A DNA stretch of 64,000 bases from Mobula hypostoma (GCF_963921235.1 NC_086108.1:26226001-26290000), one strand, 5' to 3'. Positions 1-64,000 are shown, counted from the stretch's first letter. Made by a program: numbers and translations. The notes: generated by a model not told the origin, from the letters alone.

Positions 1-1730
1 CTGCCTTCAGGTAAGGAAAGTGGAAAGAGGTGGGAAAAGGAAACCTATAGTCCTCTTCAAAGCAGGCTGTTGCTTTGTTTCCCAGAAGGACGGTGAGGGG
101 CACTTGTTTCTTTAAGACATTAATGTCACTCTAAAAGTTCCATAGTAAGGTCACCTCAATAATATGAACAAAACAGAATTCAATTTCATCACATGAACTG
201 TTCTGGCTTGACATCCTGTTGCACTTATTGGAAATGGCTTACAGCTAAATTATTCAATAGTCTCAGTGCAAAACATCTTGCAGAGGGTCACTCACCAAAG
301 GAGGTTGTTAATTTCAGGACCTGCTTGGAAAGTAATTGGTGTTTCAAGAAATCATAGTTCAGTGACTGGACAATTCAGATGAATGAATGAGGATCTAATG
401 GCACTTCTGACAACACCAAAAAGCAATGACAAACAAATACACAAGAAACATTTCCATCAATGGAAAGTTGTTGTGGAACTGAGGTACACAGATCTGAAAG
501 GTCTCAAGTTTAAATCTTAGTTAAATGACTTCAGTCAAGTGAGGAAAGTAACTTTGGCATTCCTAAAGCATGATTTTTAAATTGCCTCTAAGACATTGTT
601 ATTCATTTGTAACTTCAGTTGAAGGGTTGCAGTTTCAATGTTGGACAATGCCATGATTAAACTCAAATACGATGGCTCATGTGCCCAGTCATATTTTCGT
701 TTGATCAGACAAGGTTTGGAAAATGATTGCTGAAGCCTGTGCAGCTAGAATTTAGCATCCTTGATTTTCCAAAGCATTCTCAATCTGACTATTTACTTTA
801 GATGGGGGAAGTCACAATAGCAATTGTTTATAACTTTAGTAGTTTCTGAGAATTTCCTGGTTAACTTTTGCTGGTTTTCTAATAACTGTTTGCTAGTAGT
901 GGTGATGAGCAACCATGAAATTTCAATGTCACTAGTTTCAGGCTGAAAAATAGTCGCTTACATTGCAATATTATTCCAATCAATGCTTATGAAACACTCT
1001 GCTGAACAGACCCAAGGCTATTGGCATGGCTCTCTGAATAACTGATGAAGCCTCTCACTTTCTCACTGAGTAAGTTCACCTGTGAGTAGAGCCAACCACA
1101 GAGAACACGAGATCTCCCCAATTATTTAAACCAAATGGTTCACTTTCCGCAAGTTCAGGTAATAAGTAAACATTTTAGCAGTTCCTTCCTACAATGTGCA
1201 TTCAAAATAAAAGTGTCACAGCAGTTGCAAGGGTGGAGGAAGAGAAGTGAATTGATTAAATTCAAATGTATTCCAATGATTTGAAGAATATTTATTATAT
1301 GCAATATAAAAAATAATAACAAAGCAGTTTGATACTACTGTATTTCACTTCTTAGGATTCCTCCACAGAAAAGGGGAAGGAAAATAATCAATAATACTCA
1401 ATGGGAACTTATTTCATCTCCACAAGGCCAAATGAAGAGAAGTAATACCATTGCCTGCTTCCGTATATCAAAAGGGATATATATACATACTGTATATATG
1501 CTTCCATATACCTATGTTTTGCATAAAACAGACAGGATAAGAATCTAATACAAACAAATAACAGAAATCAATAGTCACGTATCAATTCCTCGATCTGTAA
1601 AATAAACACTATAATTAACTAAATTACATTGGGAGTGACTAGGATCAGTAACTAATTGGGAGGACATGGATAATCTACTCTGCTGATCTTGCTGTTGACC
1701 TGTTAACCATTACTTTTTAGACTATTCAGT

Positions 1731-2935
1731 GGAATTGAATTGAATTAACTTTATTACTTACATCCTCCATATTCCTCTCCTATTCCTTCATACTCCTCAG
1801 GTGGAGTAAAAATCTTTACGTTATGTCTCTATTCAAATGTGCAATGTTCAATTCCAGTAATTTATAATAAATATAATGTACAACAGGTTAGTCAACATAA
1901 CATAGAAATACAGTTGCATCAGCATGAAATAAACAGTCTGATGGTCTGTTGGAAGAAGCTGTCTCAGACCCTGTTGTTCCTAGCTTTCATGCTGCGGTAC
2001 TATTTCCCGGATAGTAGTAACTGGAACAGTTTGCGGTTGGGGTGACTCGGGTTTCCAATCAACCTTTGGGCCCTTTTTACACACCTGTCTTTGTAAGTGC
2101 CCTGAATTGTGGGAAGTTCACATTGACAGATGTGCTGGGCTGTCCGCATGACTCTCTGCAGAGTCCTGTGATTGGCAGAAGTACAGTTCCCATACCAGAC
2201 AATGATGCAGCCAGTCAGGATGCTCTCAATTTTGCCCCTATAGAGAGCTATTAGAACTTGGGAGGCCATACCAAACATCTTCAACTGTCTGAGGTGAAAG
2301 AGGCACTGTAGTGCCTTTTTCACTACACAGCCAGTATGTACAGACTACATGAAATCCTCGGTGATGTTTATGTTGAGGAACTTAAAGCTGTTCACCCTCT
2401 CAACGCCAGATCTATTGATGAATATAGGGGTTAGCCTGTCTCCATTCCTCCTGTAGTCCACAACCAGCTCCTTTGTTTTTGTGACGTTGAGGGAGAAGTT
2501 GTTTTCTTGACACCACTGTATCAGGGTAATGACTTGCTGTCTGTAGGCTGCCTCATTATGATTTGAGATCAGGCAAATCAGTGTAGTGTCGACAGCTAAT
2601 TTAATTAGCAGATTGGCGACACAGTCATGGGTATATAGGGAGTAAAGGAGGGGGCTTAGTACACAGCCCTGAGGGGCACTTGAGTTGAGGTTCAGAGGTG
2701 AGGGAGCCCACCCTTAACACCTGCCAGCTATCTGATGGGAAGTCCAGGATCCAGCTACACAAGGCAGGATGAAGGCTGAGGTCTCTGAGCTTACTGTCGA
2801 GACTGAAGGGAATTATGGTGTTGAATGCTGAACTGTAGCCCAAGAACAGCATTCTCACACAAGCATTCCTCTTCTCCAGATGTGTAAAAATGGTGTGTAG
2901 CTTTTGTGTCGTCTGTTGGTCGGTTGTGTGGGTAA
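1731..2935 (-). mobile_element. 5'-truncated, degenerate Rex1/Babar-type LINE (RT and C-terminus, 3' UTR, short-repeat tail)
   Basis: ORF 2625-2939 [34 protein letters not shown] 2000-2323 YRGKIESILTGCIIVWYGNC...HPNRKLFQLLLSG; GAATTGAATTGAATT tail near 1732. Confidence 0.85.
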
Positions 2936-3504
2936 ACAAATTGTAGTTTTACATCAAAGAATAGGTACTTCTACAGGCTGATAATGAAACAACAAATGTG
3001 GTCATGGGAAAGACATGAGAATTCACAGCCAAGTGCATGAGGATTCCGTAACTCCATAAATTCTATAAATGCATCGAGCTTCTGTATTTAGCATATGCAA
3101 CCCAAGCATTCCTGTCATGATCTCAGATTGTCGTTACAATATTCTGAGGGCTCTCAGTTGTTAGCCGTTGTTTTTATTTTGTATTCTCTGCATTTTATTA
3201 ATTATAATTATCTGTATTGTTGCACATTGGGCATTTGATGTGTTGTTCGATCTACTCTAGTTTACATTTAAGTTGCAATTATCCTTGATTATTTCCAGTT
3301 AATTCTCTGATACTTTGCAGGTGTCCAATTAAGTACCTTTGGACATTTGTCTCTTATTAGAACAGTTAATTGTAAGCTTGTTATTAGTCTGGGGTTTTAT
3401 CAGCTGGGTACAGATGCTTTCATACGTGGAGTGTATTTAAAGGGACAGTGCTAACCCCTCATTGGCTTGGATGGCCTGATCCTTGCCCAGTGAAGTTCTG
3501 GCTG

Positions 3505-5207
3505 TGGCTGTGGCTGCGGAACTTGTTGAAGGAAAGAGAACGGGGAAGGAGTGGGAATTGTTGGGAGGGGGTTGTGTGGGTCTGGTAATGGTAGACAAGG
3601 TGAGGACGGGGTTGAAGGAAAGAGAGTGGAGCAGGATAGGGATTTGGAATCAGAGGTAGGCAGCTGGGGAGAAATGGATTATTGTGAAGGGAGAAATAAA
3701 GGGAATGAGGTGATAGTGAGAGGATGGATGAATGAAAACTGAGACTACTATTTTGACTCAGGCCTAGGGAGCTGGTGTTGGGCATGATGATGGACTCTCC
3801 ACTTCTCCCTCTCCCTCATCAGTGTGTTCAGTTCATCTACATGAGCTGTGCCGCTGTCTTCTAGGAGCGTGTTGACCATAGTCTTGGGAGGGTGCCCAGG
3901 GTTCATCCTCCCATGCTTGGGCTCCCATATGATGACTAGACTGGCAGGTAGCTTGGGGTGCCGTGCTAGTTGCAGTCTTCTCGTCTTGATTTTAGTGGTG
4001 TGTATTGGTAGGTTGTTATAGAACTCAATGTTTGTCATGTGCTGTTGTCAACTCACATCAAGAGCCATCTGGAGCAACCATCTAGAGACTTTCACATTGT
4101 CTTGGTGAGTGTCCATGCCTCGCATCCATATGTGAGTATGGACTCTATGACTGCTATGAAAATCCTCTTTTTAAGCCCTCTGGTCAGGTTTGACTTCTAG
4201 ATTTCCTTCATGTCGTTCTTAAAACTGAGACAAAGGGAATAAAAGAGTAAGAAATGACAGTGGAGAGAGCTCTGAAAGTGAGGAAGATGAACAAGTTCAG
4301 AGCGAAGGTGTTACCATAATTAGGTTTAATGAGAAGGCTCAAGGAAACATGAAGAAAATTAACCTGTTTGTGCTAACAACAACTCTGGCTAATAAGATAG
4401 GGGAAATAGTATTTGCAAAAGTCCTCAATGATGGCAACCTATTGGTAAAATGTGTGAATGAGGAACAACTTGAGAAAGCACTCAAGCTAAAAGAGATAGG
4501 AAAATGCAAGGTGGAATACACAGGGAGGGTGGGAGAACGAAATGGCGGTGGATGTAAAGGAGTGATCACGGGGTATCAATGAGTATAAATATGGAGGAGT
4601 TAAAGAGGAATATTAAAGGAGGGAAAGTAATGAATGTTCAAAGATTGAAAACAACAAAGGAGGGAATGAAAAAGGAAAGTGAATCAGTATTGATTGAATT
4701 TGAAGAAGCAAGAGTGCCAAGGAAGGTGTTCCTGGGTTTCATGAGTTCCCCAGTAAGGGTGTATGTGCCAAAGCCATTGAGGTGCTATAATTGTCAAAGG
4801 TTTGGACACATAGCTAAAAACTGTAAAAGGCAGGGGAGATGTGCTAGATGTGGGGGTAATCATGAATATGGAAAGTGCGGAACAGGAGTGCAACCAAAAT
4901 GCTGCAATTGTGGAGGAGCTCATAATGTGGCACATATTGGGTGTGAGGTTATGAGATGGGAGAATAAAATTGAAGAAATAAGAGTGAAAAGAAAGATCAC
5001 TTATGCAGAAGCTGTAAGTATGTCAAGAGAACAGAATAATGCTCCTAATGAACAGAGAGAAATAGGGATGCGAGAGATACAACAAAGAACAAATGACAGG
5101 ATTTATGTAGAGAAGAAGGCTTCAGTAACATTCATTGCAGGAGTGATTAATAGTACGGTTGAGGTAAAGTCAAAAGGTGACAAAATTCAGCTGGTGGTCA
5201 GAGCAGC
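3505..5207 (+). pseudogene. Nimb-like ORF1 (gag-like, three zinc knuckles), interrupted by an RTE insert and frameshifts
   Basis: PLRCYNCQRFGHIAKNC, CARCGGNHEYGKC and CCNCGGAH in ORF 4579-5259; upstream KVLNDGNLLVKC segment in ORF 4349-4582. Confidence 0.85.
3746..4220 (-). mobile_element. 5'-truncated RTE-type LINE 3' fragment nested in Nimb ORF1
   Basis: ORF 3748-4038 IKTRRLQLARHPKLPASLVIIWEPKHGRMNPGHPPKT...LMREREKWR; TAGTAG tail; 11-bp TSD AAAACTGAGAC at 3735-3745 and 4221-4231. Confidence 0.85.
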
Positions 5208-8200
5208 TGGAGGAGGAGCGGGGTTGTGCTATGTTAATCAAGCAAGGTATACCATATAGGGTACTAGAAAAAGGAGATGATCAGGAATACATAGTGGTGG
5301 AAGTGTGGGAGACAGGGGAGGAAGTGGTTATAATTAACAACTACAATCCATGTAAAAGGTTGGATTTGGACAGCCTATTAAGGATACAAGGACAAAACAG
5401 ACATAAAGTAGTGTGGTGTGCAGATTTCAATGCTCACAGCACAATATGGGGGGATCCGAGTACAGATTCAAATGGAAAGGTAATTGAAGATTTGATAGAA
5501 GAAAGTGATTGTGTATGAATGATGGTAGAGGAACAAGGATAAACATAACAACAGGAACTGAGTCAGTATTAGATATTATGTTAGTGTCTAATTCCTTGGC
5601 TGGAGTTAGTAACTGGGGACTTTGGACTGCTTCAGCAGCAGGCCGTGATCACTACCCAGTTTTATGTTCAGTGGGTTGAAAGAGTTGAAGTAAGACCAGG
5701 TGGTGGAATCCCAAAGTGGGTGTTTGGAAAAGCAGATTGGGGTAAGTTCCTGAAGTTGACTGAAGAAGCATTGACAAAGATTGATATTTCTGGAAATATA
5801 GATGAGTTAAACAGTCAGGTGACTTCAGCAATTATTGTGGTAGCAGAAGGATCTATACCTAGGAGTAAAAATAGGATGAATAGAAAACTGGTACCATGGT
5901 GGACAGAGGAATGTTGTCAGGCTGGAAAAAAAACAGAAATAGAGCAGTCAGGCTAGTTAAAAGAACCCATAATATGCAGCATTTGATTCAATATAAGAAG
6001 GCACAGGCAGTGGTGAGAGGAACTATACGTCAAGTTAAAAGGGCAAGTTGGAAGAGTTTTTGCAACACAATAGGAAGAACAACACATGTGGGAGAGGTAT
6101 GGGGAGTGATTAAGAGGATGGGAGGAGATAAGCGGGAATGGGAATATCCAGTAATGATATCTGAGGAGGAAACAGCAGTCTCCAGTAGGGAAAAGGCTGA
6201 GATCATGGCTGAGTCGTTGGTACAGATACAGTTCAGAAAATTTGTCTGAAGAAGGGAAAGAACAGTGAGTCAACAGCCAGGTGTGTTGAACAGGAGGGAA
6301 GAAACTGATGATATAATTGATGATCCATTTACATTGGCAGAAATGGTGAGAGCAATAAAGAGATCGAGACCAACCTCCCCAGGGAAAGATCTGATATGCT
6401 ATGTTATGCTAAAAAATCTAGGAGAAGGAGCGCTCTTGAAGTTGCTGCACTTTTTATAACAGAGTGTGGGAGGAGGGAAGATTACCAAATGCATGGAAAG
6501 AAGTAGTAGTAATTCCAATAAGGAAACCTGGCAAGGATCTGTCAAATCCCACTAGCTATTGATCAATAGCATTAACATCAAATATATGCAAGGTAATGGA
6601 AAGGATGATAACAGAAAGGTTGTCGTATGAGCTTGAGAAGAGGGGAATGCTGGAAAGTTATCAGTGGTTTTAGGAAGGAAAGGAATTCCATGGACTCAGT
6701 GATAAGGTTAGAGACTAAAATAAGAAAGGCCCAGGCAAATAAAGAGTCAGTAGTTACAATGATTTTTGACATAGAAAAGGTCTATGATATGATGTGGAAG
6801 GAAGGATTATTAAGTGAACTGCACAAGATTGGGATTGGAGGGAAAGTTTTTAATTGGATTGAAGATATTTTGTTCAAGTTCGGATTGGATCAGAATTATC
6901 AAAACAATACATAGTGGGAAATGGCACACCTCAAAGTAGTGTAATTAGCCCATTACTTTTCATCATTATGATCAATGATGCCTTCACAAAGGTACCAGTG
7001 GATATTGGTAGTTCACCGTTTGCGGATGATGGGGCCTTGTGGAAAAGAGGCAGGAACATGGAACATATAATCAGGAAACTACAAGGAGCAATTGATGAAG
7101 TGGTGGACTGGTGTTATGCTTGGGGACGTAAATTTTCAGCAGAAAAATTTCAAACTATTTTTCACCAGGAAAAGAATTGAGGTAGGGAAGAAGTTATGGG
7201 ATTGAATTGGAAAGGGTTGGATCATTTAAATTTCTGGGAGTTATATATGATTCATGATTAACATGGGCAGACCATAACAGGAAAGTTGAGGAGAAATGTA
7301 AAGAAGTAATAAATGTGATGAGATGTTTGACTGGTAGGGAATGCGAAGCAAGTTGTTCAGCGTTGAAGGGAATGTATGTGGCTTTAGTAAGATTTGTGTT
7401 GGACTATGGAAATATAGCATATGGATCAGCAGCTAGGTCTCTTATAAGGAAACTGGATGTGATCCAGGCTCAGGCTTTGAGAGTGTGCAGTGGGGCTTTT
7501 AAAACATCACCAGTATCAGCCCTAGAGGTAGAAGTGGGAGTAATGCCTTTGGAACTAAGAAGGATGCAATTGATGGTAAATTACTGGGCTAATTTGCAGG
7601 GGCAGAATGATTCTCACCCTGCAAAAGGAGTGTTGCAGGAGTGCTGGGAAAATGGGAGGTTTCAGAGGGATAACTTTAGTCAGGTATTGCTAAAGAATGT
7701 GGAGTGTTTGATCTAAGGATAAGTCCTTCAGTAGTTTATCCGGTTGTAACTCCATGGAAGCTTGAATGGCCTGACAGAGACTGGTATTTGTTAGAGGTAA
7801 AAAGGGAAGGAAAATATAGAACAGATTTGGTAAGTGTATTTAACTGTCATGTGATGGAAAAGTATAGTGATTATACTCAGGTTTATACAGATGGTGCTAA
7901 GGAACCTGAAACAGGAGTGACATGGTTTGGGGTGGCTATACCAGCAAAAGAAATTGGAATAAGCAGAAGAACATCTAATAAGTTAGGGGTCTATACAGTG
8001 GAGATGCTGGCAGTGTTGGTTGCGTTGCGATGGGTGGAGAAAGCCAGACAAGTCAAAGCATTGATATGTTCAGATTCATCCTCCGTTCTAGCAATTTTAA
8101 GGTCTCTTCACACAAACAGTTGGCAAGATGTACTTTATGAAGCCCTTCAGTCAGTCACAAGAATTGCAAATCAGGGAGGTCAGGTAAAATTTCTATGGGT

Positions 8201-8746
8201 TCCAGCACATTTAAGGGTGAAGGGAAATGAGAGGGTGGATGAGTTGGCAAACAGGATGTTAAAGAAAGAAAATATAGAAATGCACATTAGTATCAGTAAA
8301 GCAGAGGTTAAGTGTGTAATCTGGGAAAAAAAATCAACCAAATGTGGCAAGAAAGATGGGACAGGAAGGGGAAAGGGAGGCATTTATATCAAATACAAAA
8401 GAGTGTTGCAGTTACTAGGGTAGGTAATGGAAACAGAAGAGAGGAAATTGTGTGGACTAGGTTAAGGCTTGGGCATTGTGCATTAAACAAAACATTGAAA
8501 ATGATCAGGGAACACCAGACAGGATTGTGTGAGGAATGTCAGGAAGAGGAGTCAGTAGAACATGTAGTTCTGAGTTGCAGGAAGTATGGGATACAGAGAG
8601 AGATGATGAGAATTAATCTAAGGGAATTGGGGGTGCAAGAATTCACATTAAAGGGGTTGCAGGGCATGGCTGAGAGAGCACAGGTCAGGGTATTTTTAGC
8701 TTTTTTAAGGGGTGCAGGGTTTTTTTATATAGGATATGATGGATAA
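5208..8746 (+). pseudogene. Nimb-like ORF2 (partial APE, RT, RNase H, C-terminal CCHC), broken into many frames
   Basis: APE ADFNAHSTIWG; RT GTPQSSVISPLLF and FADD; RNase H YTDG...EMLAV...SDS...WVPAH..KGNERVD; CEECQEEESVEHVVLSC. Confidence 0.9.
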
Positions 8747-8931
8747 GTGGGAATAGGATACTAGGGTGGCCAAAGATGGGAGGATAAAGTGTAGGTTAGA
8801 GTATGTGTGTGTGTGATTGGGTGAAGGGATTTAGAATGTAAGTCTATTGCACACTCTGGACCAGAAGGTGGCGGTAATGCACCATTAAGCTGAGTGCCAA
8901 CCGCCGTAAAACAAGACGGAGAAGAAAAGTA

Positions 8932-9121
8932 AACACGAGGAATTCTGCAGATGCTGGAAATTCAAGCAACACACATCAAAGTTGCTGGTGAACGCAACAG
9001 TCCAGGCAGCATCTCTAGGAAGAGGTACAGTCGACGTTTCGGGCCAAAACATCAACTGTACCTCTTCCTGGAGATGCTCCTTGGCCTGCTGCGTTCACCA
9101 GCAACTTTGATGTGTGTTGCT
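8932..9121. mobile_element. Palindromic PLE-derived mini-insertion in the Nimb tail
   Basis: Arms are reverse complements about GTTTCGGGCCAAAAC; matches the terminus of the GIY-YIG element at 57398; 15-bp TSD CGGAGAAGAAAAGTA at 8917-8931 and 9122-9136. Confidence 0.9.
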
Positions 9122-9646
9122 CGGAGAAGAAAAGTAGTAGTTCTGGCTGAGTGATCCAAGACCTTGTAAGTTCTACTCTTTTGGTAATAAAGTTCCTAGT
9201 TTTGTTTAACCCTTCTGAGTTGCTGTGTGATCCTGCACTTGTGTCCCATGAAGCAAAATGGTGCATTCACCCATATACCTCAGAGAAAATTGCTGCAGCA
9301 CACCAGACAATTTTCATTTTTGAGGTGCTCATGGTTATTTAGTTACTGAGTCTAACAGCACAGAAGCAGGCTCTTTGGCCCATCACATCAATGCCAACCA
9401 TTTTTCCCCATCTACACTCATCCCATTTGCCAACAATAGTGTATCCTTCCATGACTCGCTGATTTATTGTAGACAATTGCTGCAGCACTTGGTCACAATT
9501 AGAATAAATCATCTATAGCAACAATTTTTTTTCAACTGACTAAAGCACGAAAACGGACATTGAATTGCTAGCTGTCTAAACATTACTTGTCCTTTCTTTC
9601 TATCTCTGTCATTTCTTTCCTTGATAACAACACTCTTTTGTGCTTT

Positions 9647-11000
9647 AGACCATAAGACATTGGGACAGAATTAGACCATATGGCCCATCGAGACTGCTCT
9701 GCAATTTCATTACCTCTCAACTGCATTCACCTGCCTTCTCCCCATACCTTTTGCACCCTGACTAATCCACAACCTAACAACCTCTGCCTTAAATACACCC
9801 AATGACCTAGCCTCCACAGCTGCCTGTGGCAACAAATTCCATAGATTCATCATCCTCTGGCTAAATGTTCCCTCACATCTCCATTCTAAATTGACGTCCC
9901 TCTATTCTGAGGCTGTGCCCTTTGGTCCAAAACTCCCCCCGCCGTAGGAAACACCCTCTCCATCTAGGCCTTTCCATATTTGACAGATTTCAATGAGACC
10001 CCCGCACCCCCGCACCCCCACATTCTTCTAAATTCCAGCAGATAAAGGACAGACCCATCCATCACTTCTCATATGTTAAGTCTTTCATTCCCGGAATCAT
10101 TCTTGTCAATCTCCTCTGAAACCTCTTCAAAGTTAACACATCCTTACTTAAATAAGGGTCTCAAAACTGCTCACAATACTCCAAGTGAAGCCTCACTGCT
10201 CTCAGCATTACATCCTTGCTTTTATATTCTGTTCCTCAATAAATGAATGCTAACATTGTAGTTGCCTCTGACTCAACCTGCAAATTAACTTTTAGTGAAT
10301 CCTGCACGATGACTCCCAAGTCACTTTGCATCTCAGATTTTTGAATTTCTCTCTGTTTAGAAAATAGTCCATGGTTTTATTCCTTCTACCAAAGTGCATA
10401 ACCATACACATTCCGACATTCTATTCTATTTGCCAGTTCTTTACCCATTTTCCTATTCTGTCTATGTCCTTCTGTAGCCTCCCTGCTTCCTCAACGTTAC
10501 TTGCACTTCCACCTATCTTTGTATTGAAAATAAACCTAACTACAAAACCATCAATTCCACCATCCAAATCATTGATATACAATGTAAGAAGAAGCGGTCC
10601 CAACATTGACCTCTGTGGAACATCACTAGTCACTGGCAGCTAATCTGAAAAGGATCCCTTTATTGCCACTCTGTCTCCTGCCAATAAGCCAATGCTCTAT
10701 CCATGCTAGTACCTTTCTTATAATACCATGGGCTCTTATCTTGTTAAGCACCTTGTCAAAGGCCTTCTCTTCCGAAAATCCGACATCCAACAATTCATTT
10801 TTGTCTATCGTACTTGTTATTTCCTGAAAAAATTCAAACAGATTTGTCAGGCAAGATTTTCCCTAAAGGAAACCATGCTGACATTTTACCATGTGCCTCC
10901 AAGTACCCCATGCTACATCCTTAGCAATCAATTTCAACATGTTCTCAACCACTGAGGTCAGACCATCTGGCCTATAATTTCCTTTCTCATGCCTCCCTCC
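9647..11000 (-). mobile_element. Old degenerate CR1 LINE, 3' part
   Basis: ORF 10421-10633 TSDVPQRSMLGPLLLTLYINDLD...LQKDIDRIGKWVKNWQ; CR1-type 3' UTR and AGACCATAAGAC tail. Confidence 0.85.
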
Positions 11001-11444
11001 TTGTAGAGCAGTGTGTTTCATAGCAAGCTACCTATCCATTCTGCCACTGTTTCCTTGACTCTGTGTGTACTGACACTGATGAGTTCGCCATTAAAACATT
11101 TTTCAATATACTGCAGATATGGTTCCCTTATCTACATTTCTACTTGCTACTTCAAAGAACATAATAAGGTTGGTCATGTATGACTTTCCTTGTTGAAATA
11201 AAGGTCTATATCCTTTCCTAATGATATTGCAGAAATGAAAATCAACATAGGCATTGCAGAGTTTTGAACAGAATTTCCATCATAATGACTAACAGATTAT
11301 GCTCAGTCAAATCAGCCTCACCTATGGGAATATATATGCCATAAAATTAAACAAGCTTATTTTCTTCATATGTTAACAGCTACATAAGAAATAATTTAAT
11401 TAATCTATCAGTTACTTCTTTTCCCTGTTAGTTACAATGTCAAA

Positions 11445-11790
11445 ATTGAGTTCAAAGTAAATTTATTACTTCAATCTTGTTATACTGTCTCATTTGGATG
11501 TGTTCATGGGTATTCATGTATAGTTGAATGATAATTAAACTGGAATTGAGTTATCAAAGAATATATATAACACCATATACAACCCTGACATTTGTTTACT
11601 TGTGGGCATTCTCAATAAAGCCAGGAACCATAGTAGAATCAATGAAGGACTGTACTGAAAAGGGCCAGCAAACAATCAATGTGCAAAAGAAAACAAACAG
11701 AGCAAATACAAAAGAAAAACAAATAATAAAATAAGAATAATGAATAATCAAGTAATAAATATCAAGAATATGAGATGAAGAGTCCTTGAA
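11445..11790 (-). repeat. 3' end of a non-coding retroposon family
   Basis: Similar to 22860-23095 and to the reverse complement of 42430-42622. Confidence 0.55.
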
Positions 11791-11799
11791 GGGTGGAGC

Positions 11800-12429
11800 T
11801 TAGGAGGATGATGGCGCCAAATGGCGACTACTCTGCTTGCATCTTCCCTTTCAGGGTACTTCTGAAGACCCTGACCTGGAGTTACACGCTGACTTTGGTT
11901 CTTTGCAAGAATGGGACCCACTCTTGGGGTCTCACGACTGGCCGCTATTCGATATACTAAGGACGTGGCCTCGAAGACTAGCCCGACTTCAGGGTTCCAT
12001 GATTTCATGGCTCTGGAGGTGGGCAGACTCAAGGTCGGTGCCTCCGTAGGAAATTGGTATGTCGTGGGAGTACACGGAAGATTGAAAGCAGCAAGTTGGC
12101 TGCCAGCTGTGTGCTCAGAGACCAGAGTTCTTTTGGCACAGAGCTCAGAAAAAGTGATGCAACAGACATTTAACTTCGTAAATCAACAAGTTGTTTGCTA
12201 AGTCTCCCCTCTCACTGTGAAATGGAGACATCCCTTTCTCCCTTATCAGGGAAAGAGAGAGCCTGTGGTACGTCAAATTACCAGGTGAACAAGTAGTCTT
12301 TGGGGTACTGCAAGTCCATCTGTGTCTTTATTGATGCTTTGCTGCACACTTGAGTGCTCCGTGATGGGGGGGTGCGCCGATTTTTTTTTTTGCTGGTGGG
12401 GGAGGGGTATCATCGCTTTGCTGCTGCTT
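11800..12429 (+). repeat. Probable non-coding interspersed retroposon, truncated by the CR1 at 12430
   Basis: GATGGCG-type start and G/T-rich body loosely resembling 59634-60497; no coding motif. Confidence 0.4.
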
Positions 12430-13313
12430 ATAGAAACATAGAAACATAGAAAATAGGTGCAGGAGTAGGCCATTCGGCCCTTCGAGCCTGCACCGCCATT
12501 TATTACGATCATGGCTGATCATCCAACTCAGAACCCTGCACCAGCCTTCCCTCCATACCCACTGATCCCCGTAGCCACAAGGGCCATATCTAACTCCCTC
12601 TTAAATATAGCCAATGAACTGGCCTCAACAGTTTCCTGTGGCAGAGAATTCCACAGATTCACCACTCTCTGTGTGAAGAAGTTTTTCCTAATCTCGGTCC
12701 TAAAAGGCTTCCCCTTTATCCTCAAACTGTGACCCCTCGTTCTGGACTTCACCAACATCGGGAACAATCTTCCTGCATCTAGCCTGTCCAATCCCTTTAG
12801 GATTTTATACGTTTCAATCAGATCCCCCCTCAATCTTCTAAATTCCAACGAGTACAAGCCCAGTTCATCCAGTCTTTCTTCATATGAAAGTCCTGCCATC
12901 CCAGGAATCAATCTGGTGAACCTTCTTTGTACTCCCTCTATGGCAAGGATGTCTTTCCTCAGATTAGGAGACCAAAACTGCACACAATACTCCAGGTGTG
13001 GTCTCACCAAGGCCTTGTACAACTGCAGTGGTACCTCCCAGCTCCTGTACTCGAATCCTCTCGCTATAAATGCCAGCATACCATTCGCCTTTTTCACCGC
13101 CTGCTGTACCTGCATGCCCACTTTCAATGACTGGTGTATAATGACACCCAGGTCTCGTTGCACCTCCCCTTTTCCTAATCGGCCACCATTCAGATGATAA
13201 TCTGTTTTTAAACGCAAACAACAGGAATTCTGCAGATACTGGAAATTCAAGCAACACACATCAAAGTTGCTGATGAACGCAGCAGGCCAAGCAGCATCTG
13301 TAGGAAGAGGTGC

Positions 13314-13348
13314 AGTTGACGTTTCAGGCCGAGACCCTTCGTCAGGAC
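13314..13348 (-). ncRNA. Minimal hammerhead ribozyme-like motif (mirror copy)
   Basis: Reverse complement reads GTCCTGACGAAGGGTCTCGGCCTGAAACGTCAACT. Confidence 0.6.
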
Positions 13349-13353
13349 GAAGG

Positions 13354-13389
13354 GTCCTGACGAAGGGTCTCAGCCTGAAACGTCGACTG
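13354..13389 (+). ncRNA. Minimal hammerhead ribozyme-like motif
   Basis: GTC-CTGACGA-A-GGG TCTCAG CCT-GAAA-C-GTC-GAC: core CUGANGA, stem II, GAAA and GUC triplet. Confidence 0.65.
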
Positions 13390-14860
13390 CACCTCTTCCT
13401 ACAGATGCTGCTTGGCCTGCTGCATTCACCAGCAACTTTGATATGTGTTGCAATAATCTGTTTTCCTATTTTTGCCACCAAAGTGGATAACTTCACATTT
13501 ATCCACATTAAATTGCATCTGCCATGAATTTGCCCACTCACCCAACCTATCCAAGTCACCCTGCATCCTCTTAGCATCCTCCTCACAGCTAACACTGCCA
13601 CCCAGCTTCGTGTCATCCGCAAACTTGGAGATGCTGCATTTAATTCCCTCATCCAAGTCATTAATATATATTGTAAACAACTGGGGTCCCAGCACTGAGC
13701 CTTGCGGTACCCCACTAGTCACTGCCTGCCATTCTGAAAAGGTCCCGTTTAATCCCACTCTTTGCTTCCTGTCTGCTAACCAATTCTCTATCCACATCAA
13801 TACCTTACCCCCAATACCATGTGCTTTAAGTTTGCACACTAATCTCCTGTGTGGGACCTTGTCAAAAGCCTTTTGAAAATCCAAATATACCACATCCACT
13901 GGTTCTCCCCTATCCACTCTACTAGTTACATCCTCAAAAAATTCTATGAGATTCGTCAGACATGATTTTCCTTTCACAAATCCATGCTGACTTTGTCCGA
14001 TGATTTCACCGCTTTCCAAATGTGCTGTTATCACATCTTTGATAACTGACTCCAGCAGTTTCCCCACCACCGACGTTAGGCTAACCAGTCTATAATTCCC
14101 CGGTTTCTCTCTCCCTCCTTTTTTAAAAAGTGGGGTTACATTAGCCACCCTCCAATCCTCAGGAACTAGTCCAGAATCTAACGAGTTTTGAAAAATTATC
14201 ACTAATGCATCCACTATTTCTTGGGCTACTTCCTTAAGCACTCTAGGATGCAGACCATCTGGCCCTGGGGATTTATCTGCCTTTAATCCCTTCAATTTAC
14301 CCAACACCCCTTCCCTACTAACATGTATTTCGCTCAGTTCCTCCATCTCACTGGACCCTCTGTCCCCTACTATTTCTGGAAGATTATTTATGTCCTCCTT
14401 AGTGAAGACAGAACCAAAGTAATTATTCAATTGGTCTGCCATGTCCTTGCTCCCCATAATCAATTCACCTGTTTCTGTCTGTAGGGGACCTGCATTTGTC
14501 TTTACCAGTCTTTTCCTTTTTACATATCTATAAAAGCTTTTACAGTCAGTTATTATGTTCCCTGCCAGTTTTCTCTCAGAATCTTTTTTCCCCTTCCTAA
14601 TTAAGCCCTTTGTCCTCCTCTGCTGAACTCTGAATTTCTCCCAGTCCTCAGGTGAGCCACTTTCTCTGGCTAATTTGTATGCTTCTTCTTTGGAATTGAT
14701 ACTATCCATAATTTCCCTTGTCAGCCACGGGTGCACTACCTTCCTTGATTTATTCTTTTGCCAAACTGGGATGAACAATTGTTGTAGTTCATCCATGCAA
14801 TCCTTAAATGCTTGCCATTGCATATCCACCGTCAATCCTTTAAGTGTCATTTGCCAGTCT

Positions 14861-15535
14861 ACGCGACAGTGAGAGTAGGAATGCGATGAGGTGGAGGATA
14901 AATGCGTGGCTGAGGGATTGGAGCAGGAGGCAGAGATTCAAGTTTTTGGATCATTGGGACCTCTTTTGGCGCAGGCGTGACCTGTACAAAAAAGGACGGG
15001 TTACACTTGAATCCTAGGGGGACCAATATCCTGGCAGGGAGATTAGCGAGGGCAACTGAGGTGACTTTAAACTAGAATGGTTGGGGGGTGGGAATCAAAT
15101 TAAAGAGGCTAGGCGAGAGGAGGTTAGTTCACAACAGGGGGATGGGAACCAGTGCAGAGAGACAGAGGGGTGTAAAGTGAGGGTAGAAGCAAAAAGTAGT
15201 AAGGAGAAAAGTGAAAGTGGCAGGCCGACAAATCCAGGGCAAGCATGAAAAAGGGCCACTTTTCAACATAATTGTATAAGGGCTAAGAGAGGTGTAAAAG
15301 AGCGCCTGAAGGCTTTGTGTGTCAATGCAAGGAGCATTTGTAACAAGGTGGATGAATTGAAAGTGCAGATTGTTATTAATGATTATGATATAGTTGGGAT
15401 CACAGAGACATGGCTCCAGGGTGACCAAGGATGGGAGCTCAACGTTCAGGGATATTCAATATTCAGGAGGGATAGACATGAAAGAAAAGGAGGTGGGTGG
15501 CGTTGCTGGTTAAAGATGAGATTAACGCAATAGAA
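14861..15535 (+). mobile_element. Inverted upstream CR1 segment (end of ORF1 esterase, spacer, start of ORF2 APE)
   Basis: Encodes RWRINAWLRDWSRRQRFKFLDHWDLFW, then CVNARSICNKVDEL...GITETWL...RRDR...GGG; abuts the minus-strand CR1 at 14860/14861. Confidence 0.88.
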
Positions 15536-15619
15536 CGAAATACTTACTTGCTGCAGCTCCACAAGAGAAATTAAACATAAATTATACCGTTATTTTTAAA
15601 AGAAATAAACATAATCGGT

Positions 15620-15791
15620 GGGTATATTCATAGCGGAGTTTGGTAGATCCTGATTGGTCAGGGCATTAAGAGATCTGATGAGAGGACAGGTGTATGGGGT
15701 TGAATGGGATCCGGGATCAGCCACGATGAAATAGTAAGAGGAATTGATGTGTTAAACGGCCTAATTCTGCTCCTATGGCTTATGGTCTTAT
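15620..15791 (+). mobile_element. Short CR1 3'-end fragment
   Basis: GGGATCCGGGATCAGCC...GGCCTAATTCTGCTCCTATGGCTTATGGTCTTA; similar to 40380-40497. Confidence 0.7.
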
Positions 15792-15794
15792 AAT

Positions 15795-17830
15795 TAGTAC
15801 AACAAAAAAATCAACTTTAGTGCAAAGTGATCAGAATGGCCATGGTGTTGCTAACTGTAGAGGTGACTAGGGTTTTGCCAGGTGGTTCAGGAACCAAATG
15901 GTTAAAGGCATGAAGCTGTTCTTGAACATGGTAGTGTTGGAGTTCAGGCTTCAGTATCTACTGCTCAATAATAGCTGTGAAGAGTTGATATGGTTAAGAG
16001 AGTGACGTTTGATGAATGATGTTGCCTACCTGAAGCAGCACCTCCTATAGATACTATCAGTTGTGGGGAAGGATGTGCCCCAGATGTACTGGGCAGAGTT
16101 CACTACTCTCTGCAGCTTCATATGTTCCTGTGCATTTGAATTGCCTTACCAGACCATGATGCAATGAGAGACATTCAACAGTGCATCTGTAGAAGTTTGT
16201 TCGAGTATTCAGTGACAAGCTAAACATCCTTAATCTCCTAAAAAAGTAAAGACGTTGGTGTGCTTTTCTTATGCTGCACTGCTGGTCCCCCAATATAGAC
16301 TGGAGCATGTTTACCCTCCTTCCCCTTCATGAAGTCAACTCTCTGCTCTTTAGTTTAAATGACATTATGCGAGAGATTGCAGCACCGCTCAACCAGGTAG
16401 CTTATCTTGCTCCCATAAGATGACTCATCTCCATTTGTGATTCATCCAACAACAATAATATTGTTGGAATGCTTGAAGATGACGCAGGAGCTGTGCTTAG
16501 CCAGACAGTCATGTGTGTATCGAGAGTGGAAAAGGAGGCTCAGTACACAGACTTGAGGTGCACCTATGTTGATGATCATTGAGGAGAAGACATTGTTACC
16601 AATCCTCACTGACTGAGGTCTGTCCATGAGGAAATGCAAGTATCCAGTTGCAAAAACAGGTGTGGAGGCCCAAGTCCTGAAGCTCGTTGACGATTTTACA
16701 TGAGATTTGAATTGCCATTCCAGAGCATGATGCAGGAGGTCAGGATAATTTCAGCAAGACATCTGTAGAAGTTTTTTTTAGAATGTTCAATGACTACATC
16801 CTTAACCCCCTAAGAAAATAAAGAGACTGGTGCACTACTTCTGTGTACTGGGGCAAAGACAGTTATGTTGATATCCAGGAATTTAAAGCTGCTGACTCTC
16901 TCCACCACCAATCCCAATGTACATAGATCAGTACATTTTGACCTCCTTCCCCTCCCTGAAGTCAACAATCAGCTCTTTAGTTTTGCTAAAGTGTGAGTGA
17001 AAATTTGGTGTTGTGACACCATCCAGATGGGTGGCTTATCCTGCTCTGGTAAGCTGACTCATCACACCCGAGATATGTCCAATAATAGTAGTGTTGTCAA
17101 CAAATTTTAAAAGGGCATTGGATCTGTGTTTAGCTATACAGTATGTGTGTACAGAGGGTAAAGCGGGGGGCTAAGCATGTAGCATTGAGGCAGACCTGTG
17201 TTGGTGATCAGCAGGGAGGAGTTATTTCTGATCTGCGCTGACTGAAGACTTCTGATGAGGAAGTTGAGCATCCTGATGCAGAGGGAGGCATAGAGGCCCA
17301 GGTCTGGAGGCCTAATATTGAGTTTCATTTGGATAATGAGAGTGAATGCTGAGCTGTTATCAATAAACAACTGCCCAATGTACAGGTTCCTGTTATTCAG
17401 ATGGTCCAAACTGAATGAAGGGCCAGAGAAATGTCATATGCTGCTGATCCGCTGAGGTGGTAGGCAGACTTGAGTGGATCCTGGTTGTCTCTGAGGCAGG
17501 AACTAAATCACAGCAAAATCAATATCCTGAAGCACTTCATTCCTGCTGATGTAAGTGGCACTGGATGGTAGTCACTGAGGCTGGTCACCACACTCTTCTT
17601 GGGCACGCATACAATAAATGCCTTTTTGAAGCAGGTGGGAACCTAAATGCCTTTTTGAAGCAGGTGGGAACATCAGAACACAGAAGTGAGAGTTTGAATA
17701 TGACAATAAACACTCCAGCCAGTTGGTCCAAATACATCCTTTGTACTCAGCAAGGTACGCCTTCTGGACCAGATGGCCTTGTGGATTTACCCTCTTGAAG
17801 GATGTCTGGACATCAGCCTCAGAGACCGGA
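15795..17830 (-). mobile_element. Cluster of degenerate Rex1/Babar fragments (two or more copies)
   Basis: KAHQRLYFFRRLRMF (16057-16308), RPQSVRIG...GAPQVCVLS (16442-16639), LFIDNSSAF...TGLPQCYMLSP (17134-17409). Confidence 0.75.
17615..17671. repeat. Direct tandem duplication, period 29
   Basis: TAAATGCCTTTTTGAAGCAGGTGGGAAC at 17615 and again at 17644. Confidence 0.9.
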
Positions 17831-19028
17831 ATTCTTCAGATTGCATTGTGACCATAGCACAAGTCCAAGTTTATGAGGAAGTTCCATAAATACTGTATCT
17901 ATCTATGTGCTGAGTTTCTCAACTCTTGTTGCAAACATGTATATCTATGAAACTATATTATCTGAGAAGCAAATATAGAAACTGCATGTTCTGTGTTACA
18001 AAAGAAATAAAATTCATTAAATCAAGTCTGCTCTATCAGAAGTGGTGTAAAATAACTGAGAGTTACGTTGTTGTGATGGATCCCTGCTCCATGAAGTCAC
18101 ATTGAGAATGGAGGAGGGCTGAAAACAGTAAGCATACTGTTGCAGTTGACATGGTAATTATTCAGCAAGAAACATGACTATAAACGGAGACATCTTGTCA
18201 AATATTGGATCTTCTCCCCAATGTCTATCCACGCGAGGTATGCTTGAGTTGAGGTCTGGGAAACAGAAAGCTCGCACCAGGCTTTACGCAGATCAGTCAG
18301 TGTGGTGCACTTAGCATCTCCAGTTACCCCTCAAAGCAGCCTCATCACCAGTCAAGTCACTGCCTATCTGCCTTTCTTCGAGTAGAACCTCTGACCAATT
18401 TCTTTGCATGTCTGTGGTGTGAAAACGACTCAACTGCACAGAGCCTATATTTGAGAAGCAAACAAAATAACACTATAGGCAAAGATCCAGATTATAATTC
18501 CCAGCAGACAACCCAAGATGCTTACTCCAGTTACGTGGTACGTAGCAGAAATGCTGATTGCATGAATGCTTGAACTATTGTGACAAAGATTAGCCCTCCG
18601 CCAAGAGGTCTAATTGGCCACTGGAATGACACAAGCTGTAGATGGTTGTCAGCTGAAGTTCTGTGTTAGGTTTGCACAGCTGTCCCATTAATGACAAAGG
18701 AAAATGTTTGCAAATAATGGAAATTTCAAGATGTGGAGAACATGCTCTAATTAATCAGGGCAATCAAAACTAGAGGTCACAAATCAAAGGTTTGACTTAT
18801 TAGCACAAATCAAAAGAACTCAGTGCAGGAAACTCCATTCAGCAGTTAGCAATCTGAATGTCGAACCATGTACATACTTGTGGTGAATAGTGTGAATGCA
18901 GTTAAGGAGAAACTGGACAAGTGCATTTGGGGGAAATACATTGAAGGATGGTTTGATAGCGTGAGATGAAACAGGACAGGAGACTGAACGAGTTTGCTGT
19001 AGAGTCTATAAATTCAACCTAAAATTAT

Positions 19029-19275
19029 AAACACAAACGTGAGTAAGTCTGCAGATGCTGGAAATGGAGCAACAGAATACTAGAGGAATTCAACAGGTCA
19101 GGCAGCAGCTATGGAAATGAATAAACAGTCGAGATTTCAGACTGAGACTCTTCTTCAGGACTGAAAAGGAAGAAGGGAGACACTAAGAAAAAAAGTGGTG
19201 AGAGGGGAAGGAGGATAGCTAGAAGATGATAGGATAGGTGGGCGGGAGAAGAAAGAATGGTGATTGATGTGTGAC
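19029..19275 (-). mobile_element. Older PLE 3'-terminal fragment with a degenerate hammerhead motif
   Basis: TCTGCAGATGCTGG terminus; reverse complement near 19126-19163 reads CAGTC-CTGAAGA-AGAGTCTCAGTCT-GAAA-TCTC-GACTG. Confidence 0.7.
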
Positions 19276-19805
19276 TTGGGTTGCCAACTTTCTCACTTCC
19301 AAATAAGGGACAAAATAGCAGTCAAATACAGGACACTTGTGTTTATCCCAAAAAAGACTAACATGACCATGAAGCCTTGCGCGGGCACCTGTATGAGCAT
19401 GCGTGTATGTGCCGATTTGTTTCTACAAATCGGTTTTGGCTTAATCTTCCTGATTCTGTTAAGTGGAACTACACCGTACATACATTATTTCTACTTTATA
19501 TAGGCTGTGTATTTATCATATAACTCCTGCACTTACTATATGTTAGTGTTATTTTAGGTTTTATGTGTTACTTGGTATGATTTGGTAGGTTATTTTTTGG
19601 GTCTGGGAACGCTCAAAAATTTTTCCCATATAAATTAATGGTAATTGCTTCTTCACTTTATACCATTTCGGCTTACGAACGGTTTCATAGGAATGCTCTA
19701 CCTTAGCGGTGGGGAATACGGGACAAGGGCGGTCCTGTATGGGACAAACCAATTTAGCCCAATATACGGGATGTCCTGGCTAATATGGGACAGTTGGCAA
19801 CCCTA
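19276..19805. mobile_element. Non-autonomous hAT element (Blackjack-like termini)
   Basis: TIRs T(T/A)GGGTTGCCAACT; perfect 8-bp TSD TGTGTGAC at 19268-19275 and 19806-19813; repeated subterminal GGGAC motifs. Confidence 0.92.
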
Positions 19806-19835
19806 TGTGTGACCAATAGAGGTAATAGGTGCTAA

Positions 19836-19996
19836 ACACAAAGATGACAAAATCTGTATATGCTGGAAGTCCAAGCAACACGCACAAAAATGCTGGAGGA
19901 ACTCAGCAGGGTCTCAGCCCGAAACATCGACTGTATTCGTTTCCATAGATGCTGCCTGGCTTGCTTGGTTCTTCCAGCATTTTGTGTGTTGCTGAG
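19836..19996. mobile_element. Asymmetric PLE fold-back mini-insertion
   Basis: 12-bp TSD AATAGGTGCTAA at 19824-19835 and 19997-20008; GCAACACGCACAAAAATGCTGGA pairs with TCCAGCATTTTGTGTGTTGC. Confidence 0.85.
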
Positions 19997-21409
19997 AATA
20001 GGTGCTAATGGTTTTGCCTTGAGTTTGTGGTTTGTCAAGGTAACAGTGGAGAGGAATACTGTGGGGGAGGTCTGTTCATGTTGCTGCAGTGGATGGTACA
20101 GGCTGAGGCTGGGGTGCAACCAAGCACGCAGGCAGAGATATTTAATTTCAAGTAAACCATCACAAATTGAGATCTCAGTCAATCATCTTTGCTAGGTGTG
20201 AATCATAAAACTAATTAGTTGTGCAGACATCAAACCCTATTTAGATTTTTGCCAAGCATCCCAACCAGACATACCTAGTCACACTTCCGAACAAAAGTGA
20301 GTTTTTCCTAGATGGGGTTTCCTAAAGAGGTGATAATGTGATAAAGAATGAAACTGTGAAGTGTACTGCTAATGATAGCTAGATCAGTGGATTGATGTTG
20401 TGTTCATTGCATTAAATGGGAAACACAGTGCTAAGTGCATTTAATGGATTATCTCGACAGTGAAGAATAATTCACATTGAACAATCCCAAGAAATGTTGC
20501 AATGCATAGACCTGCCAAATAGAATACCCTGTGCAAGGAGACATTTCCTTCTTAATTGCTCTTTTTTCCTCTCAGATCACCAAATATTCATCAAACAAAT
20601 GTACCTTGCAATCCTATAAATTATCACTGACCTCCCATTCTTTCTAACATCAATTTTAGTTAATTGTGCTTAAGTTTTATCCACAGCTCAATCATTTTAT
20701 CTGGGTATAAAGCCCTACAGAAATGTTTAAGCTTAGTCAGAGCTTGTATTATTTGAAAATTATAGTCATGTTAGTGTCTGATGAATAACCAGGGCATGTT
20801 TGTTAGGATTAAATTTTGTGCATGCTGAGCCAGATTAATAGGTGTGCTAATGGGGAGGGTGGCTTGAATGTTATATCACTGGAGAGTGATCGGGTGTACT
20901 GAATGGGCAATGCAAATTGAAAGAATATTTTCATATTATATTAGTGACAATGAATTGTTATTATCATTTTTAAAAAACTTACAGTTTCACTATATCTCCA
21001 AAGGAAGGAAACATATTGTCCTTTCCCAACCTGCCTATCATAACAAACCCACTCATTTGATGCGGAACTGTCCTCTGACAGAGCAGTGGTTGCCAATCAG
21101 TTGCATTAAACAGTGAGCAATTGAGGAGATTGGTGATGGAGAGAATCAGCAGCTTTAAATTCCTGGTCTTATCAGTAACACTGCTTTGTTGTGTGTGAAT
21201 GGGCAGGATTTTTCTGCATTAACACCAGTGATGAGAAGTTTTCTGCATTTATGTGTGAGTGTGAAAGTTTTGCATATGCAATTGGCAGTTCACCCACACT
21301 TTCCTGACTGCGATCTAACCCTTGGTTTATTTAATCTTCAAATATTTATGTGTTTTAAAGTATTTTAGTTTCTGCTCAGTTAAATTTCTAACGTTGATAA
21401 TTGTTTGAC

Positions 21410-22855
21410 TACCACTAACTTCTCCCTTAAACATTTCTCCACTCACCTTAAATGGATATTGACCATTATCACCCTGGGAAAAAGTCAACTTGGCAAGTTC
21501 ATTCTATTTGTGCCTCTCATAATCTTGGACATCTCTATCAAATCACTTCATATCCTTCTTTGTTTCAAAGAGAAAAACATTAGCCCCTCAATTTATCTTC
21601 AGAAGACATATTCTCTAATCCAGGCAGCATCCTTGTAAATTTCCTATGTATGCTCTCTAAAGCTTCCACATCCTTCCTACAATGAGGCAACCAGAACTGA
21701 ACACAATATTCCAAATCAATACTCCAAATGTGGTCTAAACACAGTTTTATTGAATTCTGTCTTCCGCCTAATGAAAGCTAACACGCTCTTAAACATACAT
21801 TCAGCTTGTGCAGGAGCTGGGGATCAATAAGGAAAATGATTGGCTCCTCTATTCCTTCACACTGCTAAGGATCTTGCCATTAACCTTGTACTCTACCTTC
21901 ATGTTCAATCTTCCAAAGTGTATCAGATAACGCTTTTCTGAATTAAACTCCATCTGCCACTTCACAGCCCAGCTCTGCATTCTGTCAATGCCCTGTTGTA
22001 ACCTACAACAAATTTTACACTATCCACAACACAATCCATTGATCACTGACTTGAGCCTCAATGTGCTCCAAAAACTACCACCCACTGCTTTCTTTCTGCA
22101 AGCGAATTTCGAATCCATGCAGCCAACTTTCCATGGCTCTCATGCCTCCTGACTTTCTGAATGATCCTTCCGGCAGAACATTATCAAGTGCTTTAAACCA
22201 TATGCATATACACCACATTCACTGCTGTACCTTCATCAACATGCCTTGTCACATCCTCAAATACTTCATTCAGGCTCATGAGGCATGACCTCTTCCTTAC
22301 AATGTCATGCTGGCTATTCATAACAGACTATGCTTCACCAAGTGCTCAAAAGTCCTGTCCCCAAAAATCTTCTCCTTTAATCCACTGATTACAGATGAAA
22401 GATTCACTGGTCCATAATTTCCAGGAGTATCCCTATTATCTTTCTTGGACAATGGAACAATATTTGCCATACTCCAATCCTCTGGACCACTCCTATGTCC
22501 AGGAAGGATGCAAAGATCATTGTCAATGCCCCCACAATCTCTTCCCTTGCTTCCCATAATAACCTGTGGTATATCTCATCCAGCACCAGGGACTTAACTT
22601 TCCTGATGTTTTTCACAAGTTTCAGCATTTCCTCAACACGCTCCAGTGTATTAGTTGGATCTATGCTGAATTCACGTTGATCAATGTTTCTCTCCTCAGT
22701 GAACACTGAAGTATTCAATAAGGACCTCTTCTAATTCCTCTACCTTTAGGCACATTACCCTTTTTATCTCTTGGTGTAGTTACCCTCTCAAAAGCCATTC
22801 TTCTGTTTTTTCACATACATGTAGAATGCCTTGGGGTTTTCTTTACTCTTACTTC
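21410..22855 (-). mobile_element. Old degenerate CR1 ORF2 fragment
   Basis: PEDWSMANIVPLSKKDNRDTPGNYGPVNLSSV (22318-22557); LLWEAREEIVGAL (22404-22718). Confidence 0.8.
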
Positions 22856-22859
22856 TAAA

Positions 22860-23095
22860 AAGTTTAAAATAAATTTATTATCAAAGTACATATTTATCGC
22901 TACTCATTTTCTTGCAGGCAAACTCGATAAATCCATAGAATAATCACCATAACAGAATCAATGAAAGACTGCACCAACTTGGGTGTTCAAACAGTGTGCG
23001 AAAGACAACAAACTGTGCAAATACAAGCAGAAAGAATAATAATAATAAATAAATAAATAATGAATATTGAAAAGAAGATAAAATACTGAAAAATG
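22860..23095 (-). repeat. 3' end of a non-coding retroposon family
   Basis: AAATTTATTATCAAAGTACA...AATCAATGAAAGACTGCACC...GCAAATACAA; similar to 11445-11790. Confidence 0.55.
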
Positions 23096-23336
23096 TTTTT
23101 TTCCTTTGTTTATACTCTCCCTCTTTAGCAACTCTCACTATCCCAGCAAAATAATTTCATAAATACCTTATCCCAATTGCAACCTTGGCCTCATTTTGCC
23201 TAAAATATTTCCTTACTCCTGCCCGTATCATTTCTTCAAATCATAACTACCTTGATTTCTCGTTTTCTCGGTTATGTCAACCTGAAATGTTAACTCTGTT
23301 TCTCTCTCCTTGGTTGCTGCTCCACATTCTGCAAAC

Positions 23337-23432
23337 GTCCTGATGAAGGGTCTCAGCCCGAAATGTCGACTGTTTTATTAATTTCCATAAATGCTGCCTA
23401 AACTGCTGAGATCCTCCAGCATTTTGTGTGTG
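23337..23432 (+). mobile_element. PLE terminal-repeat fragment carrying a hammerhead motif
   Basis: GTC-CTGATGA(23340-23346)-A-GGG TCTCAG CCC-GAAA-T-GTC-GACTG, followed by ...CCAGCATTTTGTGTGTG. Confidence 0.75.
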
Positions 23433-23444
23433 AAGGTGAGTAAA

Positions 23445-23865
23445 TGATCCTCCAAGAGGACAGCAATCTTGTCATGGCTTCTGTGCCTCAATGACCCTGA
23501 AGGCTATGCTGCTTGGGTCAGGACTTTATGTCTGGCTCTTGGTAGGATCATCCATGACAAGCAGGTCAAAGGGTAGAGGCCAGGCTAAGTGTAGTCCACC
23601 AGCCCTCAAGGTTCAGGGGTTCAGCTCAAAGCTAACCATCCCGACTGGTCAAACAAAACTGTTATGGAAAGAGCAATGAAGAATCCTTCTACATCTGTGT
23701 GCAGCAGTATTCCTGAGTCTCCACCCAGGACTTGCATGGCTAACGGTAGTGAAAACTGAAAGGAAGCGACTGGCGTGATGAAGGAAGCCCTGAACACCAA
23801 CAGGTAGAGATGGAGGACCTTCATTGCTGCCATAAATGCCAGCAGGCATAGCAGGCAGCAGGTAA
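23445..23865 (+). mobile_element. Short non-coding RTE-related element (probable 5' UTR fused to 3' end)
   Basis: GTGCCTCAATGACCC...CAGGTCAAAGGGTAGAGGCCAG head and TGGAGGACCTTCATTGCTGCC..ATGCCAGC tail; second copy nearby; family from memory of motifs. Confidence 0.55.
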
Positions 23866-23919
23866 ATATGTATTTACTTACTTCTAATCCATACCATCAT
23901 ACACAGATATATCAGGATT

Positions 23920-24155
23920 CTTCATTGCTGTTTCCATAGCAATTTTTTTGACCAGTCAATGTTGTTAGTCCTGAGCTGAACCCCTGAACCTAGAGAACTA
24001 GTGGACACGCTTAATCTGGCCTCTACCCTTTGACCTTTTTGGCATTGATGACCCTTGTGCCAAAGCACAAGAGCCAACATTGTTCTCTGGGTCATTGAGG
24101 CACGCAAGCCTCCAAGCCATGATAACGTTATGGTCTTCTTGGAGGAGTAGCGAAG
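23920..24155 (-). mobile_element. Second partial copy of the same RTE-related element, inverted
   Basis: Reverse complement contains GCGTGCCTCAATGACCC, GGTCAAAGGGTAGAGGCCAG and GGTTCAGGGGTTCAGCTCA, shared with 23480-23680. Confidence 0.65.
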
Positions 24156-25129
24156 TAAATAAGTAAATGATAGGATCATGCCGTCCTTAAATCTCATTGG
24201 TTAGCTTCTCAGGCAATAAGACTTAAGGACTATACAACGAGCAAGTGAAAGAAACAGAAAATAGGACAAATTAGAGTCAAATTGAAAATAAAATAAAGCA
24301 TAGGATAAAAATTGAATGAAGGAAATATTTTAGTATCTACTTAAACATGTGCCAGTTTCATTTGTAAGGAACATTGCAAAGATAAAAATTATTAAGTGTC
24401 ACTTTATAGTGTGAAACAGCTGTTCTAACTTATGTTGCCAGTTTGTTTGTTAAACATGGTACAAATTAGAAATTTCTTGAAACTTATTGGGGTGCTGATT
24501 ACTAAATTCTATCTGCGCCAGTGGAGATCAGCCAGCAAGCTGTGGAAACACTCGAGGAAGCATAATTGCTGGATAATTTACCCACTAATAATAGTTTGTG
24601 CTTTTAATTCACTCATATTTCACCATCAAATTCTCATTTACTGAGTCGATTGCTGGAATGTGACTTGCACACTATCATAAACAGATTCCATATTTTTGAA
24701 CACTGCCTTATCCAATGAGTTGTAGGTGGAATGGGAATATGAAACGCACATCACACTATCTATTGTATAAATAAAGTATGTCAACTTACTCAATGTGTAA
24801 AAAGCAAATGAAAGAAAAACACAGCAACTGTGCTTGTGAAGAGCTGGTTAAAATAAAATAAAAAATTTGCATAAAAATCTGTCACATACATGGTGTGGAC
24901 ACCAAGCTTGACTGACAGAGGAAATGCCAAAGCACCTTTGCTTTGGGGTTGAACATGTTTCCTAATACACATCAACGATGGGAAATTACAAAAGAATTTC
25001 CACCTGGAGCAATTGACAGTTTCTTATATGAGAAGTAAAATTCTGGCCTGTTCTGAATAATGGTGAACACACTGAATCCAGTCAGAACTGGTTTTGATTC
25101 CTCAATGTAGGTATTTAGTTGGAATCCTA

Positions 25130-25205
25130 CAGTACTGTGCAATTGTCTTAGGCACATAAGGTATACAGCTTATGATTAGTGCACCGAAGACTTTTCCACT
25201 GTACC
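25130..25205. mobile_element. Degenerate Tc1/mariner-type mini-MITE
   Basis: TA-CAGTACTGTGCAATTGTCTTAGGCAC...GTGCACCGAAGACTTTTCCACTGTAC; related to 30373-30438. Confidence 0.55.
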
Positions 25206-25424
25206 ATATTTGTCAGTGTTGAACAGATTGAGTTTGTACATCTGGCAGGAGCAAAGGATCCTGGGAATACAGAGGGTGGGGCACCAAGGAAAGGGTGTGG
25301 GACAGGTGGCAGAGAAGGAGGACCAGGGCAGGGGGTGGTGCGGGTGCAGACACACCCAGCCCTGAGACACCATTTGATTCCAAACAATCAGTTTATTGAC
25401 ATTACAGAATGTCTCTCTGATGCT

Positions 25425-25609
25425 AACACGAGGAAATCTGCAGATGCTGGAAATTCAAGCAACACACACAAAAAATGCTGGTGAACACAGCAGGCCAGGC
25501 AGCATCTATAGGAAGAGGTACAGTCCAAGTTTCGGGCCGAAACGTCGACTGTACCTCTTCCTATAGATGCTGCCTGGCCTGCGGCGTTCACCAACGTTTT
25601 TTGTGTGTC
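25425..25609. mobile_element. Palindromic PLE-derived mini-insertion
   Basis: Centre GTTTCGGGCCGAAAC; TSD TCT(C/T)TCTGATGCT at 25412-25424 and 25610-25622 (one mismatch). Confidence 0.85.
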
Positions 25610-25778
25610 TCTTTCTGATGCTTCCTACTCTCTCCACTCCCTGTTTCCCTTTTCCCAACCATGATTCCCTGCTCTCTGTCCTTTTCTGATTCTCAGTCCT
25701 CAATAAAGACCCATATCGTAATCAGGTTTATCATCAATCACATATGTCATAGAAACATAGAAACATCAAAAACCTATG

Positions 25779-25895
25779 TTGAGCCTGGATGGAACTATAG
25801 TGTTGAATGCTGAACTATAGTCCAAGAACAGCAATCTCACATAAGTATCCTCCTTCTCCAGATGTGTAAAGACAATATGTAGAGCAATGGCTATT
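25779..25895 (-). mobile_element. Short Rex1 RT fragment
   Basis: GTGTTGAATGCTGAACTATAGTCCAAGAACAGC...TCTCCAGATGTGTAAA matches 2818-2890. Confidence 0.7.
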
Positions 25896-25943
25896 TGATG
25901 GCAGTTTGATGTTGTCTTACTCTGTTGTTGCTGCTGCTTGTGT

Positions 25944-28900
25944 TAGAAAATAGAACATAGAACATAGAACATAGAAAACCTACAGCATAATACAGGCCCT
26001 TCGGCCCACAATGCTGTGCCAAACATGTACTTATTTTAGAAATTACTTAGGGTTACCTATAGCCCTCTATTTTTCCAAGCTCCATGTACCTATCCAGGAG
26101 TCTCTTAAAAGACCCTATCATATCTCCAGAGTGAGGGGTCACAGTTTGAGGATTCCAGAATGAGGGGTCACAGTTTGAGGATAAAGGGGAAGCCTTTTAG
26201 GACTGAGATTAGGAAAAACTTCTTCACACAGAGAGTGGTGATTCTGTGGAATTCTCTGCCACAGGAAACGGTTGAGGCCAGTTCATTGGCTATATTTAAG
26301 AGGGAGTTAGATATGGCCCTTGTGGCTATGGGGATCAGGGGGTATGGAGGGAAGGCTGGTGCAGGGTTCTGAGTTGGATGATCAGCCATGATCATAATAA
26401 ATGGCGGTGCAGGCTCGAAGGGCCGAATGGCCTACTCCTGCACCTATTTTCTATGTTTTCTATGTTTTCTATATCCGTATTCACCTCTGTCGCTGGCAGC
26501 CCATTCCACGTGCTCACTACTCTCTGCATTAAAAAAAGTACCCCTGATATCTCCTCTGTACCTACTTCCAAGCACCTTAAGACTATGCCCTCTCATGTTA
26601 GCCATTCCAGCCCTGGGAAAAAGCCTCTATTTATCCACACGATCAATGCCTCTCATCATCTTATACACCTCTATCAGGTCACCTCTCATCCTCCGTTGCT
26701 CCAAGGAGAAAAGGCCGAGTTCACCCAACCTATTCTCATAAGGCATGCTCCCCAATCCAGGCAATATCTTTGTAAATCTCCTCTGCTCACTTTCTATGGT
26801 TTTCACATCTTTCCTGTGGTGAGGCGACCAGAACTGAGCACAGTACTCCAAGTGGGGTCTGACCAGAGTCCTATATAGCTGCAACATTACCTCTCAGCTT
26901 CTAAACTCAGTCCCATGATTGATGAAGGCCAATGTACCATAGGCCTTCTTAACCGCAGAGTCAACTTGTGCAGCAGCTTTGAGTAGCCTATGCACTCAGA
27001 CCCCAAGATCACTCTGATCCTGCACACTGCTAAGAGTCTTACTACTAATACTGTATTCTGTCATCATATTTGACCTACCAAAATGAACCACTTCACACTT
27101 ATCTGGGTTGAATTCCATCTGCCACTTCTCAGCCCAGTTTTGTATCCTATCAATGTCCCGCTGTAACCTCTGACAACCCTCCACACTATCCACAACACCC
27201 CCAACCTTTGTGTCATCAGCAAATTTACTAACTCACCTCTCCACTTCCTCATCCAGGTCATTGATAAAACAAAGAGAAGGGGTCCCAGAACAGATCCCTG
27301 AGGCACTCCACTGGCACCGACCTCCGTGCAGAATATGACTGGTCTACAATCACACTTTGCCTTCTGTGAGCAAGCCAATTCTAGATCCACAAAGCAAGGT
27401 CCCCTTGGATCCCATGCCTCCTTACTTTCTCAAGAAGTCTTGCATGGGTACCTTATCAAAAGCCTTGCTGAAATCCATAGACACTACATCTACTGCTCTA
27501 CCTTCATCAATGTGTTTAGTCACATCCTCCAAAAATTCCATCAGGCTCATAAGGCACAACCTGCCTTTGACAAAGCCATGCTGACTATTCCTCATCATAT
27601 TATGCCTCTCCAAATGTTCATAAATCCTGCCTCTCAGGATCCTTTCCATCAACTTACCAACCACTGAAGTAAGACTCACTGGTCTATAATTTCCTGGGCT
27701 ATCTCTACTCCCTTTCTTGAATAAAGGAACAACATCTGCAACCCTCCAATCCTCCGGAACATCTCCCGTCCCCATTGATGATGCAAAGATCATTGCCAGA
27801 GGCTCAGCAATCTCCTCCCTTGCCTCCCACAGCAGCCTGGGTTACATCCAGCTTATCCAACTTGATGCTTTCCAAAAGCTCCAGCACATCCTCTTTCTTA
27901 ATGTCTATATGCTCAAGCTTTTCAATCCGCTGTAAGTCATCCCTACAGTCACCAAGAACCTCCTATGTAGTGAATACTGAAGCAAAGTATTCATTAAGTA
28001 TCTCTGCTGTCTCCTCCAGTTTCATACACACTTTCTCACTGTCGCACTTGATTGGTCCTATTGTCTCACGTCTTATCCTTCTGCTCCTCACATTCTTCTA
28101 GAATGCCTTGGGGTTTTTCTTAATCCTGCTCGCCAAGGCTTTCTCATGGCCCCTTCTGTCTCTCCTAATTTCATTCTTAAACTCCTTCCTGCTAGCCTGA
28201 TAATCCTCTAGATTTCTATCATTATCTAGCTTTTTGAACCTTTTGTAAGCTCTTCTTTACTTCTTGATTAGATTTTCAACAGCCTTTGTACACCACGGTA
28301 CCTGTACCCTACCATCCTTTCCCTGTCTCATTGGAACATACCTATGCAGAACACCACGCAAATATCCCTTGAACATTTGCCACATTTCTGCCATACATTT
28401 CCCTGAGAACATCTGTCCCCAATTTATGCTTCCAAGTTCCTATCTTGGAAAGATAGCTTCATATTTCCCCTTACTCTAATTAAACGCTTTCCGAACTTGT
28501 CTGTTCCTATCCCTGTCCAATTTTATGGTAAAGGAGATAGAATTATGATCACTATCTCCAAAATGCTCTCCCACTGACAGACCTGACACCTGACCAGGTT
28601 CATTTCCCAATACCAGATCAAGTACAGCCTTGTAAGCTCTTGTAGGCTTATCTACATATTGTGTCAGGAAACCTTCCTGAACACACCTAACACACTGCAC
28701 TCCATCTAAACCCCTTGCTCTAGGGAGATGCCAATCAATATTGGGGAAATTAAAATCTCCCACCATGACAACCCTGTTATTATTACACCTTTCCAGAATT
28801 TGTCTCCCTATCTGCTCCTCTATGTCCCTGTTACTATTGGGTGGTCTATAAAGAAACACCCAGTAGAGTTATTGACCCCTTCCTGTTTCTAACCTCCACT

Positions 28901-30312
28901 CACAGAAACTCAGTAGACAGTCCTTCCATGACTTCCTCCTTTTCTGCAGCCGTGACACTATCTCTGATCAGCAGTCCCACGCCCCCACCACTTTTGCCTC
29001 CCTCCCTGTCCTTTCTTAAACATCTATAGCCTGGCACTTTAAGTAATCATTCCTGCCCCTGTACCATCCAAATCTCTGTAATGGCCACAACATCATCGCT
29101 CCAAGTACTGACCCACTCTCTAAGCTCATCCACTTTGTTCATGATGCTCCTTGCATTAAAATAGACACACCTTAAACCATCAGTCTGAGCGCATCCCTTC
29201 TCTATCACCTACGTATCCTCACTCTCGCACTGTTTCCAAGTTTTCTCTATTTGTGAGCCAACAGGCCCTTCCTCTGTCTCTTCAGTTCGGTTCCCACCCC
29301 CAACAATTCTAGTTTAAACTCTCCCCAGTAGCCTTAGCAAACCTCCCTGCCAGCCTATTAGTCCCCCTCGGATTCAAGTGCAACCCATCTCTTTTGTACA
29401 GGTCACGCCTGCCCCAAAAGAGGTCCCAGTGATTCAGAAATCTGAATCCCCGCCCCCGGCTCCAATCCTTCAACCAGGCATTTATCCTCCACCTCATTCT
29501 ATACTCACTGTCACATGACACAGGCAGTAATCCTGTGATTACTACCTTTGAGGTCCTGCTTCTCAACATCCTTCCTAACTCCCTGTAGTCTGTTTTCAGG
29601 ACCTCTTCCCTTTTCCTACCTATGTAATTGGTACCAATATGTACCACGACCTCTGGCTGTTCACCTTCCCACTTCAGGGTATCATCCTGGAAGCCGGCAC
29701 CTGGGAGGCAAACTACCATCTGCATTTCTTTCCTGTGTCCACAGAATCGCCTGTCTGACACCTAACTATATAGTCCCCTATTACTGCTACCTTCTTTCTT
29801 TCCCTACCCTTCTGAGCCACAGGGCCAGACTCTGTGCCAGAGGCACAGCCACTGTTGCTTCCCCCAGGTAGGTCCCCCCCCCCCAAAAACAGTACTCAAA
29901 CAGGAGTACTTATTGTTAAGGTGGACAGCCACAGGAGTACTCTCTAGTATCTGCCTCTTGCCCTTCCCTCTCCTGACTGTTACCCACTTATCTGTCTCCT
30001 GAGGCCCCGGTGTGACTACTTGCCCATAGCTCCTCTCTATCACCTCTTCACTTTCCCTGACCAGACGAAGGTCATCGAGCTGCAGCTCCAGTTCCCTAAC
30101 CCGGTCCCTAAGGAGCCACAACTCGATGCACCTGGTGCAGATGTGGCCTTCCTGGCTGGGAGTCTCCTGGACTTCCCACATCTGACACCCATTACAGAAT
30201 ACCGGTCTCACAGAAAACTTCCTGTTTCTATTCTTCGCAGATAACCTACCTGGCCTCGACCCATTATCACCAAAGGCCCGTTGAACCAAAGCCCTTCTAC
30301 TCTCTCTCCCAA
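25944..30312 (-). mobile_element. Near full-length degenerate CR1 LINE (ORF1 zinc finger, leucine zipper and SGNH esterase; ORF2 APE and RT)
   Basis: VFCNGCQM...HICTRCIEL..LRDRVRELELQL (29804-30322); CLPGA...VHIGTN...DGLHLN (29309-29761); YRPPNS, GDFNFP, SDH (28476-28859); DFSKAFDKV; (ATAGAAC)n tail near 25950. Confidence 0.93.
26125..26471 (+). mobile_element. Young CR1 3' fragment nested antisense in the older CR1, with a 29-nt duplication at its 5' junction
   Basis: Nearly identical to the reverse complement of 12430-12747; (TTTTCTATG)n tail. Confidence 0.92.
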
Positions 30313-30372
30313 ATGTCATCAAATACGTTTTATTTTTGTGGCAGTAGTATAGTGCAATGCATAAAATTACGA

Positions 30373-30438
30373 CAGTACTGTAGTCTTAGGCACCCTGGTT
30401 ACATATTACATATGTGCCAAAGATTTCTGCACAGTACT
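30373..30438. mobile_element. Tc1/mariner-type mini-MITE of about 66 bp
   Basis: CAGTACTGT..AGTCTTAGGCAC pairs with GTGCCAAAGATTTCTGCACAGTACTG, followed by TA. Confidence 0.6.
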
Positions 30439-31354
30439 GTATCATTTCACAGAGGCTTTGCACCATTCAGTATATGGGCTCCATTGTGCCATCTGGGGTT
30501 AGGCTTCTGTCTCACATGAGTCAGATACATGTGGCATTCTCTAGCGTATGCATTGGTTGCCTAACTGGGAATTCAAATGACCTTTTGCTTAACTTCATAA
30601 TCATTGATCTCAGTCTACTCACAGAATTACTGACAACAATTAATGCAGTCAGCAGATGCCAAAACAGATAGTCTTTTTCCAACAGCTCCAAAGAACTAGT
30701 CATTCTGGTATCACAGCATGGGACCCTCCTTTAATCACAGGACTCTACTTTATCCTATTGGTTCCATTAAGATGGTAGCACACTTAGTCAGGGCAGCCTC
30801 TCCGGGTCCAACAAATGGTGCAAGTGTTTGTCTTCAACGTTCTTTCTTGTGACCACAAAACTCTGTTGGACATTGAGAATAATTAAAATACTTCATCTGG
30901 TTCACTGGTTTATTGGTGAGACCAATGGCAGAGGAGCTGTGTGGCTTCGGGTTGTTGCATGGACCAGTTCTTCGTGCTGTAGCATCGCATGTTGCAGCAC
31001 CCAGGGTAGGAGATGCTGGAGGCATTATGGCAGAGAACCAAGGTGCGGCAGGAATACTGAAATCGTTCTTGGCTAGTGGCAGTCCTCTGCAGGCTGGCTC
31101 ACCCATCAGTGCTGCTCTGCAGTGTTCACTCCTTGGAGGACAAGCTGGATTGTCTTCATCTGCAGCTGACCCAAGGTGACATGAGGAACTGTTGCATGCT
31201 TGTCCTTGCAGAAATATGGCTCCAGGACAACGTAATGTAACGTGAATCTTCAGATGATGTCACTCAGTGACTTGTGCCAATATTATATTGTGACAGAATG
31301 TACAATTGTAACAATATGTGCTGTGTCTGTGTATGACTGTACAGTGTTTTATTT

Positions 31355-32485
31355 TCAGAATCAAAATCAGATTTATTATCATCGGCATGTGTCATGAAAT
31401 TCATTAGCAGCAAAGCATGTTAATATAAAAAAATGAATCAATTACAGTGAGTGTATATATATGTATATTGAATATAGATTAAAAATAGTGCAAACACAGA
31501 AATAATATATATTTTAAAAAGTGAGGTAGTTCATGGGTCAATGTCCATTTAGGAATCATATGACAGTGGGGAAGAAGCTGTTCCTGAATTGCTGTGTGTG
31601 CCCTCAGGCTTCTGTACCTCCTTTCTGACAGTAACAATAAGAGGGCATGTCTTGGGTGATAGGTTTCCTTAATAATGGACATCACCTTTCTGAGGCACCG
31701 CTCCTTGAAGTTGGGTACTATGGAGACTAGTATCAAAGAAAGAGCTAACTAAATTTACAACTTTGGTCCTGTTCAGTAGCCTCCACCCTCCACCCTCACA
31801 CCAGACAGTGATGCAGCTTGTCAGAATACTTTCCACAGTACATCTATGGAAGTTTTCGAGTGTTTTAGTTGACAAACGAAATCTCTTCAAACTCCCAATG
31901 AAATATAGCATTGTCTTGCCATCTTTATAGCTGCATTGATATGTTGGGACCTGGTTAGATCCTCAGAGATCTTGACACCCAGGAACTTGAAATTGCTCCT
32001 TCTCTCCAATTCAGATCCCTCTCTGAGGATTGGTTCATGTCCCTCGTCTTAGTCTTGCTGAAGTCCACAAATAGCTCTTTCATCTTGCTGACATTAGGTG
32101 CAAGGTTGTTGCTGTGACACCACTCAACTAACTGGTATATTTCACTCCTATATGCCCTCTCATCTCCTTCTGAGATTCTACCAACAGTGGTTGCATCATC
32201 AGCAAATTTATTGATGGTATTTGAGCTATACCTAACCACACAGTCATGGGTATAGATTGAGTAGAGCAGTGGGCAAAGCACAGAACCCTGAGGTGCGCCA
32301 GTGTTGATCGTCAGCGTGGAGGCGATATCACCAATCTACACAAATTGTGGTCTTCCAGTAAGGATCCAGTTGCAGACAGAGATACAGAATCTCAGGTTCT
32401 GTAGCTTATTGATTAGGACTGTGGGAATGATGGTGTTAAATACCAAGCTGTAGTAAACGAACAGCATCCTGACATTCATATTTGT
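31355..32485 (-). mobile_element. 5'-truncated Rex1/Babar LINE
   Basis: PLLYSIYTHDCV...KFADDATTVG...YRSEIYQLVEWC (31955-32281); TCAGAATCAAAATCAG tail. Confidence 0.88.
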
Positions 32486-33943
32486 GTTGCACCTTGGCCA
32501 CCAGGGGAACAATGTTTAATTTCGCTGCATATATGTGTATGGTCAATTGACAATTAAACTTCAAAATGAATGACTGCCCTGCTTTGATAGCAGGGTGGCC
32601 CCAGTCCAGTGGACAAACTTGCCTTCTGTTCATATCATGTATCAAACACAAACAGCAATATGTGTCAACAGGAGGCTGCTTTCTGTGAGCTAGCTAGATG
32701 CAGTCTCAAACGTTTGATGTGGCTTTGCTTGCAGTGGGGCTCAGTGAATTCACAGGCTGAACTGTATCATCCTTCTGCACTCTTACTTTTAAGAACAATG
32801 CTCTTTAATAAAGGCGTGTAAGTAAACTCTGAGCAGTTTGGATAACTTGCAAAGTGAATAAATCAGGGCATTCTGGGGCTATGATAGCAGTGGTTCTGAA
32901 GGAAAAATAAGATTACAATGAACAAGAGCAAATATTGAACACCTGCATCCAATGGGAGACTCTTTAAAGCTTCTTCTCATGTACTTCAATAGGCTTTCAA
33001 GTTTTTTGGGCATTATATAACAGCTGAATCACTGTTACGGATGTAAATACTCTTTAAAGCAGCAGCATGATAAATTTATCATTGTTACATTTTCTTACTT
33101 ACAAAATACGATCAGAAAATGATGGTATGTTCTTTATAGCACAATAAGAGCTTCAAGTTCTCAACTGTCTGCAAACTGTCAATGGTACAAGGGAAACAAA
33201 ACAAACAATTCCACATGCATTTCCAGAATCGACCTGGCCCCAAAACTGTCTATATGTCTGAAATTCAATTTTCGCGATGTCTGCTAAGTGGCTTTATGAA
33301 TATTGATATAAGTCTCAAGAGAGGCTGGGTAACACAAGATGAAAACCTTTCACCTGTACACAGTGGTATTAAACTGAGTTTAGTTTCACTAGGCACAAGC
33401 AATCACCGTTACTTTGTCACTGAATGGCACTAAACTGTCAGTCACACTGAAACAGACCACAAAAGTGTCTGATGAAAAAAAATGCCACAGTAATGTAATG
33501 CACAGTTTCTTTCTGAGTTTAAATTCCAAAGGTCATTTGGGGAACATGAGATGCAGAAGCAGGAACAGGTCGTTCAGCCGCACACACTCATTCAATGCAA
33601 TCATGGCTGAAATTCTGCCTCAGCTCAGTAGTCCCCTATGAACCCAGTACCTATTGATTCTCTTAACACCCAACTACAGTATCTATCAAATTTAGTCCTG
33701 AATATACTCAGCAACTGTGACACCACAGTCCTCCCGGGTGGAGAGTTCCAAAGAGTCACCAAACCCTTTCTTCCCATATTTTGAGACTGGACTGCAGGTC
33801 ATGATAATCTGACCAGAACAAGGGGAAATTCATTATGACCTGTATCTTGTCAAGTCCCGGAAAAATTTTGCATGGTCAATTTGACATTGCTTCACTTCAT
33901 TTTAGCCTAGATGACAGAATGCTGGAACATACATAATTGGATG

Positions 33944-34528
33944 TGTAACATACTGTCAGGTTTCACTGCTAATGTAATGGCCTGTCTGTAATGTTTCACT
34001 ATTAAAATAATGGTTCCTCTGTAGCAGCAATGTTTGGGTTATGGCTAGAGATAATGGGGGCTTTGGAATGTATGCTAGCCAATGAGCGGGATGTTGTTCT
34101 TTCTTGTGGATCTGGGAGCAGGAATTTTGCAGTCTTTTGCCGGGGACAGATGAGGAGAGAAGACGTGAATGGAAAGAGTTGGTAGATCACTGGATGGAGT
34201 GGACTTGGAGTGAGGGTCTGAGGGTTGGCTACGCTCGGTGGTTGACGGGGAACAAATGAACGGAACTGTGAGCTCCAACATTGTGCATTACACTATTTCA
34301 TGAGAATGGGCCCTTTTCTTTTTCTTTTTTATTTTCTTTACTAAGATTGAGATTTATAAAGTTCAATTGTTTAATTGCATACGGTGTACTATCTGATATT
34401 TTGCAGTTCAGATTTGTAACCAGGCAACGCATCACATAGCATCCACACAAACGAGATTTCTCAGTTTGGCTGGGCCAGAGGCTGTCTTACCCTAGACAAA
34501 CGTATGCTGGCTGAATCTCAGGGTTACA
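33944..34528. mobile_element. Probable solo LTR (585 bp)
   Basis: Perfect terminal inverted hexamers TGTAAC...GTTACA; 4-bp flanks GATG/TATG (one mismatch); internal CCAAT; no internal coding region adjacent. Confidence 0.65.
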
Positions 34529-36091
34529 TATGTAAGAAGCCAGATAATATCAGCAAAGCCGAGAACAAACTGAAGAGTGGAAACAAATGGTTGAATTAAC
34601 AAAGCATAATTGACTGAGCATTAATTCAGATTCACAAAAAGGTGGGGAAATACTTTTTCAAAGTAAAATAGATTGCATTTTACTTTTCCCTTTTAATTTT
34701 TTCTACTAGTTCAACTCTAGCTCCAGTTGAATGTGTTCCCACATTTACTGAAATTCCCACTTCTCTTTCTTCTTTGTTCCAACTGTTTAGGCAAATGTCA
34801 TTGGACATCTACATGTGATTTCATTCAATCATTAACACAGTAATCTTAGTGTATGTGTTATATTCTAATTGATCTTACAATATGGGATAACGAAGAAGTT
34901 CAGTAAGTTTGATGTCAATGATATGTGATGAATTTTCACTTTCTGGGTCTAGGGGCCTCCTCTTGTTTTACCAAGCATAGCTTTTGAAACACAACAACTG
35001 TTACTAGTGAAGCTCAAACAGTTGTAAGTTAAAGTTCCACCCATATTTATTGTTTAGCTTTTGGTCATAAATGGGAGCCAGTGTTCAGTTCTTAAAATGT
35101 AAGTGGTAAGCAATAATCAGCTTGAAGTTGAAAAAGACACATTTGCAAACAGAAGCATTTTCTATAGAGCAGACGGCTGGCTCATAGCATCTGTCTTATT
35201 GCTGAAAAGGTGCAGTATAAGACAAAAGGTTATTTAATTGGACTCGTTTCAAAACAAACAATGCTGGCTAAGTTGTTTAGTTGAAGGAAGCTTGAAGACC
35301 AGATAGAGGCAATCACAGCATATCAATAACTGCTCTATCAATAAATTAGAAGTTTGTATACTTATGGAGTTGGATTTACAGCATTAATTGTGGAAAGCTG
35401 GGACTGTGTCTCCAAGATGATTTTAGTCCATTTGTGTTAAAAGATATCTGAGGAAATATCACATGTGTGTGAAGTTACCAAAGTGGCAAAGAAACTGTAT
35501 AAATGCAGAGAGCAGTTCAGCTTATTAGTAATCGTGTAAGGGACATAAAAAGTATGAAATAAACATGGGTTGAGCTAGAATCCATTCCTCTGCCTTCAAT
35601 TTTACAACAGATAACTCATTTGTCTGAATCGTCGGTATGTATTTTTAGTTTATAAGAATTGTACCTGTGCTTTGGAAGTGCTTTATGCTTTAGAATTGGT
35701 TTGTAATTTGCAAGTCATTTATAAGACAGAAATACTCTGTGAGTTTTAAATGCATCTGAAGAGGATTGTTTGAACTTAAATGGGTCTCATTGAAATTATG
35801 AACTGTGTGTAAACTATTTTGCTACTTGGAAGTATCTCCTCCTTGATAGGGAGGGAGAATTCACTGCTCAAATAGTGGGTATTGGCAGCTAAACTTACAA
35901 TGGAGAATAAACAGGAAAAGTATCAAGTCTTTGATGACTGTGTAGTTATAGTATAACCTTCCTTTATGGAGGGTACTCATGGCTATTTATATCTGATAGG
36001 GTTTAATGTCTTCATTTGAGTTTAGAACTTTATGGTCAGCACACCCAGTACCATCACAGATTAAAGACCACACTTGAACTTGTGTAATACC

Positions 36092-36325
36092 ACAAGACTA
36101 TAAAACACAGGAGCAGAATCAGGCCATTCAGCCCATCAAGTCTGCTCCGCCACTCCATTATGGCTGATCCTGGATCTCACTCAACCCCATACATCTGCTT
36201 TCTTGCTTTATCCTTTGATACCCTGACCAATTAGGGAATGATCAACTACAGCCTTAAATATACCCATGGACTTGGCCTCCACCGTAGTCTATGACAGAGC
36301 ATTCCACAGATTCACTACTCTCTGA
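36092..36325 (-). mobile_element. CR1 3'-end fragment
   Basis: ACAAGACTATAAAACACAGGAGCAGAATCAGGCCATTCAGCCC...GCATTCCACAGATTCACTACTCTCTG. Confidence 0.75.
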
Positions 36326-36344
36326 TCCCATGGACTTGCTCTAA

Positions 36345-36575
36345 ACACTCATTTCCTCCCATAATCCAAAGGTGTGTGGTTTGAGAGGTTAATTAGCTGC
36401 TAACAAAATTCTGTCCAGTGTAGATGAGTGTTAAGAGGGTCAGAGTGGCCCTGATGAGCATCTGAAAGAGAATAGGTTGCAGGGACATTCTGTAAGTAAG
36501 GTAATTGGACTGATAGGAATGCTCTGAGCAATTGCCTAGACTTGATGGGCCAAATTCTCTCCTTCAGTATTGTCA
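36345..36575 (+). mobile_element. Partial V-SINE-like element
   Basis: TTTCCTCCCATAATCCAAAGGTGTG...AGGTTAATTAGC central block, shared with 40130-40530 and 62865-62940. Confidence 0.5.
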
Positions 36576-37579
36576 GAAAATAGGGTTAGGGTCACTATAA
36601 CCCTAAGGCAAACATGAGGCAGGAGCTGGAAGGACTTGATAAGTTCTTTCCCAGGGGCTTTCCCTTCCATTAGAGGAGATGAAATCAGGGCCCAGGTGTA
36701 CATCTCGCTCAGAGAACAGAAATTCGGACAGTGGTTTATTCTGCAATGCATGTCTTTGAATGTCAGACTTCATTACAAAGGGTACAATTGAACTAGGAAG
36801 CCAAATGATTCAGGATTGAGATGATTAGTAAAAATATGCACAGTGGATTTGGTAAGTTTTATTTTAGATGGCAAGTTTCAGTGATTTCAGTTAATTACCT
36901 GAAATTCTGTGGGAATTTTCGAAAGAAAATAGAATAAATACATTGAAAGGGACATAAAAAGGGAACATAGGAAACAAAGAGAGGGAAGAAGAACTACTCT
37001 AGAGACTTTAACATAGATTCAAATAGTATTATGGTTGAAATTTTGACTGTATGATATGTGTGTAATATTCCATGAATCTGTGTACAAGTCTCTGGAGCAA
37101 ATTAATGCCCTTTTTAGGAAAAATCTGAATGCTGCACTGACCCAAATCTTTAGTGTGTTGATTTAATTTGACAGACCCTACAGGTTCTGTTCTGCCTTTT
37201 ACTTTTGGCAAGAAGGAGGAAAATGTTACAGAACAAAAATAATGATCCAATGGGAAGCAAGTTTGAATATTTCCTCTTATTTGCTGACTGACAGGATTTA
37301 CTTGCTCAAATAATAAACGCATAAGAAAGGTGGAACTACAAAATTAATTAAAACTCTTTAAGATGTAGTTGCGGAGAGATTCAGCAATAATGCATGAACT
37401 CCAAAGTTACTCACTACAAACAATTTGCTGATTGGCCACTAGATTATAAAATTCACCAGAGGCAGAAACGTGGCTATGTATAATCTTTTGACATTATTTA
37501 TTACAAATGCCATTGAACTTTCCTTTTTATTATAAACACTGGCACACTGAGCTTGCTACTAATACTATCCATATTGTTT

Positions 37580-37990
37580 TCTTTGGAGCGGCGAAGGCTG
37601 ACGGGGAATCTGATAGAGGTTTATAAGATTATGAGAGACATGGATATAGTAGACAGGGAGTTATCTTTTTCCCAGGGTAGAAATGTCTAATACCAGAGGA
37701 CATACATTGAAGGTGAGAGGGGGTAGGTTCAAGGAGGATGTGAGGGGAAGATTTTTACTCAGAGAGTGGTGGACACCTGGAATGCGCTGCCTGGTATGGT
37801 GGTACAGGCAAATACATTAGAGGCTTTTCAGAGATGTTTAGATAGGCACATGAGTTTGAGGAAGATGGAGGGATATGCACAATGGGTAGGTAGAAGGAAT
37901 TAGCTTTTGGAGGGCTTTTGGATTTGCCTTTTAACTGGTTCGACACAACATTGTGTGCTGAAGGGCCTGTTCCTAAGCTGTATTCTATAC
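37580..37990 (+). mobile_element. CR1 3' fragment
   Basis: Encodes RRRLTGNLIEVYKIMR; TTTTTACTCAGAGAGTGG; CR1-type 3' UTR. Confidence 0.8.
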
Positions 37991-38067
37991 TTGAGTCTGG
38001 TGATTAGCCTAAATCAATTAACGTTCATTTTTCCCAAATTAGCAAGGCAACCCTCAAGATATATTTT

Positions 38068-38252
38068 AAACCAACAGGATTCTGCAGATGGTAGAAATCT
38101 TGAGCAACACACATAAAGAGCAAGCTCACAAGTTAGGTAGCATCTATTGAGAGGAATATGCATTCAATGTTTCAGGCCAAGACCTTGAAGGGTATGAAGA
38201 TGTTGCCTGACCTGCTGACCAGCTCTGATACCTCTGGTGTGTGATGCTCAAG
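38068..38252. mobile_element. Old degenerate PLE fold-back insertion
   Basis: TCTGCAGATG...CTTGAGCAACACAC left arm, GTGTGATGCTCAAG right arm, turn near GACCTTGAAGGGT. Confidence 0.55.
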
Positions 38253-39625
38253 CTACATCCGCCACAGTGTAGGTTTGATGGCAAGCAGTGAGAGAACTAA
38301 GAAAAGGCACAACCAACTGGATCTCATCCTCAATCATGATGTCTTTTCCTGACAGTGTTAAGTATCAGCGACCATACAATAGACATTGTGGAACCAGTCA
38401 TGTTTTAGGGCTCTTTGTAGTTAGGTATTGCTATTGCACTAAAGAGGATTGTTTCAGAACGGCTCCAAAAGCACAAAGCAAAACATTCATGAGACACTAT
38501 AGACAGTTGGAAACAATATCTTCCACCACAATCTTTAAGCTTATAGCCTCATGTATCCCTCATTCTAATACTGCAATTAAGTCAAGGAACCAAAGCTGGT
38601 TTGTTGAGAAGTGCTACAAAAACATCTTAGGAGCAGTTCTACACACACTTAACAATGAGGTGCCAACTTGGTGAATGTACCATAGAGATCGGATTGTAGC
38701 TCTGCAGTCAGTCCTATCACAATGGACTATTAAATAGCTTTTTCAAGAAAGGCTTCACCAGAGTCTGTGAACTCAGTAGTCACCATGTCCAGCATACTGG
38801 TGTAAATGATTAGACTGAAGCATTCGTAAGTATTCAGCTGGGTGATCCAAGTGAATAATCAGTTTTGATTCCTTCCTATGGCTCCTACCAGTTGTCCATT
38901 AAATTTGCCCTCAGATAAAGTTGTAAAGCAGCCATTTACATGAGAAACAAGTAAAGGTATGACCCCAACAACATCTCAGCTAATCTACTAATGACTTGCT
39001 CTCCAGAACTACCCAGGTATTTAGGTAATCTGTCCCGATGGCGCAATTCTCCCAATGCTTCATTCTTAAAATCCAACTGGATGGAGTAAATGGAGAACTG
39101 AAAATTGGTTAGGCTAGGTAGACCAAGCAAGGCTGAATGGCCTTCTTTATGCACAGCCATAGTTTTATCTAATACTGATACCTTGAACTGCCTGATTGCA
39201 AGTGAAACAGCAATCCTTTATATTTTTAACTTACACCTGATATGACATTGTACACATAAATAAATACTTTATTCGTTGCAGGGAAGCATCAGTGTTGGCA
39301 AATGAAATGTCTTTGTTTTAACTCAGCCTAAAAGAAATAAATGATTATAGTATGCAGAGTAGAGATTCTCCTTCCTTTGATCAATGTTGTGCGTGAGTCC
39401 ACAACAAAAGAAAATGAAAAAAGATCTTTTCCTGGAAGGTTAAAGTGAAAAATAGCCAGCAAAAGAACTAATAAAGAATTTAAGAGGAATCTGTCTATGT
39501 GAAAAAGGGTGTAAACTTGCCATGTGGCATGGATTTGTAAAGAATAATAAATAATATATGAGTGTAGAAGACTCAAGGAGCAACAAGGGGATTTTAAAAA
39601 AAAAAGACATCCTGAAGAAAAAAAT

Positions 39626-39698
39626 AAACACAAGATCTTCTGCAGATGCCAGAAATCTTGAGCAACATACACTCACTGCTGGAGGAACTCAGCAAGTC
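39626..39698 (-). mobile_element. PLE 3'-terminal fragment
   Basis: AAACACAAGATCTTCTGCAGATGCCAGAAATCTTGAGCAACATACAC...GCTGGAGGAACTCAGCA. Confidence 0.6.
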
Positions 39699-39714
39699 GC
39701 TCCACAGTCCAGAA

Positions 39715-39950
39715 CATAAGTGCCATTAGGAAGAAGGTACAGGAGCTTCAAGACCCACACCACCAGGTTGAGGAACAGCGATTACCCCCAACCATCAGGG
39801 TCTTGAACCGGAGGAGATAACTTCACTCAACTTCACTCCTCCCAGCACTGAACTGTTCCCACAACCTATGGACTCACCTTCAAGGACTCTTTATCTCATA
39901 TTCTCGAGAAGTATTTCTTTATTTTTTATTATTATTATCATTTCTTTTTT
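39715..39950 (+). mobile_element. Rex1 3'-end fragment
   Basis: Encodes PLGRRYRSFKTHTTRLRNSDYPPTIRVLN. Confidence 0.7.
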
Positions 39951-39989
39951 TTCACAAGAAAATAAATCACAGGGCTGTATACGGTGACA

Positions 39990-40628
39990 CATTGTGTGCC
40001 ACCATAACGTAGCAGTTGGAGCGACACGATTACAATTCGGGGCATTGGAGCTAAATTCCAAAATCCTCCCTAAGGATTCCGTGTATAATCTCTCTGTGAA
40101 ATGAAGGCGTTTTCCATGGATGCACATGTTTCCTCCCCAAGGTCCAAAAAACCTCCTGAATGTCGAAAGGATTAGATAGGGTGGATGTGGAGAGGATGTT
40201 TCCTATGATGGGGCTATCCAGAACTACAGGACACAGCCTCAAAATTGAGGGGAAACCTTTTAGAAGAGTGGTAAGGAGGAATTTTTTTAGCTGGAGAGTA
40301 ATGAATCTGTGGAATGCTCTACCACAGACTGAGGTGGAGGTCAAGTCTGTGTGTATATTTAAAGCAGAAATTGATAGTTTCCTGATCGGTCAAGCCGAGA
40401 TATGGCGAGAATGCAGGTGTATGGGGTTGAGTGGGATCCGGGACCAGCCGTGATGGAATGACAGAGCAGACTCGATGGGCTGAATTATTGTCCTATGTAC
40501 CCGGTAGGTTAATCGGTCATTGTAAATTGCTCCATGACTTGGTCAGGGTTGCAGGGTTTACTGGGGCGCCATGACTCAAAGCTCCAGAAGGGCCGACTCC
40601 ACATTGTGCCTCTAAATAAAAATAAATA
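39990..40628 (+). mobile_element. Degenerate V-SINE-like element split by a CR1 insert
   Basis: GTTTCCTCCCCAAGGTCCAAAAAC before and GGTAGGTTAATCGGTCATTGTAAATTG after the insert; A-rich tail. Confidence 0.6.
40154..40497 (+). mobile_element. CR1 3' fragment nested in the SINE
   Basis: ORF 40160-40453 KGLDRVDVERMFP...RNFFSWRVMNLWNALP. Confidence 0.85.
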
Positions 40629-40899
40629 TATGTACTTTGTTAATAAATTTACTTTAAATTTTGAACTTTTAACTTTGAAAAGCCAGCAGCATTTCCTGTT
40701 TGTTTGTGTCATAAATCCACCTTATTTATTTGTGGTAATATTACTTGATGAGTTGTGTGTGAGTTATATGTACTGTGTCATGCACCTTGGTCTGGTGGAA
40801 TGCAGTTTCATTTGGCGGTATACATGGGCACAGCTGAAATGACAATAAACTTGAAGTTGACCTTCACTAGACACTTTGAATCCCATGTGATCTCACCTT

Positions 40900-42820
40900 C
40901 CAGACCAGTCGACTATGTGGGACTTCATTAAAGGCTTTGCTAAAATCCAAGTAAATAATTTCTACCACATTGTCCTCTGCAATCCTCTTGGTGACCTCTT
41001 CTAAAACCTCAATCAGTCATGATTTCCCATGCACATATCCATGCTGGCTATCCCTAATCAGTATTTGTCTTTCTAAATATAGGTAGATCAGAAACCCTTC
41101 AGTAAATTTCCCAGTACTGAGCTTAGGCTCACCCTTCTTAAGGAAAGGTACGACATTAAACACTCACCAGTTTTCCAGTACTTCACCAATCTCTAATGAA
41201 GATATAAAAATCTTTCCTAGGGTCCAAGTAATTTCTTCCCTTTCATACCACGATATCTTGGCCATGCCCCAGCAGTTCATCTACCACTATACTTTTCAAG
41301 ACTAGCAACATTTCCTCTTTCATAAAGTGGATGTGCTTCTGGACATCATTATTGCTTTTCCCCAAATTCCTTAGTTTCCATGATCTACTCCATGACAGAT
41401 GCAGATGAGCAGCATGTATTTGAGGCCTCACCGTCTTCGATGACCCCACACAAAGACAACCATGCTGATCCTTAAAAGCACTTATTCTCTCCCTACTTTA
41501 TCTTATCCACTATGAATGCCTCATGCCTACTTTTCAGTTATTATTTTCTGCTTAAGTGCACAACTATATCCCATATACTCCTCAAAGGGGTTATGATCCC
41601 AGCTGTTTATATCTGACATTTACTTTTTTTTCCACACCACAGCCATGATATTCCTTGTGAGCTATGGTTCCTTAATCCTGCCAGTTTTGCACTTCACTTC
41701 AAAAGGAACATGTTGACCTTGAGCTATCTCCCCTTCAAAAGCTTCCCACCTGTTAGATGTCCCTTTCTCGGATAATACCCTCTCCCAATCTACCTTTGCA
41801 TGTTACTATCTAATGCTGTCAATATTTGCTTTGCCACAGTTTAGGACTTCAACCTACAGACAACTAAGTACTTTGTTAGTAACACGTTTTCTGTAATAAA
41901 TTATAGTAAACAATGAAGAGGCAAGCGAAGGCATGGTTGAGTCAAGGGTTGAAGCGTGTGTGAGTGAAGTGGTTGAGGCAAGGTCATGTTTGAGGAAAGG
42001 CTGCAGTGGGGGAGCAGAGCAAATCCGGACTGGAGGAAAGGCGAGGTTTAATTGATCCAAGTGCTGGGCCAATTTGGAAAAGTTGGGTACAGACCAAAAT
42101 GTGGTGGTGGAGTACAGGCCCAGAGTATGTCAATGTGACAGGACCCAGGTCCCAGAGTGAAGAACAACCTGATTTTGGACGATTTAAATGCCGGGCAAGG
42201 TGGATTAGAAAGGCAGGGTGCAAGGAGCAGAGGTGAGGGTCGGGCCAGTTCAGCTCGCTGCCCTGCGGCATTTCCTCGGCTCTACGCTGCACTGAGGCAC
42301 AGGCTTCCAGCTGAGGCTTCCAGCTACTCTGGCTCCATGACATTTACTTCACTCTCTGATGAACTGAGGCTGAGGCTGTAGCCTTTGGCTGCTCGGGTCT
42401 TCGTGTCTGAGGACTCACTTTCATTCTAAATGCTATTTGCTTACTTTTATTGTTTGCATGATTTGTTTTTTTTTCTCTCTGCATATTGGGTGCGTGTCAG
42501 TTTTTTTCTTATGGGTCATTTTTGGGTTCTTTGTTTTGTGGCTCTCTATAAGGTAACGAATCTCAAGGTTGTATATAGTATACATACTTGCATAAGAAAT
42601 GTAGTTTGAACTTTGAACTTTGGACCAGTCCTTTTTTTTTCTTAACAATTTAAAAACTAATAGAATTATGGTAATTGGTCCCATAGAGATCTCCAAATGA
42701 CATATCAATCACTTTCCCAGCTTCACTTCCTAATAGGATGATGTGCATTACCCTGCCGTCATTTCCCCAATAGGGCCATATATACTGGTTAACAAAACTT
42801 TACTGGATGCACTTAACAGC
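40900..42820 (-). mobile_element. Very degenerate CR1 ORF2 remnants, interrupted at about 41840-42622
   Basis: AAGGCTTTGCTAAAATCCAAGTA and CCATGCTGGCTATCCCTAATCA resemble 27460-27600; 42660-42815 resembles the APE region at 28535-28700. Confidence 0.55.
41900..42622 (+). repeat. Non-coding retroposon with (TTTGAAC)n tail
   Basis: TTTGAACTTTGAACTTTG at 42605-42622; 3' part similar to the reverse complement of 11545-11790 and 22860-23095. Confidence 0.55.
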
Positions 42821-43989
42821 TGGAGGAAGATGGCAGGCAGAATGATTAAGGAAAAGAAGATACAAAGATGTGATGGGTGAGACTCAGTTATATGGTCATC
42901 AGAGGGTGGTGATGTTCTTTGTTGATGTGGTGTATGTCAACAACAGGCCTGTGTGACATGCACAGCAGGTCAGTCTGAGCCAATATTGCACATGGATGAC
43001 TCATAGCTGGATGTCTTATTCTTATACAGATAGAAAGAATAAGTTACCTAAAGGTGGAGAATTCAATATTGAATCCATTGCACCCATATCCTTACCTGAG
43101 GCTTAATACCTTGGGGAACATTTCTTCTAAATGTAGCTCCCATTGTAGAATAAATTCTGAAATGGTGCAGGGAAATACCTGTTGCTCTGGTATCTTTGAG
43201 TATTTTAGGTTGTATTGCCTGTATCAGCAATGCATTCTCTAAGAGACTTACCTGTGAAAAGAAGCTGTTCGTTGTAAGGTATGTGTACCTGCAGTTCCTC
43301 ATTGCTGTACAAACTGAGCTTCCATCCCTGGAAACTCCACCTTTTCCTTTTCCACTCTTTTAACTAGGTTTCTGTCTTGTCATGTGAATAAACTCTTCAT
43401 TGAGAGATTTGTCTATAGTTTGGGAAGTAAACCATAAAAGCATGAAGATACCAATGCTGAAAGGAAAAGTGAATGATTGATTATAGTGCATTATGCTCTT
43501 TTTGTATTCTGACCTATGTGAGATTTTGTATGCGCTTTCCTTGTCATGACTAGAGAGTACGAGAAAGGTTTAATATGCTACAATGAGCAATAATAGCAAT
43601 CATATCATGTTATCCAGTGAATGCATTTAACATCAGATTTCTAGTTATTGGTCAGGTGCCTAATGTAGACCTTGAGTGCTGATTTAATAATTCTGATATC
43701 TACTTTGAACAGGCACTTGAAGTTAGTAAAAGTCACCTATGGATCTATGTACATTTTCAATACAGATCGTGAACACCAGATTTTGGTGCAAAATTCACAT
43801 TTCTAAAACTCAGTGCATGATCCATCTGTTAAGCTTCCGAGTTCCCATCCTCAACACAAGTATTGGAGTAATTTGAAACACAATTGTACAGAATGTGGAA
43901 ACCATGCCAATTTGTCAAGGAGATTGTGCTTCTCTGAATTTCAAACCAATGGATTCAATTCTGGTTGCCTTTTTGCTGATAGAATATCA

Positions 43990-44492
43990 AGGCTTCAGAG
44001 AGTGCAGAAAGCTTAACCAGGATTCTACATGGATAAGTAGAGGCTGGATAAACTTGGTCTGGCTTCTCTGGAATGGTAGAGAATGAGGGGAAATCTGATA
44101 GTTTATAAGATTAAGGGAGATCGAAATGTATAATACTACAGGGCTTGCATTTAAGGCAGGGATTCCCAACCTTTTTTATGCCATGGATCTCCATCATAAA
44201 CCGGGGGGAGGGAGCCCATATTGGGAACTCCTGATTTAAGGCAAAAAGGGAGCAGGTTCCAAGTCAGTCTATGGAGCAGATTTTTTAACAGAGAGTGATG
44301 GGTGTATGGAATGTGTGGCCAGGGATATTAGTTGAGGCAGTTGAGAAGTATTTAAAAGGCTCTGATAGGTACATGAATGTGGAGAGAATGGAGGCAGAAG
44401 GGATTTGTTTAGTCAGGAATTAATTACAATTTAATTAATTATACACACAGTCAAGGGCTGGAGAGTCTGTTCCTATGCTGCATATTCTATGT
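43990..44492 (+). mobile_element. Degenerate CR1 3' fragment hosting a hAT MITE
   Basis: AGAATGAGGGGAAATCTGATAG, TTTTTTAACAGAGAGTGATG, CTGTTCCTATGCTGCATATTCTATG tail. Confidence 0.7.
44157..44233. mobile_element. 77-bp hAT MITE (Charlie-like termini)
   Basis: TIRs CAGGGATTCCCAA / TTGGGAACTCCTG; perfect 8-bp TSD ATTTAAGG at 44149-44156 and 44234-44241. Confidence 0.9.
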
Positions 44493-45620
44493 AATCCAAT
44501 TTATTCAGTGAGGAGAAGTCAACCAGGCACATTGCAAATTGTAAAACTTGAATAGACTGAGGCAAGCCAGAGGAAGACAGACAAGTAAGAAGAATCTGCA
44601 AACTGAATTTTTTCCAGCGTCAGTTCTCTGAATGTTGCATTGAGAAGTTAAAAATGATCAAGCACACACACAACATTTGTCAGTACATCTGCATGACTCT
44701 GCTCAACACTCTTCCCTTCAGGCTCCCTCTGTAACTCTCACGTTCCCAGGTGTGATAACACAAGAGAGCTGGCTTCCTGCACATCATTCATCTGTTCTGC
44801 TTCTCTGTGCCAGAGAGAAAATTGATTGCAGCAACAGAGTTGAGATTCTTTCCAAACTCTTTGACAGATCCTGTCTGCTGCTAGTTAACAACTAAATTCA
44901 TTTTGAGTGAATCTGAGTGCTGGGCGTTTCAGTGGAGCAGGTGGATCTGTGTTTAAGTAATCAAGAGTAATAATTACAGAAATCCAAGTTACTTCAGAAA
45001 AAAACCCTTTTCCAGAATATCATTTATCCATCTCTTTTTTTACAGACAGCAATAACTGAACTTGAAGTTAGTCATGTCTTCAAACCGGGGGACACTGAAT
45101 CGTAGATATCTGATGAAAAGGCTCCATCTATTACTATTTCTAAAAGCAAGTTTTAAGATTTCCCTTTTCCACTCCTTATGCATAAGCTTTTACCTCCTGC
45201 TTGAAAATAAATCAGGGTGGGGGGAAGAGAGGAGTGTAAGTTGGCGTGGTTAGCAACCTATTGAATGTATCTTGTAAAAACTGAGTCTAATCCTCTCTGT
45301 TGCTCAGTCTTTAAAAAATTCCATTGATAATTTGTGGAATTCCTATTTATAAAGTATTAATTCTGTTGGAATATTTATCTCCACAAGGAGGATCCATGAT
45401 CATTAAATCTGTCACATTAAATGAAAGGCCTCAAAAGAATTGCAGAGGTAAACGCGTCAACACAGGAATAATAAAAAGAAAATGGAAATCCTCCATTGGC
45501 CGGGCAACATCCATACAGAGAGAAACTGAGTTAGTGTTTTATTCCAAAGACAAATGGGTCCGCGCACTCTTGTGAGTGGGCTGTGGAACTGGCTCGGTAA
45601 TCACACTTACAGTATAAATA

Positions 45621-45660
45621 AGCAACACACATCAAAGTTGCTGGTGAACTCCTCATGTTT
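45621..45660. mobile_element. 40-nt minimal PLE-derived insertion
   Basis: AGCAACACACATCAAAGTTGCTGGTGAAC plus TCCTCATGTTT; TSD ACAGTATAAATA at 45609-45620 and 45661-45672. Confidence 0.85.
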
Positions 45661-46099
45661 ACAGTATAAATATGCACATACTAGCCAAATAGTGTTTCAT
45701 TGTGATGGTCTTTAACTCTCTTCCTCTCCTCCTTGTGCTGTTGAGACTTGACAAAAAGCAATGTCTACACTCCCTGCTTACCTTCTCCCTTGTTCTGGGA
45801 AAGAAGACTACCACTTTGATAGACTCTGTAAAGGAGCAGTAGTATTAAGTTACTGCTTCCCAGCTGCAGTGTCAGCGTTAACTTTCATGTTAGGATTTTT
45901 TAATTAATGACCTGTTATCCTAGCGTTTATTGGTTTTCCTTTAATTCTTCGCAGTTCTTAATGAAACTTGGGCCATAACCTCACCCTTGTGTCAGCAAAC
46001 CCTGGCCACTAAAACAGACAGAATGGAGAGAGAACAGCTGATCTTGACCATGAATTTCATTGGGCAAGTTGGAGAAAGGCTGGTTTGGCTGATATAGCT

Positions 46100-48640
46100 C
46101 GCACGGCGTGACAACTACTCGCGGAGTAGCAAGCCCCATCAAATTTGTAGTTTGTTGGTCAGATGGAAGAGAAGTTAAAGTCATTGGCTGAAATGGTTCA
46201 TGAGGCACCATTGCTTTCAGAGCAGCAAGTTCAGTCCGAACAGAAAGAATATGTGTCAACACTCACAACGATGATTCAGCAACTCACCACAGACAGCCAG
46301 AATCATGTGGCAGACATTACTGCTCTCATTGCCACAGTTCAGCAGCAGCATCCTTTAGCCAGGATAGTGCCACTCCCAGCATCTCCCCATTACAGTCTCA
46401 GCCACTAATGCACCGAATCCCTCAGCAGTTTCCAGATCAGAGCCGAGTATTCCTCCATCAGGCAAACACTCCAGTGACCCTGTCAGCTGCAAAAACTTTA
46501 TTACACAGTGTGAGTCCACATCCAGCCAGGTTGGTTTGGTGATGATGCGAGTAAACTGGCTTACATGGTGAATCGCTTGGACGGAACCCCCACTCAACCC
46601 TGTTCAACACTCTACAAAAACAAGGTTCCTCTGCAACTCAGTCCTGCCAATAATGCGTGGTTGAATTCAAGAGAACATTTGATCTTTCATTACGGGGTCA
46701 GGAGGCAGCCCACCGACTCCTGGATCCACACCAAAGAAAGGAATAGTGAATGACTATCCAGTAAGATTCTGCATGCTCGCAGTTGAAACAGGATGGGATG
46801 ATAGATTCCTCATCACTGCTTTCCAGTATGGGCTGAGCACAGGGGTTCAGCATGAGATCGCAGTGTATGACAAGCAGGACAGACTGGATGACCTGTTAAA
46901 TCTGGCCATTCAACAGCTGGGCAACCAACTGAGTGGTGCAGAGAAAGAATGCCCCAAGCTTCCAACTCTTTAGGTCACCCTCTCCCTCATCACCAAGTAC
47001 ACAGTCGATGGAGGAGCCTATGCAGGTTGTGCATTTGACCCTATCTCAGGAGGAAAGTGATTGGTGCAGGAGAACCTGCGGCAATCTAATACCCTTCTGG
47101 GCATCACGTCCAAGGTACCCAGTAAAAAAGGATACTCGTCAGCAGGGCCAAGTGGTTAGGGAGTTGGACTAGTGATCTGAAGGTCGCGAGTTCGAGCCTC
47201 AGCCAGGGAGCATGTTGTGTCCTTGAGCAAGGCAGTTAACCACACATTGCTCCTACACGTTTATAGCCTAGCAGCGGTGGTTGGTGCAGTATGGACAAGA
47301 CAAGACAAGAGGAGGGGATTTTCTGATGGGTTGCTTCTCCTTGCCACCATCTTCCCTTAACTGTGCAATGCCTCCAGATTTCTTGTTGTGGGAGCCTCAT
47401 GAATTTCAGGCATCTATAGGCTCTGTGGCAGCCAGGAACCTCATGGATATCTCTCTGGCTCAAAGGTGAGGAGCTTCCACTCAACAGTTGAGACAGAATA
47501 TCGAGAAAAAAACTCAGAATTATTCACCTTTGGGTAACAGCAAGACCCGTCTTTCCACGGAACCCCTCCAACCTTGTGCTGGAAAGCAACTGTGGGGAAC
47601 AACTCTTCTTCTATACTGTCAATTCGCCTGAATTGTCACCTTCATTCGACTTTTCTTGGCTATCTCAATATAAGCCACAGATCGACTGGTCCCTGAAGAC
47701 GCACTAAAGGCGGGCGCAGGCATGTAAACCTACCTGTCTGGGTCCAGCCAGACCCTGTCAGCATATTCCCTCTGGTGCTCTGGCTGAATATCATGATCTT
47801 CTTGAATTCTTTAATAAGAAGAAGGCCTCCTCCCTGCTACTGCGTCAGCCAAACAACTACACCATTGACCTTTTACCCGGTACCAGTCCTCCCAGGGCCT
47901 GCTCTTTTCCCTCTCTCAACCTGAAATGCTGCACATGGAAGAATACATAAAGGAGGCCTTGGCCTTAAGATTTATCCATCTATCCACCTCTCCAGCAAGA
48001 GTGGGCTTCTTTTTTGTGAGCAAGGAGGATGGCAAGCTCTGTCCCTACATTAATCATTGGCACCTCAACAACATCACAGTGAAGAACTGTTAACTTCTTC
48101 CCCTGCTTGTCTCTGTGTTTGAAATTCTCCAAAAAGCAACTGTACTCTCTCAGCTAGATCTACATAAGGAACAAGTGGAAGACAACATTCAACATCTCCA
48201 CTGGCCTCTATGAGTACCTCGTTCTGCCATTTGGTCTGGCTAATGCCCCTGCTGTTGCTCAAGCCTGGTCAACAATGTGCTCTGAGACATGATGAATCAA
48301 TTTGTTTTCGTGTATTTGGATGACAATTTTATCCCAACCCAATCTCACCAGGAACATGCCCAGAATGTCCGGAGGGTTTTCAGATGGCTCCTTGAGAATA
48401 ACTTTTATGACAAGCCAGAGAAATGTGAGTTCCATAAAGATCAGTTGTTAATTTTGGGCCTTATACACAAAAGGGCCCGGGTAAAGTTCAGGCAGTCACA
48501 GAGTGGCCCAAAACATCTACAGTCAAACAAGTGAGGCTGTTCTTGGGGCTTGCAAATGTTTACTGCCACTTCATCAGAAACTTCAGTTCCATTGTGGCTC
48601 TCATGAACACATTCACCAAGAACAGCTCTACACTCGGCCC
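46100..48640 (+). mobile_element. Degenerate sushi-like Ty3/Gypsy internal region (gag, protease, RT), 3'-truncated
   Basis: Gag YPVRFCMLAVETGWDD...AFQYGL...LDDLLNLAI and EEPMQV; decayed protease ASIGSVAARNLMD; RT FVFVYLDD and KPEKCEFH. Confidence 0.88.
47143..47310 (+). mobile_element. tRNA-derived SINE with CORE-like block and (GACAA)n tail, at the Gypsy gag/pol junction
   Basis: A-box-like GGCCAAGTGG, B-box-like AGTTCGAGCC, TGTGTCCTTGAGCAAGGCAGTTAACC, tail GACAAGACAAGACAAGA. Confidence 0.8.
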
Positions 48641-48885
48641 ATGATCACAAGAAACTAGAGAGAGTTGTGGACACAGTTCAGCACATCACATTGGACTGTT
48701 TATACTTCTTACTGCCTTGGAAAAGCAGCCAACATAATCACAGATTCATGATATTGTGCATTCTGTTATTGGTCTTCCCTTTGTACTACCTCGATGTATT
48801 GATATGACAAAATGGTGTGCATCATGGCATGCAAAATAGTCTTTCACTGTAACTTGGAACAAGTAACAGCAATAAACCAATTACA
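48641..48885 (+). mobile_element. Rex1-like 3' fragment
   Basis: Encodes DHKKLERVVDTVQHIT; ends GTAACAGCAATAAACCAATTAC. Confidence 0.6.
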
Positions 48886-49152
48886 GATGATCATGTTGCT
48901 CATCTGTTCTCTGACTCTCTGCTACTCTATACATCTAGTATCCACTGATGTAAAAAGTAAAGTTATGTTTGTTTATTCCCTAAACATTCCCAGACTTTCC
49001 ATCAAAGTGCATAATCCAGGCAATTTCCTGTGTGGAAACAATGAGCAAAATCATGACTGAAGTACATTCCTGCAACTTGATAACCCCTCAGTTACTCTAA
49101 TGGGGAAATCTTCCTTAAGGTTTTGCTGCAGACAGCTGGAACCAACAAGCTG

Positions 49153-50260
49153 TCAGAATCAGAATCAGGTTTAATATCCCCAGCGTATGTCATGAAACTT
49201 GTTAACTTAGTGGCAGCAGTACAATGCAGTACAAAATAATATAGAAGAAATAAATAAATAAGTGAATAAATTACGGTATATATATAAAACAGTTAAATTA
49301 AAAATAGTACGAAAACAAAAATAATAAGAAAAGTGAGGTGGTGTTCATGGGTTCAAAGCCCATTTAGAAATCATATGGCAGAGGAGAAGCTGATCCTGAA
49401 TCACTGAGAGTATGCCTTTAGGCTTCTGTGCCTCCTTCACAATGGTAACAATGAGAAGATGGCAAGTCCTGGGTGATGGGGGTCCTTAATAATGGACACC
49501 ACCTTTCTGAGGCACCGCTCCTTGACGATGTCTTGGATACTAAGGAGCTGACTAACTTTATAACTTTCTGTAGCTTCTTTTGTTCTTGTGCAGTAGCCCC
49601 CACCCCTATACCACATGGTGATGCAGCCTGTCAGAATGCTGTCCTCAGTACATCTATAGAAGGTTTTGAGTGTCTTAAGTGACAAATCATTATAGCTGCA
49701 TTAATATATTAGGACCAGATTTGATCCTGAGCGATCCTGACACCCAGGAACTAGAAATTGCTCACTTTATCTTCTTTTGATCTTTCTATGAGGATTGGTT
49801 TGTGTTCCCTTGTCTTACTTTTTCTGAAGTCCACAAACAGCTCATTGGTCTTGCTGACGTTGAGTGCAAGGTTATTGCTGCAACACCACTCCACTAACGG
49901 GTACATCTTGCTCCTGTACGCCTTCTCAGCTCCACCTGTTTCTGCCAAAAATGGTCGTATCATCAGCAAATGTATAGAGGGCACTTGAGGTACACCTAGC
50001 CACACATAGACATAGAGGGAGTAGAGCAATAGACAAAGGAAACACTCCTGAGGTGCACCAGTGTTGATTGTCAGCGAGGAGTAGATATTATCACCAATCC
50101 GCACAGACTGTGGTCTTCCAGTAAAGAAGTCGAGGATCCAATTGCAGAGGGAGGTACAGAGACCTAGGTTCTGTGACTTATCAATCAAGATTGTGGGAAT
50201 GTTGATGTTAGATGCTGAGATAAATATAGTCAAAGAACAGCATCCAGACATAGGTGTATC
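49153..50260 (-). mobile_element. 5'-truncated Rex1/Babar LINE, same subfamily as 31355-32485
   Basis: ORF 49751-50323 [20 protein letters not shown]...TGAPQ; FYRCTEDSILTGCITMWY; TCAGAATCAGAATCAG tail. Confidence 0.88.
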
Positions 50261-50984
50261 AGTGATGGGGTTTGCAACTGAGGATGCCCCAGTGACATAA
50301 ATGCAAACCATATATCTTCTCATGAATCAAATGACGAAGTACAGTCTGGACCATTTAATGCACCTTTAAAAATTCCCATGTTAAGATATACAAAGTGTAT
50401 CAAATGGATTTTTTGCATTTTCATCTATTTAATAAGTCTAGAAATTTACTTTTGATGACAAAGATTCAGATATCAAAATTAAACCAGAAATGTTAGCCAG
50501 CATAACCAAGATTCATTCATACATCGTCTGCAACTGTGTCAAGAGAAGGCATTCACTCTTCTCTCAAACATTTTATATAAGTCATACTCTGTAACATAGC
50601 GCAGCTGCAGACCATTTTCACCCAAGATTCTCACTGAAGTATTCAAAGTCAGTGATGAGGACAAAGATATACTCTCATTGCTTGGTTGCATATCCTGCCT
50701 GTTGGCAGCTTCATCAAAGGAGCCCAAAAGTCTCAGTATCAGTTACTAAAAGTCAGTGAATTTCTGTGCACGTGCCAACAGAAGATTTCCTTCACTTCTC
50801 TTCAGATACAAAGAGACTGTATGGAAAACACAATGTCATGGCTGAGCTGGTTGGACCGTTCCCAATTACAGAACAGGTGCAAGTTAGTTAAGCAAAGGGA
50901 AGTGTCTCTGCTTCTTGGTTCTGTTTCTGATTGCAGTTCCGGCTTCACACAAAACCACATTCCCCCCACCCCCCACCCCCCCAG

Positions 50985-52314
50985 CAATGTTCCCTCTAAT
51001 TTTCAGTAGTCAGTGTGGGCAAAAATCTTATGTTGTGCAAATTTTTTTCCTGTGTCAAAAGTATGTGCACACTGAATGCACACTATTTGACATAAAACTG
51101 CACAGAATAACAACAAAATAACATACATATTTAAGTCACTCAGTTATTTTTTCTCTCTCCTGTCTTTGGCATTTACCCATTCTTTGTAAACTCTATCCAG
51201 ACTAATAGAACTTGCATCCAATTGATAGCTTTCGATTCTCATTAACATATCCAAATGACATTCACCTAAACGGTTTCTCTGCTTGTTTTTGAGTTGATTC
51301 ATCAGGCTAAAACCTTGCTCACAGTCCACACTAGACGCAAGAAGGGTTCCCCCAAAGTCCATCAACTGTGCAAGGTCGCAAAACTGTTCATTTTGAAGTA
51401 CAAATGCCACCATTTGAGCAAAGTTTGAAATCAGTTTGGATTTAATTTTTTCTTGCACGGAAAATATGAACTCATTAAATTGTCTAACTATTACAGTATT
51501 TTTCAGCTAGAAAATCATGATATTTTAGACATGAGGCATTAACTTGTTCATCGCCAAATGTGAAGTCACAATCTGCAATTGCGAAGAAATCAAAAGCTGA
51601 TCATTCTTGTACCTCATCTTCAGGAAACCTGTAACAGATAATGATAGGTTCTGTTGCCTGAGCTTTTGTTCACCGTCCAGATGCGATTTACTTGCCAAAT
51701 GACACTTCAAAAAGTCAAGTTTCCAAATATCATCCCATTTCTTTCCACTGGCAAATTCTCCAGCAACTTTCACATCATGACAATACAAACAGATAACTGC
51801 AGTTTCTGAATCATTCATAAATATTTCTCGTAGCTGAACGTTCATGACCTCATGAGCTTTCAGTGTAGCAATTTCTACTATTTTGTTAAGCCATTCAACT
51901 TTAAACAAATTTGAAGTCCTTTTCTGCTTCACGCCCTTCGCTTCTTTTGAATTCGACATAATGAATCAATTTTTTTTCACTAAAAACTTAGTAAGCTATC
52001 TATAGGATTTGAAACAGATCTTTTTAAACTTTATGATATGAACACTGTTCGCCAAAGATGGCTGCTGCCGTGATGCAGCTGTACAAAACGGAACAGGAAA
52101 GGTGAGGTGACGTAAATTAGTGATGTGCATTGTGGTATTTGAAAAACCAACTAACTAGTTAACAGAAACATTTAGCTGAAATATTATTTTCAATAAGTAT
52201 AATTATTAATTACTACATTATTTTAAGTAACTTTTTGTGCACACATTAATTTCCTTTGTGCGCTGGTTGAAAAAGTATGCGCGCACACATATGCACAGCT
52301 TAGAGGGAACATAG
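50985..52314 (-). mobile_element. Internally deleted hAT transposon (Tip100/ZNF862-like transposase remnants)
   Basis: TIRs C(A/T)ATGTTCCCTCTAA; perfect 8-bp TSD CCCCCCAG at 50977-50984 and 52315-52322; N-terminal zinc finger FKVEWL..CLYC..HLASKSH; dimerisation domain ASSVDCEQGFSLMN..KNKQRNRL. Confidence 0.93.
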
Positions 52315-53039
52315 CCCCCCAGTCCCCTAGTATGGCACATTTGCACAAATTTAAACGTGTTGGTCATGTGTGTGTGTGTGCGTGTGGAATGGAGGAGCAA
52401 GATGGAAGAATGATTGCCAATTATAAAAATGTAATGTCTTGACTGAGCTTCTATTTCATACGAAGAAATCTGCTAGATTAATATTATTATCATTGATCAT
52501 ACATGCTTGAAAATGTAAACTCATAACCATCATCCATATGCATAAAACTTGATTTGCAAAAGAGAAATGCTGTGGATGACTTTTAAAAAAAAGAAAGGTT
52601 ATAATTTTGTGCATGCTGCCACTCTTTTCACTGCTGGGTAGTTTAGATGGTGTGAAAATCTTTCTTTTGTTTTGGAATTAACCTGTCATAGTGTTAATAC
52701 ATACAGGGAATTCATGGTATCTTAAATGTCGTGACATTTCAAAACTCGAATGTCCTGAATTAAACAAACTATTGTTTCAATACCACAGTTAATGTACAGA
52801 GACCAATTGCAATAAAATTTGACATGACTTGAACATGCCACAGACACATTTCTTACATAACCTTCAAATTGTCATGTCATCCATCTTGTATATAGACCAA
52901 TTCACTCTGCTCACTTCCAATATCTCTAAGCTACAGACACATTACAGTCTGCAGATTAGTCTTTGGAGTATTGAGAGCAAGATCTGTGCGAGAGCAGGAA
53001 ACAATGAAAACAGCAAGTCTTGTTTGTGTGTTTCACCTG

Positions 53040-55991
53040 GGCCAATAAAAAGAAGTGAGGGTTAGGCAAAGTGGCCACTGTGAGAAGCCATTGTTGGAGT
53101 GAACAGAGTAAGAGTGGGGAACTGAGGCTTTAGATCAAGAGGCTTCAGCAAACAGAAGTAGAGACCAAGGTTCCAGAGGCTATTTTGTATTAGCCATTGT
53201 GTGAATGGACCAATGGAGAAGTCTGAGATCTGAACCATCGGCCTGAGAGGCTTCAGCAATGAGGAACAGACGAGTAGCAGGTAAGAACAGGTAGAAGTAT
53301 TGCTTATATAGTACAGGAAATTAAATAAAATAGGAATGCTGAATTAGGTTATGTGTTGTATCCGCATGATCAAGGAGCAGTAGACCCTATTGTGTTTCCT
53401 GGTAACCACATCTGCATTAAGTGTTGGTTGCTCAAGGAACTCAGGCTCAAAGCTGATGACCAGAAATCTCAGCCTCGAACACAGTCACATCTAGTAGATT
53501 AATAACTTCAAATCTGGTCTCTGGCCAGGGACAAGAGTGCGCGATTGTGAGTGAAGCAAGTAGAGGGATCCAAGAGGTTCTGCAGCAGGACCCTCAACCC
53601 TTGAGCTTGCTCATCACTTCTGAGATTGTTGCTCCTTGTGAGGATGAGGATGAGAGTAGGGGTTGTCGGAAGGATGGGCAACTGAACTCTAACACCAAGG
53701 TTCATGGAGCCACTCAACAGATATGTATTTGTAACTGGAGATCATATAGACATAATTCTCTGTCACAAGGAATGGAAATTCCAAAGGCTCTCTTGTCTGC
53801 TGGTGCCTGGGTTTGTGGCATCTCATCTGACCTGCAAAGAAATTTGGAAAGGGAGTGGAAAGATCCAGTTGACATGGTCCATGTGGATTCCAACAACATA
53901 GGGAATAGAGGTTCTGTTGAGGGTATAGAGCAGCTAGGAACTAAATTAAAACACAGAACCAAAAAGTGAGAGAAGAGCTGGCCAAAGTTGATTGGAAGGG
54001 GAAGCTAGCAGGAATAACGGTAGAGCTGCAGTGGCTGGACTTTCTGGGAGTAATTCAAAAGATACAAGATCAGTTCATACCAAAGAGTATGCATTCTAAA
54101 TGAAGGATAAGCGAATCATGCCTAACAAAAGGAAATCATAGACAGCATAAAAGCAAAAGAGAGGGCATAGATGATAGCAAAAATTAGAGGGAAGTTAGAG
54201 GATTGAGAAGCTTTTAAAAACCAACAGAAGGCAAATAAAAAAGCCATAGTGTGAGAAAAGATAAAATATGAAGGTAAGCTAGCTAATAATATTAAAGGGG
54301 ATACCAACATTTTCTTTCAGATACATAAAAAGGAGAGGCAAAAACGGATATTGGACGGCTGGAAAATGACCACTGCAATGGTAGTAACAGGGAGCAATGA
54401 AATGGCAGATGAACTGAACAAGTATTTTGCATCAATCTACGCTGCGGAAGATAGCAGCAGCATGACGGAAATTTGAGAGTGTCAGGGAGAGAAGTGAGGG
54501 TAACTGCTATTATTAAGAAGGTGCTTAGGAAGCTGAAATGTCTGAAGGTAGATAAGTCACCTGGAACAGTGGACTACATCTCATGATTCTGAAAGAGGTA
54601 GTAGAGGAGATCTCTAGTAGTGATCTTTTAAGAATCGTTAGATTATAGAATGGTTCTGAAGGACAGAATATAGCAAAAATTACCACTCATTAAGAAAGGG
54701 GGAGGTATAAAGACAGGAAATTATAGGCCATTTAGTCTGACTTCAGTGGTTGGCAAGAAGTTAGAGTCCATTATTAGTGATCAGGGTTTGGGGTACTTGA
54801 AGGCACATGATAAACTAAACCAAAGTCAGCATTGTTTCCTTAAAGGGAAATCTGGCTTGACAAATATATTGGAACTTGCAGGAAATAATAGACAGAACAG
54901 ACATAGGAGAGTCAGAATATGTTGTTTACTTGGATTTTCAGAAGGTCTTTAACAAAGGGCCATACATGAGGCTACAAGATAAGAGACCATGATATTTCAG
55001 GAAAGATACTACCAAGGACAGAAGATTAGCTGACTGACTCAAGGCAAAGAGTGAGAATAAAGGGGGTCTTTTCTGGTTGGCTGCTTGTGATTAGTGGTGT
55101 TCTGCGGGGGCTGGTGTTATTTTTCATGTCATATGTTAATTATCTGGATGACAGAATTGATGGCTTTGTGACAATTTAGTAGTTGGTACAGGAACTGCTG
55201 AGGAAGCAGGGAGTCTGAAGAAGGACGGACTGATTAGGGTAATGAGCAAAGAGGTTTCTATTTCCTAAACGGGAAGCAAATTCAGAAGTCAGAGGTATAA
55301 GTAGACTTTGGAGCCCTAGTGCAGGATTCCCTAAAGATTAACTTGCAGGTTGAGTTGCTAGTAAGGGAAGGAAATGTGAAGTTAGCACTTAATTCAAGAG
55401 AACAAGAATATAAAACAAGGATGTAAAGCCAAGACTTTATAAGTCATTGGTCAGACCACATTTGCAGTATTATGAGCAGCATTGGGAACCACATCTATAA
55501 AGAAATGATGGGCTGACATTGAAGATGATCCAGTTGAGGTTTAAGCAAATAGACCCAGGAATGAAGGAGTTAATATGTAAGAATCATTAGATGGCTCTGG
55601 GCCTGTACTCACTGGCATGATGGCATGAATGATGGAGTATCTTACTGAAGCCTACTGAATTTTGAAAGACCTGGATAGAGTGGATATGGCAAGGATGTTT
55701 CCATTAGTGGGAGAGTTTAGGATATGATGACACAACCTCAGAATACGACATTCCTTTAGAATAGAGATGAGGAGGAATTTATTTAGCCAAAGAGTGGTGA
55801 ATCTGTGGAATTCATTGCCACATGTAGCTGTGGAATTCATGTCACTGGGTATATTTAAAATGGAGGTTGATAGGTTCTTGATTAGTAATATTGTTAATGG
55901 GGTTGAGAGAGAAAATAAAACAACCCTGACTGAGTAGTAGAGGAGATTTGATAGATCGAATGGCCTAATTTTGCTGCTAGGTTTTATGGTC
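53040..55991 (+). mobile_element. Degenerate CR1 with ORF1 remnant and most of the APE region missing
   Basis: HICIKCWLLKELRLK; DPVDMVHVDSNNIG esterase remnant; VGKKLESII...QSQHCFLKGKSGLTNIL; TTTTATGGTC tail. Confidence 0.85.
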
Positions 55992-57829
55992 CAACATCAA
56001 TATCTATTCAACTCTTTGGTCATGAAGTCTACAACTAACAGGTCTCATTTTCAATCTCAACCTGCTGTACACCACCACACAGCATTTACCATCGCAAGTT
56101 TCTTCATGTATTTGTTATAATTCTATCTGTTGCCTCCCTACCACCCTAGAGCTTTGAAATAATTTGTGTCCCACTTGTTTAGCACAAGGCTCATTCGCAT
56201 CCTGTCTATGCAATTCAAAACTAATGAGGACCAGCAGACTAGTGCAGGTGTGGTTTCTTGCTAGCTGATAGAGTAACAGGCCAGGGACTGACAAAGAAAA
56301 TGTGATTGCACTAAAACTACTACTAGCATGTGAAGAGCTTGCAAGTACCACTGAAGAACATGAATGCATTTTAAATCTGTTCAATCATAAATGTCTGATA
56401 CAAAATAGAACTTGCAATGGTTTACTGAATTATGCAGTAATGAAATCTAATTCACATTTGTTAATGAAGGTAATTTAAAAATGGGAAGACCCTCAAGCTA
56501 TATTTGATGCTCCTATTAATGCTACCTACTCTTTTGTTTCAATGTCTCCATTTTATTTATAGAATTGTAGAATTCCAACATCACAGAAGGAAGCTATTGA
56601 TCAATGTAGATCTCATCCCACCACACTTTACCCAGAATCCTACAAATTATTCTTTCTCATGTATAACTCACTCCTTTTGTTAGTCAATAAAAAAACTGCA
56701 GATAGGAGTGTGTGCTGTGTTTGTTCTTCAATCCATCGATATTATTCTTTCTGTTTAGAAAAGTGACAGATTGCAGAAAATGCTTAGGAAACTTTAGTCC
56801 TTGTGGCCTTTGTAAATTTTGAAATGTTGCCCTGCTCTTCGTGTCAAAGTAATTTACTGACTCTTCCAGAAACAACTTCCTGTTTTGTTCCTTAAAACCA
56901 TTTCATGATCCACACTGAAATTGGCCCTTTAGTGACCTCAAATTTGCAAATGGTCCAGACATGCTTGTACAACTTGTGAAATGATTAAAGTTATGGGATT
57001 CTATTAAGCACCCTCTGGAAATTCACATGGATGACATCTGCTGCATTAACCTTCATTTACTCATAAATAAACATCCATTCAAGTGGGTCAAGTACGTTTG
57101 GTCTATAAAAAATTCCATACTCCTTGATAAACTAATATTTTCCTTGATTATCATTTCTGAAAATGTTTGGCCCAAAAACTTAAAATCTAAGAAAAAAACC
57201 TTGTGCATATAAGGATTGTACTTGGTATGGGAATGCCCAGTTTTTTAATATTATAGCAAGATTGAGAGAAAAAGTTCAGCATTTGGAGTTTGGGGTGAGA
57301 CAGACTAAAATAAAAAGACTTTCTAGCTAATAATACAAACTGCGTACACCAGAGTGTTTCTACATTTTGTTGAAGAACATTGGTGTGATAATAACTCAAA
57401 CACGAGGAAATCTGCAAATGCTGGAATTTCAAGCAACACACATAAAAGTTGCTGGTGAATGTAGCAGTCCAGGCAGCGTCTCTAGGAAGAGGTACAGTCA
57501 ACGTTTCGGGCCAAGACCCTTCGTGAGGACTAACTGAAAGAATAGCCAGTAAGAGATTTGAAAGTGGAAGAGGGAGGGGGAGATCCGACATGATAGGAGA
57601 AGACAGGAGGGGGAGGGATGGAGCCAAGAGCTGGACAGTTGATAGGCAAAAGGGATATGAGAGGATCATGGGACAGGAGGCCCAGGGTGAAAGAAAAAGG
57701 GGAGGGGGGAAAACCCAGAGGATGGGCAAGGGGTATAGTCAGAGGGACAGTGGGAGAAAAAGGAGAGAGAGAGAAAGAATGTGTATATATAAATAAATAA
57801 TGGATGGGGTATGAGGGGGAGGTGGGGCA

Positions 57830-58156
57830 TTAGCGGAAGTTTGAAAAGTCAGTGTTCATGCCATCAGGTTGGAGGCTACCCAGACGGAATATAAGGTGTT
57901 GTTCCTCCAACCTGAGTGTGGCTTCATCTTTACAGTAGAGAAGGCCGTGGGTAGACATATCAGAATGGGAATGGGACGTGGAATTAAAATGTGTGGCCAC
58001 TGGGAGATCCTGCTTTCTCTGGCGGACAGAGCATAGGTGTTCAGTGAAACGATCTCCCAGCCTGCGTCGGGTCTTGCCAATATATAGAAGGTCACATTGG
58101 GAGCACCGGATGCAGTATTTCACCCCAGCCGACTCACAGGTGAAGTGTTGCCTCAC
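57830..58156 (-). pseudogene. PLE GIY-YIG endonuclease domain (C-terminal fragment of the polyprotein)
   Basis: FTCESAGVKYCIRCSQCDLLYIGKTRRRLGDRFTEH...PVATHF...RLEEQHLIFRLGSLQPDGMN. Confidence 0.92.
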
Positions 58157-58487
58157 TTGGAAGGACTGTCTGGGGCCCTGAATGGTGGTGAGGGAGGAAG
58201 TGTAAGGGCATGTGTAGCACTTGTTCTGCTTACAAGGATAAGTGCCAGGAGGGAGATCAGTGGGGAGGGATGGTGGGGACGAATGGACAAGGAAGTCATG
58301 TAGGGAGCGATCCCCGCGGAAAGCGGGGGGGGGGGGTGGTAGGGAAAGATGTGCTCCTGTCCCATGATCCTCTCATATCCCCTTTTCCAATCAACTGTCC
58401 AGCTCTTGGCTCCATCCCTCCCCCTCCTGTCTTCTCCTATCATTTTGGATCTCCCCCTCCCACTTTCATATCTCTCACTAGCTCTTT

Positions 58488-58529
58488 CAGTTAGTCCTGA
58501 TGAAGGGTCTCGGCCCGAAACGTCAACTG
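58488..58529 (+). ncRNA. Minimal hammerhead ribozyme-like motif in the inverted repeat arm
   Basis: AGTC-CTGATGA(58497-58503)-A-GGG TCTCGG CCC-GAAA(58517-58520)-C-GTC-AACTG. Confidence 0.7.
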
Positions 58530-58850
58530 TACCTCTTCCTAGAGATGGTGCCTGACCTGCTGCATTCACCAGCAACTCTTATGTGTGTTGGTGTGATGAT
58601 TAGACTATTATAAGTCAAGAAACAGGAGTTAAAGGATCATAAAGGTTGAGATTTCTGAAAAGAGAAGGTTAAGGAAAGTAGGGAAACTTACAGCTCTGTG
58701 AGTCAATGGAAGTGGTTAGAAGAAAGATGCAACTTTGATAGATAGTTGCAACTTTGATAGAATGACAAGGTAGGGAAGGACATGAGTGTGGTTTGTGCGA
58801 TCTCCAGAAGTGGAAAAATAATTAGATAAAATGTTGACATGGATGGACAT

Positions 58851-59145
58851 AAAAGGCATCCATTAGTCTTGTGAGACCATGGATCTGCGCCTGGAAAGTC
58901 TTCACTCTCCAGGCACAAACCTGGGCAAGGTTGTATGGAAGACCAGCAGTTGCCCATGCTGTAAGTCTCCCCTCTCCGTGACACCAATGTGGTCCAAGGG
59001 AAGGGCATTAGGACCCATACAGCTTGGCAGAGCAATGTGTGATTAAGTGCCTTGCTCAAGGACACAACACGTTGCCTCGGCTGGGGCTCAAACTCATGAC
59101 CTTCAGGTCGCTAGTCCAATGCCTTAACCACTTGGCCACGTGCCC
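58851..59145 (-). mobile_element. tRNA-derived SINE with CORE-like block and probable RTE-type tail
   Basis: Reverse complement GGGCACGTGGCCAAGTGGTTAAGG...GAGTTTGAGCC...TGTGTCCTTGAGCAAGGCACTTAATC...GATCCATGGTCTCACAAGACTAATGGATGCC. Confidence 0.8.
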
Positions 59146-59189
59146 AAGACAGGAAGAAGAGTTAATCAAGACAGGAAAAAGAGTTACTG

Positions 59190-60575
59190 AACACTCAGAG
59201 CAATTTTGGGCCCATGTACCTGAGGAAGGATTTTCTGACCTTGGAGAAAGTCTAGAAGAGGTTCACAAGAATGATCCCAGGTTTAATGCATGAAGAGCAT
59301 TTGATGGCTCTGGGCCTGTGCTCAACGGAGTTCTTAAGATTGAGGGAGGATCTCACAGAAACCTATTCGATGCTGAAAGACCTTGAGGAAAGAGTGGAGG
59401 TGGAGGACCTTTCTGTTAGTCGGACCATCTAAGATCCAAGGGCACAATCTCAGGATAAAAGGTCATCCCTTTAAAACTGAGATGAAGAGGGGTTTATTTA
59501 GCCAGAGAGTGATGAACCTGTGGAATTCATTGCCATGGAGGTCTGCATAGGTCAAGTTATAGGGTGTATTTCAGGCAGAGGTTGAGAGTTTCTTGATTGA
59601 TAAGAGGGTTAAAGGTCACATAGAGTAGGGAGCCAATGGCTTCAGTAAATTCCGCAGACCCCGGCAACTTCTTCTAGTGTTCATCCATGAAACAACATAC
59701 TTTTCTTCTCTTATGACTTTCTTTTCTTTTCAAGGTGGTTGTGATCTACAGTTCAAATTACAGCTCTTCGGAAGCAGTGGGTTTTCAGACCGACTTGCGC
59801 CTTGCTATCTCAAGGAACAGCCTGGAAGATGTACACCCTTGGGGCTGGGAGGTCAGAAGTCAGGGAGGAACAACCCAATTCCTCGCCAATTTTGCCAGCT
59901 GAAGCACCATGGGAGACTGAAACATCGAGATTCGAACACCGAGACAGCGAGTGCTGTGTCTCGCTGGCTGCTTTCGAAGGAAAGCCCCTGTACTCAAGTG
60001 ATTCCTCTCTCTCTTTTGATGGAGAGTGACAGCTTGTCGGTCCTCAAGATGGGGGGGGGGAGGGGGCGGAGGGCTTGGAGAAACGACGTGGAGGATTGTA
60101 ACATCAGAATAGTGAGTTGCTGGTCTCTGCTTGCATTGTTCCAGGAGCGACCTTTCTCTCCCTTGCTGGGAGAGAGAGCCTTTCTGGGATACCAAAGTGC
60201 TGGCTTGTGGACCGTAGCTTTGATGGACTCTGGATCAAGGACTCTTTGGTGTTTCTGCTGTTGCCTGCATGGTGTGGGGGTGGAAGTTGGTGCTTCTGCT
60301 GGTGTGGGTGGGGGTGGGGGGGGTTGATGCTTTTGGTGCTGTTTATGCAAAGGAAGGGGAGGGGGGTTTAGGGTCTTCAATATTTTTATTATACAGTCAA
60401 TGGGATTCCTTTGTTTCATGGATATCTGTGAAGAGGACAGATATCAGGTTGTATACCATATACATGCACTGATATTAAATGTATGTATGAACCTTTGAGG
60501 AGAATTGGGTTAAAAATAATCAGGCACGGCAGTCTCAAGTGGCTGAATGGGCTGATTCTGCTCGCATATCTTATA
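59190..60575 (+). mobile_element. CR1 3' fragment, interrupted at about 59634-60497
   Basis: TTTAGCCAGAGAGTGATGAACCTGTGGAATTCATTGCC; 3' UTR resumes GGAGAATTGGGTT...CTGAATGGGCTGATTCTGCTC. Confidence 0.75.
59634..60497 (+). repeat. Non-coding retroposon nested in CR1
   Basis: CR1 sequence continues on both sides; ends ATATTAAATGTATGTATGAACCTTTGA; 3' part resembles 42500-42622. Confidence 0.6.
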
Positions 60576-61339
60576 AGTAAAGAAGATCAGAAGATAAACT
60601 TTAATGCAGATTATGTTAAATCAATTTGCCATTAAGAATGTAATGGAACTATATTGTGTAAAGTTATTTTGCATCAGACGTTTGTCACAGACAACTGCAG
60701 ATCACTGTATGGAACTTTAGGTTTTGGTGTATCTGTCTCATAAATGGGACTGATAAACCATCTTTCAGCTTCACAGACATTTTGGAAGGAAAATCTTTAA
60801 CTCTGTGTTAGCAAACTATTTCACATACTAAGCACTTTCCGACTAAATGCTAAGTACAGTGACTGTTGTGGAGGGGGGAGCAACCCAAAATGGTTTTTGA
60901 AGGCTTAACTCAATGTCTAATGTCTATTATAAGAGTGAGAAATCCTAGGCTTAAAAGAAGCAGATAGTGCAAAGGAAATTCAAATTCAGGAAGCAGGAGA
61001 GATAATTTGTATTGGTTGAGTCACCACTGCATTGGTATAAAAAACCCTAACACTCTGCACCACTGGGCAGGCAGGCTTCTTGTCCAATATCTACCTTAGG
61101 ATCATTTGCATGTCTTTCACTTAATTACTGGAAAAATCAAAATTGTTGTCTTTAGGCTTTGCCTCAGGCTCCTTAATTGCATCCACTCTCCAGATGTCGT
61201 CTCAGACTACTTGCACAGACAGTGTCTAATTATGAGAAAGTAGGGTTGACAACTGTTCAAAATCTGAATTGTTCACGTTTTCATACACTGTTCTGAATTA
61301 CACTGCTAATGGCATCACCCTAGCAGTGTTGATTTGCAG

Positions 61340-61980
61340 TAGGATCAGAGAGTCCCAGTCCATATCTTCCTCAAACTGGCTGCACAAGTTGATACAGTCA
61401 TAAAGAAGGTGTATGGCATGTTTGCATTTATAGTTAAGACAATGAGTTCAAGAGTCAGGACATTATGTTGCAGCTTCACACAAATCTAGTTCGAGGTGCA
61501 TCTAGACTATTGCATTCAGTTCTGCTTGCTCCATTATAGGAAGATTGTGGAGGCTTTGGAGATGGTGTAGAAAAATTTTACCAGGATGCTGCCTGGATGA
61601 GAGGGCTTGTGCTGTAAGGACAAATGTGGGTTGTTTCTCCTGGAGTGGCTGAGGCTGAGGTTTATAGGATTATGAGAGGCATAGATAGGGCCAAATATCT
61701 CATACTAGAAGGCATGTGTTTAAAGTAAGAAGGGGTAAACTCAAATTTATTTACATAGGTACCGGGAAACCATGCTCCCAGAGGTTGTGATGGAGGCAAA
61801 TATAATAGAGATTTTTAGGAGGCTCTTAGATAGGAACATGAGTATACACAGAATGGAGGGCATAGACACTGTGCAGGCTGAAGGAATTCATTTAGTTAGG
61901 CATTTATCCCGAGTTTCAATAGTATGGTACAACATCAAGGGCTGAGTGGCTGTTTCTGAGCTGTACTGTTCTATGTTCTA
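61340..61980 (+). mobile_element. Degenerate CR1 3' fragment
   Basis: Encodes VIKKVYGMFAF and HLDYCIQFCLLHYRK; TGTTCTATGTTCTA tail. Confidence 0.8.
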
Positions 61981-62751
61981 ATACACAAACTGTGTCTGGG
62001 AGCCAGAAGCAACAGCGTAAGCAGAACAATCAGGAAGAGCGGCCGCCAGCCGGCCTCGCTGACTCAGTTAGTGAGCGTGAAAGTCTCCTCAGTACTCCCA
62101 GCTCTAGTTGGCTTGACTCAGCCCCCCGATTGTTGCAGCTGCTGAGGGGAATTTGCATGTGGTGTGGGGGGATCTATTGGACAGACTTTGCAGGGACTGA
62201 TGGGGAGCGGTGGTAGAAGGCACATGAAAATGCCCCATTCCCGCTCAGCAGAATTTTTATTGATATTGGTCCTGGTTTATCTTTGTGTTTATTGAGATAT
62301 GTGAAAACTTTGTTTGTATGCCATCATGCCATGCAGAAGTACATCAAGAGAATAAAAAGGAAACAGAATACAGAACACAGAATAGGAAAGATGCCTGCAG
62401 CCCCACAACAGCGAGCAAATCCATTCCCATCCATCCCACTAGTGACCCAAATGCTCCTTTGCATGTGCGGGGTGCCCATAAATCAAGTGTTCATAATCAG
62501 GGAGGACTTGGCATGGTTAGTAAGCCTAAGTGTGTTTTTTTTCCCCTTGTGCACTAACTGCCGTAACATAAACTATTTCTGATTAGCCCTGGCCCTTTCA
62601 TTGTTAAAATGCCCATTCATACATTGTTATCCACAAGATATACTCATCCAGAGTTCTTCTGCTCTTAACAAACCTCTGGATATTGAGAACTTCTCCACCC
62701 ACATGTTACTTCTCTTCTTGTTGACTTGCATTGGTACCTCAGTCTCCGACA

Positions 62752-63050
62752 CAGTAGGGCAGCACTGTAGCACAATTAGTGGAGCCATGGTCTTCTAGTT
62801 CCATCCTGATTTTGGCACAGTCTACGTGGAGGGCGCATGCATTTCACATCCCCGTTTCACAAGCATTTCCCTCTAGTTGCTTTAGTTTCCAGCCTATGGA
62901 TGTGCGCAGGTCTGTAGGTTAAATGGTTACTGTAAATTGAATGGCAGTAATTGTGGGAAGCTTACAGGACAGTTAGTGGAAGAGTTTGTTTGGAAATGGG
63001 ATTACCCTGTGAGCTGCTATAGACTCAATGGGCCTTCTATGTCATTAGAA
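62752..63050 (+). mobile_element. Degenerate V-SINE-like element
   Basis: TTTCCCTCTAGTTGCTTTAGTTTCC...GTAGGTTAAATGGTTACTGTAAATTG. Confidence 0.5.
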
Positions 63051-64000
63051 ATTCTTGAAGTACACTTGGTTTGAAATTCCTGTCTCTATCTCTGTGACTT
63101 ATTCCAGCCTAATACTCCGAGACTTTCTCACTCCAGTGTTATGTGCACCTGTTATCAAATTGTATTCGTCCTTTAAACATCTTTTGTCGTAGCTCAAGGT
63201 CCATGTTGGTGCCTTTTAATGTAAAGGCATTATATAAATGATATAACTTCACTTCTGATTAACCATCAATAAGTTTTGTCAGTGTATTCCTCAAGTGATC
63301 ACTGCTGTCAGGGCAGTGCTGGCTTCACTGTAATCGGCAATAGGGTGACAAGCCATCAACCTGAAACTTCCTCTCTCCACTGATGCTACCTGTCCTACCG
63401 AGCACTTCCTGCAGTTTCTGTTTTAATTTCATTTTGGAAGCATCTTCATTTTTTTGTCTTTGCTTTTTCATTTATTTTAAATTTAGGAAGTTCTAAGAAC
63501 CAGACTGTAATTCTCCAAAAGCTTTAAACTAACCAAGATGCATCTTAGAAAGAACAAAAACATTCAACAAGACTTTTATGATAGACACTCACTGTGTCCT
63601 TGAAATTTGCAGAGTCTTAATCACAGAAATAATAATGTAGCATGCATAATGGCATGCTACAAATACAAAACACACAATAGATTCTTATTTTGATCTCCTG
63701 TTTGGGATGTGGAAGCGTACACCAAGGTCCTGTTCTGATATATCGAATTGTGACTGAATTCCTGGAAGTTACATTAGGAGGCAAATCACAGTCTAATTAC
63801 AAGTAAGTATAGTTTACTTGAGGATATGAAAACCTTTGGCTATTCAAATGATGGTAGGACTTGATGTTTAAATAAAGATTAAGGTGCCCTCTTAATTACC
63901 CTACTGTTTGACAAAAGCAGTGGTTATGTACATAAAGTAAGAAGCAGTCTTCTGGAGAATCTCAGTGGATCAAGCAGCAACTGTGGGAAGAAAAGAATTG

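Follow-up and report, generated by a model that had tools for sequence, protein, structure and literature searches.

Canonical EN+ PLEs, as the available portions of three papers describe them, form a unit with an inverted 5'-truncated copy and a one-sided tail of 30-40 bp (PMC8557442, PMC3846280, PMC8969392). How the inverted repeat and the tail arise is still called undefined in the accessible parts of the published PLE papers. For Poseidon PAc from Anolis carolinensis, both strands are cut and extended in vitro, two adjacent internal reverse transcription (RT) start sites bracket the 30-40 bp tail, the RNA template is uncleaved at the hammerhead and the targets are A/T-rich (Frangieh et al. 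2024, PMC11167929). In the text of that paper available to us, the start site did not differ between strands, the pairing of starts is not addressed and the way in which two arms come to be paired and joined is left undescribed. Genomic ends are mapped in Fig. S2 of the paper, which may be relevant to start pairing. Pairs of minimal hammerheads, one on each strand and separated by 100-700 bp, were found in Schistosoma, and the minimal motif has been described in the Neptune, Poseidon and Xena elements that fishes carry, according to the accessible sections of Cervera and de la Pena (2014, PMC4209133). Finally, non-LTR retrozymes are presented, in the excerpts at hand, as direct tandem units of ~170-400 nt, each with a hammerhead, that are expressed as circles (PMC7229834; bioRxiv 10.64898/2026.07.22.740005).

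We analysed a 64,000-nt stretch of the Mobula hypostoma genome (NC_086108.1:26226001-26290000; hereafter the window) that contains two-armed copies of a PLE terminal repeat. These copies show, in another host, an end signature already known for PLEs. They probably represent separate, heavily 5'-truncated insertions of a high-copy GIY-YIG PLE, likely made by both nicked strands priming at two starts, with the cDNAs likely joined through microhomology. The sample consists of ten loci in this one window, seven of them two-armed and three without an identifiable partner arm (Table 1). All seven loci named in a preliminary description of this DNA are present in the sequence, while the three single arms were absent from it. 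Searches around arms H and I revealed neither a partner arm nor a target site duplication (TSD), and no partner arm was found for J. The counts leave out four weak nhmmer matches (37130, 51748, 62876 and 63950; E 0.24-8.4) and another at 63357 (E 0.26). Repeat positions are counted with window coordinate 57398 as position 1.

Table 1. PLE-derived loci and related features in the window, with arm extents in repeat positions.
Feature	Coordinates	Strand	TSD coordinates	TSD	Description
Copy A	8931..9121		8917-8931 + 9122-9136	15 bp, exact	tailed arm (1-117) head-to-head with tail-less arm (35-112)
Copy B	13209..13452		13197-13208 + 13453-13464	12 bp, exact	tailed arm from outer sub-site and tail-less arm, both ending at 133
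Hammerhead, Copy B right arm	13353..13390	+			minimal type I, predicted by descriptor scan
Arm I	19029..19268	-			older tailed arm, truncated by a later-arriving TIR element; descriptor-positive hammerhead
TIR element	19277-19803			8 bp	matched ends
Copy C	19834..19996		19824-19835 + 19997-20008	12 bp, exact; 10 if common AA assigned to element	diverged variant; tailed arm to ~70, tail-less arm to ~126; 3 additional nt just ahead of right TSD
Arm H	23337..23432	+			tail-less arm (40-133); descriptor-positive hammerhead
Copy D	25425..25609		25412-25424 + 25610-25622	13 bp, 1 mismatch	junction identical to that of A; source variant differs from that of A
Copy G	38068..38248			at chance level	decayed, two-armed; tailed (1-121), tail-less (35-84)
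Arm J	39626..39698	-			tailed arm (1-72), then unrelated repeat sequence
Copy E	45620..45660		45607-45620 + 45659-45672	14-bp exact core	28-nt tail-less arm (34-62) and 12-nt tail stub; opposite orientation
Copy F	57393..58590		57380-57392 + 58588-58600	13 bp, 1 mismatch	tailed arm of ~960 nt, extending into nuclease coding region
PLE ORF 3' end (Copy F)	57830..58297	-			CX4CX2C linker followed by a GIY-YIG nuclease whose motif contains CxxC
Copy F tail-less arm	58354-58590				inverted, 246 nt

Compared with the canonical EN+ PLE, as far as the accessible portions of the papers go, the copies are alike in their inverted truncated partner, the hammerhead in the terminal repeat and the C-terminal GIY-YIG. 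The tail sits at one end only in both, measuring 33-41 nt here against published lengths of 30-40 and 31 bp, and the TSDs, variable in both, are 10-15 bp here versus 8-10 bp in rotifer. Unlike the canonical form in those sources, most copies here are reduced to two tips (41-244 nt), with no tandem direct pLTR.

The link to GIY-YIG PLEs claimed in the preliminary description was confirmed by Copy F, which carries the nuclease end, and by the homologue P0007, which joins RT and GIY-YIG. The ORF in Copy F is oriented toward the terminal repeat and the tail. Its frame contains YCIRCSQCDLLYIG, followed by the conserved R, H, E and N of a GIY-YIG nuclease whose motif encloses two cysteines (CCHH). 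Against PF01541 this nuclease reached an E of 5e-4 and 20.6 bits, under the cut-off of 22.6, which P0007 exceeds. Sixteen homologues have at least 273 residues, and the top one is 91% identical and named from Mobula hypostoma. RT motifs lie upstream of the nuclease in P0001 (91%), P0003 and P0007, Copy F itself being truncated; RVT_1 matched one of the three homologues scanned (P0007), below the cut-off. In the CX4CX2C linker of Copy F, the first and last cysteines are invariant in all eight aligned sequences. A CX2-5CxxC linker between RT and nuclease defines Neptune/Nematis-type PLEs in the accessible text of PMC8557442. By its predicted protein, the element is an EN+ PLE with a linker of this type, probably Neptune rather than Nematis given the vertebrate host. 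PAc resembles it in having two starts bracketing the tail, the use of both strands, A/T-rich targets and a template left intact at the hammerhead, but belongs to the Penelope/Poseidon clade without the CX2-5CxxC linker and starts at an AC-rich stem-loop, whereas the ray element has the linker and GU-rich starts.

The TSDs of 10-15 bp attributed earlier to six clear copies each outscored all 1,500 of 1,500 random position pairs (best random, 9), while that of Copy G was not above chance in the same comparison (p ~0.057). TSD length is therefore variable, and duplications above chance bound six of the seven two-armed copies. The host sequence of Copy B is a LINE RT frame, in which cutting 256 nt (the element plus one TSD) restores 717 stop-free codons, compared with 503 codons uncut and 572 or 496 after cuts of 255 or 257 nt. 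Since the 256-nt removal gives the longest stop-free LINE frame, the boundaries of Copy B are independently verified. A paralogous empty site was sought in the window for six copies and none was found, the single spanning match (E) being its own locus.

All seven two-armed copies have one arm with the tail and one without it (p 0.008 under independent choice per arm), a figure that may be inflated because the earlier reader chose the seven pairs by shape. Tailed arms start at positions 1-2 in A, D, E, G and J and 5-6 nt farther out in B, C, F and I, so that the tail has two sub-sites, 6 nt apart. Tail-less arms begin at positions 34-40, with ends spanning ~7 nt, and the two sets of starts give a tail length of 33-41 nt. 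The ends of D and F were trimmed by eye, local alignment having run into the TSD; as its tailed arm uses the outer sub-site, Copy F starts at 57393 and not at 57398. The arm ends, previously called fixed, are thus clustered, with varying starts, while the tailed/tail-less asymmetry and the length of the tail stand. Nor is the inner junction the one feature that varies, as had been stated: it is identical in A and D, and the outer ends and the source variant vary. Copy E is no fold-back, as its arms come from different parts of the repeat and are non-complementary beyond a 3-nt overlap. Immediately before the tailed arm, a T was present in nine of nine cases (background 0.32 each).

These features bear on whether the copies could be MITEs or foldback DNA transposons of PLE origin, moved by a transposase. 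Being short, non-coding, TSD-bounded and built of inverted repeats, they have the look of such elements. However, their TSDs are not fixed in length, the two ends differ in sequence by the tail and hence form no matched terminal inverted repeats, Copy E has no inverted repeat and Copy F contains a retroelement nuclease. The nearby TIR element, by contrast, ends in matching sequences and has an 8-bp duplication. With their unequal ends and TSDs of variable length, the copies cannot be MITEs, in line with the preliminary description, and we assign movement by a transposase a negligible probability.

A minimal type I hammerhead is predicted in the terminal repeat. In the right arm of Copy B, the candidate comprises a CUGA-GA core, a 4-bp helix II, GAAA, a palindromic helix III remnant, a GUC site and a 4-bp helix I. 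The minimal-hammerhead descriptor had three matches in the window, all within PLE arms (B right, H and I), and none in 20 shuffles; an Rfam scan of the window returned nothing at the gathering threshold. Describing the insertions as hammerhead-associated is accurate for B and F, which contain the entire motif region, and not for A, C, D and E, four of the six named copies, which are without the catalytic core; among all arms of the six, the descriptor matched B right alone. Copies B and F form opposite-strand pairs as in Schistosoma, helix II being preceded by an unpaired base and the helix III remnant being palindromic, and differ in coming with TSDs and end-point anatomy, which the accessible part of PMC4209133 does not give. 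The terminal RNA folded no better than shuffles (z -0.79, twice), and in an alignment fold of eight tailed arms a compensatory change was seen in none of ten pairs, so a conserved start-site stem-loop lacks support.

At the inner junctions, the arms overlap by 4 nt in A and D and by 3 nt in E (computed) and C (by eye), the four copies in which overlaps are readable; an overlap of at least 3 nt is expected with P = 0.054 for random joints of this repeat. The junction of Copy B holds a 5-nt locally templated insert rather than an overlap. Over ten copy pairs, 37 informative non-CpG columns grouped the arms by copy, one by side and none crossed, the counts from different pairs being mutually dependent; A versus F gave one column by copy and one by side. 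As the arms cluster by copy and not by side, we conclude that the insertions are independent and not a self-copying or retrozyme family.

Copies A and D speak for a non-autonomous fold-back or retrozyme-like family that propagates itself, PLE proteins copying it whole. They have one junction, when ~46 distinct junctions with at least 4-nt overlap are possible in this part of the repeat, and similar sizes (191 and 185 nt); non-autonomous PLE derivatives are also known. Yet in five columns their arms agree within each copy but differ between the copies, with none by side, which indicates a single source from which the two arms of a given copy were made anew. In this pair, then, the identical junction does not reflect descent from one fold-back ancestor. 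Furthermore, none of ten tandem arrays is a direct tandem of the terminal repeat, the catalytic core is missing from the four copies named above and lengths spread from 41 to ~1,200 nt. Retrozymes, as the accessible excerpts portray them, are likewise short, non-coding, PLE-related and equipped with a type I hammerhead, whereas the copies here pair inverted arms and for the most part lack a full ribozyme. We therefore regard a family propagating as such as very improbable, and the retrozyme-like class offered earlier as an option is not supported, given the inverted arms, the missing direct tandem and hammerhead cores and the clustering by copy.

A snap-back origin would have the target-primed cDNA fold at a short palindrome, copy itself and halt before the tail; the available text of PMC3846280 contains a related self-priming proposal with an antisense template. 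In its favor, the turning point of A and D is a near-palindrome within hammerhead helix II-III, arms within a copy are near-identical (non-CpG differences 2/76 in B and 1/54 in D), the tail-less arm is contained in the tailed-arm span in A, B, D, F and G, and palindromes at inverted junctions have been reported in the literature. In Copy C, however, the tail-less arm extends farther inward, ~56 nt past the inner end of the tailed arm, and the arms of Copy E are disjoint, so that in two of the seven copies neither arm is a copy of the other. The tail-less end also coincides with a published RT start site and not with a random stop. Self-priming thus appears unlikely.

Three arms, from two variants, end exactly at position 133, the 5' edge of hammerhead helix I (both arms of B, and H). 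Hammerhead cleavage was rejected as the source of the junctions, no arm terminating at the cut site 102/103. For the stop at position 133, a splice acceptor like the one that D. virilis has at the helix I edge gained no support, the three arms running into differing sequences with no common exon.

The sequence itself shows the duplications, how the arms are arranged and that the copies are linked to the GIY-YIG ORF, together with the variant bases common to both arms and the short junction overlaps. Under the preferred reading of two-site priming, both nicked target strands would prime reverse transcription on element RNA, the nicks probably being staggered by 10-15 nt. Two RT start points 33-41 nt apart would be available, one outer and one inner being used per event, with the tailed arm presumably primed from a nick 3' of a T. 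The two incomplete cDNAs would then be joined via 3-4 matching bases and filled in. As templates, the arms may have had two RNAs or two terminal-repeat copies within one RNA. In L1 twin priming, too, both target strands prime cDNA and the inverted pieces are microhomology-joined and TSD-bounded; the position of second priming varies, and each piece derives from a different part of the RNA. The PLE copies, by contrast, have both starts at set positions close to one end, and their arms usually duplicate the same stretch.

The proposal that the copies are independent products of integration, forming a size series and primed at two positions, agrees with every test run. Both the two-priming-site reading and the one-sided tail architecture are already published (PMC11167929 and, in their accessible parts, PMC8557442 and PMC3846280). 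A literature search, with subscription papers mostly outside its coverage, returned no paper on this PLE family in rays or on paired start use. A further, tentative idea, which we would not favor at present, is that the pair is obligate in each event, a dimeric PLE protein using an outer start from the T nick plus an inner start, with the commonest mini-copies formed by double run-off at the RNA 5' end, at the helix I edge. If so, the 41-nt Copy E would be the bare minimal product, and tens of thousands of such scars across ray genomes would preserve, at base resolution, the way the PLE inverted repeat and tail form. Should the pairing, the T nick and the helix-edge stop hold over thousands of copies, the two-start model would be extended from one Poseidon protein in vitro to an element of Neptune type in vivo. 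Such regularities would also narrow down second-strand and inverted-repeat formation, left open by PMC11167929 and the accessible part of PMC8557442. Otherwise the remaining interest is small, residing in the 3-4 nt overlaps, the T before the tailed arms and the three arms stopping at the hammerhead edge. In practice, the analysis helps mainly to prevent such hairpins from being taken for MITEs or for a new ribozyme element in annotation.

Pattern scans yielded no copies in viral contigs or in prokaryote genomes and two loci in metagenome contigs; each of these is a lone match of 23 nt without further similarity to the element. The contigs of 4 of 23 sequencing runs were compared with one arm. 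Among the best 24 of 2,142 loose ends listed the tail-less site was absent, and among the best 15 of 135 joints listed one was opposite-strand, at the edge of the stretch; neither is evidence for either side. In three DNA-type runs, 216-299 contigs per run exit the repeat at 57397, with unrelated, A/T-rich flanks beyond that point (agreement 0.40-0.41). The top run contained 109,223 contigs matching the arm and, by these counts, the PLE family is very abundant.

Searching the window with a profile built from 12 arms of the terminal repeat of a Penelope-like element (PLE), and leaving five weak matches (E 0.24 or worse) out of all counts, we recovered all seven loci named in the preliminary description, together with three further single arms. 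Copies A to G are two-armed, while no partner arm was found in the window for H, I or J. Target-site duplications (TSDs) were sought as direct repeats near both boundaries, with 1,500 random pairs as a control. Those claimed for the six clear copies (A to F) each scored at least 10, above every one of the random pairs (top score 9). Cutting copy B out as 256 nt leaves an open frame of 717 codons, compared with 503 uncut and 572 or 496 with a cut one base shorter or longer; as the frame peaks at the 256-nt cut, the boundaries and TSD of this copy are confirmed. The insertions are real and ordinary, and are an example, probably from a ray, of a known PLE architecture.

Copies of the PLE terminal repeat and neighbouring elements in the window (repeat positions count from 57398 as position 1)
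Feature	Window position	Description	TSD	Inner stops (tailed/tail-less)
A	8931	two-armed	15 bp, exact	~117/112
B	13209	two-armed, within LINE RT frame	12 bp	133/133
C	19834	two-armed	12 bp	70/126
D	25425	two-armed	13 bp, one mismatch	~117/112
E	45620	two-armed, reversed	14-bp core	12/62
F	57393	two-armed, holds nuclease end	13 bp, one mismatch	960/282
G	38068	two-armed	score 6, p ~0.057	121/84
H	23337	single arm		133
I	19029	single arm		
J	39626	single arm		
Non-LTR element	4558-8743, plus strand	decayed; zinc knuckle, endonuclease, RT, RNase H; copy A just beyond its 3' end		
LINE RT frame	12531-14937, minus strand	little decayed; broken by copy B		
~530 bp element	19277-19803	18-nt terminal inverted repeats; inserted at inner end of arm I; presumably hAT-like	8 bp, apparent (TGTGTGAC)	
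~700 bp element	23448-24146	long inverted arms (~250 nt, 74%); directly after arm H		
LINE	28479-29761, minus strand	GDSL-esterase-like ORF1 ahead of endonuclease		
320-bp pair	12429-12746 and 26154-26473	97% identical, opposite orientation		
Possible older PLE ends	23275-23322 and 63357-63445	resemble far older one-direction PLE ends; weak profile matches only (second: E 0.26)		

On the minus strand, the long arm of copy F carries a frame that encodes a CX4CX2C linker and a GIY-YIG nuclease whose motif includes two cysteines; the frame stops 430 nt short of the tail. This nuclease end has 16 longer homologues. Its closest named proteins are those of Mobula hypostoma, at 91% identity, and of Hypanus sabinus, which makes a myliobatiform ray the likely host. 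Reverse transcriptase (RT) motifs precede the nuclease in the homologues inspected, and one of the three scanned matched both RVT_1 and GIY-YIG. Judged from its sequence by the definitions in PMC8557442, the element is classed as a C-terminal EN+ PLE, of either Neptune or Nematis type; Neptune elements are called poorly characterised in PMC12602865. The PLE ORF is also fused into the annotated ray gene models P0003, P0004, P0008 and P0010 (named as DIPK1C, mucin-2, RTP3-like and chitinase-domain isoforms), probably by annotation read-through into insertions.

A minimal hammerhead descriptor matched three times in the window (right arm of B, H and I) and in none of 20 shuffles. The proposed association of the insertions with hammerheads thus holds in part: the right arm of B carries a match, but the motif is spanned and decayed in F, and its core is missing from A, C, D and E.

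The tailed arm of a copy reaches the outer element end, while the tail-less arm starts further in. Tailed arms start at positions 1-2 in A, D, E, G and J and 5-6 nt further out in B, C, F and I; tail-less arms start at 34-36 in A, B, C, E and G, at about 37-40 in D and F (trimmed by eye) and at 40 in H, so that the tail measures 33-41 nt. The outer ends are therefore clustered rather than fixed, contrary to what had been described, and the inner junction is not the only variable part, A and D having a common one. The stops of copy E, placed at 45621 and described as a fold-back, leave no fold-back. One tailed and one tail-less arm are paired in 7/7 two-armed copies (p 0.008 if arms chose independently), a sample originally chosen for its shape.

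Contigs that run off the repeat at 57397 and continue in A/T-rich, unrelated sequence (agreement 0.40-0.41) number 299, 237 and 216 in three DNA-type runs, with 109,223 contigs mapped to the repeat in the top run. These departures support the view that the tail end is a genuine terminus of the element, and a very common one. The tail-less end is not among the best 24 of 2,142 loose-end entries, nor are usable strand-switch joints among the best 15 of 135 joint entries.

If a fold-back element were copied as a unit, left arms would be expected to resemble left arms. Across 10 copy pairs, whose counts are not mutually independent, 37 non-CpG columns group by copy against 1 by side and 0 crosswise, showing that the two arms of a copy arose from a single source at insertion. 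Small differences separate the arms of B (2 of 76 sites) and D (1 of 54), and the comparison of A with F is less clear (1 by copy, 1 by side). The suggested check on copies with identical junctions, A and D, gave 5 columns by copy and none by side or crosswise, with no pattern of a copied family; the best reading of their common junction is a hotspot, lying at the near-palindrome in hammerhead helices II-III. A non-autonomous retrozyme-like class had been offered as the alternative. Retrozymes are defined by direct tandem units in PMC7229834 and bioRxiv 10.64898/2026.07.22.740005, and none of the window's 10 arrays is a direct tandem of the terminal repeat. The inverted arms, grouped by copy, fall outside that definition, and this identity is not supported.

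On either side of the single-source insertions, the inward-reading strand is antisense to the ORF, i.e. cDNA, which fits two target-primed syntheses that would have started from nicks 10-15 nt apart. Junction overlaps, readable in A, C, D and E and not in F or G, are 4 nt in A and D and 3 nt in E and (by eye) C; overlaps of at least 3 nt arise in 5.4% of random joints of the repeat. They point to joining of the cDNA ends through microhomology. At the junction of B, 5 nt copied from adjacent sequence have been inserted. A snap-back origin was rejected for C and E, in which the tail-less arm carries sequence missing from the tailed arm.

The hammerhead cut site (102/103) is not the end point of any arm, which makes uncut templates likely. 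The base before the tailed arm is T in 9/9 cases (background 0.32). As this T lies within the target duplication in all six TSD-bearing copies (B has one extra T), a nick 3' of T is suggested for the tailed arm. Both arms of B and arm H stop at a common base (13348/13354, 23337; two variants), the 5' edge of helix I, which could mark either the 5' end of an RNA or a pause; the corresponding position in D. virilis is the end of an intron. It seems rather doubtful that the two start sites are obligatorily paired, with run-off at the hammerhead edge.

The proposal of two syntheses from two primed positions is correct in outline and already published. PMC8557442 describes an inverted 5'-truncated copy beside the insertion and a tail of 30-40 bp that is often confined to one end; PMC3846280, inverted terminal repeats (pLTRs) with an optional 31-bp tail and 8-10 bp TSDs; and PMC2377424, a 34-37 bp repeat in D. 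virilis with inverted termini of varying size. Minimal hammerheads are paired on opposite strands, 100-700 bp apart, in PMC4209133, and inverted pLTRs with short 3' extensions are standard curation features in PMC8969392. For an anole Poseidon protein, PMC11167929 reports cutting and extension of both target strands, RT initiation at two internal sites that flank the tail, and no requirement for hammerhead cleavage. Our search, outside which most subscription papers lie, found no literature on this PLE in rays or on paired start use.

The window is repeat-rich (64 kb, 41.5% G+C). Pfam matches, from 146 of the 159 stop-free frames of at least 78 residues, were mostly to retroelement RT, endonuclease, RNase H and zinc-knuckle domains, and no clear host exon was seen among these frames. 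Element sense lies on the minus strand in 9/10 loci (8931-58590), E alone being reversed (two-sided p 0.021, noticed post hoc); a surrounding intron could be the cause, with no host exon found among the scanned frames. The 320-bp pair likely represents young LINE 3' parts.
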